A stretch of 63,976 bases of DNA, the filler included, from Raillietiella orientalis (taxonomy: Eukaryota), in NCBI GenBank assembly GCA_036172245.1. It is 17 parts of 17 records of this genome, joined end to end, with 100 filler letters (N's around TTAATTAATTAA, not from the genome) between each part and the next. Parts side by side here need not be neighbours in the genome. Positions count along the whole stretch, not along the records: positions 4,328 to 8,536 come from JAYWIR010000353.1; positions 8,637 to 12,823 come from JAYWIR010000354.1; positions 12,924 to 17,000 come from JAYWIR010000355.1; positions 17,101 to 21,125 come from JAYWIR010000356.1; positions 21,226 to 25,194 come from JAYWIR010000357.1; positions 25,295 to 29,229 come from JAYWIR010000358.1; positions 29,330 to 33,101 come from JAYWIR010000359.1; positions 33,202 to 36,920 come from JAYWIR010000360.1; 9 more parts are not named here. One strand, given 5' to 3'. The notes under the pieces are model-generated. The model was not told where the DNA came from. It was given only the letters and a program-made list of their open reading frames with translations, and did not search any database. This document shows positions 1 through 63,976 of this stretch, one piece after another; the first letter of the stretch is position 1, and each line of letters starts with the position of its first letter. Position numbers and translations under genes: made by a program.

Positions 1-3000
1 ATCCACCTCGACAGGAAATCGCAAGGTGGTGCGGTTTCCCGGTAGATTGACCACGGGCTGCCAACGGATGCTTCGTGAAAAAGTGCAACTGTGCATTGTG
101 AAATCTGCTCACTTGGAATTGATTACAAAATAGCAAAAGATGTAAATTTATACCATACTGGGAATCAGATCGAATTAAAAAATTCACTTTTGAACTCCGA
201 CAGTGGTTGCCATCAAAACAACACATAGTGCAACGTGTCCCACCCTAATCAAATGTCGGACGTTTCTCAATCCACCTCTGAAACCAGGAAATCGGAAGGA
301 TGTGCGGTTATCCATGACGGTAGATTGCCTCGCACTGCCAACGTATGCTTCGTGAAAAAGCGCAACAGTGCAATGGTGAAATCTCCGTACTTCGAATTGA
401 TTACAAACCAGCAAAAGATGTAAATTTATACCATACCTTGAATCAGATCGAATTAAATAATTCACTTTTTAACTCCGAAAGTGGTTGCCATCAAAACAAC
501 ACGGAGTGCAAAGTGTCCCACCCTAATCAAATGTCGGACTTTTCTTAATCCACCTCTAAACGCAGGAAATCGCAAGGTAGTGTGGTGATCCTTGCCGGTA
601 GATTTCCACGCGCTGCCAACGGATGCTTCGTGAAGAAGCGCAAAAGTGCAATGGTGGAATCTCCCTTCTACGAATTGATTACAAACCACCAAAAGATGTA
701 AATTTATAGCATACCGTGAATCAGATCGAATTAAATAATTCACTTTTCAATTCCGAAAGTGGTTGCCATGACAATAAGACGGAGTGCAAAGTGACTCGCG
801 CTAATGAAATGTCGGACTGTTCTTCATCCACCTCTCAACGCAGGAAATTGCAAGGTAGTGTGGTGATCCATGCCGGTAGATTGCCTCGCCCTGCCAATGG
901 ATGCTTCATGAAGATGCGCAATAGTGCAATGGTGGAATCTCCTCACTTCGAATTGATTACAAACCAGCAAAAGATGTAAATTTATACCATACCGTGAATC
1001 AGATCGAATTAAAAAATTCACTTTTGAACTCCGACAGTGGTTGCCATCAAAACAACACGGAGTGCAACGTGTCCCACCCTAATCAAATGTCGGACTTTTC
1101 TCAATCCACCTCTGAAACCAGGAAATCGCAAGGTGGAGCGGTTATCCATGACGGTAGATTGCCTCGCACTGCCAACGTATGTTTCGTGAAAAAGCGCAAC
1201 AGTGCCATGGTGAAATCTCCTCACTTCGAATTGATTACAAACCAGCAAAAGATGTAAATTTGTACCACACAATGAATCAGATCGAATTAAAGAATTCAAT
1301 TTCTAATTCCGACAGTGGTTGCCATGAAAACAATACGGAATGCAAAGTGTCCCACCCTAATCAAATGTCGGACTTTTCTTAATCCACCTCTAAACGCAGG
1401 AAATCGCAAGGTAGTGTGGTGATCCATGCCGGTAGATTTCCACGCGCTGCCAACGGATGCTTCGTGAAGAAGCGCAAAAGGGCAATGGTGGAATCTCCGT
1501 AATTCGAATTGATTACAAACCAGCAAAAGATGTAAATTTGTACCATAAAATGAATCAGATCGAATTAAATAATTCACTTTCCAATTCCGATAGTGGTTGC
1601 CATGAAAACAACACGGCTTGCAAAGTGCCCCGCCCTTAATGAAATGTCGGACTGTTCTTCATCCACCTCTAAACGCAGGAAATCGCAAGGTAGTGTGGTG
1701 ATCCATGCCGGTAGATTTCCACGCGCTGCCAACGGATGCTTCGTGAAGAAGCGCAACAGTGCATGGTGAAATCTCCTCCCTTCGAATTGATTACAAACCA
1801 GCAAAAGATGTAAATTTATACCATACCGTGAATCAGATCGAATTAAATAATTCACATTTCAATTCCGACAGTGGTTGCCATGAAAACAACACGGAGTGCA
1901 AAGTGCCCCGCCCTAATGAAATGTCGGACTGTTCTTCATCCACCTCTAAACGCAGGAAATCGCAAGGTAGTGTGGTGATCCATGCCGGTAGATTTCCTCG
2001 CGCTGCCAACGGATGCTTCGTGAAGAAGCGCAAAAGTGCAATGGTGAAATCTCCGTACTTCGAATTGATTACAAACCAGCAAAAGATGTAAATTTATACC
2101 ATACCGTGAATCAGATCAAATTAAAAAAATTGACTTTTTAACTCCGACAGTGGTTGCCATGAAAACAACACGGAGTACAAAGTGCACCGCCCTAATGAAA
2201 TGTCGGACTTTTCTTAATCCACCTCTGAAACCAGGAAATCGCATGATGGTGCGGTGATCCATGACGGTAGATTGCCTCGCGCTGCCAACGGATGCTTCGT
2301 GAAAAAGTGCAACAGTGCATGGTGAAATCTCCGTACTACGAATTGATTACAAACCAGCAAAAGATGTAAATTTATACCATACCGTGAATCAGATCGAATT
2401 AAAAAATTCACTTTTTAACTCCGACAGTGGTTGCCATCAAAACAACACGGAGTGCAACGTGTCATACCCTAATCAAATGTCGGACTTTTCTTAATCCACC
2501 TCTGAAACCAGGAAATCGCATGATGGTGCGGTTTAATGACGGTAGATTGCCTCGCGCTGCCAACGGATGCTTCGTGAAAAAGTGCAGCAGTGCATGGTGA
2601 AATCTCCTCACTTCGAATTGATTACAAACCAGCAAAAGATGTAAATTTATACCATACCGTGAATCAGATCGAATTAAATAATTCACTTTCTAATTCCGAC
2701 AGTGGTTGCCATGAAAACAACACGGCGTGCAAAGTGCCCCGCCCTAATGAAATGTCGGACTGTTCTTCATCCACCTCTAAACGCAGGAAATCGCAAAGTA
2801 GTGTGGTGATCCGTGCCGGTAGATTTCCACGCGCTGCCAACGGATGCTTCGTGAAGAAGCGCAAAAGTGCAATGGTGAAATCTCCGTACTACGAATTGAT
2901 TACAAACCAGCAAAAGATGTAAATTTATACCATACCGTGAATCAGATCGAATTACATAATTCGCATTTCAATTCCGACAGTGGTTGCCATGAAAACAACA

Positions 3001-4227
3001 CGGCGTGCAAAGTGACTCGCCCTAATGAAATGTCGGACTGTTCTTCATCGACCTCTAAACGAAGGGAATTGCAACGTAGTGTGGTGATCCATGCCGGTAG
3101 ATTGCTTCGCACTGCCAACGGATGTTTCGTGAAAAAGCTCAAAAGTGCCAAGGTGAAATCTCCGTACTACGAATTGATTACAAAACAGCAAAAAATGTAA
3201 ATTAATACCATACCGTGAATCAGATCGAATTAAAAAATTCACTTTTTAACTCCGACAGTGGTTGCCATCAAAACAACACGGAGTGCAACGTGTCATACCC
3301 TAATCAAATGTCGGACTTTTCTTAATCCACCTCTGAAACCAGGAAATCGCATGATGGTGCGGTTTAATGACGGTAGATTGCCTCGCGCTGCCAACGGATG
3401 CTTCGTGAAAAAGTGCAGCAGTGCATGGTGAAATCTCCTCACTTCGAATTGATTACAAACCAGCAAAAGATGTAAATTTGTACCACACCATGAATCAGAT
3501 CGAATTAAATAATTCACTTTCTAATTCCGACAGTGGTTGCCAAGAAAAGAACACGGAGTGCAAAGTGTCCCACCCTAATCAAATGTCGGACTTTTCTTAA
3601 TCCACCTCTAAACGCAGGAAATCGCAAGGTAGTGTGGTGATCCTTGCCGGTAGATTTCCACGCGCTGCCAGCGGATGCTTCGTGAAGAAGCGCAAAAGGC
3701 CAATGGTGGAATCTCCGAACTACGAATTGATTACAAACCACCAAAAGATGTAAATTTATACCATATTGTGAATCTGATCGAATTAAATAATTCCCATTTC
3801 AATTCCGACAGTGGTTGCCATGAAAACAACACATCGTGAAAAGTGCCCCGCCCTAATGAAATGTCGGACTGTTCTTCATCCACCTCTAAACGCAGGAAAT
3901 CGCAAAGTAGTGTGGTGATCCGTGCCGGTAGATTTCCACGCGCTGCCAACGGATGCTTCGTGAAGAAGCGCAAAAGTGCAATGGTGAAATCTCCGTACTA
4001 CGAATTGATTACAAACCAGCAAAAGATGTAAATTTATACCATACCTTGAATCGGATCGAATTAAAAAATTCACTTTTTAACTCCGACAGTGGTTGCCATG
4101 AAAACAACACGGAGTACAAAGTGCACCGCTCTAATGAAATGTCGGAATTTTCTTAATCCACCTCTGAAACCAGGAAATCGCATGATGGTGCGGTGATCCA
4201 TGACAATAGATTGCCTCGCGCTGCCAA
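1..4227. repeat. Satellite DNA array, ~278 bp monomer, ~15 copies, trimeric (~831-834 bp) higher-order structure
   Basis: The motif TCCGACAGTGGTTGCCAT recurs every ~277-278 bp. Diagnostic variants (CACCTCTGAAACCAGG vs CACCTCTAAACGCAGG) and spurious ORFs recur at 831-834 bp offsets. Confidence 0.97.
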
Positions 4228-4327
4228 NNNNNNNNNNNNNNNNNNNNNNNNNNNNNNNNNNNNNNNNNNNNTTAATTAATTAANNNNNNNNNNNNNNNNN
4301 NNNNNNNNNNNNNNNNNNNNNNNNNNN
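4228..4327. other. Artificial contig linker (N44-TTAATTAATTAA-N44), repeated at all 16 gaps
   Basis: Identical 100-nt spacer with stops in all six frames; contig lengths fall monotonically from ~4.2 to ~3.5 kb. Confidence 0.97.
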
Positions 4328-7300
4328 GCTTCGTTGCAGCCAGAACCCTCCAAGGCTGGCAAGAAGGCCGTAAGGCGTCCGGCCTCCCCTCAGGAGTCCC
4401 CCACTTCCGACCCCGAGGTGGAGGGCTGAAGCGCAGCCTCGGTTTCCACGGCACCGCGGAAGAAGGCTGGACGTAAGTCCACAAAGCCAAGGAAGCTCGT
4501 CTCCCCCGTCGAAGGGGAAGAGATGGCTTCCGCAAGCGAGGGTGCCATGAGCGTGGGAAACTCTCGGGACCCGTCGCCCGAGAGACTCCTTAGCACGGAC
4601 ACGGAGGGGATGGAGGGGATGGAGGCCGAACAGGTGCCTCGGGTGCCTGAGAAGGCCGAAACCCCCATGGACATCCCGCCCTTCTCGCAAGAGGAGGGCT
4701 CCCCCACACCTTAATCTTCCTAGCAGTAATGCCGGGAATCTCCTCCCGCCGTCGTCTGCGCATCGCCGTTTGAAACGTGAACGGCATGACAGACGCCGGC
4801 AGGAGACGAGACATGGCCGCCCTTCTCGAGTCCTACGACCTTGCGCTGCTGCAGGAGATCCACGTGATCTCTGCAGAACAAGCACAAGTGATCGAACGGA
4901 TCTCCGGAGGGCGGCTATGGTAAACGTGTGGGAGAGCGAAAAGTTGTGGTGTCGCCTACCTGCTTCGGCCAGGCGTCGTGGCCGCGGTTCGGGGCGTACG
5001 GTTCGACGATCACGGTCGTGTCGGCCAGCTGACTCTCAGGTGGTCCGACTCGATCGATCTGATCGTCACGAACGTGTACGCACCGAGCGGCAAGGACCTG
5101 ATGAACAGGAGGGCGAGGAAAGAGTTTTTCCTTGCCCTCCGGCGAGACCGGATGACCGAAGCAGGCGTGCGGAATGCCCATCTGGTTGCAGGCGATTTCA
5201 ACGTTCGCCTGAAACCAGATGGGCAGAAACCCGAGCGTGACCTGGTCAACGAGGTGTGCATGGCGGTGCACACCTGGAATTTGTTGGCCAGTGCACCGGG
5301 GATGGAAGACAGCATTGACCACGTGTTTGTTGACGAGCACCTGTGCCCTCGCGTGGGCAGGCGCGGCAATTTACCGTGCGAGCTGTCCGACCATCGCCCG
5401 CTAGTCCTCGAGATCCATCCGCGCGACAGGGGCCCGCCCTCGTCAGCGTGTCGTCTCCCAGGGGACAGGCTGAAGCTCCCGGACGCGGCGGAACTTCTCC
5501 GCACGTTCATACGGAGCTTCAGGCTCCGAACACTCCAGGATTGGGACCGCTTCAAGCGGTCGGTCCAGGAGCTCTGCGACCAGTTCCCCCTGCATCGCCT
5601 ACCTGCGGGATTTGGGGAGGGGTCGCGTAACGAAAGGTGCTATCTTCAAACCCGACGTTACGCGAGAACCCCCGACATGCACAGGTTAGCAGAGTATCGA
5701 GCGAAAGCCGAGAGGCAAGCCTGGCAATCCGCGTCGGCCAGCTTGCTGGACGACCAGGGCCGGGAGCACTCGGTTCCCGCTCAGAAACGCGGGATAGTGA
5801 GGAAATTTTACTCCTCCCTGTACACCAGGGCGCCTCCGGAGCGAGACGTCTCACGACTTCTGCTTCCGGAAGGTGCTCCAGCGATCGGGGAGGAGGAGAA
5901 AAGAAGCCTCGACGAGCCTTTCACGATGGACGAGATCCTGTTGGCCATCGGAAAGCTCCAGAAACGCAAGGCCCCAGGGGAGGACGGCCTGCCCGCGGAG
6001 TTTTACCAAACTTTCGCGGCTGAGCTTACCTTCCTGGTACAGCAACTCACCTTGCTGATACGCAAAACAGGTGACGTTCCCGCCTCGTTTCGATCGGCAA
6101 AGGTGCGGCTCCTCCCTAAGGGAGGAGATCTGAGGAGCATGAACAACTGGCGTCCCATCACAATAGTGAATGCGGACGCCAAATTGATAGCCAAGATGTG
6201 GGCAGAGCGTCTGGGACGGGTTGCCAACATCTTCATCAGCCCGGAACAGACATATGCTGTTCCCGGGCGAAGCATGGAGGCGAACCTGTTCCACGCTTCC
6301 ACCTGGCTAGAGCTTCAACATGAAAGGAGCTTGGTGCGCAGCCGGAATTCCGGTGCGTGCGCTGGCAAGGGGTTGGCTGGTCCGGTGGGGGAGGGAGCCC
6401 TTGCGGTCGCAATAGACTTGCGAAAAGGATTCGATTGCGTCGAACAGAATCTCCTTCTGGAGCTTCTGGAACGCTTGGGCTTCCCGGCCTCATTAGTGGC
6501 CTATCTGCGCTCCTGCTGCCGCGACGCGCACATCAATGTTACTTTCAGCGGGCAGACCGTGCACGGCGTGCCGGTGCGGCGTGGGATCCGGCAGGGAGAC
6601 AGCCTGAGCCCCTTGCTCTTCAGTACCTACTTTGAGCTGGTACTGAGAGCGTACAGGGGAACTCTGGCGCACCTGCCGCACGATTGTGCCGGTACGCCGG
6701 CCGTTTCAGCGTACGCGGACTACCTTCTGCTGCTGCTCCCTATGTCCACCCCGGCTGCGGCGGTCGAGAAGTTCTTCGACCTGCTGCATCGGGGAACCGG
6801 ACTTACGGTGAACAGGGCGAAGTCGTCCGTGATGCCAGTTGGTGCGGCGTGGGCAGGGCAGCAGGACTAGGTTCGTTTGGGGATCCCCTCGGTGAGGTAC
6901 TTCAAGTACCTTGGTGTGCCGTTGGGGGACTATTTCCCTGCGGAAGCGTGGTCCGGCTGCCTCCAAAAAGTAGAGACGGTGATCGGCCCGTTCCGAGGCG
7001 GCAGGTTTTTCCTGCCTGAACGGGCCGCGGTTTGGAACATGTTCGCGGCTCCTCTCCCCCGTTCCCTGCTTTTCGTTTGCACCCCCACAGAGAGGATAAA
7101 AAAGCGGACGAAGGACCTTCTCCGTATCGCCCTTTGGGGCAATGGGAGGGCCCGAGTCCGCTTAAAGGACTTGTGAGCTCCTCGTCGGGATGGTGGTCTG
7201 GGCCTCCTGACGCTGGAGCGGCTGGAGCTTCAGCTCCAGTTCCGTTTCATGGCTATTGTGCCGGAGTTGTGGTGCACCTGCTGGTGCGTTCCTGCACGTC

Positions 7301-8527
7301 TCCTCCTTCAGCAAGCCACCGGCAAGACGGGACTGACGTCGTTTCTTGCACTCCGTCGCCGCGTCAACCGATGCGGACTCCAGCTACGGAGGGTGGCTGC
7401 GCTAGCAAGGAAAAATCAAGGATTGCTCACCTGTCTCCCCGCAAACGGTAGTGCCTGGTTGCAGGAAACCGTTCGCACCTGGAGACAGTTCGGCATGCAA
7501 CGCTCCCAACAGGAACGAAGGTTCCTGTTTGGGGGTTACAGAAGTTGCACGCTCCGCGAGATCCTGGAGGATCCAAAGAAGAGAGCGTGTGCAGGAAGAA
7601 CCCCCCTTGCTGCTGTGCTCGACTCCCTAGTGGAACATCAGGACAGCGATGTTGCGGCGAAGTGGGAGGTTTCAGTTACAATCTCCGGAAAGGAGAAGAA
7701 GATAGGAGAGTGGAAGACGGGCCAGTTAACAGACGCTGCGACCCCGAGTACGCCTCCCAATGGACTTCTGAGCTGGGGCGCGCTGCTCGACGTTCCCATT
7801 CAACGTTTGAAGTGGTCCCCGGTACTGATGAACACTTCCACCCTTCCCTTAAAATGGCAGGAGTCGGCTCTCCTGTTACAGCACTGGGGACTCCCCTGCA
7901 ACGCCCGCCGACACCACTGGACCTGGGGAGCGGTGGACCCCTATTGCGTCAGGTGTGGGGAACGGGAGTCCCTCCCCCACCTGCTAGTGGATTGTGTTGC
8001 CCTCCGGCCCCTCTGGTTTCGCTTTGCCGCGGCCATCGGAATCCCCTGCGGCAACCCCAGGGACGCACTGAAAGCCCTCTTCGTTGCCGACGCCCTTCTG
8101 CCAGCGGCCTCGTTAGCAGCTTTGTGCTGCCTACGCGGGATCGTCACCGCTTGGAGCAAGGCTACGGGAGAACAACGCGACCAGGGTGCCATCCAGCCAG
8201 CCTCCCAGTTCCAGAGGAGGGCATCCCGATGGCCCCACCTGGATCCAGGAATACAGAAGGAGCTTGCCGGCATCCTGCAAAGGATGCAACGGCCCCACCA
8301 GCAACTGTGATCCCTTCCCTTACCCTCCCAGTTTTTTCTTTTCTTTTTGTTTTGTTTTTGTTTTTCCCCCTTCCCCCTGCTGCCGTGGTGGACCGTACCG
8401 GTCTGCAAACCGGTGACCCGGGAGGCTCTGTGTTTCTTCGTGCGTGGCTGGAGCAATGTTCCAGCCACAGCACGTCTTTGTAAATGTTTATTTTACAATA
8501 AACGCCCCGGCGAAATCCGGGTGAAAA
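4328..8527 (+). mobile_element. Tx1/L1-clade non-LTR retrotransposon, family A (ORF1 3' end, complete decayed ORF2, 3' UTR)
   Basis: ORF1 tail ends at 4714 and ORF2 ATG is at 4729. T-rich 3' UTR, AATAAA 8497-8502, hairpin, terminus TGAAAA 8522-8527. Confidence 0.95.
4729..8310 (+). pseudogene. ORF2 APE endonuclease-reverse transcriptase-zinc finger, family A, with in-frame stops
   Basis: (W)NVNG, LQE, GDFN and SDH (APE); WRPITIVN, DLRKGFD, GIRQGDSLSP, YADY (mutated YADD) and KYLG (RT); CVRC...HLLVDC. Stops at 4771, 4921, 6868 and 7174. Confidence 0.95.
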
Positions 8528-8636
8528 TCGAACGCCNNNNNNNNNNNNNNNNNNNNNNNNNNNNNNNNNNNNNNNNNNNNTTAATTAATTAANNNNNNNN
8601 NNNNNNNNNNNNNNNNNNNNNNNNNNNNNNNNNNNN

Positions 8637-10875
8637 ACAGGTTGGCTCTTCGCTTCATGTTAAAGTCCACTCGAGTGTACTTCGCTGCTTCGTTGGCCGT
8701 TTTCCCCAGGATTTCCGTCCACAGCAGTTTCGACGCAGAGTCGTCGCCGATGTAGACTCCCAGGTACTTGGCCGTGTCCACCGTACGGAATCCACTCCCC
8801 GTTAGAGTGGAGAGGTTCAGGATTCCGACGGGCAAAAGCTGGCTCTTTTGGGAATTGATTTTCAAGCCCAGTCCCTGTTCCATCAGGTCCACCACATCCA
8901 GAAACGCACGCTGATTTTTCTCTCCCTTGATGAAGAAGAGGAGATCGTCGGCGTAAGCTAGATGGGTAAGGCGTTGACCCTCAATGGAAATCCATTGGAG
9001 GCGTCCGCTCTTCTCGTTGTAAGAAGACAACGCCTCCATGTAGATGACGAACAGCATCGGACTTAGCGAGTCGCCCTGCCGGACTCCCCGTTCCATCCTG
9101 ATTGCTGCCGTCTCTTGGCCGTTGATCTTGATCCGGCAGTACTGGTTCTGGAGTACCGCCCTCACGAAGTTGCTGAAGTGTTCCGGAAGCCCTAGCTTCT
9201 CCAGAACCTTCAGCAGCATCCCATGGTCGATGGAGTCGAAGGCCTTCTCCATGTCAGTGAACACCAGCACCAGGTTCTCGCCGACGTATCGACTGAGTCC
9301 AACAGTGGCCTGGGCACACTTGACATTGTCCGACATGTGTCGTCCTGGGACTGCACATGTCTGGACCGGAGAGATCAGCCTCGACATGACCTTGCCTAAG
9401 CGGTTGGACCAGATCTTCGCCAACCACTTGGCATCGGAGTTTAGGATCGAGATTGGCCTCCATTGGGCGATCTGGGTGAGGTCGCCTCCTTTTGGCAGCA
9501 ATCTCATCCGACTCTCGTAGAAGGACTGAGGTAGTCTGCCTTCTTCCCGGATGCAGAGGGTCAACTGGTGGAACAAGCGCAGGTAGGCGTGCAGGTACCG
9601 CTGATAGTGCGTGATGGGTACACTGTCAGGGCCCGCTGCCACGTCCTTGCGAAGTTGCCCAAACGCAGTCTTCACCTCTTCTTCGGAGAACTCCTCCTCC
9701 AGTCTGTTCCGCTGGAGGTCGTCGGTCCTCTTCTCGAGATAGCTCAAGAAGGCCTGTTGACTAGAGCGACACAGCTGTTGTCGCCTGAAGTGTTTCGTGT
9801 AATGCCTGTGAAAGGCATCCACGATGTCCTCAGACGACTGTCGCTTTTGGCCGTCGTACTGGATGCAGAAGATATCTGTTGCCAGATTCCTCTTCTCCAG
9901 CACGCCGACTTCCCCTTTCACGTTTTGGAAGACGTACCGGCTCTCGTACTGATCGAAGTACTTTGAGAGGGAGCGATCTTGGATGTTCAGCTCCTGGTAC
10001 GCTTTCTGCCTTATTCGATTACTAAAGTACTGCATGTTGAAAAACAGATGGATCCTGTGCTTCAACCTGTCCCAGTCGGCGACTCTGCGGATGATGGTGT
10101 CCCGCAGAATCGCCTTGATGACTTCCTGGTGACAGGGATGCGTTTCAAACCAGGCGGGCATGCAGATGAGCGCCGCCCTGGTGGCCTTTTCCTTCCGAGG
10201 ATTCTCTGTGCGGAGTGTAAACCGTACCCTTGGGTGATCGGACAACAGGTGTGGAATGTCCCGAAAACCCTGGATGCGGTTGTCTATCTCCGCGCTGTAG
10301 AGCACGTGATCGATCGGTTCGTGGCTAGCTGTTCGCCACAGAAGTCCGAAATCGTCGGACAACCGCCGATACGCCGCTCTTCCTCTTGCATCCTGAGAGT
10401 ACTTGATCTCGTCGAGGATGTTCAAGTCACCCGCGACGATGATGATGTCCTTCGGTGCCACTCGTTTGCGGAGTTCTTTGTGTAGTGCCTCCGCGCACCG
10501 ATGCTCCAACTTATGGGGCCCGTATACGTTCACCAAGAAGAGATGAACGTTGCTGGACCAGGACAGTCGCACGCCGATGATCCTACCAGGTACCGGACAG
10601 AAGGTTTCCAGAATGGTGTGGGCGAGCTCGTTTTCGATGAGGATCGCCACCCCCATGGTCTTCTTTTGTCCTTCGCTGGTGAACAGTTGCCCGTTTAACC
10701 GACGTTTCATCTCCAGGGCGTTCTGGTGCCCGAGATGGTGGGTTTCCTGAAGGCACACTACATCTTGTCTTGCGATGGTCCGCATGACACTTTTCCTTTT
10801 CCCCTGGTCCGTCAGTCCATCCACATTCCAGGAGGCGATGTTGATCCTCCTGGCACTGGACAGCGACGAGGCCAT
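8637..10875 (-). CDS. ORF2 APE endonuclease/reverse transcriptase, family G (open to contig end)
   Basis: IASWNVDG, CLQETH, AGDLN, SDH; WRPISILN, DMEKAFD, GVRQGDSLSP, YADD, KYLG. Confidence 0.92.
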
Positions 10876-10887
10876 GAAAGGGGGAGT

Positions 10888-12800
10888 CTACTTGCCAGTC
10901 TTTCTTGCTTTCCTCAACTTCTTCTGCTGGGGAGACCTTTGCAGTTTCCTCGTGGAAGAAGTGGGTTTCTCACTACTGGCATCGCTCTCGGTGCCGGTGT
11001 GATCAGTGGACTCGAATTCGTCCACAGAGCGTTTTGCCTCGGCGATCACCTTGCGCGGGAGGGTCTCCAAGGAAACCGTCGCACAGTAGACCGCCTTCAC
11101 ATCACTGAGCTGGGCCTCCAGCTTCTCCCGCTCTGGTTCCACAACCATGCGGTTGATGTCGTCCTGGGCCTCGCAGATGCGATTCAGGAGTTGCTCCTGC
11201 TGCGTCTCCGGTTGGCTCTGACGGACCTCCTCTGCCAGCTTGATTACCTCCTCGGTGAGTTGCAGGGAGTCCTGCGACTCCGGGGTGGGTTCCGGCATCT
11301 TCACCACTTCCTCTGTCACCTCCATCTTCTCGCCTTCCACTGCTGCATCCTCACGAGAAGGGGGTTGTTGCTCCCTCACGAGCATCTTCCTCTTCCCTTT
11401 TTCCCTATCTCGACGAACCCGTCCGCCGAGACCGGAGCTGCCTCCCTCACCTTCTTTTGTTTGGCTAGCTGAGGTTTGATCACCTCAGCTAGCACCCTTT
11501 CCCTCACGGGGGATTCTCCACGGATTGTCCGGTAGTTAGCAAACTCCGGACAACTCCATTTCGCATGCCCGGGTTGTTTGCAGAACGAGCAAACTTCGGG
11601 CATGGTGCAATTTCGGACCACGTGGCCCATCTTTCCGCACCGGAAACAGCGCGACCTAGGGCACGCGCCCATCCGGTGGCCAAAATTTTTGCAGCCGGTG
11701 CAAAAGATCGGCTGCTGCCTGTATCGAATTGAGACGTCCTGCGACGCCTCGTCGATATGCACGTTTCCGGGGATTTGCGCCCCCTCCTTTAATTTTATCT
11801 TGGCGATTAACTCGCCCGAGAAGATGTTTCCGGAGATGTTCTGGGTTTCATCTCCAGAACCTCTCCGTATTGGGACAGGAAGTCCCACACCGTTTGTCTC
11901 TCGGTGAGGATGCCAAGGATATTCACGAAGACGGTCGTGTAAGGCATCTCGCCGATGCCTTTTGCACCATCTTCTGATTTGATCCCTTTTCGATAAGGGC
12001 CTCCCGCAGCTCCTCGCAGTCTGTATATATGATAAATCCCGCTGAGTTCGGGATTATCGCTTGTAGACTGTCGAAGTCTAGGTTTGTTTTATAGAGGGCG
12101 CAGTACACCTCTCTCACGTTGTTAAACCAGATTAGGCCGGTTTTAAACGTTATTGGCTTGGACGCCGGGCTGAGTCGAACCATCGGCTCCTTTGTTCAAG
12201 TGATCTCACTCGCCGGATTTCCAAACACCCTATTCGGCTGGCTAGAGGCCTGCCCCGCCGTCACCGCTGCGTACGAAAAAGGCGGCTTCGCCACCGCCAA
12301 GCAAGATGGCGTCGCACCATGCACAGTGAGCGCCACGTGGACGCCCGCGGCTCTCGTCTGGGACGCCGCCGCCACCGCGGGCGCAACCCTCGTCGCTGCC
12401 GACGCCGCCGCGGGCGGCACCCTCGGCATCGCCGCCGCAGGCGCGACCTTTCCCGCCGCGGGCGCGATCCTCGGCGTCGCCGCCGCGGGCTCGGCCACCA
12501 TTGCCGTAGCCGTGGGCACGACCCTCGGCATCGCCGCCGTCAGCGCAGCAAAGCCCGCCGCGGGCGCGATGCTCGGCATCGCCGCCCCCACCTCGCCAGT
12601 GCCGCTGTTTACCTCCATGGCTTCCAGGGGGTCGACGGCTGCTCCACTCCTTGGATGTGCCTCCTTGCGGCTGCCGTTGCTGCCGCACTTTTTGGTTGGA
12701 GGACTTCCACCTCGGGTCCTTCGGCGCTGCTGCTGCTGTCGGGTATTTCCCTCGGTGGCACAGTCACTTCCACACTGATCTTCGGCAGGCACTTGCCCTG
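10888..12800 (-). pseudogene. ORF1 (gag-like, 3x CCHC) of family G, frameshifted; Ala-rich N-terminal repeats
   Basis: CTGCKNFGHRMGAC, CFRCGKMGHVVRNC and CSFCKQPGHAKWSC; split across ORFs 12196-12813, 11923-12183, 11376-11888 and 10888-11385. Confidence 0.85.
12362..12590 (-). repeat. ~36 bp GC-rich coding minisatellite (AAMPRVAPAA-like units) in family G ORF1
   Basis: Repeated GCCGCCGCGGGCGCG...CTCGGCATCGCCGCC units. Confidence 0.75.
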
Positions 12801-12923
12801 TGAGGGCACACAAAAATTGCCGCNNNNNNNNNNNNNNNNNNNNNNNNNNNNNNNNNNNNNNNNNNNNTTAATTAATTAANNNNNNNNNNNNNNNNNNNNN
12901 NNNNNNNNNNNNNNNNNNNNNNN

Positions 12924-12974
12924 GAGAGTTCTGCGAACAGTTCCCTGTGCAACGTCTTCCCCGGGGATTCGGCG
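12924..12974 (+). mobile_element. Host ORF2 fragment (EFCEQFPVQRLPRGFG) interrupted by an antisense family B insertion
   Basis: Translates as the conserved EN-RT linker seen intact at ~5575-5615, ~54595-54640 and ~56095-56140. Confidence 0.85.
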
Positions 12975-15079
12975 TTGCCACCCGGGTACGCCCGGGGCGT
13001 TTTTTTATAAAAACTCTACAATTGCGGTACCAGGCCCCGCTCACGGCCTTATGCACTTGACCTACCGGGACGCCGGGACACAGCCCGGCGTGGCACTCCC
13101 CGGCAGCGAAAGGGGATGGGGGAAAACAAAAATAAAAACAAAAAGGCAAAAAAAAAAGTGAGGTTGGGGGGCAGGGAAGAAATCACTGTTCGCTGAGAGG
13201 AGGGCCCATCCGTTGAAGGAAGCCCTCGAGGTCCATCCGTAGATTCCCCAGTTGGGGCCATCCAGCAGCTCTCCGCAAGAAGCGTTGGGCATATGGGATG
13301 ACATCCCTCGCGTGTTGACCCACTCCTTCCTTGTTGGTGTCGCTCCATGCCGCCACGATGCCTCGAACGCAGCACAAGGCTGCAAGGGCTGCGGCTGGCT
13401 GCAGGGCGCCCTTCACGAAGAGGGGCCGAAGAACGTTTCTAAGGGAACTGCCCGTTGGGAGACCGAGGATCGTCCCAAACCGTTCCCAAAGAAGACGAAG
13501 GGCAGCACAGTCCACAATAAGGTGGGAGAGCGATTCCCGCTCTCCGCACCTGACATACGCAGGATCCACAACTCCTCTTGTCCAGTGAGAGCGGCGTGCG
13601 TTGCAGGGTAAACCCCAATACAACAACAGCAACGCCGACTCTTTCCACTTAAGGGGCAGGATCCTGGATTCCTGAAGAAGCGGGGGCCACTTCAGCACAT
13701 CCATAGGGATGGCCAGCAGCTCTCCCCATCTTCTTAGTCCTCGCGGCTGGACGCTCGGGGTCGTGGCGTCACCCAGTTCTCCTGTTGTCCAGCCGCTGAT
13801 CAACTTTTCGCGTCCCTCGATGCAGCAAGAGACTTGCCACCTTGGCGTCCGGCTGCTGTGAAGTACCCTCTTCAGGAAGGGCAGCGCCGTAGCTAGACAG
13901 GTCGTCTCTGCCCACGTGCATCTTGCTGGACTCTCCAGGAGATTCCGCAGCGTGCAGCGGGCGTAGGGGCTGCATCGGAGACGATTCCACGTCTCGTGGC
14001 TTCTCTGGTTGACTACTGCCCACGTTCCAATATTCTCCTCCAGCCAGGCGGGGGAGTTGGCGGGGCAGCAAACCATCCAGCTGTTCTCCTTGGCCAATGT
14101 TGCCATGCGCCCGAGCAGTAGGCCGCATCTTCGCATCTACCGGCCACGGCTGAGAAGACAAGACGCGAGTCCATCGCACCGGGACACACGGCTGGCCTGG
14201 AGGCGGGCTGGAGTGCACCAAGGGGTGCACCACATGTTCGCTGGGATGGCGAGGGTTCGCCACCGCAGCTGCTTCTCCACGCGCTCCAGCGTCAGGAGGC
14301 CAAGACCGCCGTCCCGACGAGAAGCGCACAAGTCCTTCAGTGGGATTCGCGGCCTCCCCTTGCCCCAAAGGGCGATACGGAGGAGGTCCTTCGTCCTTTT
14401 CTTGGATTCCACGGTGGGAGCGCAAACAAAAAGCAAGGGGCGGAGGATGGGGGCCGCGAACGCGTTCCAAACCGCGGCCCGTTCCGACAAATTAAACTTG
14501 CCTTCCAGGAACGGGCCGATCGCCGTCTCGACTTTTTGGAGGCAGCTGGACCACACTTCCGCAGGGGAGTAGTCCCCCAACGGCACACCAAGGTACTTGA
14601 AGCACCTCGCCGTGGGGATCCCCAGACGGACCCAGTCCTGCTGCCCTGCCCACGCCGCACCTATTGGCACAACCTACGACTTCGCCCTGTTAACCTGCAG
14701 TCCGGTCCCGCGGCTGAGCAGATCGAAGAAGTCTCCGACCGCCTTCGCCGGGGTGGACATTGGCAACAAGAGCAGAAGATCGTCGGCGTACGCTGCTACG
14801 GCGGGCGTGCCGGGGCACGAGCTCGGCAAGGGAGCCAAAGTTAACCTGTACGCTCTCAGCACCAACTCAAAGTAGGTGCTAAAGAGCAGGGTGCTGAGGC
14901 TATCGCCCTGCCTTATGCCCCGCCGCACCGGCACGCCATACAACTTCTGTCCACTGAAACAGACGGTAATCATCGCATTCCGCCAGCAGGAGCGCAGGTA
15001 GGAAATCAGGGAGGGTGGGAAGCCCATGCGACCCAGGAGCTCCAAGAGGAGTTCCTGGTCTACACAGTCGAACGCCTTG
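12975..15079 (-). mobile_element. Family B element, 3' half of ORF2 (from RT KAFD to stop at 13183) plus 3' UTR
   Basis: KAFDCVDQELL, GIRQGDSL, YADD, KYLG, zinc finger; hairpin terminus at 12975-13000; closely similar to 56960-59061. Confidence 0.93.
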
Positions 15080-17000
15080 TGCGCTCCAGGGTGGAAGTGT
15101 TTTCTCGGTGCTCTTCGTGCCAGGAAGTCTCCCCCAGTGCAAGCGTCGTGTGGTTCGGTGGTCGATCAGGCAGCGAAGCCTGACGCGACCACCAGGGATG
15201 GCCAGGGGGCAGCGACAACGCCGCCCCCAGAGGCGATGGAGAGCCAGGGGGCGGCGGCAACGTCGCCCCCAGAGGCGATGGAGGTGGGGGCATCCGCCCC
15301 CACAGAATCGGTCCCCGCTGCAGCGCGGGCGTGGAGCGCCGTTATGTCGGCGCCATCGCCTGCAGCCGCGGCGGAATTGTCGGCCTATGTAGAGGAGGGG
15401 TACAACCCCTCATTGTTCTACAAGGTAGGCAATTTATATTCTTTAGAGAGCGCGCGCGCTTTCTCGAAGGGCATGCGCGCTCTCGATGTGAAAGAGAAGG
15501 AGCTCAGCGCTATGACCATCCGCAGCGGGGGTCTGCACGTTGAGGTCATCTGCAAACATGCAGAGCTGTCCCAACGACTGCTTAAAACCCCCGTTGTGAT
15601 GGGGACGCGCAGGCTCCTCCCCACTACGGCGGACCGCAGCATGGTGGTCCACCTGTTAGGCGTCACCGCGCGAATGCGCAAAGAACAGGTACGCGCCCCT
15701 TTGGAACAGTTCGGAACGGTCCACGCGCAGTGGACGAAAGTAAGTCCTTTCGAGGACTACACGGGGCTGCAACACGGCCTCACTGCTGCGCGCGTGACCG
15801 TTCGGGAGGGCTGCACTCTTCCCCACAAACTGGTGGTCGAAGGCGAAACCGTCGACCTCTGGTATGTGGGGAAGCCGAAATACTGTGGCTTCTGCAATAC
15901 GTCGGGCCACCTCAAAAAGAGGTGTCCCAACGTGCAGTGCCAAGTATGCGGCACAATGGGCCACACGAGGGAGGTGTGCCCAAAAGCAGCAGTGCGGGTG
16001 GTTTCCAAGAGAAACCTTAAAAAACGCGCCCGGCTTCTGCAGAAAAGGCTGGCGGCGAAAGCTGCCGCGAAGGCTGTGCCACCCGCGCCCAAGACCCAGG
16101 CCGCACCCGAGACCCCGGCGACCAACGCCGAAAAAGTTGAGGGAGCCGGCCAGGAGACTGGGTGGCAAGTGGCAACGGACAAAAAATCAAAGGAGAGGAG
16201 GATGGAAAAGAAAATCGCCTACCAACAGAAGAAGAAAGAGCAGGGTAGCGCGATAATTAAAGAGTGCAGCGTCGTTGTCGAACGGGTTCTCGATGTTGCC
16301 GAACGCTGCCGGAAAGAACTCGCCGCTACCGACGACCTCCCCTCTGTTGACACAGTCAACAGCGAGGGGAGCGAGCCGGCGGCGGCGTCCGTCATCGACA
16401 CCACCATCGATGACGTAGCCTTCGCGCGAGCCGCGGAGGAGCTGGCAGCTTCGTTGCAGCCAGAACCCGCCAAGGCTGGCAAGAATTCTGTAAGGCGTCC
16501 GGTCTCCCCTCAGGAGTCCCCCAATTCCGACCCCGAGGTGGAGGCCGGAAGCGCAGCCTCCGTTTCCACGGAACCGCGTAAGAAGGCTGGACGTAAGTCC
16601 AGAAAGCCAAGGAAGCTCGTCTCCCCCGTCGAAGGGGAAGAGATGGCTTTCGCAAGCGAGGGTGCCATGAGCGTGGGAAACTCTCGGGACTCGTCGCCCG
16701 AGAGACTCCCACGCGCGGACACGGAGGGGATGGAGGGGATGGAGGCCGAACAGGTGCCTCAGGTGCCTGAGAAGGCCGAAACCCCCATGGACATCCCGCC
16801 CGCCTCGCAAGAGGAGGGCTCCCCCACACCTTAATCTTCCCAGCAGTAATGCCGGGAATCTCCTCCCGCCGTCGTCTGCGCATCGCCGTTTGGAACGTGA
16901 ACGGCATGACAGACGCCGGCAGGAGACGAGACATGGCCGCCCTTCTGGAGTCCTACGACCTTGCGCTGCTGCAGGAGATCCACGTGATCTCTGCAGAACA
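15080..17000 (+). mobile_element. Family A element, 5' end, full ORF1 and start of ORF2 (ATG 16849)
   Basis: 5' UTR matches 21226-21544 (-); the ORF1/ORF2 junction matches 4328-4880. Confidence 0.93.
15236..16834 (+). CDS. ORF1 nucleic-acid-binding protein, family A (RRM-like region + 2 CCHC)
   Basis: CGFCNTSGHLKKRC and CQVCGTMGHTREVC, Lys-rich then acidic tail. First in-frame ATG used; the true start is uncertain. Confidence 0.85.
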   Translation: MESQGAAATSPPEAMEVGASAPTESVPAAARAWSAVMSAPSPAAAAELSAYVEEGYNPSLFYKVGNLYSLESARAFSKGMRALDVKEKELSAMTIRSGGLHVEVICKHAELSQRLLKTPVVMGTRRLLPTTADRSMVVHLLGVTARMRKEQVRAPLEQFGTVHAQWTKVSPFEDYTGLQHGLTAARVTVREGCTLPHKLVVEGETVDLWYVGKPKYCGFCNTSGHLKKRCPNVQCQVCGTMGHTREVCPKAAVRVVSKRNLKKRARLLQKRLAAKAAAKAVPPAPKTQAAPETPATNAEKVEGAGQETGWQVATDKKSKERRMEKKIAYQQKKKEQGSAIIKECSVVVERVLDVAERCRKELAATDDLPSVDTVNSEGSEPAAASVIDTTIDDVAFARAAEELAASLQPEPAKAGKNSVRRPVSPQESPNSDPEVEAGSAASVSTEPRKKAGRKSRKPRKLVSPVEGEEMAFASEGAMSVGNSRDSSPERLPRADTEGMEGMEAEQVPQVPEKAETPMDIPPASQEEGSPTP

Positions 17001-17100
17001 NNNNNNNNNNNNNNNNNNNNNNNNNNNNNNNNNNNNNNNNNNNNTTAATTAATTAANNNNNNNNNNNNNNNNNNNNNNNNNNNNNNNNNNNNNNNNNNNN

Positions 17101-17175
17101 ATGGAGAAAAAAGTCGCGTACCGCCAGAAAAAACATCAGGCAAGCGAGCAAATTAAAAAATGCAGCGTTGTCGTT
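17101..17175 (+). mobile_element. Family A-type ORF1 fragment (MEKKVAYRQKKHQASEQIKKCSVVV), host of a family C insertion
   Basis: Homologous to 16202-16279 and to 47237-47312 (-). Confidence 0.85.
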
Positions 17176-19612
17176 TATTACCCGGTTGCGCCGGGACGTT
17201 TATTATAATATCAACTGAGAACTGTGTTCCCAGGCAAGGGGAACAGAAAATGGGGAGTAGATTTCCCGGAACGCCGTACGGGCACACTGAGAGTTCGGAA
17301 CGGGAGGGGGTGAGACAATAAATGAATAAATTGGTTGGGAGGGCGGGGACACGGGTATACAGTCTAACCGTTCCTATTCTCAGAACCGGCGGTGAATGCC
17401 GCCGATCTCCGTCCTCACTTCTGCTCCTAGGTGTGGCCACCCGGCAGCCATTTGCAGGTTGCAGGCTGCGGTGTCGGGGACCGATGTTGGGACTGCTGGC
17501 ATCGGCAATACGTGGCGGGCCGTGACAATGGCGCGGACGCAGCAGATGATTGCGACGAGCGCTCCAAGAGAAAGTCCGCCACGCGTGTAGAAGGGGCGCA
17601 TCCAATCCAGTGCGGTGTGTCCAGAATGCAGGGGCGCTGAAGACAGCCGCTGCCACAGCTCCTGGAGGGCACCGCACTCAAACAGCAAATGCGGAAGCGA
17701 TTCCACCGCTCCGCATTTGGCACAGTTCGGGGACGCAACTACCCCGGAAATCAGGTGCGCCCGCTAGTTGCAGTACAAACCCCAATGCACCAGCAGAAAA
17801 GCGTCCTGCTTCCACAGAAGGGGAAAGAGAGTCGCGTCCAAACACGCAGAAGGGACCACAAGTTCATCGGTGGGCACCCCGAGGAGCTCACTCCACCGGA
17901 GAAGCCCCTTTGCAAGAATGCGAGGTGTGGCAGCGTCTGCCACTTCGCAAGTCCGCCAGCCGCCCAGCAGTCGGGTTTCGCCTGCGATTTCGAAAGTGAT
18001 CTCCCACCTCGCCGGCAGGTCACTGTCATCTCGCACCATCAGTGCACACAGTGCTTCGGCGAGTGGCGTAGCGGCAAGGCGTGTCCACTGGTCCTGGTCT
18101 TCCAGCACCTCCTCCACTGGACAGTATAGGGAAAGTTTCACGCAACGGAGTTCCCAACGGGACACATCCTGCTGCGTAGCCCAAAACGATAAGGCTTCCT
18201 GCCTCCAGGCGTTGAATTTCGTCGGCCGGCAGGAGATCCAGTCATGCTTTCCCAGAAGCGTGGCGAGCTGCTTCAAAGGGAAGCCGAATCCTCTCTGGGC
18301 GCGCTCCGTGCGCAGATGCAACGAACGTAGTCCGTCGCCACCGGTGCAGCGCCGCAGCAGCAGCCGCGCTGGAGCACACCGGGGAGTATTCCAGAGCTGC
18401 GCACAAAGAGCCAGCATGCGGAACTGCACTAGCAGTCCGATCCGCTCCAGAGTCAGGATGCCCAATCCTGCATCCCGCCGAGGAGCCGCCAAGTCCTTCA
18501 GGCGCATCCTGAACCTCGCCGGTACCCACAGGGCGTTACGCAACAGCCGCTGCGCCCGGAGCTTAGCCGAGTAGGGAGGGGGACAAACAAAAAAGAGGGG
18601 ACGGAGGAGGGGGGCAACGAAAATGTTCCACACGAAGGCCCGTTCCGACAGGAGAAACCTGCCGCCTTGGAACGGGCGCAGAGCAGTCTCGGCCTTGTGA
18701 AGGCAGTCCGACCACGCTTCTGCTGGACAGAAGGTGCCCAAGGGAACGCCGAGGTACTTCAAGCACCTGTCTGTGGGGATCCCCAGGCGGATCCAGTCGG
18801 ACTGCCCCTCCCACGTAGAGCCAACCGGTACAACGGTTGATTTCGTCCTGTTGACGCTAAGGCCGACGAATGAGCTCGAAGAAGTCCTCGAGCCTGGACG
18901 CCGGGGTGGACATGGGCAGCAGCAGGAGAAGGTCGTCAGCATAGGCGGCCACGGCCGGTGTTCCCGGGCAGGAGCTCGGCAGGTTGGCCAGCATCAGCCT
19001 GTACGCCCTCAGCACCAACTCAAAGAAGATGCTGAAGAGCAGGGGGTTTAAGCTGTCTCCCTGCCTGATACCCCGCCGTATGGGAATGCCGTACACGTGG
19101 CGCCCGCTGAAAGAGATACAGCATAACGCGTGGCGCCAGCAGGAGCGCAGGTAGGCGATGAGGTGCGTCGAGAGGCCTAGGCTTCCCAGAAGCTCCAGAA
19201 GGAGGTCCTGGTTTACGCTGTCGAACGCTTTGCAGAGATCGACGGCGACCGCTAGGGCTCCCGGCGTTCCATCGTGCCTTGAACACCGCCGCTTACCTTT
19301 GGCAGCGGCGATTTTGGCTGCCTGGCTCTGCTGCGCCACGCGCTGCTGCAACTCGAACCATGTTCGCGCGAAGAAAAGATTCGCGTCCATGGACCGCCCC
19401 GGAACAGCATACGTCTGCTCCGGACTTACCAAGGACTCTGCGATTCTCCTTAGGCGCGCGTCCCATAGCCTGGAGAACAACTTGACGTCCGAATTCACCA
19501 ATGTGATCGGACGCCAGTTGCTGAGGTGGCGCAAATCACCGCCTTTCGGCAGGAGCCGCACCTTTGCTGAGCGGAAAGAAGAGGGAACATCTCCCGTCTC
19601 ACGTAGCAGCGA
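17176..19612 (-). mobile_element. Family C element, RT through 3' UTR, decayed
   Basis: WRPITLVN, DLCKAFD, GIRQGDSL, YADD, KYLG, CAKC zinc finger; closely similar to 44790-47236. Confidence 0.93.
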
Positions 19613-21125
19613 CGGTCGCGTACGGACGTGGTTTTGCGTCGCTCCGCGGTAGATTGGCTCTTGTGTGTTTTTGTTCTGCTGTGCTTTTGTGCTGCAATGG
19701 GAGCAAAGAAGAACATCAGCTGCAAGAAGGGAACGCCACCTGCTCCTGAGATGGCTGCTTCGGCTGCTAGTAAGGAGCCTCTGTCCTCGCGACGGCGAGG
19801 ACATTCGCCCAGGTCGCTGCCCTCGCGGCTACGATGGGACCTTCGCCCGACAGCCCTGAGCTTCAGGCGTATGTAGCAAATGGCTACACGCCTGCACTCA
19901 GGTATAAGGTAAGTTTCCTTATGCCTGAGCGGGTTGAGCGCGAGTTTGGCCAGGTACTCCAACGGATTGGAGTTCAAAAAGGCCAACTGGAGTCCATCAT
20001 GCCCATGAGTGGATGCAGCTACTGGGAGGTGTCCAGTAAGGACGCTCTCCTTACGCAGCGTTTGCTGCACACGCCGCTCCTCATTCGTGGGCAGGAAATA
20101 CTCCCTGTCACAACGGACCAGTCGTTCGTTGTCCGGCTCAGTGGAGTGTGTAAGGGCCTTTCGGACCTCCAGGTCGTGGAGGCCCTTGAAAAATTCGCTA
20201 CCGTCCACGCGCTTTGGAGGCTGCCAAATCCTGCTGAAGGGTTCGAAGACCACCACAGCGGGCTCGCGCAAGTGCGAGTGACGATGACGGATCGCCGTGC
20301 AATGCCCACGCGACTGCAGTTGGATGGAATGACCGTCCGCCTGTGGTTTGCCGGGCAAACGCGTGTATGCGCGGAATGCGGGCAGGAGGGTCACCGCATT
20401 ACGAAGTGTCCCTCGGCCGCTTGCTGTTACTTCCACCAGCACGGGCACACTAAAGGAACGTGCCCGGAGCTCCTTTTAAAAAACGAAAAGCGCAGGAACG
20501 AATCGCGTTCCGCATTGCGGAATAATCGCCGCGAATCGAGAGAAAGAAACATCAAAGCTCCAAAAAGCGTTGCGAAAACCGCGACCACGCACGTGCAGAA
20601 AACTATTTCTCGCCCCCACAAAGAAGGGGTGAAAAACAAAAAAAAACTTGTCGAGGCAAAGCCTCCGGCTATCGACCCGAAGGAACCTCGCGAAGAATGC
20701 GACCTTTCTACGAGACCTCGCTGCCAATTGTTGAATGCAGGAGACATTGTACCGAAGGTCAAAGAGCCTCGTACTGTCGGCATCACGACCGCGAAGCCTC
20801 GTACCAAGGCCTCGACGAGCGGCGCGGAATGCGGTAGTTCGCCCGATACGGGAAAAACGCTCCCGCGGGCAAAGAACTCCGCGCCGTCTAAAGCTACCGC
20901 GGCCAAGGTGCCCCAGGCACCGAGTGCCGCGAAGAAACAGCCGGCAAACCCGCAGTCCTCGCGCGGACGCAGCGCCTACTGCGGCCAAGGAAGAAACTGC
21001 TAGGACGAGCACAACCGCTACAGCAGTGCCCCCAACGGTCGCAAAGGCAACGCGCGAACCCTCCGACCTGGAAGAGGCAGCGCCTCTCGCGATCGCTAAG
21101 TTTCCCCAAGTCCCACAAGGGGTAG
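19613..21125 (+). mobile_element. Family E element, 5' end and ORF1 (frameshifted; ~19697-21003)
   Basis: 5' motif GGACGTGGTTTT...GCTCC at 19624. ORF1 is homologous to A/B ORF1 (LQAYVANGYTPALRYKV; CAECGQEGHRITKC). Confidence 0.88.
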
Positions 21126-21225
21126 NNNNNNNNNNNNNNNNNNNNNNNNNNNNNNNNNNNNNNNNNNNNTTAATTAATTAANNNNNNNNNNNNNNNNNNN
21201 NNNNNNNNNNNNNNNNNNNNNNNNN

Positions 21226-21544
21226 CCTCCTCTACATAGGCCGACAATTCCGCCGCGGCTGCAGGCGATGGCGCCGACACAACGGCGCTCCACGCCCGCG
21301 CTGCAGCGGGGACCGATTTTGTGGAGGCGCAAGCCCCCACCTCCATCGCCTTCGAGGTGGACGTTGCCGCCGCCCCCCGGCTTTCCATCGCCAGTAAGGG
21401 AGGCGTTGCTGCTGCCCCCTGGCCATTCCTGGTGGTCGCGTCAGGTATCGTTGCCTTAGCGACCACCGAACCACACGACGCTTGCACTGGGGGAGACTTC
21501 CTGGCACGAGGAGCACCGAGAAAACACGTCCACCCTGGAGCACG
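21226..21544 (-). mobile_element. Family A 5' end (second member of a head-to-tail tandem)
   Basis: Matches 15080-15400. Confidence 0.9.
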
Positions 21545-21556
21545 CAAGGCGTTCGA

Positions 21557-24500
21557 TTTTCACCCTGATTTCGCCGGCGCGTTTATTGTAAAATAAACTT
21601 TTACAAAGACGTGCGGTTGCTGGAACATTGCTCCAGCTACGCACGAAGAAACACAGAGCCTGCCGGGTCATCGGTTCGCAGACCGGTATGGTCCACCACG
21701 GCAGCAGGGGGAAGGGGGAAAAACAAAAAACAAAACAAAAAAAAAAAGAAAAGTTGAGAGGGTAAGGGAAGGGATCACAGTTGCTGGTGGTGCCGTTGCA
21801 TCCTTTGCAGGATGCCGGCAAGCTCCTTCTGTATTCCTGGATCCAGATGGGGCCATCGGGACTCCCTCCTCAGCAACTGGGAGGCTGGCTGGATGGCACC
21901 CTGGTCGCGTTGTCCTCCCGTAGCCTTGCTCCAAGCGGTGACGATCCCGCGTAGGCAGCACAAAGCTGCTAACGAGGCCGCTGGCCGAAGGGCGTCGGCA
22001 ACGAAGAGGGCTTCCAGTGCGTCCCTGGGGTTGCCGCAGGGGAAACCGATGGTTGCGGCAAAGCGAAACCAAAGGGGCCGAAGGGCAACACAATTCACTA
22101 GCAGTTGGGGGAGGGACTCCCGTTCCCCACACCTGACGCAATTGGGGTCCACCGCTCCCCAGGTCCAGTGTTGTCGGCGGGCGTTGCAGGGGAGTCCCCA
22201 GTGCTGCAACAGGAGAGCCGACTCCTGCCATTTTAAGGGGAGGGCGGAAGTGTTCATGAGCACCGGGAGCCACTTCACATGTTCAATGGAAACATCCAGC
22301 AGCGCGCCCCAGCGCAGAAGTCCATTGCGAGGCGTACTCAAGTACTCAGCGTGTGTTAACTGGCCCGTCTTCCACTCTCCTATCTTCTTCTCCTTTCCAG
22401 AGATTGTTACTGTAACCACCCACTTCGCCGCAACATCGCTGTCCAGGTCTGTCATCAGGGAGTTCAGCGCAGCAGCGAGGGGGGTTCTTCCTGCCCACGC
22501 TCGCTTCCTTGGTTCCTCCAGGATCTCGCGGAGTGTGCAACTTCTGTAACCCCCAAACAGGAACCGTCGTTCCTGTTGGGAGCGTTGCATGCCGAACTGT
22601 CCCCACGTCCAAACGGTTTCCTGCAACCATGCACTACCGTTCAACGGGCGACAGGTAAGCAATCCTGGGTTTTTCCGATACAGCGCAGCCACCCTCCGTA
22701 GCTGGAGTCCGTATCAGTTGACGCAGAGACGGAGTGCAAGAAATGTCGTCAGTCCCGTGTTGCCGGTGGCTTGTTGGAAGAGGAGACGTGCAGGGACGCA
22801 CCAACAGATGCACCACAACTCTGGAAGGAGTGCCGACAAGCGGAACTGGAGCTGAAGCTCCAGCCGCTCCCGCGTCAGGCGGCCCAGACCACCATCCGGA
22901 CGAGGAGCGCACAAGTCCTATAAGCGGACTCGGGCCCTCCCGTTGCCTCAAAGGGCGATACGGAGGAGGTCCTTTGTCCGCTTTTTAATTCTCTCTGTGG
23001 GGGGGCAAACAAAAAGCAGTGAGCGGAGGGGAGAAGCCGCGAAGGTGTTCCAAACTGCGGCCCGTTCAGGCAGGAAAAACCTGCCGATTCGGAACGGGCC
23101 GATCGCCGTGTCTACTTTTCGGAGGCAGCCGGACCACGCTTCCGCAGGGGAGTAGTCCCCCAACGGCACACCAAGGTTCTTGAAGTACCTCACCGTGAGG
23201 ATCCCCAAACGGACCCAGTCCTGCTGCCCTGTCCACGCCGCACCAACTGGCATCACGGACGACTTCGCCCTGTTCACCGTAAGTCCGGTTCCCCGATGCA
23301 GCAGGTCGAAGAACTCCTCGACCGCCGCACTCGGGGTGGACATAGGGAGCAGCAGCAGAAGGTCGTCCGCGTATGCTGAAACGGCCGGCGTACCGGCACA
23401 GTCGTGCGGCAGGTGCGCCAGAGTTCCCCTGTACGCTCTCAGTACCAACTCAAAGTAGGTACTCAAGAGGAAGGGGCTCAGGCTGTCTCCCTGCTGGATC
23501 CCACGCCGCACCGGCACGCCGTGCACGCTCTGCCCGCTGAAAGTAACATTGTTGAGCGCGTCGCGCCAGCAAGAGCGCAGTTAGGCCACTAATGAGGCCG
23601 GGAAGCCCAAGCGTTCAAGAAGCTCCAGAAGGAGATTCTGGTCGACGCAATCGTATGCTTTTCGCAAGTCGATTGCGACCGCAAGGGCTCCCTCCCCCAA
23701 CCGACCATCCAACCCCTTGCCGGCGCACGCACCGGAATTCCGGCTGCGCACCGAGCTCCTTTCATGTTGGAGCTCTAGCCAGGTGGAAGCGTGGAACAGG
23801 TTCGCCTCCATGCTTCGCCGGGAACAGCATATGTCTGTTCCAGGCTGATGAAGATGTTGGCAACCCGTCCCAGACGCTCTGCCCAAACCTTAGCCACCAA
23901 ATTGGCGTCCGCATTCACTATTGTGATGGGACGCCAGTTGTTCATGCTCCTCAGATCTCCCTTAGGGAGGAGCCGCACCTTTGCCGAACGAAACGAGGCG
24001 GGATCGTCACCTGTTTTGCGTATCAGCAAGGTGAGTTGCTGTACCAGGGGAGTAAGCTCAGCCGCGAAAGTTTGATAAACCTCCGCGGGCAGGCCGTCAT
24101 CCCCTGGAGCCTTTCGCCTCTTGAGCTTTCCGATGGCCGAGAGGATCTCGTCCATCGTGGAAGGCTCGACGAGGGTCTTTCTCTGCTTTTCTTGCATCGC
24201 TGGAGCGCCTTTCGGAAGCAGGAGTCGTGAGGCGTTCCTCTCCGGAGGTGCCCTGGCATACAGGGAGGAGTAGTAACACTGCAGCAGGCCGCGGATTTGG
24301 GCAGGTGCCGAGTGCTCCTGGCCCTGATCGTCCAGTAAGGTGGCCGATCCGGACTGCCAGGCTTGCCTCTCGGCTTCCGCTTTGTATTCCGCCAGCCTGC
24401 GGATGTCGGGGGTCCTGGCGTAACGACGGGCCTGCAGGTAGGCTCGTTCGTTACGGACCCCGGTCCCAAAACCCGTGGGTAGGCGGTGCAGAGGGAACTG

Positions 24501-25194
24501 GTCGCAGAACTCCTAGAGCGACCGCTTGAAGCGGTCCCAATCCTGGAGTGTCCGCAGACTGAAGCTCCGTATGAACGTGCGGAGTTGTTCCGCCGCGTCC
24601 GGGAACTTTAGCCAGTCCCCTGGGAGACGCCACGCTGACGAGTGGGGGCCCCTTTCGCGCGAATGGATCTCGAGCACTAGCGGGCGATGGTCGGACAGCT
24701 CGCACGGTAACTTGCCGCGCCTGCTCACGCGAGGGCACAGGTTCTCGTGAAGAAACACGTGGTCAATGCTGTCTTCCATCCCCGGTGCACTGGCCAACAG
24801 ATTACAGGTGTGCACCTTCATGCACACCTCGTTGACCAGGTCACGCTCGGGATTCTGCTCATCTGGTTTCAGGCGAACGTTGAAATCGCCTGCAACCAGA
24901 TGGGCATTCCGCACGCCTGCTTCAATCAGCCAGTCTCGCCGGAGGGCAAGGAAAAACTCTTTCCTCGCCCTCTTGTTCATCAGTTCCTTGCCGCTCGGTG
25001 CGCACACGTTCGTGACGATCAGATCGATCGAGTCGGACCACCTGAGAGTCAGCTGGCCGACACGACCGTGATCGTCGAACCGCACGCCCCGAGCAGCGGC
25101 CTCGACGGTTGGCCGAAGCAGGTAGGCGACACCGCAACTTTTCGCTCTCCCACACCTGTACCATAGCCGCCCTCCGGAGATACGTTCGATCTCT
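21557..25194 (-). mobile_element. Family A element, decayed ORF2 (to stop at 21775) and 3' UTR
   Basis: Collinear with 4890-8527; several frameshifts and stops; KAYD variant at ~23650. Confidence 0.94.
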
Positions 25195-25294
25195 NNNNNN
25201 NNNNNNNNNNNNNNNNNNNNNNNNNNNNNNNNNNNNNNTTAATTAATTAANNNNNNNNNNNNNNNNNNNNNNNNNNNNNNNNNNNNNNNNNNNN

Positions 25295-28200
25295 TCGAAC
25301 GGATCTCCGGAGGGCGGCTATGATACAGGTGTGGGAGAGTAAAAAGTTGCGGTGTCGCCTACCTGCTTCGGCCAGCCGTCGAGGCCGCGGCTCGGGGCGT
25401 GCGGTTCGACGATCACGGTCGTGTCGGCCAGCTGACTCTCAGGTGGACCGACTCGATCGATCTGATCGTCACGAACGTGTACGCACCGAGCGGCAAGGAC
25501 CTGATGAACAGGAGGGCGAGGAAAGAGTTTTTCCTTGCCCTCCGGCGAGACTGGCTGACCGAAGCAGGCGTGCGGAATGCCCATCTGGTTGCAGGCGATT
25601 TCAACGTTCGCCTGAAACCAGATGAGCAGAATCCTTAGCGTGAACTGGTCAACGAGGTGTGCATGGCGGTGCACACCTGTAATCTGTTGGCCAGTGCACC
25701 GTGGATGGAAGACAGCATTGACCACGTGTTTCTGGACGAGTACCTGTGCCCTCGCGTGGGCAGGCGCGGCAAGTTACCGTAAGAGCTGTCCGACCATCGC
25801 CCGCTAGTCCGCGAGATCCATCCTCGCGACAGGGGCCCCCCCTCGTCAGCGTGACGCCTCCCAGGGGACTGGCTGAAGCTTCCGGACGCGGCGGAACATC
25901 TCCGCACGTTCATACTGAGCTCCAGGCTGCGGACACTCCAGGATTGGTCCAGGAGTTCTGCGACCAGTTCCCTCTGAACCGCCTACCTACGGGTTTTGGG
26001 ACCGGGGTCCGTAACGAACGAGCCTACCTGCAGGCCCGTCGTCACGCCAGGACGCCCGACATCCGCAGGCTGGCGGAATACAAAGCGGGAGCCGAGAGAC
26101 AAGCCTGGCAGTTCGGATCGGCCAGCTTACTGGACGATCAGGGCCAGGAGCACTCGGCACCTGCCCAAATCCGCGGCCTGCTGCGAAGATACTACTCCTC
26201 CCTGTATGCCAAGGCACCTCCGGAGAGGAACGTCTCACGACTCCTGCTTCCGGAAGGCGCTTCAGCGATCGGGGAGGAGCAGAGAAAGTCCCTCGACGAG
26301 CCTTTCACGATGGACAAGATCCTCTTGGCCATCGGAAAGCTCCAGAAACGCAAGGCTCCAGGGAAGGACGGCCTGCTTGCGAAGTTTTACCAAACTTTCG
26401 CGGCTCAGCTTACCTCCCTGGTACAGCAAATCACCTTGATGATACGCGAGACAGGTGACGTTTTCGCCTCGTTTCGTTCGTCAAAAGTGCGGCTTCTCCC
26501 TAAGGGAGGAGATCTGAGGAGCCTGAACAACTGGCGTCCCATCACAATAGTGAATGCGAACGCCAAGTTGGTGGCTAAGGTTTGGGCAGAGCGTCTGGGA
26601 CGGGTTGCCAACATCTTCATCAGCCCGGAACAGACATATGCTGTTCCCGGGCGAAGCATGGAGGCGAGCCTGTTCCTCGCTTCCACCAGGCTAGAGCTCC
26701 AACACGAAAGGGGCTTGATGCGCACCGGGAATTCCGGTGAGTCCGTCAGCCATGCGACGGATGGTCGGATAGGGGAGGGAGCACTTGCGGTCGGTGTCGA
26801 CTTGCGTAAAGCATTCGACAGCGTCGACCAGAATCTCCTGCTGGAGCATTTGGAACGCTTGGGCTTCCCGGCCTCATTATAGGCCTATCTGCGCTCTAGC
26901 TGGCGCGATTCGCAAATCAATGTTACTTTCAGCGGGCATACTGTTCACGGCGTGCCGGTGCGACGTGTGATCTGGCAGGGAGACAGCCTGAGCCCCTTGC
27001 TCTTCAGTACCTACTTTGAGTTGGTACTGAGAGCGTACAGGGGAACTCTGGCGCACCTGCCGCACGACTGTGCCGGTACGCCGGCCGTTTGAGCATACGC
27101 GGACGACCTTCTGCTGCTGCTCCCTATGTCCACCCCGGCTACGGCGGTCGAGGAGTTCTTCGACCTGCTGCATCGGGGAACCGGACTTATGGTGAACAGG
27201 GCGAAGTCGTTCGTAATGCCAGGCGGAGCGGCGTGGGCAGGGCAGCAGGACTGGGTCCGTTTGGGGATCACCACGGTGAGGTACTTCAACTACCTTGGTG
27301 TGCCGTTGGGAGACTACTCCCCTGCGAAAGCGTGGTGCGGCTGCCTTCAGAAGGCTCAGGCGGCGATCGGCCCGTTCCAGGACGGCAGGTTCTACCTGCA
27401 GGAACGGGCCGCGGCGTGGAACACGTTTGCGTCACCCCTCGTTCGCTTCTTGCTTTTTGTTTGCCCCCCCTCAGCAGAGTCTGGGAAAAGGACGAAAGAC
27501 CTACTGAGGATAGCCCTTTGGGGCAGAGGGAGGCCCCGAATCCGTCTCGCGGACTTGTGCGCTCCGCGTCGGGACGGCGGTCTTGGCCTCCTGACGCTGG
27601 AGAGGCTGGAGCTTCAGCTCCAGTTCCGGAGTGTTGCCTTTATGGCAAAAAATTGGTGCACCGCCAGGTACCTCCCTGCACGTCTCTGTGTCGAGCGGGC
27701 CACCGGCAATGCGGGACTCTCGTCCTACTTTGCACTCCGAAGCGCCATCTGCCACTGCGGATTTCAGCTTCCTAGGGCGGCCAAGCTGGTAAAGACCAAC
27801 TCGGAGCGGATCCTCGTACGCCCCGCGAACGGTCCTGCCTGGTTGCAGGAAACCGTCCGCACGTGGGCGATGACTCAGGAGCAGAGCCCGTAACATGAGC
27901 GAATAGCTCTGTTCGGGCCTCACGCCCATCGCACGCTCCGAGAAATCCTCGAGGATACCCGAAGGAGAGCGTGGGCTCAAAGAACCTCCCTTGCTGCGGT
28001 ACTGCCTACCCTACGGGAGCATCTGGGCAGCGACGTCGCGGCACAATGGGAGGTTACTGTCAAGATCGCCAGCAGGGCAAAGAAGATCGGGGATTGAAGA
28101 ACGGGTCAGCTCACCAACGCTGCGACCCCGAGGACCACCCCACACGGACTCTTGCGCTGGGGCGAGCTACTGGATGTTCCGAAGGAACATCTGGAGTGGC

Positions 28201-28904
28201 CCACGGTGCTCATGAACTCGCGCACCCTCCATATGAAGTGGCAACAGTCGGCACTCCAGGTGTTGCATTGGGGCCTCTTCTGCAATGCCCGCCGACACCA
28301 CTGGACGCGGGGGGTGTCAACCCCAATTGTGTAAGTGCGGGGAGAGGGAATACCTCCCCCACCTGCTAGTGGGATGTGTTGCCCTCCGTCCCTTGTGGGA
28401 ACGCTTTGCCGCAGCCCTGGAGATCCTCGGAGGCAACCCCAGAGACGCTTTACGCCCCCTCTTGGTCCGTGATGCTCTGCCCCCGGCGGCCTCGCTTGCA
28501 GCCCTATGCTGCCTACGCGGGATCGTCGTGGCCTGGAACAAAGCGACGGGAGGGTCCAGCGACAGCGACGCCACCGTGTACGCCGCTCGTTTCCTGAGGA
28601 TGGCGACGCGATGGCTTCATCTGGAACCCACCATTCAGCGACAGCTTGCCGGCATCCTCCAGAGGATGACGGACCCTCCCAGCAGACAGTGATCTCTTCC
28701 CGCTCCCTCCCCGGTTGTGTTTATTTCTTTGTTTCCTTTTTCTTTGATTCCCCCTCCCCTCTGCTGCCGAGGTCGACCGCGCCGGTCTGTGCACCGCTAG
28801 CCCGGCAGGCTGAATGTTTCCAGGGCGTGGCTGGACTACTGGTCCAGTCACAGTTTGTATGAGTTTATTTGAAATAATAAACGTCCCGGCGTACCGGGTT
28901 TAAA
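25295..28904 (+). mobile_element. Family F element (A-like EN/RT, distinct C-terminal region and 3' UTR), decayed ORF2 ending 28692
   Basis: EN/RT are near-collinear with family A up to ~27340, then diverge; AATAAA 28876, hairpin, TTTAAA end. Confidence 0.9.
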
Positions 28905-29229
28905 GAGAGATTCTGGAGCGTGACGCCTCTTAGGAATTCGCGAAGGTGTTCCTTCGCACCTGAGAGTCGCGTCCAATACCCCGGCAGACGCCAATCCCTG
29001 GATGGCGGTCCCTTGTCGCGAGGACGCATCTCGAAAATTAACCGGGAATGGTCCGACAACGTCGACGCAACCCTCCCCCGTTAGCCGACCCGTGAACACA
29101 AGTCAGCGTCGAGGAAGACGTGGTCGATGCTGCAGACCATTCCCCTCTCACCCGCGAACAAGTTGCGCGCAAGCAAGGCAGCGCACAACTCGTTCATCGC
29201 GTTCTCTTGTGTTTCTGGCTCACCTGTTA
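28905..29229 (-). mobile_element. Family B endonuclease fragment, host of the family F insertion
   Basis: SDHSRLIFEMRPRDKGPPSRDWRLPG...LRGVTLQNL matches 55740-56060. Confidence 0.9.
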
Positions 29230-29329
29230 NNNNNNNNNNNNNNNNNNNNNNNNNNNNNNNNNNNNNNNNNNNNTTAATTAATTAANNNNNNNNNNNNNNN
29301 NNNNNNNNNNNNNNNNNNNNNNNNNNNNN

Positions 29330-29600
29330 CAGAGCTGCAAAAAGTCAGATGCGTCTCTCTTGTACAACGGCGAACCTATCGTCTTCGTCGACTTCACCAG
29401 GGTCGCTTAAGAACTCGTTCAGTACGGGTTCATCGAGTCCCGCAAAAACGGAATACTCTTGACCCAGAATACGGACCGAAAACACGAAGGTTTCAGTAGG
29501 TACTACGTCACTCCCCACGTCATCGTACTCGCAAACTGGGTGCCTCATTTCTCCCAACTCAGCTATGACCGACGGGTCATCGTCGACCTCGACACTGATT
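29330..29600 (+). pseudogene. rep: Endogenous CRESS-DNA virus Rep, C-terminal SF3 helicase part (nanovirus/alphasatellite-like signature)
   Basis: KKSDASLLYNGEPIVFVDFTR (Walker B), YGFIESRKNG, PHVIVLANWVPHFSQLSYDR (motif C and Arg finger); contains a stop and a frameshift. Confidence 0.8.
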
Positions 29601-29799
29601 CCAATACGCTTACACAACTCCCAAGACCGTCATTCAGAAGAGCTGACCTCGAACATGCAGAAGGATCTCCCCAATCAATCCTCGACTACTGTGCAGAGAA
29701 TACCAAACAAACACGTGAACACTACTATGCCTTTGACCTTCACTAATACATACATATATATGTATATATATACAAACAAACGTCATCAAATCACTCGAC

Positions 29800-30560
29800 A
29801 TGCCTTTCGCAAACAGTAACAACTGCTGCTTCACAGTAAACAACTACAACGAAGAGGAAATCGTAAATATCAAAACATGGTGTCAAGAAAATATAATAAA
29901 TACGCCATCATCGTCAAAGAAAAAGGACGAAATCGAGCAGCTCATCTTCGAGGATTTGCGCCAGCGAAATCGGAAACCATTCCACCCATGCTAAAGAATA
30001 TATTTGGCTTTCTAAGAGCACATCTTGAAGCATCCAAAGGTACTCCGATGTACTGTGAAGCTTGCAAATACTGTGAAGAAGAAGACACGCAACCATGGAT
30101 ACGCGGCAAAAGAACCCATCGAGATAAATCATCGATACAACAACAGGTAATCAATATCCTTCAATCCATGAACATTTATTGCATCTTAGATGCAACAGTT
30201 AATGCTCCATGGCAAAGCTGAAAATTGGATATGGCAACATAGACCAGAAATATAGGACCTCCATGAAGCATTTCTAATTGACAGCATCCGACTATTCCAA
30301 TCTGCAGCAACAGAAGATGCAATGATCAACGAAACCCTATGGATTCGGCAAGCAAACCTTCTACATCTACTTCCGCAATTAGCAAACCTCCGACACACCC
30401 ACCGGTACTAGGACAGCCAGGGAAAGTCGGGAGGAAGCACCATAGCCAACCACCCACTCATCAGTTATGAGGCACAGAACATCGCAACAACTGCAGAAAA
30501 AAAGACGCAGCCCACGTGTACAATGGCGAGAGGGTCGCCATCATAGACCTCACCGAGGAC
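29800..30560 (+). pseudogene. rep: Second endogenous CRESS Rep (HUH endonuclease + start of SF3 helicase), frameshifted and truncated
   Basis: Motif I CCFTVNNY, motif II HLRGF, RAHLEASKGT, motif III YC, degenerate Walker A DSQGKSGGST, then KKDAAHVYNGERVAIID. Confidence 0.82.
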
Positions 30561-30674
30561 GTCCAAGAAATCGCGAGTGATGAAGGAATGATGAGAGCGT
30601 TTTCGGCTCGGCCTTCGACGGACCCGAGCAATCCTGAATTTTCGGATTACACGCTCGCAAGGATCGGCGTCTCG

Positions 30675-30898
30675 TGGGTGCGGGATGTTGGGGGATGCCA
30701 AGGCGCACCTAGAAGAGCTAAGGTGCGCGCGTTCCCTGCGTAGCTTTGACGGGGCCGCGCGTCAGGTCAGAGGTTCGATTCGAAATGACCACGGTGGGCA
30801 ACTGCGCTGCTCCCGAGTCCTACGTGCTGTTCTGAGGCGCGTGAGGGGCGCGTTAGAGACGATTAAGACTGAACCGGTAGTCGCAGATAAAGGTAGAT
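30675..30898 (+). repeat. Left arm of a ~220 bp inverted repeat
   Basis: Near-identical to the reverse complement of 32885-33101. Confidence 0.9.
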
Positions 30899-32884
30899 CT
30901 CTTCTCATATCCGTGGAACGGCTGCTCCGCGTTATCTCTTTGAATTTTCGAGTCGGAGGCATCGAGAAACTGTGCTGAAATTCCAAACCAAAGATGAATG
31001 ATGCAGAGGAAACTGCACTTCTGCACGCCTGGCGTTCAGCTTAACCATTTGAATGCTATTTTGGCAGAATGCTTTTCTCCGACGCCAACCCACTTGCCTT
31101 TTGCTTTTCGAATGCACTGAGGATTAGCACGTCTTTGCTGTCCTGAGTATGTTGATGACCTGTCCTAAATGAAACAGTTCCATTTACTGTTCACTTTTCC
31201 AAATTCCAGGCAGCTGCAACGTTTGCAATGGGGAAGTGCTCTTATGTCCACTCGGTTGATTGCTCGCCCAGTGTGCTGCCAGATTATGATGTTTCCCACT
31301 TCCAGGAATTGGAAAATGGGGATTGTATGCAATTTTCAGCTGCATAGGAGGAATCCAGTGGCAGCGATCCAGCAATGTTTGGTGTTTGAAAGCAGGAGTT
31401 GACGGTTTAGAGATGTTGGAGGGGAGCATAACATGGAAAGGAAAGACCCCTGCTACCCTAAAGGACCCCTGCTGAAGCGGAACGATTCCAGCAAAGACCT
31501 TCAATCCTGCAATCGGTTTCGGCGGAATCCGATGAGCTGCAGGCGGCATCTTCACTCAAGCTGACTCCTTGCACTGAGCATCATGCAATTCGAGAGTTGA
31601 ATGCAAAACGAGAAAGGGTTTTTTCTGGCTGCGTGTTATCCCTAAGCACGTGCAGCGTTCGAATACGGAATGGAAGTTTCAATTCGGATATTTTTCCTTA
31701 CTTCGGTTGGGTGAGTACTGAGCAGACTGCTGGAATGAATATGTTCTGCCTGACCGGGCAACTCTTGTTGGTTTTTCAGCCTTTCTTTGATAGTTTTCCA
31801 TCACACGACACTTTGGACAGGGAGGAATGCGAGCCAAAGTCAGAAATGTTAAAATGCTAACTTATTTCGAAGTGCTGAGGCAGCCTTCTTGGCATCTGAT
31901 GGAAGAGTCCAATTTTCATCAAATAACCCTCATTTCATCATGCCACTTATTCGATCAGAGTGGGGTATATAATGATTAGCTTGGCCAGCATCCGAATGGA
32001 CGTGGATCTTTGGAACAAATTCTGTATTAGTCATATTGAAAGCAATTTCGGCCACGGTTTTGGTGAAGTCGAACCGGTGAAGTCAGTAAGCAGATCTTAT
32101 TTTGTACATAACTACCCCTTCACTCTCAACATTATCTATCTCAATTGGTGTCATGTTGGCAAATGCACTTGTCATCATTTGCCTGGGATATATGCCAGAA
32201 ATCAAGTAATCTAATAGATGATGAGACAGTGTGTGACACAATATGAGGACACATCTCCCATGTAAGGCAAGGGTAAGATAGAGAAACCCTTGACAACGTT
32301 ATGGCATCTTTACTTTTTCCAGGTTCGATACTAGTTTGTTGGTTTTTATTATGGCTTCCAATTTATTCAAACCAGTCTTACTTATCTTCTCCCTCATGCT
32401 AGTAAGGTCTCTCCAATGCTAACATGATCATCGTTAGCACATCCTCTTTTAGATCTTGAAGCTATCCCAGGAATTAAATGGCATGTCTTCACAGCCATTC
32501 TCTTAGGCTCAAATGCTTCACAGACCAAATCGTTGAAATTTTGTTTTATTAAGGAGACAACATTATCCGGACCGATCTTCCAGTGACCCGGAGCTTGCCA
32601 CATCACAACAACTCAAACCTGCTAACAGCTAGGTCGTGTGGGGAAATGCCGTCCACAGGATCCGTTCCAAGACGCCGACTCTGAGAGTCATATGCGGTGT
32701 CCATCAGACGTCACAATGTCTCCATCTAAACGCTGTTCCATGTCGTCCACAAAACGAATTCTCCTCCCCCCCTGTGGGTCGAGGGGGGAGGGGAGAGGTA
32801 CAATTTTCTTCGATACTGCTTCAATCTCCTTTGTTATATGAAGTCCCTCGGCTGGCACAGTAGTCGCTGTGTGGCCTTCAACGC

Positions 32885-33101
32885 ATCTACCTTCATCTGC
32901 GACTACCGGTTCGGTGTTCCAACGCGCCCCTCACGCGCCTCAGAACAGCACGTAGGACTCGGGAGCAGCGCAGTTGCCCACCGCGGTCATTTCGAATCAA
33001 ACCTCTGACCTGACGCGCGGCCCCGTCAAAGCTACGCAGGGAACGCGCGCACCTTAGCTCTTCTAGGTGCGCCTTGGCATCCCCCAATATCCATCACCCA
33101 T
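32885..33101 (-). repeat. Right arm of the ~220 bp inverted repeat (runs to contig end)
   Basis: Reverse complement of 30675-30898 with a few substitutions and one small indel. Confidence 0.9.
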
Positions 33102-33201
33102 NNNNNNNNNNNNNNNNNNNNNNNNNNNNNNNNNNNNNNNNNNNNTTAATTAATTAANNNNNNNNNNNNNNNNNNNNNNNNNNNNNNNNNNNNNNNNNNN
33201 N

Positions 33202-33794
33202 CGTCGTTTCCGTTCCTCGCACCCGCGTCCAGCGGCTGCGGGCGCCTTCGCCGTTTCGGCGGCGCGTTCGCAGCCCGGGCGCGGGCATGCCGGGGTTCGG
33301 GCGGCGGCGACGCTTCTGGCGCCGCCCCTGTGCCGCGCGCTGGCGCGAGCCGGGCCGCAGCGTCCCGACGAGCGACCGGGTCTTCCCGCATTCCGCGTCG
33401 GGGTCGGTGCTTTCCCGATTGCACGAAACGTTCGCTCTCGAACCCACCGTCCACGACGGCGCGGGCACGGGCGGGTCGCTCGAGGAGCCCCGCTTCGCCC
33501 GCCGCGTCGCTCGGCGGAGGAGGTTCTTCGTGAGCTGCCGTCTCGCGGGGACGAGGCGAGAGAAACGGAGAAAGAGTGATCGGTCGCAGAGGCGTCGATC
33601 GACGACCGCGACGACTGGCTTGTCGTTGGCGGCGAGCGAGGATTCGAGGCTGGCCGTCGGCCCTGGCGCCGCGGCCCCCGGATGGCCATCGCTGGAGCGC
33701 GTCGCCGCGCGGCGGCGACGCGCTCGGCTCTCGGTCCCCCCTCGGCTTCGCCCCCGCGCCGCTGGGACGGCGCGGAGGTGCGCAGCAGCAGATC
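33202..33794 (+). other. rDNA 5' external transcribed spacer (partial)
   Basis: Very GC-rich sequence directly upstream of the 18S 5' end. Confidence 0.85.
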
Positions 33795-34945
33795 TACCTG
33801 GTTGATCCTGCCAGTAGACGTATGCTTGTCTCAAAGATTAAGCCATGCATGTCTAAGTCCATGCCGAAACAAGGCTAAACCGCGAATGGCTCATTAAATC
33901 AGTTGTGGTTCCTTAGATCGTACAATCCTACTTGGATAACTGTGGCAATTCTAGAGCTAATACATGCTTCCAACACTTCGTCCTTGCGGATGGAGGGCTT
34001 TTATTAGAACAGGACCAACGGGTTCCCTTCGTGGACCCAGAAACTCTTGGTGACTCTGAATAACTTTGGGCTGATCGCAACGGTCTCGTACCGGCGACTT
34101 ATCTTTCAAGTGTCTGCCTTATCAACTGTCGATGGTAGGTTATGCGCCTACCATGGTTGTAACGGGTAACGGGGAATCAGGGTTCGATTCCGGAGAGGGA
34201 GCCTGAGAAACGGCTACCACATCCAAGGAAGGCAGCAGGCGCGCAAATTACCCACTCCCGGCACGGGGAGGTAGTGACGAAAAATAACGATACGGGACTC
34301 ATATGAGGCCCCGTAATCGGAATGAGTACACTTTAAATCCTTTAACGAGGATCTAATGGAGGGCAAGTCAGGTGCCAGCAGCCGCGGTAATTCCTGCTCC
34401 ATAAGTATACTCCAAATTTGTTGCGGTTAAAAAGCTCGTAGTTGGATCTTGGCTCGCGACGGTCGGATCGTCATCCTGGCGAATCCCAGACCGATCCGAG
34501 CAGAAATCGCTGGTACGTCCGTCGGTGCTCTTCATCGAGTGTCGGCGGATGGCCGGTACGTTTACTTTGAAAAAATTAGAGTGCTCAAAGCAGGCGATGG
34601 TGCCGGAATAATAGTGCATGGAATAATGGAATAGGATCTCGGTTCTATTTTGTTGGTTCTCGGAACTCGAGATAATGATTAATAGGAACAGACGGGGGCA
34701 TTCGTATTGCGACGTTAGAGGTGAAATTCTTGGATCGTCGCAAGACGGACTACTGCGAAAGCATTTGCCAAGAATGTTTTCATTAATCAAGAACGAAAGT
34801 TAGAGGTTCGAAGGCGATCAGATACCGCCCTAGTTCTAACCATAAACGATGCCAACCAGCAATCCGCCGGCGTTAAAACCGTGACCCGGTGGGCAGCTTC
34901 CGGGAAACCAAAGTGTTTGGGTTCCGGGGGAAGTATGGTTGCAAA

Positions 34946-34994
<49 letters not shown>

Positions 34995-35433
34995 GCGGCT
35001 TAATTTGACTCAACACGGGAAACCTCACCAGGCCCGGACACCGGGAGGATTGACAGATTGATAGCTCTTTCTTGATTCGGTGGGTGGTGGTGCATGGCCG
35101 TTCTTAGTTGGTGGAGCGATTTGTCTGGTTAATTCCGATAACGAACGAGACCCTAACCTGCTAACTAGGCGGCGGATCTCGATGATACCGTCCGCCGCTC
35201 TTCTTAGAGGGACAGGCGGACTTCAACCGCACGAAACTGGGCAATAACAGGTCTGTGATGCCCTTAGATGTTCTGGGCGGCACGCGCGCTACAATGAAGG
35301 AATCAACGTGTGATCCTTGTCCGAAAGGACCGGGTAACCCGCTGAACCTCCTTCGTGCTAGGGATTGGGGCTTGCAATTGTTCCCCATGAACGAGGAATT
35401 CCCAGTAAGCGCGAGTCATAAGCTCGCGTTGAT

Positions 35434-35479
<46 letters not shown>

Positions 35480-35569
35480 AATGATTTAGTGAGGCCTTCG
35501 GACCGGTGCCTGCGCCGGCCCTCGCGGCTTCGCGCGGCGCTGCCGGAAAGATGTCCGAACTTGATCATT

Positions 35570-35627
<58 letters not shown>
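33795..35627 (+). rRNA. 18S rRNA gene (animal, arthropod-like)
   Basis: Starts TACCTGGTTGATCCTGCCAG, ends GAACCTGCGGAAGGATCATTA, and contains GTGCCAGCAGCCGCGGTAA and TTGTACACACCGCCC; 1833 nt. Confidence 0.99.
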
Positions 35628-35631
<4 letters not shown>

Positions 35632-36920
35632 AGTCGCGGTCCTCCGCCTCGCGGGAGCGGGGCAGGAGACGACGCGCAAACCCGAAAGATGACCGGGAAC
35701 CGGGGAAAGAAACGGTCCCGAAAGGCAAGGCCGGAAAGCGGCCAGGGGAAATTCCCCGGAAAGGAAGGCGCGGGAGTACCGGGGGAAATCTCCCGGACGG
35801 CGTTCCCGGGTGTGCGCCGATCGACGGCGGCTCGAGCGGCCGAGCGAGCGATCCTCGCCGGCGTCTCGCCGTCCGTCCGTCTCTCGGCAGGTGGGATCGC
35901 GCCACCCGCGCGGCTGCTCCCCGGCGGCCGCCACGCTCGGACGCGCGTTCGGAAAGGAGCGCGGCGCCCGCGGTTTCGCATCGGACGGGAGGGAGGACTT
36001 CTTCCTCCGCCCGCCGAACCGCGACCGCGGCGCCGCGCTGGGCGCGCGTTCGGAGCGGGCGTCCCGGGCCGACGGCCGGCGGGAGTGCGCTCCCGCCTCC
36101 GCAAAGGAGACGGCGGCGGCGGCGGCGGCGGCGGACGGATCGCCGCCGGCACGAAAGCTCGCCGAAGAAAAGCCGACCGAGGCCGGATCGGCGCATCGTG
36201 GTTCCACGGTGAGGCAGGCGCGGCGGGCGTAACGCGGCGCCGGCGCGTTACCGATCGCGCCCGGCGGACGGGACTTCGCAGCCCGGTCAACCGGCCCTCT
36301 CCTCTGCGTCCCTGGCACGGGCGCAAGGAGCGAGGTGCACGGCGTGCCGGCTGCAGGACCGCTTCCGACCGGGCAAGACGGCGCGCGGCGTCGCGGGACC
36401 GCCCGCCCGCAGACGCGGCCCACCCGTTCGGTGGCGGCGTTCGGCGGACCGACCGACTCGCCTGCCGCGGTTCCGGCGGAGGACGCCGACGACCGCGACG
36501 GAGCACGGGACGAAGGGAGGGAGAGCTGGCTCGCGCGGAGCGACCACCTTCCTCCCGACGCCCGCGTCTCCGCTCGCGCCTCGATCGAGCGCTTCCTTGC
36601 CGCGCCGGCCGCGTCGGGAGAGCGCGGACGCTGGTCGTGGCCCCCCGGAACGGGCGCCGCGGGATCCGCGGGACGCGGTCTCCGTCGTTCCCTTGTCAGC
36701 GCAGATTTCGGCGCAGGCGCGCCCGCGCGGTGCGCGGAGGTTGGCGCGCCACCGAGGCGCGTTCGCCGTCCGAGGAGGAAAGCGATCCCGGGGAGAGTCG
36801 GGAGCGTGGCGTGCGAGCGGGAGGGCCGCCGGACCGTGCGTTCGGCGGACCCGTCTTCGCTCCGTTCCCGCGCTCCCTTCGTTTCGCCCGCGGCTTCTCG
36901 GCCTGCTCCGCCCTCAGGGC
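35628..36920 (+). other. ITS1 (partial, >1.29 kb, very GC-rich, GGC run ~36110-36134)
   Basis: Follows 18S; no 5.8S signature before the contig end. Confidence 0.85.
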
Positions 36921-37020
36921 NNNNNNNNNNNNNNNNNNNNNNNNNNNNNNNNNNNNNNNNNNNNTTAATTAATTAANNNNNNNNNNNNNNNNNNNNNNNN
37001 NNNNNNNNNNNNNNNNNNNN

Positions 37021-39907
37021 GCCGAAGTGGTCGCCAAGGTGAAGTTGTTGGACGAGGCGCAGATTCCGAGGGTTGCCCATATTGATGGGAACTCCCAGGA
37101 AGTGCATCTCAATCAAGAACGAGCTCGCCGCCACCATCCTGGAAACCCCCTGTCCCGTACCTGGAAGAGTCATCGTCTTACGGTTGTCCTGGTCCGAGAA
37201 CGTTCACCTGTTCCTAGTGAATGTTTACGGACCCCACCAATACAAGCACCGGTGCGCGGAGACGCTCCAGCAAGCCCTCCGACAAAAGGTCGCACCGAAG
37301 GACATCGTCATCATCGTTGGGGATTTTAACATCCCGGATGAAGTCGTCTATTCCCGGGACTTCAAAGGCAGGACGGCGTATCGACGGCTGTCCGACAAGT
37401 TCGGACTACTATAGCTAACAGCCAGCTACAAGCCGATCGACCACGTCCTCTACAGCTCCGATATAGGGAACCGCGTGCTCGGGTTTCGTGACACTCCGCA
37501 CTCATTGTCCGACCACCTGTTGATGCGGTTTTCCCTGAGGACCGAGAACCCTCGCCAAAAGAAGATACTCAGGGCGGCGCTCATCAACATGCCCGCATGG
37601 TTCGAAACGCTACCCTACCACCAAGAGCTTATAGAGGCGATTCTGCAGACTGCCACCATCAGCAGAGTCGCTGGTTGGAATAGCTTGAAACACCGAGTCC
37701 ACCTCTTCTGCAACATGTAGTTCAATGAGAAGAGATTGAGGCAGGAAGCGCACCGGAAGGTGAACATCCAAGATCGCTCCCTCTCGAGGTACTGCCAACA
37801 GTACGAAAGTCGGTACGTCTTCCAGAATATCAAGGGAGAAGTCGGCGTGCTGGAGAAGCTGGCAACAAATATCTTCTGCATCCAGTACGATGGTCGCGCC
37901 AGGCACACGTCGGAAAATATCACCGAAGCCTTCCAAAGGCACTGCGTGGAACACTTCCGACGCAGACATCTGTGCAAGTCATACGAAAATAGTTTCTTGA
38001 AACATCTGGAGAGAAGAGTCGACGAAAAGAATCGAAAGATGCTGGAAGAGAAAATCTCCGAAGTGAAAGCTGCGTTTAAGGACCTTCTCAAAGATGTGGC
38101 AGCAGGTCCTGATAGTGTTCCTATCTCACACTATCAACGGTACCTACATGCCTACCAGAGTTTGTTCCACCAGCTGACGCTACGCATCAGGGAAGGACGA
38201 CTACCTCAATCCTTATACGAGAGTAGGATGAGATTGCTGCCAAAAGGAGGCTACCTCACGCAGGTCACCCAATGGAGGCCAATCTTGATCCTCAACTCCG
38301 ATGCCAAGTGGTTGGCAAAGATCTGGGCCAACCGGTTAGGCAAGGTCATGCCGAAGCTGATCTCTACGGTCCAGGCATGCGCAGTGCCCGGACGCCACAT
38401 GTCGGACAATGTCAAGTGTGCCCAGGCTACCATTGGTCTCAGCCGATATATCGGCGAGAACTTGGTACTGGGTTTCACTGACACGGAGAAAGCTTTCGAT
38501 ACGGTGGACCACGGGATGCTGCTGAAGATTCTAGGCAGACTGGGCCTCCCGGAACAATTCAGCAACTTCGTGAAGATGATATTCGAAGAGCAAAACTTTC
38601 GAATCAAGATCAACGGTGAAACGACAACAGCCATCCGGATGGAGCGCGGAGTCCGCCTGGGCGATGCTCTAAGTCCGATGCTGTTTGTCATCTACATGGA
38701 GGCCCTATCGTCGTTCATCGGGAGAACTGGGTACCTCCAAGGAATCAACGTGGACAGGCAAAGGCTCATCCATATGGCCTACGCAGACGATCTTCTCTTC
38801 TCCTTAAAAGGGGAGAGAGATCAGCGAGGTTTTCTGCATGTGGTGGAGCTCATGAATGAAGGATTGGGCTTGAAGATCAACGCCCAGAGGAGCCAGATTT
38901 TGCCCGTCGGAATCCTGAACCTCTACACACTCACAAGGGAAGGATTCCGCACGGTGGATCGAATCAAGTACCTGGGTGTCCACATAGGAGATGCTTCAGC
39001 ATCCCAATTACTGTGGAAATAAATCCTAGGGAGAACAGCAGAGAAAGGAGCGAAGTACACCCGCTCGGATTTCAATATGAAGAAGAGGGCCAATCTTTGC
39101 AACGGAGTCCTCCTCCCGAAGATTCTCTTTGGAGCGGCCTTCTGCAGAATGCCCCAGTAACATCAAGAGCGAAGTCGAAAAGCTTCAACGAAGAACCTTC
39201 TGGGGAAAATACAGACCGAGAGTACTCCTCACTCCACCTTGTCGTCCTAAAGAAGAAGGAGGATCAGGGATGAAGTCGCTTGCACACGCCGTGGATATCA
39301 TGGACGTGCGAGAAATCCCGGAAATGTCTTCCAACTGGGACGACTGGCCGTACGCAGCGCACACGGCGTACTCGTTGTTATTGAACAACTCGAGAGGCCT
39401 GATGACTGCGCTGGTCGGCGGAGTTAGTAAATGGTCCACCATCGACCCGACGTGGCGACGGAAACAACAACTGATAAAAAGACAAAACCTGAAGATCATC
39501 CCAAAAAGCAGGAGGAATCCATCCTAGTTATCTCGTGGATGCTCCCCGTTCAGGATGACCCGAGGAGCTGGATATACCATCGCCCTTTTCATCACCGCCA
39601 TTATTGTGCGGTGGTGGAAGATGAGGACTACGAGGACCACTATATCTCCCCTGGACATCCTGAAAGGGCTCATCCAGAGGAAGATCGGCATCAGAAACTG
39701 CGGACGAGTGCAGGCCTGGAACTACCGACACATCCTGAGAATGATTGGAGGATGCACCTAGGCTCAAACGATACCCAGGTAATTAAGTGCAGTGAACTCT
39801 TCAGAGACCCAAAGAAGCAGACTTCAAGCGAACACCAGTGGAATGAAGTGCAGTTTATGTGCTATTTGTATGAATGAGATTGTAGTGTGAATGAAAAAGA
39901 AAATAAA
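37021..39907 (+). mobile_element. Family G-related element, internally deleted and decayed, with probable 3' end
   Basis: ORF1 fragment joined directly to EN; RT ORF 37736-39022 (DTEKAFD, YADD, KYLG); A-rich end AAAAAGAAAATAAA at ~39894-39907. Confidence 0.88.
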
Positions 39908-40789
39908 TTTACTCCACCCCTTGTGTGGACTTGAATGAAACGCTGAGAATACGTGGATGCTTTTCCTTATGATTAAAACTCCTTATTTATGAGAATTGTC
40001 ATATGGATGGTGATTTTATCGACGGTGGCGTTTCTTGCAAGTACGAAAGAGCGTTACGAAGTCTTCATGCGTCTTGTTACCCCATCGTGAATTTGGCATC
40101 CTTGAAAAGATGGACAGTGTGATTGACTGAAAACATGAATGGATTCCCATTTACAACTTGAAATGCCGTAAATTGGGTTCTTACAAAAGCATTGGAGAGT
40201 CGGTCCCCTCGAATCGAAAAACATGTTAATAGGGATGAAGGTGATTCAGCTCTTGAAGTGATCAGTTCTTGTTCATTGTAGCTTCTGTACCTATTATTCA
40301 ACATAAATTTTTAAAAAGGCGCAATAGCTAGAGGAATCACACTAGATGGGAAGATACACAAAGTGACTAATGATTTAAACTGGTTGCGTAAGCGAGCATT
40401 GAATTATTATTAGTAGTATTAGCAAACACAGGGCAAATTTGGACAACACGGTGATCTTAAGTATAACGGGGAGCGTTGCGTGGATTTTTGTAGTAGGCAC
40501 GCTAACTCAATGGTACTTTAACAGTCCCTTCTTTCATTCACCGTGGAACTTGCAATTCCTTTTGAAGCTAAACAGCAAATCAAGCGTTCGATTTCCCGAT
40601 ACAAAATTATCCCGTTATCCAATACCCGTAGTTTTTTTTTCTTTTTTTCTGTTTTCGTTTCTCACATTATCAAGGTGAACATACGCCAGNNNNNNNNNNN
40701 NNNNNNNNNNNNNNNNNNNNNNNNNNNNNNNNNTTAATTAATTAANNNNNNNNNNNNNNNNNNNNNNNNNNNNNNNNNNNNNNNNNNNN

Positions 40790-43096
40790 GAGGTCAAGAC
40801 CGCCGTCCCGACGCGGAGCGCACAAGTCCTTTAAGCGGATCGGGCCCTCCCGTTGCCCCAAAGGGCGATAAGAAGAAGGACCTTTGTCCGCTATTAATCC
40901 TCTCTGTGGGGGGACAAACAAAAAGCAGGGGGCGGAGGAGAGGAGCCGCGAACGTGTTGTAAACCGCGGCCCCTTCAGGCAGAAGAAACCTGCCGCCTAG
41001 GAACGGGCCGTTCGCCGTCTCTACTTTTTGGAGGCAGCAGGACCACGCTTCCGCAGGGGAGTAGTCCCCCAACGGCACACCAAGGTACTTAAAGAACCTC
41101 ACCGTGGGGATCCCTAAACGGACCCAGTCCTGCTGCCCTACCCACGCCGCACCAACTGGCATCACGGACGACTTCGTTCTGTCCCCCGTAAGTCCGGCTC
41201 CCCGATGTAGCAAATCGAAGAACTCCTCGACCGCCGCAGCCGGGGTGGACATAGGGAGCAGCAGCAGAAGGTCGTCCGCGTACGCTGAAACGGCCGGCCT
41301 ACCGGTACTGTCGTGCGGCAGGTGCGCCAGAGTTCCTCTGTACGCTCTCAGTACCAATTCAAAGTAGTTACTGAAAAGCAAGGGGCTCAGGCTGTCTCCC
41401 TGTCGTTTCCCACGTCGTACCGGCACACGGTGCACGGTCTGCCCGCTGAAAGAAACGTTGATGAGAGCGTCGCTCCAGCAGGAGCGCAGATAGGCCACTA
41501 ATGAGGCCTGGAAGCCCAAGCGTTCCAAAAGCTCCAGCAGGAGTCTCTGGTCGACGCTGTCGAATGCTTTACGCAAGTCGACAGCGACCGCAAGTGCTTC
41601 CTCCCCCATCCGACCATCCGTCGCATGACTGACGGACTCACCGGAATTCCCGGTGCGCATCAAGCCCCTTTCGTGTTGGAGCTCTAGCCAGGTGGAAGCG
41701 TGGAACAGGTTCGCCTTCATGCTTCGCCCGGGAACAGCATATGTCTGTTCCGGGCTGATGAAGATGCTAGCAACCCGTCCCAGACGCTCTGCGTAAACCT
41801 TAGCAACTTGCCGTCCGCATTCACTATTGTGATGGGACGCCAGTTGTTGATGCTCCTCAGATCTCCTCCCTTAGGGAGGAGCCGCACCTTTGCTGAACGA
41901 AATGAGGCGGGTACGTCACTTGTTTCGCGTATCAGCAAGGTGAGTTGCTGTACCAGAAGGGGAAGCTCAGCCGCGAAAGTTTGGTAAAATTCCGCGGGCA
42001 GGCCGTCCTCCCCTGGAGCCTTCCGCCTCTTGAGCTTTCCGATGGCCGAGAGGATCTCGTCCATCGTGAAAGGCTCGTCGATGGTCTTTCTCTGCTCCTT
42101 TCCGATCGCTGGAGCGCCTTCCGGAAGCAGGAGTCGTGAGACGTTCCTCTCCGGAGGTGCCATGCCATACAGGGAGGAGTAGTAACTCCGCAGCAGGCCG
42201 CGGATTTGGGCAGGTGCCGAGTGCTCCTGGCCCTGATCGTCCAGCAAGCTGGCCGATCCGGACTGCCAGGCTTGCCTCTCGGCTCCCGCTCTGTATTCCG
42301 CCAGCCTGTATTCCTGCTGGCGTAACGACGGTCCTGCAGGTAGGATCGTTTCTTACGGACTTGGGTCCCAAAACCCGTTGGTAGGCGGTGCAGAGGGAAC
42401 TGGTCGCAGAACTCCTGTACCGACCGCTTGAAGCGTTCCCAATCCTGGAGTGTCCGCAGCCTGAAGCTCCGTGTAAACGTGCGATGTTCCGTCGCGTCCG
42501 GGAGCGGCAGCCAGTCCCCTGGGAGACGCCACGCGGACAAGGGGGGGCCATGTCGCGCGGATGGATCTCGAGGACTAGAAGGCGATGGTCGGACAGCTCG
42601 CACGGTAACTTGCAGCGCCTGCCCACGCGAGGGCACAGGTGCTCGTCAAGAAACACGTGGTCAATGCTGTCTTCCATCCCCGGTGCACTGGCCAACAAAT
42701 TACGGTTGTGCACCGCCATGCACACCTCGTTGACCAGGTCACTCGGGATTCTGCCCATCTGGTTTCAGGCGAACGTTGAAATCGCCTGCAACCAGATGGG
42801 CATTCCGCACGCTTGCTTCGGTCAGCCAGTCTCGCCGGAGGGCAAGGAAAAACTCTTTCCTCGCCCTCCTGGTCATCAGGTTTGCGCCGCTTCGTGCGCA
42901 CACGTTCGTGACGATCAGATCGATCGAGTCACACCACCTGAGAGTCAGCTGGCCGACACGACCGTGATCGTCGAATTGCACGGACCGTGCCGCGGCCTAG
43001 ACGGCTGGGTGAAGCAGGTAGGCGACACCGCAACTTTTCGCTCTCACACACCTGTACCATAGCCCCCCTCCGGAGATCCGTTCGATCTCCTGCGCT
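40790..43096 (-). mobile_element. Family A/F-type ORF2 (EN-RT), decayed; host of the family D insertion
   Basis: AGDFN, SDH, WRPITIVN, DLRKAFD, YADD; homology to family A stops at AQEIER (43096). Confidence 0.92.
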
Positions 43097-44414
43097 CCTA
43101 AAGTGCAGTCGTGTTTCCGCGTCTATCCGCGCCAACGATCGGGCAACTTTGTGCCTGCGTTTTCGCTCGCACTTGTGTGTTCCTCTGCAATCTGCCAAGT
43201 AGCATAGTGCAACATGGCCAGTACACAGAATAGTGTGGAGGAGCAAGCCACCGGATGCACTTCAGCTGCACTTGAAGTGGCCGCATCCTCCGTAATGGTT
43301 TCCTCGCCCTCGCCGCCGTTACCTCCCGAAGACCAGGACCCTGCGATGCGGAGTTCCAGGCATATGCGTCATCAGGATACATCGCTGCACTCCGTTATAA
43401 GGTCAGTGGGCCCCTTAACGGGAGAATCGGTCGTGAGCTCAATGATGAACTCGTCCGGATCGGCGTTCGCGAGGAGGAACTCCTTGCCATAATGCCTGCT
43501 GGCAGGATGGAATATACGAAGATTCGGTGCAAGAACGCAGCACCTGTGCAGCGCCTTCTCCGTACGCCGTTAACCATCAATGGCAAGGAAGTCCTACCTA
43601 CCGCGATGGACGACTCTTTTGTCGTTCAATTGTGCGACATCGAACCGGAAATCTCCGACCGCGATGTCGTAAGTGTGCTGGCGATGTTCGCCACCGTGCA
43701 CGCTCTGTGGAGGAGGCCAAATCCTCTAAAGAATTTCCCCTCTGTCCACATTGGACAAGCCTCCGCGCTGATCACCGTCGCGAACAGGCGTGTTGTGCCT
43801 GAGCAGCTGCAGGTGAACGGCACGGTCGTTCACCTGCAGTTCATAGGCCAGAATCGCGCGTGCGAGCAGTGCGGCAAGGATGGGCACCGAATTAAAGAGT
43901 GCCCCTCTCCAAGATGCCGCTATTGCAAAGATTCCGGGCACGAAATCAAACAGTGCCCGGTACTTGCAAGAAAAAGAGCCGCAGCGAAAATTCGTCGGGT
44001 TCAAGAGACCACTGCACGAAAAGCCGCAGCGACAAATAAAAAACGTCGTCCGCAAAAACACGGGAAGAACAACAAGCGAACCGCGGGTGAAAATAAAGCA
44101 TCCCCACCAGCAACGCCCCGAAAAGTAAAAATTAACGGCGGGAAAGCCAATTAAAAAGGGGCGCGAGGGTTTGACGCGTGCCGTGCCTTCCCTCTCTGCC
44201 GAACTCGCAGGCACCTCTCCGAGCCAGGAACCGGGAAATCTCCGTAACACCCTGGAGGGAAAGGTAAGAAAACAGGAAGATCGCAACAGTGCGAAGACTT
44301 CTTGCCCCGTTCCGTTGTCCCTTACGAGTTCCGGACAGCCCCACTGCAAAGGCTACGAAAGCCATAAAAAGCAGCGTCGCGACGAGCAAAAGCGCGCTGC
44401 ATGCAGTCGCCGCA
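43097..44414 (+). mobile_element. Family D element, 5' end and ORF1 (~43214-44154, frameshifted)
   Basis: ORF1 homologous to family E (CEQCGKDGHRIKEC, CRYCKDSGHEIKQC). Confidence 0.87.
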
Positions 44415-44514
44415 NNNNNNNNNNNNNNNNNNNNNNNNNNNNNNNNNNNNNNNNNNNNTTAATTAATTAANNNNNNNNNNNNNNNNNNNNNNNNNNNNNN
44501 NNNNNNNNNNNNNN

Positions 44515-47236
44515 AGTGCGTCCGCCGTACACGCGTAGTCAAGCGCTACTTCTCCTCGTTGTACGCGGAGGAGCCCACGGAACGCAGTCTCTCCGAGCTG
44601 CTTCTTCCGACGGGTAACCCTGCTATCGACGAAGAGGAACGCGCTAGATTGGAATGGCCCTTCACGGCGGAAGAAGTATCTTCTGTCATAGCAGGCCTGA
44701 AGAGGCGTAAGGCGCGTGGGGAGGTTGGCCTGCCCGCGGAGTTCTTTCAGTGCTTCGCGGCGGAGCTCGTCTTCCTGGTGCTAAGCCTTTCCTCGCTGAT
44801 GCGTGATACGGGTGATGTCCCTGTTTCTTTCCGCTCAGCAAAGGTACGGCTCCTGCCGAAAGGCGGGGATTTGCGGCACCTCAGCAACTGGCGTCCGATC
44901 ACATTGGTGAATTCGGACGTCAAGTTCTTCTCCAGGCTATGGGTCGCACGCCTGGGTAGATTCGCAGAGTGCTTGGCAAGTCCGGAGCAGACGTATGCTG
45001 TTCAGGGGCGGTCCATGGACGCAAATCTCTTCTTCGGGCGAACATGCTTCGAGCTGCAGCAGCGCGTAGCGCAGCAGAACCAGGCAGCCGAAATCGCCGC
45101 TGCCAAAGGTAAGCGGCGGTGTTGAAGGCACGATGGAACGCCGTGAGCCTTAGCGGTCGCCGTCGATCTCTGCAAAGCGTTCGACAGCGTAAACCAGGAC
45201 CTCCTTCTGGATCTTCTGGGACGCCTAGGCCTCCCGACGCACCTCATCGCCTACTTGCGCTCATGCTGGCACCACGCGTTATGCTGTATATCTTTCACCT
45301 GGCGCCACGTGTACGGCATTCCCATACGCAGGGGTATCAGGCAGGGAGACAGCTTAAGCCCCCTGCTCTTCAGCATCTTCTTTGAGTTGGTGCTGAGGGC
45401 GCCCAGGCTAACGCTGGCCAACCTGCCGAGCTCCTGCCCGGGAACACCGGCCGTGGCCGCCTTTGCTGACGACCTTCTCCTGCTACTGCCCATGCCCACC
45501 CCGGCGTCCAGGCTCGAGGACTTCTTCGAGCTCATTCTTCGGGGAGCATGCCTGAGCGTTAACAGGACGAAAGCAACCGTTGTACCGGTTGGCTCTACGT
45601 TGGAGGGGCAGTCCAACTGGATCCGCCTGGGGATCCCCATGGGCAGGTGCTTGAAGTACCTCGGCGTTCCCTTGAGCGCCTTCTGTTCAGCAGAAGCGTG
45701 GTCGCACTGCCTTCACAAGCACGAGACTGCTGTGGGCCCGTTCCAAGGCGGCAGGTTTCTCCTGTCGGAACGGGCCTTCGTGTGGAACATTTTCGTTGCC
45801 CCCCTCCTCCGTCCCCTCTTTTTTGTTTGTCCCCCTCCCTACTCGGCTAAGCGCCTAGTGCAACGCCTGTTGCGTAACGCCCTGTGGGGATCGACGAGGT
45901 CCAGGATACGCCTGAAGAAGTTGGCGGCTCCTCGGCGGGATGCAGCTTCGGGCATCCTGACGCTAGAGCGGATCGGACTGCTAGTGCAGTTCCGCATGCT
46001 GGCACTTTGTGCGCAGCTCTGGACTACTCCCTGGTGTGCTCCAGCGCGGCTGCTGCTGCGGCGCTGCACGGGTGGCGACGGACTACGTTCGTTGCATCTG
46101 CGCACGGTGCGCGCCCAGAGAGGATACGGCTTTCCTTTGCAGCAGCTCGCCACGCTTCTAGGAAAGCATAAGTGGATCTCCTGCCAACCGACGAACTTCA
46201 ACGCCTGGAGGCAGGAAGCCTTATCGTCCTGGGCAGCGCAACAGGATGTGTCCCGTTTGGAACTCCGTTGCGCGAACCTTTTCCCATACTGTCCAGTGAG
46301 GGAGGTGCTTGAAGACCAGGACCAGTGGACACGCCTAGCCGCTACGCCCCTCGCCGAAGCACTGTCTGCCCTGATGGTGCGAGATGACAGTGACCTGCCG
46401 GCGAGGTGGGAAATCACTTGCGAAATCGCAGGCGAAACCCGACTGCTGGGCGTTTGGCGGACTTGCGAAGTGGCAGACGCTGCCACACCTCGCATTCTTG
46501 CAAAGGGGCTTCTCCGGTGGAGTGAGCTCCTCGGGGTGCCCATTGATGAACTTGTGGTGCCTTCTGCGTGTTTATACGCAACTCTCTTCCCCCTTCGGTG
46601 GAAGCAGGACGCTTCTCTGCTGGTGCATTGGGGTTTGCACTGCAACCAGCGGGCGCACCTGGTTTACGGAGGAGTTGCGTCCCCGAACTGTGCTAAATGC
46701 AAAGCGTTGGAAACGCTACCGCATTTCTTGTTTGAGTGCGGTGCCCTCCAGGAGCCGCGGCAGCGGCTGTCTTCAGCGCTCATGCATCCTGGACACACCT
46801 CACTAGATTGGATGCTCCGCTTCTACACGCGTGGTGGACTTTCTCTTGGAGCGGTCGTTGCAATCATCTGCTGCGTCCGCGCCATTGTCAGGGCGCGCCA
46901 CGTATTGCAGATGCGAGCAGTCCCAACATCGGTCCCCGACACCGCAGCCTGCAGCCTGCAAATGGCTGCCGGGTGGCCACATCTTGGGCAGAAGTGAGGA
47001 CGGAGATAGGCGGCCTTCACCGCCAGTACTGAGAATAGGAACGGTTAGACTGTAAACCCCTGTCCCCGCCCTCGCACTTGATCTATTTATTAATGGTGGC
47101 CCCCTCTCCCGTTCCGAACTGTCAGTGTGCCCGGACTGCGTGCCGGGAATTCTACTCCCCATTTTCTGTTCCCCTTGCCTGGGAACACAGTTCCCTGTTG
47201 ATATTATAATAAACGTCCCGGTGCAACCGAATAATA
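44515..47236 (+). mobile_element. Family C element, RT to 3' end, decayed
   Basis: WRPITLVN, DLCKAFD, FADD, KYLG, CAKC...HFLFEC; AATAAA ~47208 and terminal hairpin. Confidence 0.93.
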
Positions 47237-48112
47237 AACGACAACGCTGCATTCCTTAATTTGCTCGCTTGCCTGCTGTTTTTTCTGGTGGTACGAGAGC
47301 TTTTTATCCATCCTCATCTCCTTCTTTGATTTTTTGGCCGTAGGCACCTGCCACCCAGGCTCCTGGCTTGTTCCTTCGACTTGTTCGGCGTTGCTCGCCG
47401 AGGTCTCGGGCGCGGCCTGGGCCTTGGGCGCGGGTGGCACAGCCTTCAAAGCAGCTTTCGCCGCCAGCCTTTTCTGCAGAAGCCGGGCACGTTTTTTAAG
47501 GCTTCTCTTGGAAAACACCCGCACTGCTGCTTTAGGGCACACCTCCCTCTTGTGGCCCATGATTCCGCATACTTGGCACTGCACGTTGGTACACCTCTTT
47601 TTGAGGTGGCCCGACGTATTGCAGAAGCCACAGTATTTCGGCTTCCCCACATACCAGAGGTCGACGGTTTCGCCTTCGACCTTCAGTTTGTGGGGAAGAG
47701 TGCATCCCTATCAAACCGTCAAGCGCGCACACGTGAGGCCGTGTTGCAGCCCCGTGTAGTCCTCGAAAGGACTAACTTTCGTCCACTGCGCGTGGACCGT
47801 TCCGTATTCCTTCAACGCGGCGCGAACCTGTTCCTTGCGCATCCGCGCGGTAACACCTAGCTGGTGGACCACCATGCTGCGGTCCGCCGTAATAGGGAGG
47901 AGCCTGCGCGTCCCCATCACCACGGGGGTTTTAAGCAGTCGTTGTGCCAGCTCTGCTTGTTTGCAGATGACCTCAACGTACTGACCCCCGCTGCGGATGG
48001 TCATAGCGCTCAGCTCCTCCTCTTTAACATCGAGAGCACGCATGCCCTTCGAGAAGGCGCGCGCGCTCTCTAAAGAATATAAATTGCCTACCTTGTAGAA
48101 CAATGAGGGGTA
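47237..48112 (-). mobile_element. Family A-type ORF1 fragment, host of the family C insertion
   Basis: Collinear with 15400-16279 up to KECSVVV. Confidence 0.92.
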
Positions 48113-48212
48113 NNNNNNNNNNNNNNNNNNNNNNNNNNNNNNNNNNNNNNNNNNNNTTAATTAATTAANNNNNNNNNNNNNNNNNNNNNNNNNNNNNNNN
48201 NNNNNNNNNNNN

Positions 48213-51200
48213 GACGGTGTTGTTTTCATGGTAACCAGGGTCGGACTTACAAGGGGAATATTCTCGTTCGCTCCCATTCATTATGTGGACACCTTTGCAA
48301 CTTTTGGAGATTTGTGTTCAATTAGAAAACAGAAGATTTCACCATTGCACTTTTGCGCCTCTTCACGAAGTATCCTTTTGCAGTGAGTGGCAAATCCCTT
48401 TCATGGAGAGCCGCAAGCCCTTCCAATCTCCGTTTTCAGAGGATGATTAAGAAGAGTTCGAAACTTCATTAGGGCGTGGCACTTTGGACTCTGTCTTCTT
48501 TTCATGGTAACCAGTGTCGGACTTTCAAGGGGAATATTCTCCTTCGCTCCCTTTCATTATGTGGTCCAACTTTGCAGCTTTGGGGGATTTGTATTCAATT
48601 AGAAAACAGAACATTTCACCATTGCACTTTTGCACCTCTTCACGAAGCATCCTTTTGCAGTGAGTGGCAAATACCTTTCATAGAGAGCCGAAAGCCCTTC
48701 CAATCTCTGCTTTCAGAGGATGATTAAGAAGAGTTCGAAATTTCATTAGGCAGTGGCACTTTGGACTCTGTCTTGTTTTCATGGTGACCAGTGTCGGACT
48801 AACAAAGGGAATATTCTCCTTCGCTCTCATTCATTATGCGGTCCAACATTGCAGCTTTTACGGATATTCAAGAAATTCGAAAACAGAAGATTTCACTATT
48901 GCACTTTTGCGCCTCTTCACGAAGCATCCTTTTGCACTGAGTGGCAAATCCCTTTCATGGAGAGCCGCAATCCCTTCCAATCTCTGCTTTCAGAGGATGA
49001 TTAAGAAGAGTTCGAAATTTCATTAGGGCGTGGCACTGTGGACTCTGTCTTGTTTTCATGGTAACCAGTGTCGGACTTACAAAGGGAATATTCTCCTTCG
49101 CTCCCTTTCATTATGTGGTCCAACTTTGCAGCTTTGGGGGATTTGTATTCAATTAGAAAACAGAACATTTCACCATTGCACTTTTGCACCTCTTCACGAA
49201 GCATCCTTTTGCAGTGAGTGGCAAATACCTTTCATAGAGAGCCGAAAGCCCTTCCAATCTCTGCTTTCAGAGGATGATTAAGAAGAGTTCGAAATTTCAT
49301 TAGGGCGTGGCACTGTGGACTCTGTCTTGTTTTCATGGTAACCAGTGTCGGACTTACAAGGGGAATATTCTCGTTCGCTCCCATTCCTTATTTGGTCCAA
49401 CTTTGCAGCTTTTGGGGATTTGTATTCAATTAGAAAACAGAAGATTTCTTCAATGCACTTTTGCACCTTTTCACGAAGCATCCTTTTGCAGTGAGTGGCA
49501 AATACCTTTCATGGAGAGCAGAAAGCCCTTCCAATCTCTGCTTTCAGAGGATGATTAAGAAGAGTTCGAAATTTCATTAGGGCGTGGCACTTTAGACTCT
49601 GTGTTGTTTTCATGGTAACCAGTGTCGGACTTACAAGGGGAATATTCTCGTTCGCTCCCATTCCTTATTTGGTCCAACTTTGCAACTTTTGGAGATTTGT
49701 ATTCAATTAAAAACAGAAGATTTCACCATTGCACTTTTGCGCCTTTTCACGAAGTATCCTTTTGCAGTGAGTGGCAAATCCCTTTCATGGAGAGCCGAAA
49801 GCCCTTCCAATCTCTGCTTTCAGAGGATGATTAAGAAGAGTTCGAAATTTCATTAGGGAGTGGCACTTTAGACTCTGTGTTGTTTTCATGGTAACCAGTG
49901 TCGGACTTACAAGGGGAATATTCTCGTTCGCTCCCATTCATTATGTGATCCAACTTTGCAGCTTTTGGGGATTTGTATTCAATTAGAAAACAGAAGATTT
50001 CACCATTGCACTTTTGCACCTCTTCACGAAGCATCCTTTTGCAGTGAGTGGCAAATCCTTTTCATGGAGAGCCGAAAGCCCTTCCAATCTCTGCTTTCAG
50101 AGGATGATTAAGAAGAGTTCCAAACTTCATTAGGGCGTGGCACTTTGGACTCGGTCTTGTTTTCAAGGTAACCAGTGTCGGACTTTCAAAGGGAATATTC
50201 TCCTTCGCTCCCTTTCATTATGTGGTCCAACTTTGCAGCTTTTGGGGATTTGTATTCAATTAGAAAACAGAAGATTTCACCATTACACTTTTGCACCTCT
50301 TCAGGAAGCATCCTTTTGCAGTGAGTGGCAAATACCTTTCATGGAGAGCCGAAAGCCCTTCCAATCTCTGCTTTCAGAGGATGATTAAGAAGAGTTCGAA
50401 ATTTCATTAGGGAGTGGCACTTTAGACTCTGTGTTGTTTTCATGGTAACCAGTGTCGGACTTACAAGGGGAATATTCTGGTTCGCTCCCATTCATTATGT
50501 GATCCAACTTTGCAGCTTTTGGGGATTTGTATTCAATTAGAAAACAGAAGATTTCACCATTGCACTTTTGCACCTCTTCACGAAGCATCCTTTTGCAGTG
50601 AGTGGCAAATCCTTTTCATGGAGAGCCGAAAGCCCTTCCAATCTCTGCTTTCAGAGGATGATTAAGAAGAGTTCGAAATTTCATTAGGGCGTGGCACATT
50701 GGACTCTGTGTTGTTTTCATGGTAACTAGAGTCGGACTTACAAGGGGAATATTCTCGTTCGCTCCCATTCATTATGTGGTCCAACTTTGCAACTTTTGGA
50801 GATTTGTATTCAATTAGAAAACAGAAGATTTCACCATTGCACTTTTGCACCTCTTCGCGAAGCATCCTGTTGCAGTGAGTGGCAAATACCTTTCATGGAG
50901 AGCCGAAAGCCCTTCCAATTTCTGCTTTCAGAGGATGATTAAGAAGAGTACGAAATTTCATTAGGGCGTGGCACTTTGGACTCTGTGTTGTTTTCATGGT
51001 AACCAGGGTCGGACTTACAAGGGGAATATTCTCGTTCGCTCCCATTCATTATGTGGACCAACTTTGCAACTTTTGGAGATTTGTGTTCAATTAGAAAACA
51101 GAAGATTTCACCATTGCACTTTTGCGCCTCTTCACGAAGTATCCTTTTGCAGTGAGTGGCAAATCCCTTTCATGGAGAGCCGCAAGCCCTTCCAATCTCT

Positions 51201-51788
51201 GCTTTCAGAGGATGATTAAGAAGAGTTCGAAACTTCATTAGGGCGTGGCACTTTGGACTCTGTCTTCTTTTCATGGTAACCAGTGTCGGACTTACAAAGG
51301 GAATATTCTCCTTCGCTCCCTTTCATTATGTGGTCCAACTTTGCAGCTTTGGGGGATTTGTATTCAATTAGAAAACAGAACATTTCACCATTGCACTTTT
51401 GCACCTCTTCACGAAGCATCCTTTTGCAGTGAGTGGCAAATACCTTTCATAGAGAGCCGAAAGCCCTTCCAATCTCTGCTTTCAGAGGATGATTAAGAAG
51501 AGTTCGAAATTTCATTAGTCAGTGGCACTTTGGACTCTGTCTTGTTTTCATGGTGACCAGTGTCGGACTAACAAAGGGAATATTCTCCTTCGCTCTCTAT
51601 TCGTGTTGCGGTTCAACATTTGCAGCTTTTACGGATATTCAAGAATTTCGAAAACAGAAGATTTCACCATTTCACTTTTGCGCCTCTTCACGAAGCATCC
51701 TTTTTTGCACTGATTGGCAAATCCTTTCATGGAGAGCCGCAATCCTTTCCAATCTCTGCTCAGAGGATGATTAAGAGAGTTCGGAAAT
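48213..51788. repeat. Satellite DNA array, ~277 bp monomer, ~13 copies; diverged reverse-complement relative of the 1-4227 satellite
   Basis: CATGGTAACCAGTGTCGGA recurs every ~277 bp and is the reverse complement of TCCGACA(C/G)TGGTT(A/G)CCATG. Confidence 0.97.
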
Positions 51789-51909
51789 NNNNNNNNNNNN
51801 NNNNNNNNNNNNNNNNNNNNNNNNNNNNNNNNTTAATTAATTAANNNNNNNNNNNNNNNNNNNNNNNNNNNNNNNNNNNNNNNNNNNNCGTGGCCCCTCC
51901 CCAAATCCC

Positions 51910-54900
51910 TTGGCGAGCGGACGTGTTTTTCCTGAGCTCCCGAGCGCGTCGACAGGAAGCGGTTTTTTCTTTGTGTGTGTTCGTGTGGAACATCGTTGGT
52001 GTCCGATGGCAGCGATGCCTGAGGACACCACGATGGTGGTAGGTGTGGGGGAGGCTTGCCCACCCCCACAGCCTGCAGAATCAGGGGCGTCCGCCCCGGA
52101 ATCATGCATGGCAACGCCGAGGACGTGGAGCGCCATGGTTTCCGCGCCGAGCGCGGAAACCTTGGCAGAGCAAGCGGCCTACAGGGCCTCCGGATATGAA
52201 CCATCTCTGGTTTATAAGGTAGGACCCCTCTTTGATGGTCCTACCGCCCGGGCTTTTAGTAGGGCACTGAAGGATTTCCCTGTACGCGAGGAGGATCTTG
52301 ACGGCCTCTCCGTACTCAGCGGGGGGCAGCGCGTGGAGGTCGTCTGCAAAGACGTAGCCTTAGCACAGCGCCTCATTAACACCCCGCTGAATGTGGATGG
52401 CCGGAAGATCCTGCCGGTTAGCATGGACCACTCCGTAGTGGTCCATCTAACCGGCATTACGAACCGCATGACGCGATCTGTGGTGAGTAATGCACTAAGT
52501 AAGTACGGTGAGATACACGCGTTGTGGCCAAAGCCTACCATTTTCGAAGGCTTTAATAGCCATTTCGGTGGCCAGGCCGCAGCGCGTGTAACAGTTAATG
52601 AGGGCAGTGGCTTGCCCCACAAACTGGAGGTCGCAAAGGAATCCGTCGACCTCTGGTACGTGGGGAAACCCCGCTATTGTGGCTACTGCGATGCAGTAGG
52701 GCACTTGCGCAAGCGGTGCCCGAATATCGAGTGCCACTTGTGCGGGGTTAAGGGACACGTTCATCGTGTGTGCCCCAAACGCCCCACCCCGGTGCCACCT
52801 GCTGCCAAAAAGGCGCAGGCTAAAAAAGGAAAAAAGGTCGAAAGCCCTTATCGCGATACTGGCCGGCCCCAGCCGCCATCTCCTGTTCCTCCCACCCAGG
52901 CGTCGGAGGAAAAACCCGCTGAAGACGCGGGAGAGGAAGAAGGATGGAAGCTGGTAAAGGCCAGAAAAGAAAAAAAAGTTCCCCCCGTGGAACCCGCGAG
53001 AGCGAAGAGAGAAAAGAGCGGGAAACCGTATAAACCCGGTCCGCGCTCGAAAACTCTTCGCGAGTGCACGGTGGCACTCGAACGGATTGCCGTCCCCGAG
53101 GCTGCCACCCGGGGCGACGAGCCTCCCCTCGCCGTTTCCGCCGCGCCCGAGGTTCGCGACGACGAACCCCCTGTTTGCACAGAGGGTGAACCGCGCGAAG
53201 CGCGCGCCGAAAGCGAGGACGCCGCGTTCGCGCAGGCGGCGGAGGAGCTCGCGGCCACGCTGGCCGAGCGTGAGAACTCCTCACGCAAGGCCGTGCGAAG
53301 GCCGGCTCCGCCGAAGAAGGCCCCCGCAGGTGAGTGCGACCTGGGGGCCGTAAGTGCATCCTCCTCGTCGGAGGCACCCCCCCGGAAGACGGGACGCAAG
53401 TCCCAAAAGCCGAGGAGGCGCCTCCCCTCCACGAGCGAGGAGGAGAAGCAGGAAGCCGACGGCAGCGTGGGAATCCCGGAGGGGGAAATCCCACGCGCGG
53501 AAGTCGTCGAGCAGGCCACCCCCATGGAGGAGGGTGAGCAGGGGGGCGAAGTCCTCCATGCCGGCGCGGACCCTGTACAGCCCACCCGTATGGAGGAGGG
53601 CCAACAGGTAGGCGCGACCCCACCGGAGGATGACCCGCCCGACGCGCCGTTACCCATGGAGGAGGGGGACCAGGTGCACGCAGCGCCTGACCCTCCTCCT
53701 CCACCTAGCGTACCGCCCCAACAGGTGGCGGACGCCGCAGATCCGATTTCCCAGGAATAACACCTGAGCTCGCCTGTCGCCGTCGAATCCGCGTGGCCAG
53801 TTGGAACGTCAACGGGCTGAGCGACGACGGCAACAGACGAGATACGGCCGACACCCTGCGTGAGTTCGACCTGGCGCTGCTGCAGGAGATCCACGTGATC
53901 ACCTCGGCAGACGTCCAGGAGATCGAGACGATCGCGGGGGGTCGACTGTATTGGCGATGCGGCGCCCGCAACACCTGTGGGGTCGCGTTTTTCGTGAAGC
54001 CGGCCATCGACGCTGCCGTGAAGGGCGTACCCTTCGATGACGACGGTCGGGTCGGTCAGCTGATTCTCAGCTGGTCCGACTTGATCGAATTGATCGTCAC
54101 GAACGTGTACGCCTCAAGCGGGAAAGGGGGATACAGCGACCGTACCAGGTTGCTGGAAACCCTGAAGCGCGACTGGCTGGCCGATACGAACGTGCGGAAG
54201 GCACACCTGATAGCTGGGGACTTTAATCTCCGTCTGCTGTCAGGTGAGCCCGAAGAACAAGAACGCACGGCCAACGAGTTGTGCGCTGCCATGCGCACGC
54301 GCAACTTGTTGGCGGACGCGGAGGGAATGGACCGCAGCATCGACCACTTCTTCCTGGATGTCGACCTGTGCTCGCGGGTCGGCAAACTGGGAAAAGTTGC
54401 GTCGACGCTGTCAGACCATTCCAGGTTAATCGCCGAGGTATGCCCGCGCGATAAAGGACCCCCGGCCAGGGCGTGGCGGTTGCCTGGGGATTGGACGCGG
54501 CTCTCAGGTGCGAAGGAACACCTTCGCGAATTCCTGAGAGGCGTCACCCTCCGCAGTCTCAAAGATTGGGACCTCTTCAAGGCCCCGGTCCGCGAGTTCT
54601 GCGAGGAGTTCCCCCTGCACCGCCTGCTCCCCGGATTTGGGGAGGGGGCTCGGAACTATAGGGCCTATTTACAGGCCCGCCGGTACGAGAGGACCCCCAA
54701 TGTCCGTCGCCTGGCCGAATATCGAGCCGGGCCCGAGCGCCAAGCCTGGCAATCCGGGTCGGCCAGCTTGCTGGACGACCAGGGCCGGGAGCGATCGGCC
54801 CCACCCGCGATCAGGCACCTCGTGCGGCAGTATTATTCCTCCCTCTACGCTAGGGCACCCCCAGAGCGGGACGCCTCGCGGCTCCTGCTTCCGGACGGAG

Positions 54901-55460
54901 GCCAGGCAATAGGGGAGGAGGAGAGGATCAGCCTCGACGAGCCTTTTTCTACCGGTGAAATTCTCGCCGGTATTAAAAGGCTTAAGAGGCGTAAGGCGCC
55001 AGGAGAGGACGGCCTGCCTGCGGAATTTTTTCAATGCTTCGCGACAGAGCTGGCCCCCCTGGTGCTCCAGTTGACCGGGCTGATCCGAAACGAAGGCGAC
55101 GTTCCCGCCTCGTTTCGGTCAGCCCGTGTGAGGCTCCTCCCGAAGGGAGGAGACCTGAGATCCCTAGGCAACTGGCGTCCGATCACAATTGTGAATACGG
55201 ACGCCAAGCTGGTCGCTGGACTGTGAGCTTCGCGTCTAGGACAGGTGGCAGACTCCATAATTAGCCCGGAGCAGACATACGCTGTTCCCGGGCGAAGTAT
55301 GGATGCCAACCTGTTCTTCGCGAGTACATGGTTCCATGTGCAGCGCTGCCTGAATGAAACTGGCGGAAAGATTGGCAACCCCACTTTGGGGCCGCCAGCT
55401 GGGCTGGGAATGGACACCCGGGCTGGGGAGGGGGCCCTAGCGATCGCGGTCGATCTCCAT
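51910..55460 (+). mobile_element. Family B element, full 5' end, ORF1, and ORF2 up to RT AVDLH
   Basis: 5' motif at 51919; ORF2 VASWNVNG...AGDFN...SDH...WRPITIVN; premature TGA at 55224. Confidence 0.94.
52006..53760 (+). CDS. ORF1 nucleic-acid-binding protein, family B
   Basis: ATG-initiated MAAMPEDTT (same start in the copies at 60555 and 62754); CGYCDAVGHLRKRC and CHLCGVKGHVHRVC. Confidence 0.88.
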   Translation: MAAMPEDTTMVVGVGEACPPPQPAESGASAPESCMATPRTWSAMVSAPSAETLAEQAAYRASGYEPSLVYKVGPLFDGPTARAFSRALKDFPVREEDLDGLSVLSGGQRVEVVCKDVALAQRLINTPLNVDGRKILPVSMDHSVVVHLTGITNRMTRSVVSNALSKYGEIHALWPKPTIFEGFNSHFGGQAAARVTVNEGSGLPHKLEVAKESVDLWYVGKPRYCGYCDAVGHLRKRCPNIECHLCGVKGHVHRVCPKRPTPVPPAAKKAQAKKGKKVESPYRDTGRPQPPSPVPPTQASEEKPAEDAGEEEGWKLVKARKEKKVPPVEPARAKREKSGKPYKPGPRSKTLRECTVALERIAVPEAATRGDEPPLAVSAAPEVRDDEPPVCTEGEPREARAESEDAAFAQAAEELAATLAERENSSRKAVRRPAPPKKAPAGECDLGAVSASSSSEAPPRKTGRKSQKPRRRLPSTSEEEKQEADGSVGIPEGEIPRAEVVEQATPMEEGEQGGEVLHAGADPVQPTRMEEGQQVGATPPEDDPPDAPLPMEEGDQVHAAPDPPPPPSVPPQQVADAADPISQE

Positions 55461-55560
55461 NNNNNNNNNNNNNNNNNNNNNNNNNNNNNNNNNNNNNNNN
55501 NNNNTTAATTAATTAANNNNNNNNNNNNNNNNNNNNNNNNNNNNNNNNNNNNNNNNNNNN

Positions 55561-58500
55561 TGATTCTCAGCTGGTCCGACTCGATCGACCTAATCGTCAC
55601 AAACGTGTATGGCCCCAGCGGCAAACAGGGTTAACGCGACCGCACCAGGCTGCTGGAAACCCTGAAGCGCGACTGGCTGGCGGATACCAATGTGCGAAAT
55701 GCTCACCTGATAGCGGGAGATTTCAATCTCCGCCTGCTAACAGGTGAGCCGGAAACACAAGTGAACGCGATGAACGAGTTGTGCGCCGCCATGCGTGCGC
55801 GCAACTTGTTCCCGGGTGAGGAAGGAATGGTCCGCAGCATCGACCACGTCTTCCTGGATGCGGACCTGTGTTCTCGCGTCGGCAAAAGGGGGAGGGTTGT
55901 GTCGACTTTGTCGGAACATTCGCGGCTAATTTTCGAGATGCGGCCTCGCGACAAAGGACCGCCATCCAGGGATTGGCGTCTGCCGGGACACTAAATGCGA
56001 CTCCCAGGTGGGAAGGAACACCTTCGCGAATACCTGAGAGGCGTCACGCTCCGGAATCTCCAGGACTGGGACCTTTTTAAGGAATCGGTCCGCGAGTTCT
56101 GTGAGCAGTTCCCCCTGGATCGCCTGCCCCCCGGATTCGGCAAGGGTGCACGCAACCATCGGGCCTATTTACAGGCTCGTCGGTACGAGAGAACCCCTAA
56201 TGTCCGTCGCCTAGCCGAGTACTGCGCCGGGGCCGAACGCCAAGCCTGGCAATCCGGGTCGGCCAGCTTGCTGGACGACCACAGCCGGGAATGTTCGTCC
56301 CCGGCGTCGGTACGCCATTTCGTTCGAAGTTTTTAATCCTCCCTTTACGCCAGAAAGCCACCGGATCGAAACGTTTCTCGACGCTTGCTTCCGGATGGCA
56401 CCTCGGCAATAGGAGAGGAGGAGATGGAAAGCCTCGACGAGCCTTTTACCACCGGCGAAATTCTCGCCGGTATCAAAACGCTCAAGAGGCGTAAAGCTTT
56501 AGGGGAAGACGGCTTACCCGCGGTGTTCTTTCAGAGCTTCGCAGAAGAGCTGGCACCCCTGCTGCTTAAGTTGATCATGCTGATCCGAGACGAAGGCGAT
56601 GTTCCCGCCTCGTTTCGGTCAGCCAGAGTGAGGCTCCTTCCGAAAGGGGCAGACCTCAGGAATTTAAAGAACTGGCGTCCGATCACAATCGTGAATACGG
56701 ACGCCAAGTTGATCGCAGGGCTATGGGCTTCGCGTCTGGGGCAGGTGGCAGAATCCGTAATTAGCCCGGAGCAGACTTATGCTGTTCCCGGGCGAACTAT
56801 GGATGCCAACCTCTTCTTCGAAAGCACATGGGGGCACCTGCAGAGAAGAGAGCAGAAAGGGATAGGGAAAGTCGGCAACCCCACATTGGGGCCGCCAGCC
56901 TTGCTGGGAAGTGACCCCCGGGCAGGGAAGGGGGCCCTAGCGCTCGCAGTCGATCTCTACAAGGCGTTCGGCTGTGTAGACCAGGAACTCCTCTTGGAGC
57001 TCCTGGGTCGCATGGGCTTCCCACCCTCCCTGATTCCCTACCTGCGCTCTTGCTGGCGGAATGCGATGATTACCGTCTGTTTCAGTGGACAGAAGGTGTA
57101 TGGCGTGCCGGTGCGGCGGGGCATAAGGCTGGGCGATAGCCTCAGCCCCCTGCTCTTTAGCACCTACTTTGAGTTGGTGCTGAGAGCGTACATGGTGACT
57201 TTGGCCCCCTTGCCGAGCTCGTGCCCCGGCACGCTCGCCGTAGCAGCGTACGCCGACGATCTTCTGCTCTTGTTGCCGATGTCCCCCCCGGCGAAGGCGG
57301 TCGGAGACTTCTTCGATCTGCTCAGCCCAGGGACCGGACTGCAGGTTAACAGGGCGAAGTTGTCGGTTGTGCCAATAGGTGCGGCGTGGGCATTGCAGCA
57401 GGACTGGGTCCGTCTGGGGATCCCCACGGCGAGGTGCTTCAAGTAGCTTGGTGTGCCGTTGGGGGACTACTCCCCTGCGGAAGCGTGGTCCAGCTGCCTC
57501 CAAAAAGTCGAGACGGCGATCGGCCCGTTCCTGGAAGGCAAGTTTCACTTGCCGGAACGGGCCGTAGTTTGGAACGCCTTCGCAGCTGCCATCCTCCGCC
57601 CCTTGCTTTTTGTTTGCCCCGCCCCCGTGGAATCGAAGAAGAGGACAAAGGACCTCCTCCGTATCGCCCTTCGGGGAAAGGGGAGGCCCTGAGTCCCTCT
57701 GAAGGACTTGTGCGCTCCGCGTCGGGACGGCGGTCTTGGCCTTCTGACGCTGGAGCGCGTGGAGAAGCAGTTGCGGTGGCGAAGCGTCGCCATCGCAGCA
57801 AAGATGTGGAGCACCCCTTCGTGCCCTTCGGCTAGCCACCTGGACAGTGGTGTGTCCCGGTGCGATGGACTCGCCTCTTTTCTTCTGAGACGTGGCCGGA
57901 AGATGCGAAGATGCGGCCTACTTCTTGAGCTCATGGCAACATTGGCCAAGGAGAACAGCTGGATGGTTTGCTGCCCCGCCAACTCCCCCGCCTGGCTGGA
58001 TGAAAATATTGGAACGTGGGCAGTGGTTAACAAGACAAGCCACGAGACGTGGAATCGTCTCCGATGCAGCTCCTACGCCCGCTGCACGCTGCTTAATCTC
58101 CTGGAGAGTCCAGCAAGATGCACGTGGGCAGAGACGACCTGTGAAGCTACGGCGCTGCCCTTCCTGAAGAGGGGACTTCACAGCAGCCGGACACCAAGGT
58201 GGCAAGTCTCCTGCTGCATCGAAGGACGAGAAAAGTTGATCAGCGGCTGGACAACAGGAGAACTGGCAGACGCCACGACCTCGAGCATCCAGGCGCGAGG
58301 ACTAAGAAGATGGGGCGAGCTGCTGGCCATCCCTACTGATGTGCTGAAGTGGCCCCCGCTTCTTCAGGAATCCAGGATCCTGCCCCTTAAGTGGAAGGAG
58401 TCGGCGTTGCTGTTTTTGCATTGAGGTTCACCCTGCAACGCACGCCGCACTCACTATACAAGAGGAGTTGTGGATCCTGCGTGTGTCAGGTGCGGAGAGC

Positions 58501-59061
58501 GGGGATCGCTCTCCCACCTTATTGTGGACTGTGCTGCCCTTCGTTTCCTTTGGGAACGGTTTGGGACGTTCCTTGGTCTCCCAACGGGCAGTTCCCCTAG
58601 AGACGTTCTTCGGCCCCTCTTCGTGAAGGACGCCCTGCAGCCAGACGCAGCCCTTGCAGACTTGTGCTTCGTCCGAGGCATCGTGGCTACATGGAGCGAC
58701 ACCAACAAGGAAGGAGTGGGTCAACATGCGAGGGATGTCATCCTATATGTCCAACGGTTCTTGCGAAGAGCTGCCGGATGGCCCCAACTGGGGAATATGT
58801 GGACTGACCTCGAGGGCTTCGTTCGACGGATAAGCCCTTTCCACAGCGAACAGTGATCCCTTCCCTGCACTCCAACTTCTTTTTGTTTGTTTCTTTTTAT
58901 TTTACTTTTTGTCTTATCCCCATCCCCCTTCGCTGTAGGGGAGTGCCACGCCGGGATGCGTCCCGGTGTCCCGACAGGTCCTGTGTTAACGGCCGTGGTG
59001 GGGCCTTGTACCACGCATGTAAAATTTATTAATAAACGCCTCGGGCGTACCCGGGTGATAA
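55561..59061 (+). mobile_element. Family B element, decayed ORF2 (stop 58856) and 3' UTR
   Basis: EN, RT (KAFG variant, YADD) and zinc finger; AATAAA 59031, hairpin, TGATAA end. Confidence 0.94.
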
Positions 59062-59170
59062 CGCCGAATCNNNNNNNNNNNNNNNNNNNNNNNNNNNNNN
59101 NNNNNNNNNNNNNNTTAATTAATTAANNNNNNNNNNNNNNNNNNNNNNNNNNNNNNNNNNNNNNNNNNNN

Positions 59171-59625
59171 CTTCTTCGTTGCCGACGCCCTGTGGCCAGC
59201 GTCCTCGATAGCAGCCTTGTGCTGCCTTCGTGGGATCGTCGCCGCCTGGAGCACGGCGACGAGAGGACCTAGCGATCAGGAAGCCATCCAGTGCGCCTCC
59301 CAGTTCCTGAGGAGAGCGTCGCGATGGCCCCACCCTGATGTTCACAACAAACAAGAGCTTGCCAGCATCCTGAGAGGGATGATGCGGCCCCAGCAGCAAC
59401 AGTGATCCCTTCCCGTTCCCTCCCACCCTTTGTTTGTTTTTTTGTTTAGTTTTTTTGTTTTTCCCCTTTCCCTTGCTGCCTTGATGAACCGTACCGTTCT
59501 AGAAACCGGTAAATTGGCAGGCGCCGTGGTTCTTAGCTTCTGGCTGGAGCATTGCCACAGCCATTAATGATATGTTTACAAAGTTTATTTTTTTAATAAA
59601 CGACTCGGAGAAATCCGAGTGAAAA
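59171..59625 (+). mobile_element. Family A-type 3' end
   Basis: ORF2 C-terminus ...ILRGMMRPQQQQ*; AATAAA 59595, hairpin CTCGG/CCGAG, TGAAAA. Confidence 0.9.
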
Positions 59626-60453
59626 TCGAATGCTTTATGCAAATCGACTGCGATCGCGAGGGCTCCTCTCCCCTCCCGACCATCCCGTCCCCCACCGACG
59701 GACGCACCGGAATTCCGGTTGCTTATTATGCTCCTTCCTTGTTGGAGCTCTAACCATGTGGAAGCGTGGAAGAGGTTCGCCTCCATACTTCGCCCGGAAA
59801 CAGCATATGTCTGTTCCGAGCTGATGAAGATGTTGGCGACCCGTCCAAGGCACTCTGCCCACAGCTTGACTAGCAACTTGGCGTCCGCATTCACTATTGT
59901 GATGGGACGCCAGTTGTTCATGCTCCTAAGGTCTCCTCCCTTAGGGAGGAGCCGCACCTTTGCTGAACGAAACGAGGTGGGAACGTCACCTGTTTCGCGG
60001 ATCAGCAAGGTGAGTTGCTGTACCAGGGGGGTAAGCTCAGCCGCGAAAGTTTGGTAAAACTCCGCGGGCAGGCCGTCCTCCCCTGGAGCCTTCCGCCTCT
60101 TGAGCTTTCCGATGGCCGAGATGATCTCGCCCATCGTGAAAGGCTCGTCGAGGTTCCTTTTCTCCTCCTCCCCGATTACTGGAGCACCTTCCGGAAGCAG
60201 GAGTCGTTTGACAGCCTGCTCCGGAGGCGCCCTGGCGTACAGGAAGGAGTAAAATTTCCTCACTATCCCGCGTTTCTGAGCGGAAACCGAGTGCTCCCGG
60301 CCCTGGCCGTCCAGCAAGCTGGCCGACCCGGATTGCTAGTCTTGCCTCTCGGCTCCCGCTCGATACTCTGCTAACCTGCGCATGTCGGGGGTTCTCGCGT
60401 AACGTCGGGCCTGAAGATAGCACCTTTCGTTACGCGGCCCCTCCCCAAATCCC
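59626..60453 (-). mobile_element. Family A-type ORF2 segment from GFGEG to KAFD, bounded by two insertions
   Basis: Collinear with 5607-6434. Confidence 0.92.
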
Positions 60454-62644
60454 TCTCCTCGAGAGCGGACGTGTTTTTCCGGCGCTCCGCGAACGAGCAG
60501 CGGAAAGCGGTTTTTTTTTGTTCAGTGTGTGCTTCTTCACATCGTTGGTGTCCGATGGCATCGCTGCCAGAGGACACCACGATGGAGGTAGGCGTGAGGG
60601 AGGCTAGCCCCCCCCCACGACCTACAGAACCAGGTGCATCCGCCCCGGAATCGCCCTCGCCGCCCAAGGCGAGGAGCTGGAGCGCCATGGTGGCCGCGCT
60701 GAGCGCGAAAACCATGGCAGAGATGGCGGCCTACCGGGCAGCTGGGTACAAGCCCAGCTTGGTGTACCAGGTAGGCAATCTCTTTGACGGGCGAACTGCA
60801 CGCGCTTTCTCGAGGGCGCTGCAGAACGCCAACGTATTAGAAAAGGATCTTGACGGTCTATCAGTGCTCAGCGGAGGTCAGCGCGTCGAGGTTGTCTGCA
60901 AGGACATCACCTCGGCGCAAAGCTTGATTACCACCCCGCTGAACGTGGACGGACGCAAGATCCTACCAGTGACGATGGACCGCTCCGTAGTGGTCCATCT
61001 GACAGGGATCACCAGCCGCATGACGCGGTCTGCGGTTGGTGATCAGTTAAGAAAATATGGCAATGTTCACGCGCTATGGCCAAAGGCCACAATCTTCGAC
61101 GGCTACGATAGCCTGTTCGGAGGGCAGGCCGCCGCGCGCGTGACGGTGAAGGAGAGTGGGCTTCCCCACAAACTAGAGGTCAATGACGAAGTCGTAGACC
61201 TCTAGTACGTGGGGAAACCCCGCTTTTGTGGCTACTGCAATGCAGTAGGACACTTGCGCAAGCGGTTCCCGAACATTGTGTGCCACTTATGCGGGGAGAA
61301 GGGCCACGTGCGCCGCGTATGCCCTAAACGCCCCACTCCGGTGCCGCCTGCTGCAAAGAAAGCACAGGCAAAACGCGGAAAAATGGTCGAAAGACCAAAA
61401 AGAGATACTGGCCGGCAGCAGCCGCTAGCCCCTGTTCCTCCCACACAGGCGTCGGAAGAAAAACCTTCCGAAGACGCGGGAGTCCAAGACGGTTGGCAGC
61501 TGGTCAAGGCCAGGAAGGAGAAAAAGGTGCCCCCCGCGGAACCCGCGAAAGCGGTAAAAAAGACAGCCGGCAAAGGCGAAAAAACCTGGGCCGCGCTGCA
61601 AGACCATACGGGAATGTACGGTGACACTGGAGCGCATAGCCGTTCCCGAGACTGCCACCCAGGACGACGAGCCTTCCCACGCCGTTTCCGCCGCGCCCGA
61701 GGTTCGCGACGACGAACCCTCTGTTTGCACAGAGGGTGAGCCGCGCGAAGCGCGCGCCGAAAGCGAGGACGCCGCGTTCGCGCAGGCGGCGGAGGAGCTC
61801 GCGATCACGCTGGCCGAGCGTGAGAACCCCTCACGCAAGGCCGTGCGAAGGCCGGCTCCGCCGAAGAAGGCCCCCGCAGGTGAGTGCGACCTGGGGGCCG
61901 GAAGTGCATCCTCCTCGTCGGAGGCACCCCCCCGGAAGACGGGACGCAAGTCCCAAAAGCCGAGGAGGCGCCTCCCCTCCACGAGCGAGGAGGAGAAGCA
62001 GGAAGCCGACGGCAGCGTGGGAATCCCGGAGGGGGAAATCCCACGCGCGGAAGTCGCCGAGCAGGCCACCCCCATGGAGGAGGGTGAGCAGGGGGGCGAA
62101 GTCCTCCTTGCCGGAGCAGCCCCTGTACAGCCCACCCGTATGGAGGAGGGCCAACAGGTAGGCGCGACCCCAACGGAGGGTGACCCGCTCGACGCGCCGT
62201 CACCGATGGAGCAGGGGGACCAGGAGCTCGAGGCACCTGTCCCTCCTGCCAAAACTAGCGTCCCGCCCCAACAGGTGGCGGACGCCGCAGAGCCGATTTC
62301 CCAGGAAGAACACCTGGGCTCGCCTGTCGCCGTCGAATCCGCGTGGCCAGTTGGAACGTCAACGGGCTGCGCGACGACGGCAACAGACGAGATACGGCCG
62401 ACACCCTGCGTGAGTTCGACCTGGCTCTGCTGCAGGAGATCCACGTGATCACCTCGGCAGACGTCCAGAAGATCGGGACGATCGCGGGGGGTCGACTGTA
62501 TTGGCGATGCGGCGCCTGCAACACCTGTGGGGTCGCGTTTTTCGTGAAGCCGGCCATCGACGCTGCCGTGAAGGGCGTACGCTTCGATGACGACGGTCGG
62601 GTCGGTCAGCTGATTCTCAGCTGGTCCGACTCGATCGAATTGAN
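60454..62644 (+). mobile_element. Family B element, 5' end, decayed ORF1 and start of ORF2
   Basis: Collinear with 51910-54090; TAG at 61203, plus a frameshift. Confidence 0.93.
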
Positions 62645-62743
62645 NNNNNNNNNNNNNNNNNNNNNNNNNNNNNNNNNNNNNNNNNNNTTAATTAATTAAN
62701 NNNNNNNNNNNNNNNNNNNNNNNNNNNNNNNNNNNNNNNNNNN

Positions 62744-63976
62744 TCGGTGTCCAATGGCCACGACGCCAGAGGACACCGCGATGGAGGTGGGAGTGGGGGA
62801 GGCTAGTTCGCCCCCACAGCCTACTGGAGCAGGGGTAGCCGACCCGGATTCATCCCCGGCCACGCCGAGGACATGGAGCGCCTTGGTGGCCGCGCCCAGC
62901 GCGGATGCCATGGCGGAGATGGCCGCACACAAGGCCTCCGGGTACAAACCATCGCTTGTGTACCAGGTAGGCAACTTGTTCGACGGCCGGACAGCGCGAG
63001 CCTTCAGCAAAGCGTTGAAGGACGCAAATGTTACAGAGAAGGATCTGGACGGCCTCTCCGTCCTCAGCGGCGGGCAGCGGGTCGAGGTGGTCTGCAAAGA
63101 TGTCACCTTGGCTCACTGTCTAATCCAAGCGCCGCTGAACGTAGACGGCCGCAGGATCCTGCCAGTATCAATGGACCGCTCCGTGGTGGTCCACATGACT
63201 GGCATCACCAGCCAAATGACGCGGTCAGCGGTTGGTGAGGAATTACGGAAGTACGGTGAGGTGCACGCACTGTGGCCGAAACCCTCCATTTTCGACGGCT
63301 TCGATAGCCTTTTTGGTGGGCAGGCTGCAGCGTGGGTCACCGTAAGGGAGAATTGTGGGCTTCCCCACAAAACTACAGGTGGCGCAAGAAAACGTGGACC
63401 TGTGGTATGTAGGGAAGCTTCGGTATTGCTGGCATTGTGAAACCGTGGGACACCTACGTAAAAGGTGTCCCAATATACAATGCCATTTGTGCGGGGAGCG
63501 AAGCCACGTTCAGCGCGTGTGCCCCAAACGCCCCACCCCGGTTCCACCTGCCGCGAAAAAAGCGCAGGGGAAACGTGCTTCAAAGGTCTCCAGACCTTAA
63601 GAAGAAAAGGGCCAGCACAAGCTACCAACACCTCAACCTTCGGAGCGCAAGCCGGAGGATATACCTTCTGAAACGGTGGAAGGCGAAGAGGGATGGCAGC
63701 TTGTAGAAACCAGAAAGCCGAGGAAACTCCCACCCGCGGAGAGCAAAGAGCGCAAGACGGCCGGAAGCCGAAAAAACCCGGTCCGCGTTCGGAAACTTTG
63801 CGCGAGTGCATGGTGGCACTGGAACGAATCGTCGTTCCCGAGATTGCCACCCGGAGCGTCGATCCTCCCCTTGCCGTTTCCGGTGCGCCGGAGGCTCGCG
63901 ACGGCGAACCCTCTGTTTACACAGAGGGTGAGCCGCGCGATATAGCGGCGGTCGAAGCCGCGGACGCCGCGTTCGC
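62744..63976 (+). mobile_element. Family B-type ORF1 (frameshifted), truncated by the window end
   Basis: MATTPEDTAMEVG...; CWHCETVGHLRKRC and CHLCGERSHVQRVC. Confidence 0.9.

Follow-up and report, generated by a model that had tools for sequence, protein, structure and literature searches.

The DNA analysed here (henceforth the window) comprises 63,976 nucleotides, spacers included, from the Raillietiella orientalis assembly, and its contigs carry nested LINE retrotransposons whose ends lie against the genes of related LINEs. From these junctions we consider it likely that sister LINE lineages have evolved differing sequence-specific integration sites inside each other's coding sequence. For two of the lineages, families A and B, the sequence comparisons support insertion into sister-LINE coding sequence that is real, heritable and both site- and orientation-specific, because the junctions recur, target-site duplications are present and empty sites exist. 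The window is not one locus: N44-TTAATTAATTAA-N44 spacers link its 17 short contigs, and the junction finding is drawn from 15 of them. The interval from 4328 to 62644, which an earlier note on this DNA had given as one feature, is ruled out as a single locus, since it is made up of 15 separate contigs, sorted by length, with artificial spacers between them. The sample is small and biased: the 10 nested contigs measure 3.5-4.2 kb and come from the tail of the assembly, insertions elsewhere are possible, and for judging whether the elements insert solely into each other, small repeat contigs give a skewed picture.

Elements and junctions in the contigs

The elements are APE-encoding non-LTR (LINE) retrotransposons of the L1 superfamily. 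Their ORF2 passes the cut-off for the Pfam domains Exo_endo_phos and RVT_1 (c2, c3 and c14), and its closest PDB match is human LINE-1 ORF2p (E = 1.5e-48 and, in a second search, 2.5e-35). The zf-CCHC domain scores 25.4 bits in ORF1 of c3 (above cut-off) and 16.7 bits in ORF1 of c5 (below cut-off), and zf-RVT, in the putative cysteine-rich C-terminal part of ORF2, reaches 20.5 bits, under the cut-off of 27.5. Self-comparison of the contigs revealed no terminal repeats and hence no LTRs. Database relatives are at most 33% identical, except for one metagenome protein at 72%. A hairpin followed by an A-rich tail of 4-10 nt is present at all eight 3' ends, with the hairpin in a constant position; it folds in six of the eight copies, fold z-scores are insignificant in seven of the eight, and the c16 copy contains a compensatory pair (CCCGG/CCGGG to CTCGG/CCGAG). 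The six complete 5' ends have a conserved 5' motif in common.

The contigs contain 14 element termini (eight 3' and six 5'), every one of which, within these contigs, adjoins antisense sequence of another APE- and RT-encoding LINE. The earlier note had counted 13 readable termini in families A-F; the count needed correction, and its statement that all of them abut sequence of another such element held. Its six target sites (A-F) and their coordinates were all reproduced. By tblastn, the coding strand flips within six contigs, and the flips are located exactly at element termini. Uninterrupted (empty) copies were found for all six target sites, and the guest lies opposite to the host gene at 6/6 sites, which is a weak statistic (two-sided p ~0.03). 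A search for AATAAACGNNNNGG allowing up to one mismatch gave 11 matches against 2.5 expected, a number reached in none of 100 shuffles; eight of the matches are element ends, two are family C tail-plus-flank sequences and one lies inside an 18S gene. The junction positions, duplications, empty sites, orientation and protein domains reported here are direct observations.

We considered whether the junctions could have arisen during assembly, as chimeras, or by twin priming or template switching, instead of by integration. Short contigs that end at homologous positions do suggest an assembly fragmented by repeats (c14 ends at the K-A-F-D codons that family A targets, and c4 and c6 end, and c7 starts, at the family D site), and the public sequencing run offers fragments of 150-620 nt, none of whose eight listed pieces crosses a junction. 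One contig from that run continues uninterrupted across the B site at the loose end at 60453. In three junctions (c2, c14 and c15) the flank is short, with 9-21 nt before the contig end. However, the joined sequences are unrelated, with the 11-12-bp duplication as their longest shared stretch, and the same junctions are found in copies with 5-23% divergence on either side. In twin priming, the inverted portion would belong to the same element and its breakpoints would vary; here complete termini of one family meet another family at fixed points, and both duplications and empty sites are present. We therefore regard artefactual junctions as extremely improbable and treat the junctions as integrations.

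Families A and B

Family A has five termini at four loci, all at one nucleotide position in its target, the antisense of codons for the RT motif K-A-F-D; this motif aligns with 'DAEKAFD' in human ORF2p. The target-site duplication is 12 bp, TCGAACGCCTTG: in c4 it lies 5' of the element, in c2 and c16 3' of it, and in c6 it separates the tandem copies. The c2 copy (4328-8527, plus strand) covers the 3' part of ORF1, ORF2 with its APE, RT and C-terminal domains, and a 3' UTR ending in GGGTGAAAA at 8527, followed by the first 9 nt of the K-A-F-D target (8528-8536) and the end of the contig; the B (~5607), D (~4881) and A (~6430) sites within this copy are empty. The full 5' end in c4 (15080-17000, plus strand) has the GGAAGTGTTTTCTC motif in its 5' UTR, an ORF1 of 610 amino acids, an empty C site (~16278) and the start of ORF2, and its 5' junction falls at 15079/15080 or 15080/15081, a 1-nt ambiguity. 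In c6, all on the minus strand, a copy with ORF2 and a 3' end (21557-25194, 91% identical to c2, the contig ending at the D site) is separated from the 5' end of a second copy (21226-21544), the downstream member of a head-to-tail pair, by the 12-bp target alone, TCGAACGCCTTG at 21545-21556. The fourth locus, c16, holds the 3' part of a diverged copy (59171-59625, plus strand) that ends in GAGTGAAAA at the K-A-F-D site, at 59625; this guest is only ~77% identical to c2 and c6 in the 3' region, yet its site is unchanged.

Family B ends at antisense G-F-G-E-G codons in four termini, all at the same position, and the positions of the 5' and 3' junctions imply a duplication of ~11 bp. Its 5' starts lie at 51910 in c14 and 60454 in c16. 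In c14, 21 nt of the antisense target (51889-51909, minus strand) precede a 5' part (51910-55460, plus strand) with a 5' UTR containing GGACGTGTTTTTCC, ORF1 and the APE and RT start of ORF2, and the contig ends a few nucleotides short of the K-A-F-D codons, one of several contig breaks at target sites that favour the targeting reading; the c16 5' part (60454-62643, plus strand) is 85% identical to it and differs in its extra 5' nucleotides. The two 3' junctions, which were absent from the earlier note, are those of c15 (59061|59062) and of the minus-strand copy in c4 (12975|12974). The c15 element contributes ORF2 and a 3' end in GGGTGATAA (55561-59061, plus strand), followed by the antisense G-F-G target CGCCGAATC (59062-59070), and retains uninterrupted A (~56959), B (~56133) and F (~56060) sites. 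The c4 copy (12975-15079, minus strand) has its 3' end, GGGTGGCAA, at 12975, next to a sense-strand LINE fragment encoding EFCEQFPVQRLPRGFG that forms its downstream flank (12924-12974, plus strand).

Targeting between the two families is reciprocal, as the earlier note had stated. The c4 B copy is cut at its K-A-F-D codons by a family A element, with the A target TCGAACGCCTTG at 15068-15079, while in c16 family B sits in an A-type copy, an 828-bp host fragment (59626-60453, minus strand) that is bounded by the K-A-F-D codons on one side and the G-F-G-E-G codons on the other, both ends having been struck. Family A hosts belong to two families, being B-type in c4 (96% identical to c15 in the RT) and A-type in c16 (88% identical to c2).

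Could a few composites have arisen once and then spread by segmental or tandem duplication in a repeat cluster, so that the recurring junctions are copies? Some pairs do look related by descent: the elements at the two B 3' junctions, c4 and c15, are 91% identical and have the same 9 nt of flank, so this pair could be one insertion that was later duplicated, and the two family C junctions (c5 and c12) are ~88-92% identical in element and flank and have a flank-specific 3-nt deletion in common. As a general account we consider duplication improbable. The insertion point of family A is identical, to the nucleotide, in its two host families and also in a tandem pair, and the B 5' junctions are in A-type hosts, whereas the 3' junctions are in another host variant (CCCCAAATCCC vs CGCCGAATCCCCGG). 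The A site, empty in c15, is filled in the related c4 copy, target-site duplications are present, and the A and B flanks beyond the duplication differ in proportion to the divergence of the host families. Independent, site-specific insertion is the reading we prefer, and A (in hosts of B type and of A type, and as a tandem) and B (in two host variants) behave as sequence-specific LINEs. The earlier claim that each family uses a site of its own stands for A (5 termini) and B (4 termini); for C, D, E and F, with 2, 1, 1 and 1 junctions, it is tentative.

Families C, D, E and F

Family C ends within ORF1 of its host, at E-C-S-V-V-V codons, with 3' ends at 47238 in c12 and 17174 (minus strand) in c5. 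The c12 copy (44515-47238, plus strand, 92% identical to c5) contains empty E (~44790) and A (~45190) sites and abuts a family A ORF1 fragment that starts at the E-C-S-V-V-V codons (47239-48112, minus strand; 90% identical to c4 15405-16278). In c5, an A-type ORF1 fragment ending at the same codons (17101-17173, plus strand) flanks the 3' end of a copy that spans ORF2 from S-L-L-R-E-T-G to the terminal GGGTAATAAA (17174-19612, minus strand). Because the 3-nt deletion is common to both flanks, which are ~88% identical, a single insertion with later duplication is the probable origin of the two junctions.

Families D, E and F have a single junction each. The c5 family C copy is cut at 19612, at the S-L-L-R-E-T-G codons, by family E, whose 5' start is at 19613 and whose 5' end (19613-21125, plus strand) carries the GGACGTGGTTTTGC motif in its 5' UTR and a candidate CCHC knuckle in its ORF1. 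Family D starts at 43097 in c11, where its 5' end (43097-44414, plus strand; 5' UTR and an ORF1 42% identical in amino acids to that of E) interrupts an A-type ORF2 (40790-43096, minus strand) at A-Q-E-I-E-R codons near the start of ORF2. The family F copy in c7 (25295-28906, plus strand), a contig that starts at the D site, has an A-like ORF2 (82% identical in nucleotides to c2) and a different tail (GGGTTTAAAGA), and its 3' end at ~28906 adjoins a B-type ORF2 fragment that starts at T-L-Q-N-L codons (28907-29229, minus strand; 89% identical to c15).

It is also conceivable that only A and B, and perhaps C, are site-specific, and that D, E and F are ordinary insertions into a LINE-dense region whose antisense orientation is partly luck. 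The single junction of each family, a sample of contigs enriched in repeats and a p value of only ~0.03 for six antisense sites out of six are all consistent with this, as is the comparison of A with F, which are ~88% identical in amino acids in the compared part of the endonuclease region and have unrelated flanks; such near-identity would mean either that few residues set the specificity or that the single F junction is off-target. Against it, three further contig ends (c4 end, c6 end and c7 start) fall within 0-11 nt of the D site, where breaks would be expected were several copies occupied, and all three families have complete, family-typical termini and not 5' truncations. Families A and B, moreover, show that strict specificity does evolve in these elements. 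On balance we judge ordinary insertion of D, E and F unlikely, and favour specific sites for these families as well.

Proposed integration and relation to known elements

Site-specific LINEs of APE type, Tx1L and R1 among them, provide a model for how these insertions would arise, and from this analogy we infer which enzyme nicks, in what order the steps follow, what the hairpin does and what the benefit is. The endonuclease predicted in ORF2 would nick one strand at a defined sequence; in family A the cut would fall immediately 5' to TCGAACGCCTTG, on the antisense strand relative to the host K-A-F-D codons. The element RNA, presumably recognised through the conserved 3' GC hairpin and the short A-rich tail, would then be reverse transcribed from the nick by target priming, and a second nick 11-12 bp away would create the target-site duplication. 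Such a process would yield full-length copies with defined 5' ends, in a fixed orientation because the recognised sequence is asymmetric, and its repetition would produce tandem pairs with one duplication unit between them and nests with two different guests per host copy. The likely benefit is the one usual for site-specific LINEs, namely a multicopy and dispensable landing site. Disruption of the host element is a consequence of insertion and may be no more than a by-product; that it is a purpose ('hyperparasitism', in the words of the earlier note) would be speculative. More tentatively, and with more doubt than conviction, we suggest that four to six sister LINE lineages may form a guild that radiated by re-aiming the endonuclease at short sequences in each other's genes, always antisense and including RT active-site codons that are hard for an active host lineage to change; these lineages would be homing parasites in a closed reciprocal network whose nests build a LINE-only chromosomal compartment.

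The elements extend a known habit of site-specific LINEs, the use of repeated DNA as a safe landing place. If the pattern is true genome-wide, it would supply a panel of ORF2 sequences, 65-90% identical at the nucleotide level, with several nucleotide-exact integration specificities, and the panel could map the endonuclease residues that read DNA sequence. It would also bear on LINE-based tools for site-specific gene insertion, and provide a clear case of transposons that live mainly inside their own kind and target one another reciprocally. Further, it would bear on competition between transposon families, on the origin of LINE-only clusters such as some algal centromeres, and on constrained coding motifs as a general means of keeping a landing site from mutating away.

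Precise position and an orientation set by an asymmetric site are features of R1/R2-type LINEs, as here. The use of a conserved, multicopy and harmless target is also common to R1, R2 and the LINEs of rRNA genes, snRNA genes and microsatellites, but their target is a host gene family or simple repeat, and here it is the genes of another autonomous retrotransposon (see also PMC4640811). Our literature search found no described multi-family case of LINEs inserting into LINEs. Tx1 families with DNA transposons or LTR retrotransposons as targets have been described before; the examples in PMC4494074 include Xenopus Tx1L, which targets the piggyBac-type Tx1D, crocodilian Tx1-Mar and Tx1-9_AMi, which target Mariner-N4_AMi and Harbinger elements, respectively, and Tx1-8_Crp and Tx1-4_AMi, which target LTR retrotransposons. 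As characterised in that source, these elements resemble ours in being of APE type, in occupying a defined position in another mobile element, in their target-site duplications and tandems sandwiching one duplication unit, and in the differing specificities of related families (PMC4494074). Families A and B show the Tx1-clade trait of target-sequence-specific insertion; the placement of the elements in this clade, as the earlier note's 'Tx1-like' has it, is putative, and the same source gives the clade as known from animals. In contrast to the DNA transposon and LTR targets listed there, the targets here are the coding sequence of the guests' own sister LINEs, including an RT motif, and targeting is two-way between families (PMC4494074).

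Nested plant LTR retrotransposons likewise land preferentially in other retrotransposons, but the nesting described in PMC6911290 is an integrase-mediated regional preference, whereas here it is nucleotide-exact and orientation-fixed and would be directed by the endonuclease. The Zepp and ZeppL elements of green algae are, as presented in PMC3446292 and PMC8226300, GC-rich L1-type LINEs that nest into their own kind and form clusters. Zepp nests are described as arrays built from one family and consisting mainly of 3' ends that lack their 5' part (PMC8226300), with the tail listed as (A)n (PMC3747384, Table 3 footnote). The nests reported here differ from this type of self-nesting in that they comprise at least four to six families with six complete 5' ends, nucleotide-fixed sites and A-rich tails of 4-10 nt after the hairpin.

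LINE families in the joined contigs

Sixteen identical artificial spacers (44 N, TTAATTAATTAA, 44 N; at 4228-4327 and 15 other places) join 17 contigs (c1-c17) and divide the 63,976 bases into pieces whose sizes drop steadily from 4,227 to 3,473 bases, the final piece being cut off by the window end. The window is a set of short assembly contigs placed end to end and represents more than one locus, and any feature that seems to cross a spacer is not real. The earlier note had described, over a single span (4328-62644), a network of Tx1-like LINEs inserted site-specifically and antisense inside the genes of sister LINEs. As one locus this span does not stand, since it covers 15 independent contigs; as a pattern repeated from contig to contig it does, and ‘network’ is therefore to be taken as a recurring pattern and not as a single nested locus. 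The sample behind this pattern is a small, biased set of short contigs.

GC-rich, closely related LINEs are found in 11 contigs, with element termini in 10 of them. The eleventh (c17, 62744-63976) holds an ORF1 fragment that lacks a terminus and is cut at the window end; it belongs to a third, B-related ORF1 lineage (54% amino acid and 73% nucleotide identity to c14), which indicates that the families are more numerous than the six named (A-F). ORF2 passes the Pfam cut-offs for an endonuclease domain of the apurinic type and for a reverse transcriptase (RT), and its C-terminal end matches zf-RVT weakly; ORF1 shows CCHC knuckles, with a zf-CCHC score over the cut-off in c3 (25.4 bits) and under it in c5 (16.7 bits), and the closest solved protein is human LINE-1 ORF2p. 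L1-superfamily LINE is the level of assignment that the data support. A matrix of RT nucleotide identities resolved four groups: A-type (95% between c2 and c6; 84-91% for c7, c11 and the interrupted host copy in c16), B (96% between c15 and the c4 host), C (93% between c5 and c12) and G (81% between c3, 8637-12823, and c10, 37021-40689). A, B and C differ from one another by 25-35%, whereas the distant, lower-GC G family is only 44-49% identical to all other groups; an ORF2 stretch of 768 amino acids is open in c3, and neither termini nor nesting of this family was seen within the window. In database searches, the top match to the c3 ORF2 was 33% identical, and the A ORF2 retrieved one metagenome protein at 72% (P0121, in which the RT is uninterrupted) and others at 28% or less. 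A scan of metagenome DNA yielded relatives at 25-40% only (L001-L008), and an ESM Atlas look-up returned generic APE+RT clusters.

Insertion junctions in sister LINE coding sequence

Junctions were located by tblastn with the window's own ORFs, after which the sequence at each flip was aligned to uninterrupted copies in other contigs. The coding strand flips within six contigs, and junctions were resolved to the exact nucleotide. All 14 termini adjoin LINE sequence on the opposite strand; the earlier note had counted 13 termini, twelve of them against opposite-strand coding sequence and one in an A-A tandem. Common to every 3' end are AATAAACG, a hairpin rich in GC and a brief A-rich tail; a search for the 3'-end pattern gave 11 hits against 2.5 expected, eight of which are element 3' ends, two the C tail plus its flank and one a match within the 18S gene. 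At the 5' ends, a GGACGTGTTTT-like motif lies 7-13 nt from the terminus in five of six, with a diverged version in c11.

Family A is inserted at the codons for K-A-F-D, a motif that in c15 (55561-59070) aligns with ‘DAEKAFD’ of human ORF2p. The 12-nt A flank is the reverse complement of these codons, and a copy of it stands on either side of the inserted element: in c4 (12924-17000) the 5' junction reads ..TCGAACGCCTTG|TGCGCTCC, the 3' end in c16 (59171-62643) and c2 (4328-8536) reads ..GTGAAAA followed by TCGAA(T/C)GC.., and in c6 (21226-25194) an A 3' end runs into these 12 nt (21545-21556) and from there into an A 5' end. In c4 the host belongs to family B, and c15 shows the corresponding stretch without the insertion (91% identity across 2.1 kb); in c16 the host is of A type (88% to c2), and the A element inserted there is only ~77% identical to those in c2 and c6. 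The single A site thus accounts for at least three events, in two host families and by two guest subfamilies. We considered self-immunity, in which a family would lack its own target, and rejected it, as no clear immunity is seen: A sites close to the consensus are present in A-type copies, and these copies do receive insertions.

For family B, which the earlier note had placed at PxGFG, 5' junctions lie in c16 (60454) and c14 (51910, in the contig at 51889-55460), and two 3' junctions (c15 and c4) had been overlooked. Both 5' ends are preceded by ..CCCCAAATCCC, the antisense of G-F-G-E-G, in elements that are 85% identical and differ in their extra 5' nucleotides. The B 3' end in c15 reads ..GGGTGATAA|CGCCGAATC, and that of a minus-strand copy in c4 reads ..GGGTGGCAA|CGCCGAATCCCCGGGG.., beyond which a fragment on the plus strand codes for ..FPVQRLPRGFG. 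The target-site duplication is the ~11 nt that the 5' flanks have in common with the 3' flanks; the host variant in the 3' flanks is distinct from that in the 5' flanks. In a public-read contig the loose end at 60453 runs on as an uninterrupted A-type site, so that this contig reads through an empty B site.

Family C terminates, in both c12 (44515-48112) and c5 (17101-21125), against the antisense of the E-C-S-V-V-V codons in the ORF1 of A. Both flanks lack the same 3 nt that c4 has, and they resemble one another more than either resembles c4; a single insertion duplicated afterwards is the simpler reading. The remaining families were each seen once: E by a 5' end at S-L-L-R-E-T-G of C (c5), D by a 5' end at A-Q-E-I-E-R in an A-type host (c11, 40790-44414) and F by a 3' end at T-L-Q-N-L in a B-type host (c7, 25295-29229). 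Three other contigs stop 0-11 nt from the D site, which lends it soft support. F is 82% identical to A in nucleotides and ~88% in amino acids over the part of the endonuclease region that was aligned, yet its tail is not that of A and its flank is unrelated; either F was re-targeted recently or this insertion was off-target. Both the C and D sites have CCGTTCGA at the inferred nick. Merging C and D into one family on this basis was rejected: 434 of 20000 random LINE window pairs share an 8-mer, or ~0.28 over 15 site pairs, and the common sequence, not significant after correction, is a weak lead. Two independent contigs, c6 at its start (21226) and c12 at its end (48112), stop no more than 7 nt apart at one point in the A ORF1 (..YVEEG|YNPS.., c4 15398-15405), which may reflect either one more insertion site or an assembly split by a local indel.

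The probability that at least two further insertions hit, by chance, one nucleotide on one given strand in an element of ~5.6 kb is negligible (~1 in 11,000 per event by our own arithmetic); orientation alone, antisense at 6/6 sites (p ~0.03), is weaker evidence than position. Assembly chimeras were rejected because the joins share no sequence beyond the duplication, though chimeras would need some, and because identical joins recur in copies that are 5-23% different on both sides. Twin priming and RNA template switching, in turn, would not yield complete termini, duplications and empty sites. Copying of composites by duplication would also make junctions recur, and probably accounts for some recurrences (C, perhaps the B 3' ends), but it cannot account for A or for the B 5'/3' set. 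Contigs kept from one public run (X1; 13% of sampled words) were compared with c16, giving 69 records; among the eight matches listed on c16, pieces of 150-620 nt, none spans a junction, and the X1 pieces neither support nor refute the junctions. Overall, site-specific, antisense insertion of LINEs into sister LINEs is confirmed as an observation, and its interpretation is partly supported.

Known systems, proposed mechanism and age

Tx1 families target DNA transposons and, twice, LTR retrotransposons, and their tandem copies flank one duplication (PMC4494074); Zepp/ZeppL LINEs nest inside their own copies (PMC3446292, PMC8226300). Here, by comparison, insertion is into coding sequence that belongs to sister LINE families, the RT motif itself being one target; several specificities stand side by side and targeting is reciprocal. 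It is these sister LINE targets, multiple specificities and reciprocity that differ from the known cases. A full-text literature search, with Repbase Reports and most subscription journals outside its scope, found no description of a LINE-into-sister-LINE network, and a prior one may exist.

The mechanism that we propose is modelled on the characterised APE-type site-specific LINEs (PMC4494074). By analogy, the ORF2 endonuclease would recognise and nick the site, the RT would bind the 3' hairpin and tail of the RNA (proposed here to be 3' recognition of the ‘stringent’ kind, in the sense of PMC3747384), the nick would prime cDNA synthesis and a second nick, 11-12 bp off, would produce the duplication. 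The position of the 3' hairpin is conserved in all eight ends and it folds in six, with one compensatory pair; fold statistics are weak, one fold in eight beating its shuffles. The benefit to the inserted element is presumably a harmless multicopy target, and nothing in these contigs shows selection for disabling the host element. Nothing in the mutation spectrum (transition/transversion ratio ~1, few indels) suggests repeat-directed mutation. Copies are 5-18% different and most ORF2s are broken, which indicates that the nests are not young.

Contigs outside the LINE nests

A complete eukaryotic 18S rRNA gene (33795-35627) lies in one contig, and no 5.8S match was found in the 1,293 very GC-rich bases downstream (35628-36920), so that ITS1 appears unusually long. 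Contig c8 (29330-33101) is unrelated to the LINEs and low in GC (47%); it contains a plus-strand Viral_Rep ORF (29820-30218; Pfam 27.2 bits against a cut-off of 26) and a 224-bp inverted repeat (30675-30898 and 32885-33100, 92% identity). This contig may stem from contamination or from the insertion of a Rep-encoding element resembling an ssDNA virus. A satellite repeat (~43% GC) fills two further contigs, with a period of 278 bp at 39-4227 and 277 bp at 48220-51788; the two arrays are 72% identical and run in opposite directions along the window.

Follow-up and report, generated by a model that had tools for sequence, protein, structure and literature searches.

A LINE family of Raillietiella orientalis probably inserts in antisense at conserved ORF2 codons of its sibling LINEs

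The DNA of Raillietiella orientalis considered here raises the question of why the ends of one LINE family, labelled B, lie against the same codons in the second open reading frame (ORF2) of related LINEs, each time on the opposite strand. The whole stretch analysed, hereafter the window, has 63,976 bases and is not one locus: it is made of 17 unlinked repeat contigs (c1 to c17), sorted by length from 4,227 down to 1,233 bp and chained with 100-bp linkers of the form N50-TTAATTAATTAA-N50. By self-comparison, LINE-related pieces (A-, B- or C-related) make up 11 of the 17 contigs, and 8 of these 11 carry junctions with other LINE pieces, as is the case in nested clusters of the Zepp and ZeppL kind. 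Contig ends coincide with junction sites in many cases. The label A is used for c2, c6 and c11 and for a 5' part in c4, with a more distant A2 in c7; the label B for 5' parts in c14 and c16 and 3' parts in c15 and c4; the label C for c5 and c12; and D and E for 5' ends in c5 and c11 respectively. Within B, the 3' halves of c4 and c15 are 91% identical and the 5' UTR and ORF1 of c16 and c14 are 85% identical, and the sole tie between the 5' contigs (c14, c16) and the 3' contigs (c4, c15) is an overlap of c14 with c15 that is 80% identical. A-clade and B copies, as hosts of insertions, are about 70-78% alike.

We consider it probable, jointly with the targeting described below, that B is a LINE of the APE type, L1-like and about 5.6 kb long, with an ORF1, an ORF2 for endonuclease and reverse transcriptase (RT), and no poly(A) tail. 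An Exo_endo_phos (APE) domain is found in the B copy of c14 (E = 6.8e-12) and an RVT_1 domain in that of c15 (E = 7.9e-17), and both occur in one frame in family A, so that an N-terminal APE-type endonuclease is followed by a reverse transcriptase as in the APE-type non-LTR class; the closest solved protein, by best PDB match, is human L1 ORF2p (E = 1e-26). Upstream of ORF2 in c14 lies an open frame of about 600 codons, ORF1, which matches no Pfam family, and self-comparison of the window LINEs finds no LTR, while the upstream ORF1 and a defined 3' end are present. A protein search with the ORF2 of A gave six matches, the best of which, P0003, covers 58% of the query at 72% identity and is uninformative on the codons discussed below because its alignment begins past that region; an atlas look-up returned generic APE/RT clusters only, from mixed taxa.

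The ends of these elements can be recognised from the elements themselves. LINE 5' ends have GGACGTGTTTT in common. Seven 3' ends were found in the window by motif scan, with that of c12 seen in addition in alignment, and every one consists of AATAAACG (AAAAAACG in the B copy of c4), a short GC hairpin, GGGT(G) or a version that differs from it by one base (GAAT in c12), and three to five A-rich bases. Folded singly, six of the seven form the hairpin over the common arms, mostly with weak z-scores, and in the seventh, the c6 copy, the predicted pairing is located elsewhere; RNAalifold on the ungapped 3' ends predicted zero pairs. In one A copy the stem is altered on both sides, with arms CTCGG/CCGAG as against CCCGG/CCGGG. 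The conserved hairpin module and the missing poly(A) suggest that the RT recognises a specific 3' end.

The features on which the argument depends are the following, in window coordinates.

5607..5617, plus strand: unoccupied target GGGATTTGGGG, codons G-F-G-E, in the family A ORF2 of c2.
12924..12974, plus strand: host LINE ORF2 fragment of a lineage otherwise absent from the window, cut at GFG by B; begins at the contig start.
12964..12974, plus strand: putative copy of the target-site duplication at the B 3' junction, GGGATTCGGCG on the host sense strand, its overlap with the 5'-junction flanks being deduced.
12975..15076, minus strand: B 3' half, from RT to the ORF2 C-terminus and then about 208 bp of 3' UTR, 91% identical to c15.
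12975..13005, minus strand: B 3' terminal module, with AAAAAACG, a GC hairpin (CCCGGG / CCCGGG, 4-nt loop) and TGGCAA, no poly(A).
15077..17000, plus strand: 5' UTR and ORF1 of family A, lying antisense inside B.
51889..51909, minus strand: 21-bp host fragment, antisense of GFGEGP.., immediately 5' of a B 5' end; begins at the contig start.
51910..55460, plus strand: B 5' UTR, ORF1 and N-terminal ORF2 (APE domain).
55561..59061, plus strand: B-type ORF2 (with frameshifts) and 3' UTR ending ...CCCGGGTGATAA, 80% identical to c14 in the overlap.
59062..59070, plus strand: 9-bp flank CGCCGAATC, 3' of the B end, followed by the contig end.
59171..59625, plus strand: family A 3' region ending ...GAGTGAAAA, antisense at the KAFD codons of the next host fragment.
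59626..60453, minus strand: A-clade host ORF2 fragment reaching exactly from GFG (at the B 5' end) to KAFD (at the A 3' end).
60454..62643, plus strand: B 5' UTR and ORF1, 85% identical to c14.

Both 3' ends of B in the window, and both of its 5' ends, adjoin the same host site in the same relative orientation (antisense). On the minus strand of c4, positions 12975-12986 read CCCGGGTGGCAA and are followed by CGCCGAATC; on the plus strand of c15, positions 59050-59061 read CCCGGGTGATAA, followed by CGCCGAATC and then by the contig end. Written in the orientation of B, the c4 junction is ...CCCGGGTGGCAA / CGCCGAATCCCCGGGG..., with 51 bp left before the contig end, and that of c15 is ...CCCGGGTGATAA / CGCCGAATC, with 9 bp left. 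Since the element ends are set independently of the flanks by the common 3' module, CGCCGAATC belongs to the flank and is not part of B. At the other end of the element, CCCCTCCCCAAATCCC ends at 51909 and at 60453, immediately 5' of the two B 5' ends: c14 starts with CGTGGCCCCTCCCCAAATCCC, directly followed by TTGGC-GAGCGGACGTG..., and c16 reads ...CGCGGCCCCTCCCCAAATCCC / TCTCCTCGA-GAGCGGACGTG..., the unshared bases between the host end and the common GAGCGGACGTG being 9 in c16 as against 5 in c14. The flanks are short (51, 9 and 21 bp) at three junctions because the contigs stop there; only that of c16 is long, with 828 bp (59626-60453) and one stop in about 277 codons. Along this contig come the A 3' end, then host sequence read backwards from KAFD to GFG, and then the B 5' end. 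In the c4 flank, the frame from 12926 reads EFCEQFPVQRLPRGFG, which aligns with ELCDQFPLHRLPAGFG of A and EFCEEFPLHRLLPGFG of B, and the GFG codons are situated between the Exo_endo_phos match (which ends at residue 157 of P0001) and the RVT_1 match (which starts at residue 398). The first-pass annotation had placed B in antisense at GFG codons between endonuclease and RT; the letters and coordinates it quoted at 12975, 59061, 51910 and 60454 are all present, and the junction letters together with the domain matches uphold this placement.

The site itself is commoner in the window than expected. The 11-mer CSCCRAATCCC occurs four times as against 0.22 expected, and none of 100 shuffles reaches four; three of the four occurrences adjoin a B terminus and the fourth is the unoccupied site in the ORF2 of c2 (5607-5617). 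The GFG site is unoccupied in six other ORF2 copies of the window, perfect or near-perfect copies in c2 and c14 among them, the latter being the copy that the ORF2 of B itself carries (GGATTTGGGG at 54633-54642); the A copies of c6, c7 and c11 have the variant codons GGT TTT GGG ACC. The flanks of the 5' and 3' junctions, pieced together from unlinked junctions, overlap by 11 bp, with two of the 11 positions different between the host types. A duplication of about 11 bp had also been proposed from the first reading, and the overlap agrees with its length; the duplication as such stays putative, because no B copy in the window has both ends.

Joins of this kind could have been made by the assembler rather than by the element. 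The pieces are without exception repeat contigs, 1.2-4.2 kb in length; of the four junctions, three stand beside contig ends, and many contig ends coincide with junction sites, as might be seen if short-read assembly had fused repeat families at short common words. The joins, however, fall exactly at full-length termini defined by paralogy, in consistent orientation and with an overlap that fits a target-site duplication; at the joins, any words common to the families are too short to mislead an assembler, and a contig that breaks a few bases past an element end is the outcome of real branching flanks. We therefore regard such an artefact as very improbable. Contigs c15 (B) and c2 (A) both end 9 bp past the 3' end of their element, and stops at this distance would fit an assembly graph that branches into several hosts.

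Nor do the joints resemble accidents of copying within a single element. In a 5' inversion, two points inside a single RNA become joined, and an inversion by twin priming, or a template switch at a fragile spot, would account for head-to-head or tail-to-tail joints between related sequences and for a site that recurs. The joints of B, by contrast, are at its complete 5' and complete 3' termini and not between internal points, the neighbour in c16 is of another family, with 89% identity to A as against only 71-74% to B, and the two sides overlap as a target-site duplication would, so that we give this explanation hardly any credence.

Outside sequence data were searched for relatives and for the junction itself. 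A public sequencing run (X1) holds 13% of the c16 words, and 276 short Logan contigs of this run could be placed on 12924-17000 at 80% likeness, with depth in 30 of 30 bins; a loose end or joint at 12974/12975 is absent among those listed (177 more loose ends exist), which is decisive neither way. Metagenome contigs gave no relative with the B ORF2 C-terminus (P0009) as query, and alignment with A/P0003 gave one locus, L001, at 25% identity, which was set aside. The 24-base pattern of the B 3' end had no match in the genome and viral contig collections, and protein alignment found no relative in the genome contig collection.

The reading that we favour for B, a sequence-specific APE LINE that targets the coding sequence of sibling LINEs in antisense at the GFG codons, appears probable from the junction letters, and sister families in the same window behave in parallel, which we count in its support. 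Family A ends ...GGGTGAAAA / TCGAAYGC. In c16 its 3' end is followed by an antisense A-clade host cut at the RT codons DLHKAFD, and in c2 the same 9 bp come after the A 3' end, then the contig end. In c4 an antisense B host, cut at the KAFD codons, comes before an A 5' end (...ACACAG TCGAACGCC / TTGTGCGC...), the boundary near 15077 being uncertain by about 4 bp because of the common TCGAACGCC(TTGT); the A 5' end thus interrupts the B 3' half at 12975..15076 within the RT, at the KAFD codons. Contig c6 has two A copies head-to-tail with only TCGAACGCC sandwiched between them. Family A has thus struck two hosts that differ clearly, B and A-clade, at one KAFD spot. Other fixed junctions are found for four further lineages (A2 in c7, C in c5 and c12, D in c5, E in c11): A2 stops against antisense B some 25 codons upstream of GFG, the 5' end of E abuts antisense A in the APE region, and that of D abuts antisense C at a site that is unoccupied in c12. 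In a tally by hand, all ten junctions with an identifiable host are antisense.

How many separate insertions of B these junctions represent is a question of its own, and the initial description of four independent, diverged junctions was overstated: the flanks form two near-identical pairs, with 20/21 positions identical between the 5' junctions and 9/9 between the 3' junctions. Both 5'-junction hosts resemble one A-type lineage and, given the flank identity within each pair, each pair could be one nest duplicated later. The hosts of the 3' and 5' pairs, on the other hand, belong to different lineages. Over the same 49 positions, the c4 host is identical to every window lineage at 36-38, as compared with 43-48 among the members of the A clade and 43 between the two B copies; the c16 host belongs to the A clade, with 89% identity to c2 over 830 bp. 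Two events or more are thus likely, and the window likely supports about two independent insertions of B, the host-lineage argument being drawn from 49 bp of sequence.

The common flanks would be a matter of descent rather than of targeting if B had landed by chance in a sibling LINE once or twice and these ancestral nests had then been copied by segmental or tandem duplication, or if read-through had carried pieces of flank along with B (3' or 5' transduction). The flank identities within pairs, as high as or above those of the elements, are what copied nests would give, the two differences in 11 between the 5'-type and 3'-type duplication copies lie within a decay of 10-15%, and short flanks are compatible with transduction. 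Duplicated nests do occur in the window: the C copies of c5 and c12 have a common downstream flank, antisense A-type ORF1, which is about 89% alike by hand count, close to the 91.7% of the elements. Several observations speak against copying of the B nests. The c4 host stands at the same distance from the A clade as B does, whereas that of c16 belongs to this clade; the two 5' junctions have different unshared bases (5 and 9); and the flanks are less diverged than the adjacent B, with 1/30 mismatches as against 61/389 in the adjacent 200 bp of B (Fisher one-sided p = 0.045), a lower divergence that would be expected of a conserved target struck more than once and less of a neutrally decaying duplicate. 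Two random landings on one spot of a 5.6-kb host would have, as a rough estimate, a chance of about 21/5600/2 = 0.002, and since family A repeats the pattern in B and A-clade hosts, chance must put two families twice each on one spot. Altogether we consider copied nests or transduced flanks rather unlikely.

If B is site-specific, it would integrate by target-primed reverse transcription at GGGATTYGGNG, which encodes G-F-G in the endonuclease-RT linker of sibling ORF2s. Its endonuclease would nick the host sense strand right after GGNG, past the first base of the codon that follows GFG, and the freed 3'-OH would prime cDNA from the 3' end of the B RNA, which would leave B antisense to its host; a second nick in the opposite strand, 11 bp away, would give the 11-bp duplication. 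The host sense strand nicked after GGNG is proposed as primer because in c4 the complement of the B 3' end comes immediately after this strand, ...GGATTCGGCG, and the second nick is placed 11 bp away because of the 5' joints. Inspection by eye revealed no homology of the B termini to the target by which insertion might be guided. The nick positions, the 11-bp duplication and a specificity that would reside in the endonuclease rather than in RNA-target pairing are all deduced from sequence. For other target-specific LINEs, one report discusses RNA-target pairing from read-through transcripts that include the downstream duplicate (PMC4494074); read-through transcripts of B carrying this duplicate could likewise add pairing with the target. 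As the ORF2 of B carries the site (c14, 54633), B could also strike its own family.

A wider possibility, which we hold tentatively and at somewhat less than even confidence, is that these elements form a guild of sibling LINEs in which each endonuclease has evolved for a conserved coding motif that differs between lineages and is found in the siblings as well as in the lineage itself, all insertions being in antisense, the sites being GFG for B, KAFD for A, and others in the APE domain, the linker and ORF1. That the insertions are uniformly antisense may come from nicking of the displaced sense strand of transcribed host copies, and the GGT TTT GGG ACC variants of c6, c7 and c11 could be escape alleles in an arms race between transposons.

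Known targets of target-specific LINEs are rDNA, telomeres, small RNA genes, microsatellites and a few DNA or LTR transposons, and R1/TRAS-type elements have defined 3' ends without long poly(A). In R1/TRAS-type elements, for example R1Bm in 28S rDNA, the APE endonuclease domain cuts both strands of one defined sequence (PMC1919474). B resembles them by its APE domain and its defined 3' end without long poly(A); unlike those of B, their targets are host multicopy genes or telomeric repeats and not the coding sequences of other retrotransposons. The Tx1 group (Tx1L of Xenopus; crocodilian Tx1-Mar, Tx1-8_Crp and Tx1-4_AMi; Keno, Kibi and Koshi) is presented in PMC4494074 as APE-type, sequence-specific LINEs, with Tx1 in the piggyBac element Tx1D and Tx1-Mar in Mariner-N4_AMi at fixed positions and orientations, two families of the group in LTR retrotransposons, and a sandwich of one target-site duplication that Kojima explains by sequential insertions of target-specific Tx1-mobilised elements. 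The likeness to the window is in an APE-type LINE, a fixed site in other transposons and a tandem sandwich as in c6. Compared by description, B differs in that it targets a conserved coding motif of sibling LINEs, its own ORF2 included, and several sister lineages here each have their own site, all in antisense.

Zepp of Coccomyxa ('Chlorella') and ZeppL of Chlamydomonas form nested LINE clusters 'that target existing copies', in published wording (PMC8226300, PMC3446292), and they share with the window GC-rich L1-type LINEs in clusters of nested copies. Zepp arrays are described as mostly tandem 3' ends of one family that arise from 5' truncation, whereas here, in a comparison by description, full-length 5' ends are found at exact codon positions, for several families and in antisense; in these loose contigs, full-length 5' ends are seen at the window junctions, together with one head-to-tail pair of A copies. 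In the portions of the literature available to us, including PMC9940879, PMC11005252 and a 2025 ZeppL preprint, we found no LINE lineages each fixed in conserved codons of sibling LINEs, Zepp and Tx1 being the closest, and an earlier description is possible.

If the targeting by B is true, conserved protein-coding motifs of relatives, as landing sites of a LINE, would constitute a new class of target, and the APE endonucleases of these lineages, with long recognition sequences that differ from one to the next, would make up a natural series in which the re-programming of specificity could be studied by comparison. It would also provide a concrete mechanism for the origin of LINE-only nested clusters such as Zepp-type arrays, which are thought to form the centromeres of green algae. 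The same observations raise the idea of competition, and even of an arms race, between transposon lineages in one genome: if these families do form a guild, each insertion would kill a rival copy while landing in a safe and self-renewing target, and LINE-only, centromere-like nests would build up.

The KAFD codons in the RT of LINE ORF2 carry antisense copies of family A, one of the related APE/RT LINE lineages labelled A, A2, B, C, D and E, in two different hosts (the interrupted LINE copies), a B element in contig c4 and a member of the A-clade (family A and near relatives) in c16, and the flank common to the family A insertions at KAFD reads TCGAAYGC(C)TT. Two A copies in c6 form a sandwich with only TCGAACGCC between them. 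The family A junctions are:

15068-15080
59621-59640
8519-8536
21548-21560

A2 is a close relative of A at a different site, its junction in c7 lying about 25 codons upstream of GFG in an antisense B ORF2. E, a lineage with a zf-CCHC ORF1, has its 5' end against antisense A inside the APE coding region, and contigs c6 and c7 both stop no more than about 10 bp from the E host position.

28876-28960 (c7), A2 3' end, ...CCGGGTTTAAA, then antisense B ORF2
43090-43300 (c11), E 5' end adjoining antisense A; c2 counterpart at about 4881-4892

Family C in c5 and c12, followed in both by antisense A-type ORF1, looks like a single nest that was duplicated afterwards, because its flanks are about as alike between the two contigs as the elements themselves. 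The antisense C ORF2 is broken by D, a further lineage, in c5 and is intact at the same site in c12.

17101-17204 (c5) and 47238-47330 (c12), C 3' end, then antisense A-type ORF1
19612-19640 (c5), D 5' end within antisense C ORF2; matching position 44793 (c12)

All LINE lineages in the window have in common a 3' module composed of AATAAACG (replaced by AAAAAACG in the B copy of c4), a hairpin with a GC stem of 5-7 bp and a loop of 4-6 nt, and a short A-rich terminus that lacks poly(A). In one copy, both sides of the stem are changed. The modules are at:

8497-8527
12975-13005
17174-17204
21557-21587
28876-28904
59031-59061
59595-59625

Other repeats were also found: two AT-richer satellite arrays, about 72% alike and in opposite orientations; a more distant APE/RT LINE family, whose c3 and c10 members match at 75.7% across 2 kb, the c3 one having a zf-CCHC frame upstream of it; and, in c8, which has no LINE similarity, an inverted repeat enclosing about 2 kb. 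The 16 linkers, each 100 bp (N50 + TTAATTAATTAA + N50), join 17 unrelated contigs ordered by length, and any neighbourhood read across them is artificial.

39-4227, satellite, period 278 bp, 15.1 copies
48220-51788, satellite, 277 bp, 12.9 copies
8581-10887 (-), c3, distant LINE
37721-39022 (+), c10, distant LINE
30675-30898 and 32885-33100, c8, inverted repeat, 224 bp, 92% identity
4228-4327, 8537-8636, 12824-12923 and 13 more, linkers

At the B site, the GFG codons between the endonuclease and RT domains that the ends of family B adjoin in antisense, three A-type copies read GGT TTT GGG ACC (G-F-G-T) rather than GGA TTT GGG GAG.

24400-24541, 25923-26070 and 42300-42443, A-type copies with GGT TTT GGG ACC

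The site is empty in all three; anecdotally, this variant could be a poorer target for B.

Follow-up and report, generated by a model that had tools for sequence, protein, structure and literature searches.

Ends of a LINE family of Raillietiella orientalis lie at the K-A-F-D codons of related LINE reverse transcriptases

Family A and its neighboring LINEs

The window, i.e., the whole stretch of 63,976 nucleotides of R. orientalis DNA that was analyzed, is composed of 17 sequence blocks (c1-c17) split by N44-TTAATTAATTAA-N44, with contigs of at most 4.2 kb from a fragmented assembly. Several related families of LINEs with an endonuclease plus a reverse transcriptase (APE+RT) are found on most of the 17 contigs. 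Each LINE end in the window adjoins another LINE, and the guest is antisense to the host LINE in all eight host-guest nesting classes. Families C, F, G, and A2 are seen in the window only inside other LINEs, antisense and at one insertion site apiece; family C and its flank, compared between c5 and c12, resemble a single duplicated composite. It was further observed that four contig boundaries bunch at the c2-equivalent position 4880-4887 and that contigs stop at or near junctions at c2 8536, c14 55460, c14 51889, and c5 17101.

Family A and its subfamily A3 are represented by the following copies:

c2, 4328..8527, plus strand: Family A with the ORF1 end, ORF2 with frameshifts, 3' UTR, AATAAA, hairpin, and GTGAAAA; Pfam Exo_endo_phos and RVT_1
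c4, 15080..17000, plus strand: Family A 5' part with the 5' end TGCGCTCCAGGGTGGAAGTGTTTT, 5' UTR, open ORF1 frame, and ORF2 start
c6, 21557..25194, minus strand: Family A copy that shares 91% identity with c2 and has 21557 as its 3' end
c6, 21226..21544, minus strand: second A copy, downstream in the tandem and represented by its 5' part, 91% identical to c4 15080-15398
c16, 59171..59625, plus strand: subfamily A3 3' end that shares 75-78% identity with that of c2 and has the same GTGAAAA tail as well as a compensated hairpin

Family A is probably an autonomous non-LTR retrotransposon (LINE) of ~5.6 kb with an apurinic-like endonuclease (APE). A 5' UTR, ORF1, and ORF2 (endonuclease and RT) precede a 3' UTR that contains AATAAA and a small hairpin and closes with the fixed tail GTGAAAA. 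In c2 4924-6867, Pfam matches to Exo_endo_phos (3.7e-06) and RVT_1 (2.5e-19) were obtained. Among the RTs of solved structures used for comparison (PDB: L1 and R2 only), human L1 ORF2p is the closest relative of the A ORF2 (E 2e-36), and its IDAEKAFDKIQQ aligns with the K-A-F-D motif of A. The ORF1 frame is open from c4 15002 to 16831 (stop to stop), and c4 16448-17000 shares 95.7% identity with c2 4328-4880. Pfam detected no zf-CCHC in the ORF1 of A or of c14; the domain is present in the F ORF1 (7.4e-05), and weaker matches were obtained for G (0.008) and, as zf-CCHC_2, for D of c16 (3.3e-04). One or more CCHC zinc knuckles in ORF1 are a feature of the Tx1 clade.

The GTGAAAA tail is fixed, with exactly four A in three of three copies and no variable poly(A), and AATAAA lies ~22 nt upstream of the 3' terminus. 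Copies of A and A3 bearing the site-located ends described below are 77-96% identical to each other. The A 5' parts of c4 and c6 diverge by 9%, yet have an identical starting base, and a homologous 5' terminus (GGACGTGTTTT motif) is present at both A and both D 5' junctions, which is a small sample. With the A termini as queries, blastn recovered just two A 5' ends (c4, c6) and three A/A3 3' ends (c2, c6, c16), plus a more distant A2 3' end in c7, and no Family A copies were found outside of the 64-kb window. Database relatives are at most 41% identical, with the exception of P0001 (69-72%).

Junctions at the K-A-F-D and G-F-G codons

All five A/A3 ends are located at a 12-mer within K-A-F-D codons, antisense wherever the host is visible. 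The features that define this site are:

c2, 8528..8536, plus strand: 3' flank TCGAACGCC, which covers the initial 9 nt of the target up to the contig end
c4, 12966..15079, minus strand: family B host LINE that extends from K-A-F-D down to its own 3' end, the part upstream of K-A-F-D being cut off by A
c4, 15068..15079, plus strand: target 12-mer TCGAACGCCTTG in a B-type RT, abutting the A 5' end TGCGCTCCAGGG at 15080
c6, 21545..21556, minus strand: TCGAACGCCTTG, the 12 nt that separate two A copies arranged head to tail
c14, 55449..55460, plus strand: contig end reading V-D-L-H, part of ...GCGGTCGATCTCCAT (A-V-D-L-H), and halting just before the expected K-A-F-D
c15, 56960..56971, plus strand: uninterrupted B-type site CAAGGCGTTCGG, K-A-F-G in this copy
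c16, 59626..60453, minus strand: host A-type ORF2 fragment from the G-F-G linker codons to K-A-F-D, with A3 at one end and a D element at the other

The three A/A3 3' ends (...GTGAAAA) all run into TCGAA(C/T)GC, and TCGAACGCCTTG stands directly upstream of the A start at both A 5' ends. The 12-mer is the antisense of the (x)K-A-F-D codons; in sense orientation it spans the final base of the codon ahead of K, all of K-A-F, and the initial two bases of D. The minus strand of c4 encodes (H)KAFDCVDQELLLEL here, and the RVT_1 match in this frame begins at the junction, with profile position 76. In c2, ...GGGTGAAAA terminates at 8527, and the minus strand of c6 has the order ...GGGTGAAAA / TCGAACGCCTTG (21556-21545) / CGTGCTCCAGGG, the last being an A 5' end. 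In c16, ...GAGTGAAAA terminates at 59625 and is followed by TCGAATGCTTTATGCAAATCGACTGC, whose reverse complement encodes A-V-D-L-H-K-A-F-D; the target 12-mer is 59626-59637.

Every junction coordinate given by an earlier sequence-only reading (c2, c4, c6, c14, c16) was recovered. Contig c14 does end at AVDLH (55460) as claimed there, but this stop is weak evidence for the insertion site. The same reading held that Family A targets the K-A-F-D codons of the RT, which is borne out by host RT homology that continues past the 12-mer. For 2.1 kb (c4 12966-15080), the host sequence matches the intact B element of c15 (59070-56959) at 91% identity, and for 0.83 kb (c16 59624-60453), it matches the ORF2 of A itself (c2 6436-5607) at 89%; the in-frame host translations at the junctions are HKAFDCVDQELLLEL and GALAIAVDLHKAFD. 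The A3 copy inside the A-type ORF2 of c16 is an insertion into its own family, and the remaining nestings are between sister families. That the hosts include relatives of A, that B/D has a second site, and that nesting is uniformly antisense are additions to the earlier reading.

With the B-type host of c4, the 12-mer is CAAGGCGTTCGA (compare CAAGGCGTTCGG in the intact B), as it also is in the spacer of c6 and in the flank of c2, of which only 9 nt are visible. With the A-type host of c16 it is TAAAGCATTCGA, which equals the uninterrupted A-type sites in c7 and c11 and differs from TCGAACGCCTTG at 3 of 12 positions. A's own K-A-F-D region is coded otherwise, as AAAAGGATTCGA in c2 and AAAAGCATACGA in c6. 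The 12-mer thus tracks the codon usage of the host family, which argues that it is target DNA and not a terminal repeat of the element. The suggestion of the earlier reading that a victim cannot easily mutate the site is at best partly true: between host families, the wobble positions and the last base of the preceding codon vary, and synonymous escape is visibly possible.

The exact 12-mer occurs twice in the window, each time at an A 5' end, and a single mismatch yields three further matches, which correspond to the intact K-A-F-D/G sites in c5, c12, and c15. When as many as two mismatches are tolerated, 14 matches are obtained versus 7.5 expected, a number reached in none of 100 shuffles; chance recurrence of the 12-mer at A ends is excluded. 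Among the K-A-F-D sites visible in the A-D clade, seven of nine are free of any interruption, as are both E-family sites. The 3' end of A2 in c7 (identity to c2 of 73% over the 3' end and 82% over the whole element) is not at K-A-F-D and lies in the B/D linker, ~70 nt upstream of the G-F-G site; the specificity is therefore subfamily-dependent or else not absolute.

The spacer between the head-to-tail A copies of c6 is exactly the 12-mer, as expected for a 12-bp target-site duplication (TSD) common to two sequential A insertions. Sequential insertions "sandwiching a TSD" are described for target-specific Tx1/SINEU elements (PMC4494074). The same length is implied by the overlap between the 5' flank (c4) and the 3' flanks (c2, c6) of separate copies. 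The evidence on TSD length is composite because no A copy has both flanks on one contig, which in turn is due to contigs of at most 4.2 kb versus an element of ~5.6 kb. The ~12 bp duplication proposed earlier thus stands on the tandem spacer and the overlapping flanks. Some junctions could be later duplications of a single composite; the copies differ by 4-9%, and the c2 flank measures 9 nt.

A recurrent site was also found for family B/D, namely GGGATTYGGSG, the G-F-G codons of the endonuclease-RT linker, of which ~11 bp are duplicated:

c4, 12924..12974, plus strand: linker region of host X, reading EFCEQFPVQRLPRGFG and ending at G-F-G against a B 3' end (minus; ...GGGTGGCAA)
c14, 51889..51909, minus strand: host flank of 21 nt, GGGATTTGGGGAGGGGCCACG on the minus strand, preceding a second D 5' end that starts at 51910
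c15, 59062..59070, plus strand: CGCCGAATC, the 3' flank of the intact B copy; an identical 9-nt stretch follows the B 3' end in c4
c16, 60454..62643, plus strand: family D 5' part, antisense at G-F-G of the A-type host fragment and 85% identical to c14 51889-54093

Two 5' junctions (c16 60453, c14 51909) and two 3' junctions (c4 12966-12974, c15 59062) of B/D are at G-F-G, and their flanks overlap by 11 nt. The site is intact at c2 5607 and c14 54632. The site of B/D is an independent parallel to the site preference of Family A.

Proposed insertion mechanism and alternative explanations

Family A probably integrates by target-primed reverse transcription (TPRT) at one site, the DNA encoding K-A-F-D in RT motif A of related LINEs. 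The junctions, the host frame on both sides, the host-matched 12-mer, the tandem spacer, and the full-length 5' ends with a common start base are read directly from the sequence. On the host-sense strand, the A endonuclease would make its nick between ...AAGGCGTTCGA and the final base of the Asp codon, and the freed 3' OH would prime cDNA synthesis on the A RNA, beginning with TTTTCAC. The cut in the other strand, at a distance of 12 bp, would follow ...CCTTG as read on the element-sense strand and yield the 12-bp TSD. Each insertion would split the host RT gene within motif A, always with A antisense to the host element and with A-type copies among the hosts. As each insertion would split a host RT, the niche of Family A would lie in other LINE copies; these are numerous, can be dispensed with, and are continually renewed.

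It is very improbable that TCGAACGCCTTG is instead a fixed terminal direct repeat of Family A, whose link to the RT is coincidental or arose from A's own K-A-F-D by rearrangement. Identical 9-12 nt do follow the 3' ends (c2, c6) and precede the 5' ends (c4, c6), and all A copies in the sample adjoin LINE DNA, without a non-LINE control. Against such a repeat speak the c16 12-mer with its three differences, which matches the intact c7/c11 A-type site, the in-frame host homology on the far side of the 12-mer in c4 and c16, and A's own differing K-A-F-D codons. The fixed terminal repeat that the sequence-only reading had named as a refutation is largely contradicted, as the 12-mer varies with the host family and the 82%-related A2 ends in ...GGGTTTAAA without any such 12-mer. 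Somewhat less remote, although still unlikely, is a LINE-dense, Zepp-like compartment without sequence specificity, in which one or two chance insertions were copied by segmental duplication or gene conversion. This would account for LINE ends that always adjoin LINEs, for junction-sharing copies that are 91-96% alike, for the duplicate-like C and flank in c5 and c12, and for the single sites of A2, C, F, and G. It is at odds with c16, where another subfamily (75-78%) is inserted base-exactly at the homologous codons of another host family, with the c6 tandem, which requires two hits on one site, with the like behavior of B/D, whose 5' and 3' flanks overlap by 11 nt at a site of their own, and with the common start base of two A 5' parts (c4, c6) that are 9% apart.

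Annealing of read-through RNA to the target has been proposed for R1/R2-type elements. A site set mainly by base pairing, in which read-through A RNA, made from copies within a target and bearing downstream TCGAACGCC..., anneals to the nicked host-sense strand and sets where reverse transcription begins, is improbable here. The fixed tail with four A in three of three copies, unlike a variable poly(A), would agree with it, and cotranscription with the target is said to strengthen the specificity of other LINEs (PMC4494074). However, AATAAA ~22 nt before the terminus suggests that the A RNA ends at or near the tail, a second nick at exactly 12 bp is left unexplained, and the differing 12-mers of A3 and A each match the host rather than the donor. 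Such annealing could contribute beside the predicted endonuclease specificity. Least credible of all are assembly chimeras of short-read contigs from related repeats, despite the fragmented assembly, the contigs ending near junctions, and the four boundaries at the c2-equivalent 4880-4887. The junction overlap is merely 12 nt, which is shorter than the usual word size of assemblers; the same junction is repeated in contexts that are 77-91% alike, and both junction types concur on site and orientation.

Returning to site-specific integration by Family A, the element is probably one member of a guild, in which B/D acts likewise at G-F-G. We consider it possible, although rather doubtful, that A/A3, A2, B/D, C, F, and G form a closed guild of obligate mutual hyperparasites, with each endonuclease recognizing a different conserved ORF1/ORF2 motif and always nicking the sense (non-template) strand. 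Sense-strand nicking would then make all insertions antisense and kill the host copy. If true, the guild would amount to a transposon ecosystem, self-limiting and marked by reciprocal targeting, that wholly spares host genes, and a defined molecular rule could yield centromere-like LINE clusters.

The putative ~12-bp-specific endonucleases of the A type are of practical interest as site-specific RNA-templated insertion tools, a use to which R2 is now put (PMC11331408; 10.1101/2025.08.22.671877). Furthermore, the K-A-F-D site, the B/D site, and the antisense rule would together provide a base-level rule for the possible formation of nested LINE clusters. By breaking relatives instead of host genes, Family A would be a clean case of transposon hyperparasitism with arms-race logic, where the victim is free to alter wobble bases only and where A and A3 each seem suited to a different codon variant of the host.

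Comparison with known target-specific elements

Target-specific LINEs have their havens in rDNA, small RNA genes, microsatellites, telomeres, and some transposons. The earlier reading drew an analogy with homing elements. Homing endonuclease genes, inteins, and mobile introns occupy conserved motifs of essential genes, at sites that overlap catalytic-motif codons, which limits the escape of the victim. Unlike these homing elements, Family A would use TPRT and not double-strand-break repair, its victim is destroyed and not restored by splicing, and synonymous escape is possible. R1-clade elements target rDNA or telomeric repeats, with R1 co-oriented with target transcription, whereas Family A targets transposon genes and all insertions found here are antisense. 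Sequence-specific endonuclease nicking of both strands of a multicopy target, a precise 5' end, and a fixed TSD are shared between the proposal made here and R1, TRAS/SART, and other site-specific APE LINEs of the R1 clade (in part PMC1919474).

Family A resembles Zepp in behavior, in that new copies enter existing copies of the same family. A single localized, centromeric cluster per chromosome is a further feature of Zepp-like LINEs. Self-nesting of Zepp was reportedly described by Higashiyama in 1997. Zepp and Zepp-like L1 LINEs of green algae (Chlorella, Coccomyxa, and Chlamydomonas ZeppL-1_cRei) show self-insertion and nested clusters (PMC8226300, PMC9940879). Zepp arrays are described as mostly 5'-truncated 3' ends, whereas both A 5' ends are full length here and the site is base-exact; a codon-level target or a base-level nesting rule for Zepp clusters is not reported in the portions of the literature surveyed.

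A close likeness in insertion behavior is seen with the target-specific APE LINEs of the Tx1 clade. Tx1L targets the piggyBac-type Tx1D, Tx1-Mar targets Mariner-N4_AMi, Tx1-8_Crp and Tx1-4_AMi target LTR retrotransposons, and Tx1-9_AMi targets Harbinger; the specificity is ascribed to the endonuclease (PMC4494074, PMC4640811). The Tx1 clade shares with Family A the APE+RT organization, one landing sequence inside another transposon, a fixed orientation, and, as proposed here for A, a defined TSD and tandems that sandwich a TSD (PMC4494074, PMC4640811). Unlike in the Tx1 clade, the target of Family A is the coding DNA of a conserved catalytic-domain motif in LINEs, its own family included, and at least two related families use different ORF2 motifs and hit each other. 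A LINE that lands on the RT active-site coding DNA of LINEs, its own relatives included, would be new.

LINE families and other sequences of the window

The window of 63,976 bases consists of 17 separate contigs (c1-c17, joined by N44-TTAATTAATTAA-N44 spacers), ordered by size from 4,227 to 1,233 nt. Pfam places Exo_endo_phos and/or RVT_1 domains on c2-c7, c10-c12, c14, and c15 and only a weak ORF1 zinc knuckle on c16; the LINE identity of c16 and c17 rests on homology to the Pfam-positive contigs. Based on these domains and the contig homology, the bulk of the window consists of non-LTR retrotransposons (LINEs) with an apurinic-like (APE-type) endonuclease. The families were sorted by blastn among the window contigs, and since D is 80% identical to B over their overlap, both are treated as a single group (B/D).

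LINE families in the window
Family A: c4 15080-17000, together with c2, c6, and c11 (blastn)
A2: c7, 82% identical to c2
A3: c16 59171-59625, 75-78% identity
Family B: c15 and c4 12966-15079
Family D: c14, c16 60454-62643, and c17
Family C: c5 and c12
Family E: c3 and c10, a separate family
Family F: 5' part, c11 43091-44414
Family G: 5' part, c5 about 19612-21125

The ORF1 proteins of F and G show 30-46% identity to those of A and D. Two contigs, c1 (1-4227) and c13 (48213-51788), are satellite tandem arrays with a period of ~277 bp, which are AT-richer (41-43% GC), ~72% alike, and oppositely oriented in the window. A complete 18S rRNA gene is found on c9 at 33795-35627 (+) (SSU_rRNA_eukarya, 1739.8 bits, model positions 1-1831), flanked on both sides by GC-rich spacer-like DNA; it is the sole Rfam match over the window, with no ribozyme or other RNA family in any of the LINEs. 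Contig c8 is unrelated to the LINEs and contains a weak Viral_Rep match (PF02407, 4.9e-06) at 29820-30218 (+) in a 133-codon frame, as well as a 224-nt inverted repeat (92%) with arms at 30675-30898 and 32885-33100.

Family A termini and the K-A-F-D junctions

The 3' terminus of Family A consists of AATAAA, a 4-5-bp hairpin, and a fixed GTGAAAA (last 30 nt, ...CCGGGTGAAAA), and the first 30 nt of the element are TGCGCTCCAGGGTGGA.... Directly after the 3' end come TCGAACGCC in c2, TCGAACGCCTTG in c6, and, for A3, TCGAATGCTTTATGC in c16; TCGAACGCCTTG directly precedes both 5' ends (TGCGCTCCAGGG in c4 and CGTGCTCCAGGG in c6). These flanks are antisense to the K-A-F-D codons of a reverse transcriptase (RT), and the coordinates and sequences of the earlier sequence-only reading were all correct on rechecking. 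When the window was searched by blastn with both termini, K-A-F-D sequence was found at all three A/A3 3' ends and at both A 5' ends, and no further A or A3 ends were detected. The exact 12-mer occurs in the window only at the two A 5' ends, and its three matches with one mismatch correspond to uninterrupted K-A-F-D/G sites in c5, c12, and c15. A one-mismatch match at c10 40581 (CAAGCGTTCGA) was rejected as a site: it lacks surrounding RT context, and by a rough estimate chance alone would yield about one match of this kind.

The sequence-only reading would fall if the 12-mer were a fixed terminal repeat of the element, but three results favor target DNA instead. The host homology extends in frame past the 12-mer in both c4 and c16. 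In c4, positions 12966-15080 match the uninterrupted B element at c15 59070-56959 with 91% identity, the host frame reads (H)KAFDCVDQELLLEL, and the RVT_1 match begins at profile position 76, exactly at the junction; in c16, positions 59624-60453 match the ORF2 of A itself (c2 6436-5607) with 89% identity, and the host reads ...GALAIAVDLHKAFD before passing into the antisense A3 tail. The 12-mer also depends on the host: in host sense it is CAAGGCGTTCGA in c4 and in the c6 spacer (c2 matches for the first 9 nt), the intact B site is CAAGGCGTTCGG, and c16 has TAAAGCATTCGA, the same as the intact A-type sites in c7 and c11. Finally, the alignment of A2 with A ends at the A-rich tail, after which A2 continues into unrelated sequence. 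Together, these results indicate that the 12-mer is host DNA. The K-A-F-D motif, which is RT motif A, aligns to IDAEKAFDKIQQ in human L1 ORF2p, ahead of the ...ADD... motif.

Two head-to-tail A copies are present in c6, and the gap between them is exactly the 12-mer. The retention of one target-site duplication (TSD) between successive insertions is described for target-specific Tx1/SINEU elements in excerpts of PMC4494074. The same 12 nt form the overlap between the 5' flank of A in c4 and its 3' flanks in c2 and c6. Because A is ~5.6 kb long and the contigs measure at most 4.2 kb, none of them can span a full A copy and its two flanks, and the putative 12-bp TSD is a composite of separate junctions. 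As such it is well supported by the sequence, and both the spacer and the overlapping flanks agree with the duplication of ~12 bp that had been proposed.

The junction-bearing A copies diverge by 4-9% from one another, and some of the A junctions could be later duplications of one composite. The c6 tandem requires two hits at one site, and in c16 both the subfamily and the host family differ from those of the other junctions, at homologous codons. We count at least three independent insertions at K-A-F-D. Twin priming and template switching were rejected as explanations of the junctions, since neither predicts what is observed: antisense host sequence following a complete 3' end, host DNA directly against a complete 5' end, and a duplicated 12-mer. 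Antisense insertion at the K-A-F-D codons, as initially suggested, is supported by the junctions, the continuity of the host, and the host-tracking 12-mer; like the orientation and the spacer, these can be read directly from the assembled sequence.

Further features of the LINE ends were recorded. All eight 3' ends of A, A2, A3, B, and C carry A(A/T)AAACG, a 4-5-bp CCGG/CCGG hairpin, and a short A-rich tail, and in c16 the outer pair of the hairpin is kept through changes on both sides. A GGA(C/A)GTG(T/G)TTT motif, a possible internal promoter or initiator, is located 13-25 nt from the 5' terminus in A, D, and G and is looser in F. The D copies have a few extra bases at the 5' junction that differ between copies, and the start of A ORF1, at 15190-15300 (+), contains a short tandem duplication of the GGCCAGGGGGCAGCGACAACGCCGCCCCCAGAGGCGATGGAG type with one altered repeat.

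LINE ends compared
8497-8527: 3' end with common hairpin
21557-21587 (-): 3' end with common hairpin
59595-59625: 3' end with common hairpin
28876-28904: 3' end with common hairpin
59031-59061: 3' end with common hairpin
12975-13005 (-): 3' end with common hairpin
47208-47238: 3' end with common hairpin
17174-17204 (-): 3' end with common hairpin
15080: 5' end compared for the motif
21544 (-): 5' end compared for the motif
51910: 5' end compared for the motif
60454: 5' end compared for the motif
About 19598-19612: 5' end compared for the motif
43091: 5' end compared for the motif

The B/D site and other nestings

The B/D group has a recurrent site of its own, GGGATTYGGSG, which encodes G-F-G in the endonuclease-RT linker, and its 5' and 3' flanks have ~11 nt in common. 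The 828-bp host fragment of c16 has been cut twice, by A3 at K-A-F-D and by D at G-F-G.

B/D sites and other nestings
c16 60443-60453: G-F-G, abutted by a D 5' end at 60453
c14 51899-51909: G-F-G, abutted by a D 5' end at 51909
c4 12964-12974: B 3' end at G-F-G, flank EFCEQFPVQRLPRGFG
c15 59062-59070: B 3' end at G-F-G, 9 nt
c2 5607-5617: uninterrupted G-F-G
c14 54632-54642: uninterrupted G-F-G
c12 47238/47239 and c5 17174/17173: C 3' end in A ORF1, possibly one duplicated event
~70 nt upstream of G-F-G: A2 3' end in the B/D linker, single observation
c11 about 43086-43091: F 5' end within an A-type copy, at the N-terminus of the endonuclease, single observation
c5 about 19612: G 5' end in the RT N-terminal region of C, single observation
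Equivalents of c2 4880-4887: clustered boundaries (c4 end 17000, c6 end 25194, c7 start 25295, c11 about 43086-43091)

The clustered boundaries comprise four contig boundaries and the F 5' junction (TGCGCTCC...), which fall within ~7 nt at GTGATCGAACGGATC in the A-type endonuclease N-terminus. This position is a candidate for another hot site, at which the window showed no 3' junction.

The guest is antisense to the host in all eight host-guest classes, which are spread over c4, c5, c7, c11, c12, c14, c15, and c16; this would occur by chance in ~0.4% of cases if orientation were random per class. Every visible LINE end in the window adjoins another LINE and none adjoins unique DNA. A search for a nick-site consensus common to A, B/D, and C found none that was convincing. 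There are hints in the window of a broader guild of LINEs that target one another.

Mechanism, extent, and relation to known systems

The best-supported reading makes Family A a site-specific LINE of the APE type, acting like Tx1L or R1. In excerpts of PMC4494074 and PMC4640811, the endonuclease is credited with the specificity of target-specific LINEs. For A, we infer this specificity as well as the positions and order of the nicks. The endonuclease would cut the RT-sense strand inside the Asp codon, after ...AAGGCGTTCGA, whereupon target-primed reverse transcription would copy the A RNA starting from the fixed GTGAAAA end; the TSD would result from a further nick in the opposite strand, located after ...CCTTG at a distance of 12 bp. 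The 12-nt overlap of the flanks is consistent with staggered nicks 12 bp apart, and the annealing of read-through RNA may contribute to site choice. From the uniform antisense orientation it follows that the host is nicked first on its sense strand in every case, for which a strand-asymmetric sequence preference, transcription-linked access, or selection may be the reason.

All evidence comes from one fragmented assembly, in which seven of the nine visible K-A-F-D sites of the A-D clade are intact, as are both sites of Family E. A2 shows that the use of K-A-F-D is not universal among A-group copies. A and A3 appear to be matched to different host codon variants, and the idea that the target is one that a host cannot easily mutate is only partly apt, since wobble positions differ between host families.

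Searches beyond the window turned up no additional copies. Metagenome contigs scanned for a 19-nt stretch of the A 3' UTR contained 14 matching loci, which are unrelated, AT-rich chance matches without an A terminus, and genome and viral contig collections contained no confirmed relative when searched with an alignment of the window RTs. The chimeric junction peptide ...AVDLHKAFDFHSDFSESF... yielded six candidates among 5.8 billion proteins, none at E <= 10. An exhaustive phmmer search of 1.84 billion representatives with the chimeric ORF returned one close relative, the database protein P0001 (69%), which carries an uninterrupted RKAFDCVDQ; the next matches, P0009 and P0010, were rejected as unrelated, tandemly repeated LINE pseudo-proteins. 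The protein atlas contained only generic RVT_1/Exo_endo_phos clusters. In sequencing run X1, one fifth of the sampled c2 words are present and the Logan contigs on c6 measure 163-264 nt among the eight listed of 128; neither joints nor informative loose ends were present in these pieces at 21544-21557 or 23651-23661, and they are neutral on the junctions.

In the full-text literature (main texts), no LINE was found reported to target RT-coding motifs of other LINEs. The nearest solved structure to A is L1 ORF2p, although the PDB comparison set comprises L1 and R2 only, so that no clade (Tx1, L1, or Zepp) is implied. The closest kind of known system is that of the target-specific APE LINEs: according to excerpts of PMC4494074, Tx1-clade families target DNA transposons and LTR retrotransposons, and excerpts of PMC8226300 and PMC9940879 describe Zepp-type L1s that nest within their own copies.

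Follow-up and report, generated by a model that had tools for sequence, protein, structure and literature searches.

Composition of the window

The window analyzed here (the whole stretch of 63,976 nucleotides) is not one locus but a series of 17 unrelated small contigs of 3.5-4.2 kb each (the last cut at 1.2 kb) with N-linker-N spacers between them. Domain searches identified most of these contigs as pieces of related non-LTR retrotransposons encoding an AP endonuclease, a reverse transcriptase (RT) and a zinc-binding C-terminus; they are nested leftovers and form a biased sample. The families are designated here by letters, and the features of families A, B and C and of elements D and E are listed in Table 1. 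Family F, a more distant LINE family of lower GC content (8581-12053 and 37112-39096), is the sister of A, B and C in the RT tree.

Also present in the window are two satellites in opposite orientation (39-4227 and 48220-51788) whose units of 278 and 277 bp are approximately 72% alike, a eukaryotic 18S rRNA gene with a long GC-rich spacer behind it (33795-36920), and an inverted repeat of 224 bp (30675-30898 and 32885-33100; 92% identical, 2 kb apart) which possibly represents the ends of a DNA transposon. The source of the window is a eukaryote; the Atlas clusters nearest to the family A ORF1 are mainly arthropod, and we take the 18S gene to be arthropod-like.

Table 1. Coordinates of the family C copies, their hosts, neighboring elements and motif sites, counted from the first nucleotide of the window.
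Feature	Position	Strand	Remarks
Family A ORF1, intact, 532 aa from chosen Met	15236..16834	+	two RRM-type folds, CCHC knuckles, long low-confidence tail (modelled)
Empty site KECSVVV in intact A	16259..16279	+	four third-codon differences from hit form, all synonymous
C2 host, A ORF1, 75 bp, ending K-K-C-S-V-V-V (17155-17175)	17101..17175	+	contig end
C2, RT to 3′ end	17175..19612	-	8-bp deletion and one stop; 5′ side cut by element D
Element D, 5′ UTR and ORF1	19613..21125	+	antisense in C2 ORF2; not at A ORF1 site; without motif
Element E, 5′ UTR and ORF1	43097..44414	+	antisense inside A-type endonuclease; not at A ORF1 site; without motif
C1, 3′ part of ORF2, with RT and C-terminal region	44515..46997	+	PF00078, E 4.8e-14
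C1 3′ UTR	46998..47237	+	hypervariable patch 47066-47105; AATAAA 47208-47213; decayed hairpin near 47219-47229
C1 target codons K-E-C-S-V-V-V of host A ORF1	47237..47257	-	break after last Val codon
C1 host, 5′ part of family A ORF1	47237..48112	-	89.6% identical to intact A; two stops
LRECTVALERI, B ORF1 copy 1	53056..53088	+	uninterrupted
IRECTVTLERI, B ORF1 copy 2	61606..61638	+	uninterrupted
LRECMVALERI, B ORF1 copy 3	63798..63830	+	uninterrupted

Family C copies and the structure of their 3′ ends

Two copies of family C were found on separate contigs, C1 at 44515-48112 and C2 at 17101-21125, and these are 91.7% identical over 2520 columns, flank included. The contig of C1 opens inside ORF2, and the window contains neither the C endonuclease or ORF1 nor a C 5′ junction or target duplication; a search for a target duplication inside the C1 host (47237..48112) found none. 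The ORF2 of C1 is decayed, with two in-frame stops near 45123-45146 and a change of YADD to FADD.

In both copies the 3′ end is laid out as AATAAACG, a short hairpin and approximately 5 A-rich bases, followed by the antisense of AAG GAA (or AAA AAA) TGC AGC GTT GTC GTT. The C1 terminus is a short A-rich end without a poly(A) tail, and the C2 hairpin is intact (CCCGG/CCGGG). The C 3′ end is built like the six other ends with which it was aligned, the distance from AATAAA to the end being about 25 bases in all eight ends (families A, A2, B and C), and it is the true terminus of the element. Shuffling indicated a strong 3′ hairpin in two of the six ends folded and a weak one in C (z -0.6 and -1.0). 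Pairing in this hairpin is kept through a double change, CCCGG/CCGGG versus CTCGG/CCGAG (59595-59625 versus 8497-8527, and others), as is expected of a recognized RNA end. It was also observed that in C and B the tail and target together recreate an AACG(Y)C word seen after AATAAA about 25 bases upstream (47208-47241, 17171-17204, 59031-59070 and 8497-8536); the word lies 3 bases into the target of A and does not occur in A2, and may be due to chance or hint at RNA-target pairing.

The original prediction had proposed the ORF1 of element D or E as a possible 5′ end of C, for which we obtained no support. Neither element joins at the A ORF1 site, and their junctions (D within C ORF2, E within an A-type endonuclease) rule both out as the C 5′ end unless C has a second target. 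The contig 17101-21125 is a three-tier nest in which D lies antisense in C ORF2 (at approximately 19612) and C antisense in A ORF1. Two other contigs stop at the EIERISGG endonuclease codons (25194 and 25295), where the 5′ end of E joins a third copy (43096), a situation to be expected where an assembly branches at a common site of insertion.

Junctions of family C with family A ORF1

Both of the C 3′ ends in the window abut family A ORF1 in antisense, at 47236-47237 (+) and 17175-17176 (-), and in both the break lies directly after the codons of K-(E/K)-C-S-V-V-V. Positions 47236 (+) and 17176 (-) are the identical base when aligned, bearing out for both ends the earlier claim that two diverged C termini join the same host position in antisense. 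Because the tail and the AAC of the target have A residues in common, the break in C1 can be placed only to within 1-3 bases (47236-47239). Two occurrences of the C 3′ UTR were found in the window, each at an A ORF1 junction, and the two exact occurrences of the flanking 14-mer are likewise both at C junctions. Allowing up to three mismatches gave 9 matches in the window against 5.5 expected, indicating that near-matches are not enriched, and those located elsewhere in the window had no C occupying them.

With about five families of 5.5 kb, the probability that two random landings, if independent, share their base and strand is of the order of 1 in 50,000 (hand arithmetic), and the question is therefore the independence of the two junctions rather than chance. 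Reads of one public run (share 0.08 of C1 plus host), at 80% likeness, cover both C-like and A-like parts; of 107 loose ends and 131 pieces, 6 and 8 respectively were listed and none of these lay at the C-A junction, which speaks neither for nor against it.

The target in family A ORF1 and its conservation

Residues 55-215 of the A ORF1 gave model folds which match RRMs with middling Z scores of 7-8, and the protein matched ZCCHC3-like clusters of the Atlas (0.91-0.92). A zf-CCHC domain scored below cut-off in A ORF1 and above cut-off in the relative P0098. Type I ORF1 proteins are described as having an RRM upstream of CCHC knuckles (PMC4120745), and the A ORF1 as modelled has this arrangement of RRM domains and then CCHC knuckles. 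The target motif is placed in the low-confidence tail behind the two RRM-type folds and knuckles, where residues 339-358 have a pLDDT below 50, although the model, built on a shallow alignment of 8 rows, makes them helical.

The presence of LRECTVALERI in B ORF1, as claimed earlier, was confirmed, and two further B copies carry the motif. A profile search of metagenome proteins returned five close ORF1 relatives, four of them long enough to include the tail, and the motif is kept in each of these four. These relatives (P0097, P0098, P0099, P0101 and P0107) lie on metagenome contigs of 1-2 kb, the lineage thus being present in other samples. All 10 close ORF1 rows (six from the window and four from metagenomes) fit [ILV][KRT][EQNK][CA]xVx[LV], a pattern written after the motif had been seen, nine of them with Cys. 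The eight rows uncut by C run on into ER[IV], and only V346 and one other column are invariant in the ORF1 alignment of 8 rows. The motif is absent from D and E ORF1, and among 150 ORF1-like proteins CxVx[LVIM] was found in 3 of 119 scorable tails compared with 3.7 expected, indicating that it is not general among distant ORF1s. A query of 26 residues containing the motif gave no matches among solved structures.

At the DNA level, a hand count of the 15 bases before the break gave 12 matches in intact A and 8, 6 and 8 in the three uninterrupted B copies, and all four of these sites are empty. As four uninterrupted sites carry the motif, the peptide alone does not draw insertions, and with only 6-8 of 15 bases matching, B is not established as a target of C. 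The target island is conserved as peptide and not as DNA; the prediction of a conserved coding island therefore stood for the peptide, which is kept in A, B and four metagenome relatives, but not for the DNA, which matches at only 6-12 of 15 bases in the empty sites. A broader proposal, that the targets are conserved DNA islands, was rejected on three ORF2 sites where A-versus-B identity over the 15 bases before the break was 0.60 compared with a mean of 0.66.

Compared with intact A, the last 180 bp of the C1 host before the site are 18.9% diverged and the upstream part 7.5%, with synonymous shares of 0.47 and 0.49. This stretch and the third-position changes fit a silent escape of A from C and equally a mosaic ORF1, and with one intact A available they are taken as a lead only. 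Mosaicism was observed in B copies 1 and 2 (51889-54093 versus 60433-62643), which are 23.5% different before approximately 53115 and 4.2% after it (chi2 159). The swapped 5′ module of these two copies ends just beyond the CxVxL motif, and B copy 3 is also nearer to both downstream.

Resemblance of the ORF1 motif to an HP1 box

The peptide CxVx[LV]ER of A and B ORF1 resembles an HP1 box and is put forward as a candidate only. An HP1 box is expected to bind the chromoshadow dimer and to lose this binding when its Val is replaced by Glu. Published descriptions include the binding of HP1a by dATRX through CxVxL (PMC2324200), the conservation of such boxes within disordered regions (HACs; PMC12526061) and the KAP1 box with residues P486, V488, L490, E491 and R492 (PMC12126490). 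Like the boxes described there, the ORF1 motif is an alternating hydrophobic pentamer with a central Val, located in what may be a disordered tail, this pentamer being conserved in 10 of 10 rows, and L-E-R of the B forms matches L490-E491-R492 of KAP1. The motif differs in its basic residues, with 1-2 K/R in the 9-mer from -4 to +4 in all 10 rows (two of which are cut short by C) against 3-6 in the Drosophila HAC consensus. It also differs in having acidic residues at -3 and +3 in most ORF1 rows, and in family A by the form CxVxV. Our search of the open literature, which did not extend to subscription papers, listed no LINE whose ORF1 protein carries an HP1 box.

Site specificity in the sister families

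The RT tree groups C with A and B (support 1.0) and places A, B, C and F on their own branch (0.994) on the side of plant L1 and fish/turtle hits, not within the latter; this tree was midpoint rooted and included all 96 database hits without named Tx1 references. Over the aligned part the ORF2 DNA of C and A is 57-59% identical, and database searches with ORF2 returned only matches of 21-43% identity. Searches for the shared 3′-end pattern gave a single match in metagenomes, which fell by chance within a bacterial gene, and none in viral contigs, and protein-seeded scans of viral and prokaryote contigs found no relatives. The endonuclease domain PF03372 was detected in the sisters A (E 3.7e-06) and B (E 6.8e-12).

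All three A ends in the window lie antisense at the KAFD codons of RT, in both B-type and A-type hosts, with about 14 bases duplicated and matching 5′ junctions, and both B ends lie at GFG codons with about 11 bases duplicated and matching 5′ junctions. A2, D and E are each found at another site. Site specificity is thus a habit of the A/B/C clade, which raises the prior for C. Close relatives can have different targets, as A2, which is approximately 82% identical to A, ends antisense elsewhere in a B-type ORF2 (28876-29229). Three A-type copies (at approximately 6415-6435, 25722-26882 (+) and 40794-41870 (-)) have D-L-R-K-(G/A)-F-D where two hosts hit by A have H-K-A-F-D, a possible case of self-avoidance.

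Independence of the two junctions

The case that would have undone the prediction was that both junctions are copies of one ancestral event, other C termini being random. Between C1 and C2 there are 163 coding differences of which 58.5 are synonymous, compared with an expectation of 43.8-45.3 (p 0.0035-0.0125) across four neutral nulls in which the base and CpG spectrum was preserved. Adjacent mismatches numbered 25 against 16 under the null (p 0.014), and a patch of the 3′ UTR holds 13 differences within 40 bases (p 0.004). An A-versus-A pair of ORF2 had a similar synonymous share (0.39), and the same test on the two B ends was not significant (p 0.155). The differences between C1 and C2 are mostly decay, the synonymous excess amounting to about 14 changes, and this excess indicates that their divergence arose in part during activity, under selection on ORF2. 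Plain duplication of a single dead C insertion is accordingly disfavored (p 0.004-0.013) and unlikely, which answers the refuting case in its simplest form but not in the form of one old insertion spread with its flank.

In that second form a single old C insertion in one A copy would have been multiplied together with its flank, by 3′ transduction from an active master, by mobilization of an A-C composite, or by DNA duplication with gene conversion from other C copies, and C would have no special target. Both hosts belong to one A subtype with shared derived letters relative to intact A; the two flanks differ at 8 of 75 positions and are closer to each other than to intact A (73-79% identity there). 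Divergence is similar in flank (10.7%) and element (8.3%), and an active master or gene conversion would also yield a synonymous excess. Of the 8 flank differences 2 are synonymous (p 0.57), so that they appear neutral, as would likewise be expected with one shared ancestor. At C2 a carried flank is feasible, as only 75 bp are present before the contig end. At C1, in contrast, all 873 bp of flank up to the contig end lack an AATAAA on the plus strand and a second tail, both of which a carried flank would need, and the sister A hits two host types at one base, so that site specificity exists in the clade. On balance we consider that one insertion multiplied with its flank is unlikely to account for the two junctions.

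Discussion

We consider it likely that family C is a site-specific non-LTR retrotransposon of L1/Tx1 type which inserts antisense into A ORF1, as one member of a web whose families target one another. Of this reading, the position and orientation of both junctions, the end of the element and a signal of selection between C1 and C2 are established. The junctions in A ORF1 are a real feature and probably represent true site-specific targeting of the ORF1 of a sister LINE. The earlier claim that C targets an ORF1 motif of A was upheld as to a fixed antisense site, probably hit more than once, in a conserved peptide, but specificity proper was not secured with n = 2 and no 5′ junction or target duplication.

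Following the scheme of target-primed reverse transcription, the putative AP-type endonuclease of C would recognize a short stretch of DNA around TGC AGC GTT GTC GTT and make a nick in the coding strand of A behind the third Val codon. Through its TT, the 3′ end released by the nick (..GTCGTT) would then pair with the first A residues behind the C 3′ hairpin and prime cDNA synthesis, and priming of this kind would leave a tail of few A residues and C lying backwards. A second nick is predicted to duplicate about 11-16 bases, as compared with approximately 14 in sister A and 11 in sister B. Purifying selection on the ORF1 peptide (CxVx[LV]ER, HP1-box-like) would slow erosion of the site and keep it usable, and as third positions are free to drift only some A subfamilies would be expected to be good targets. 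Each landing of C would break one A copy and spare host genes, with C being one node in a web in which every sister family would have its own site.

Two other explanations were weighed against site-specific insertion by C. It is very improbable that C has merely a loose preference, from a short motif together with tethering to LINE-rich heterochromatin, and that the A ORF1 site is one hot spot among many; crocodilian Tx1 families are described as preferring rather than strictly targeting transposons (PMC4494074), and the nested contigs are a biased sample, but the two C ends coincide to the base and 14-mer near-matches elsewhere in the window are unoccupied. That the motif region is a hot spot for recombination or template switching, with the C-A junctions as rearrangement products, is scarcely credible, for although B copies 1 and 2 switch about 15-55 bases beyond the position equivalent to the C break and the end of the C1 host is the more diverged from intact A, both junctions lie exactly at the natural 3′ end of C, about 25 bases past AATAAA, in opposite orientation and with 1-3 bases shared, and recombination has no reason to choose the terminus of an element.

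AP endonucleases with sequence specificity aimed at other transposons are known (PMC1950540, PMC4494074), those of Tx1L and R1Bm being sequence specific (PMC1950540). In one published treatment a family is assigned to a target type when more than 20% of its flanks fall in that type (PMC4494074); both C 3′ flanks do so, with n = 2 and independence probable. Family C resembles Tx1L of Xenopus laevis and the crocodilian Tx1-Mar, Tx1-8_Crp, Tx1-4_AMi and Tx1-9_AMi as a putative AP-endonuclease LINE which probably targets another mobile element, and some copies of Tx1-Mar are opposite in direction to the host element, the specificity of Tx1 families being ascribed to the endonuclease (PMC4494074, PMC1950540). 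The targets described for those families belong to DNA transposons (piggyBac, Mariner, Harbinger) or to LTR elements, whereas the probable target of C is a set of ORF1 codons in a sister LINE. In our midpoint-rooted RT tree, moreover, C does not nest among the vertebrate Tx1-like hits.

The Zepp and ZeppL elements of green algae form clusters of one family each, with a single cluster at the centromere of each chromosome, and insert into their own copies. The host of C, in contrast, is another family (A, with 57-59% ORF2 DNA identity) which is entered at one base and in antisense, and self-insertion was not what we found. What is common to both is the occurrence of L1-type LINEs in dense clusters (bioRxiv 10.1101/2022.06.16.496473). 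With R1Bm, Keno, Kibi and Koshi family C would share a fixed site in multicopy sequence which spares host genes, but those elements are described as landing in microsatellites or in RNA genes of the host, which the host itself keeps constant (PMC4640811, PMC4494074, PMC1950540). The target of C would differ in being kept by selection on the protein of a rival element and in being free to drift at third positions. LINEs aimed at other transposons are already known, but searches of the open literature, which took in neither Repbase nor subscription papers, listed no LINE whose fixed site lies within the ORF1 codons of a sister LINE.

A further reading, which we regard as doubtful, joins a two-step homing to an arms race. 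Here A and B ORF1 would dock on HP1 via CxVx[LV]ER, the C endonuclease would cut the codons of that box, and A would escape synonymously. HP1 docking may bring A/B ORF1 to LINE-filled heterochromatin, and the rival may then be unable to change the site at the protein level. Offered in its favor are the four third positions, within six codons, that distinguish intact A from the hit form, together with the divergence of the 180 bp preceding the site, which is 2.5 times that of the rest at the same synonymous share.

Close families with distinct targets (the ORF1 motif, KAFD and GFG) offer a natural series for studying change in AP endonuclease specificity. A target held in place by constraint on the protein of a rival leads to a testable prediction, that of synonymous escape. 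If true, the arms-race reading would amount to a host-parasite contest between two retrotransposons, carried out in codon choice.
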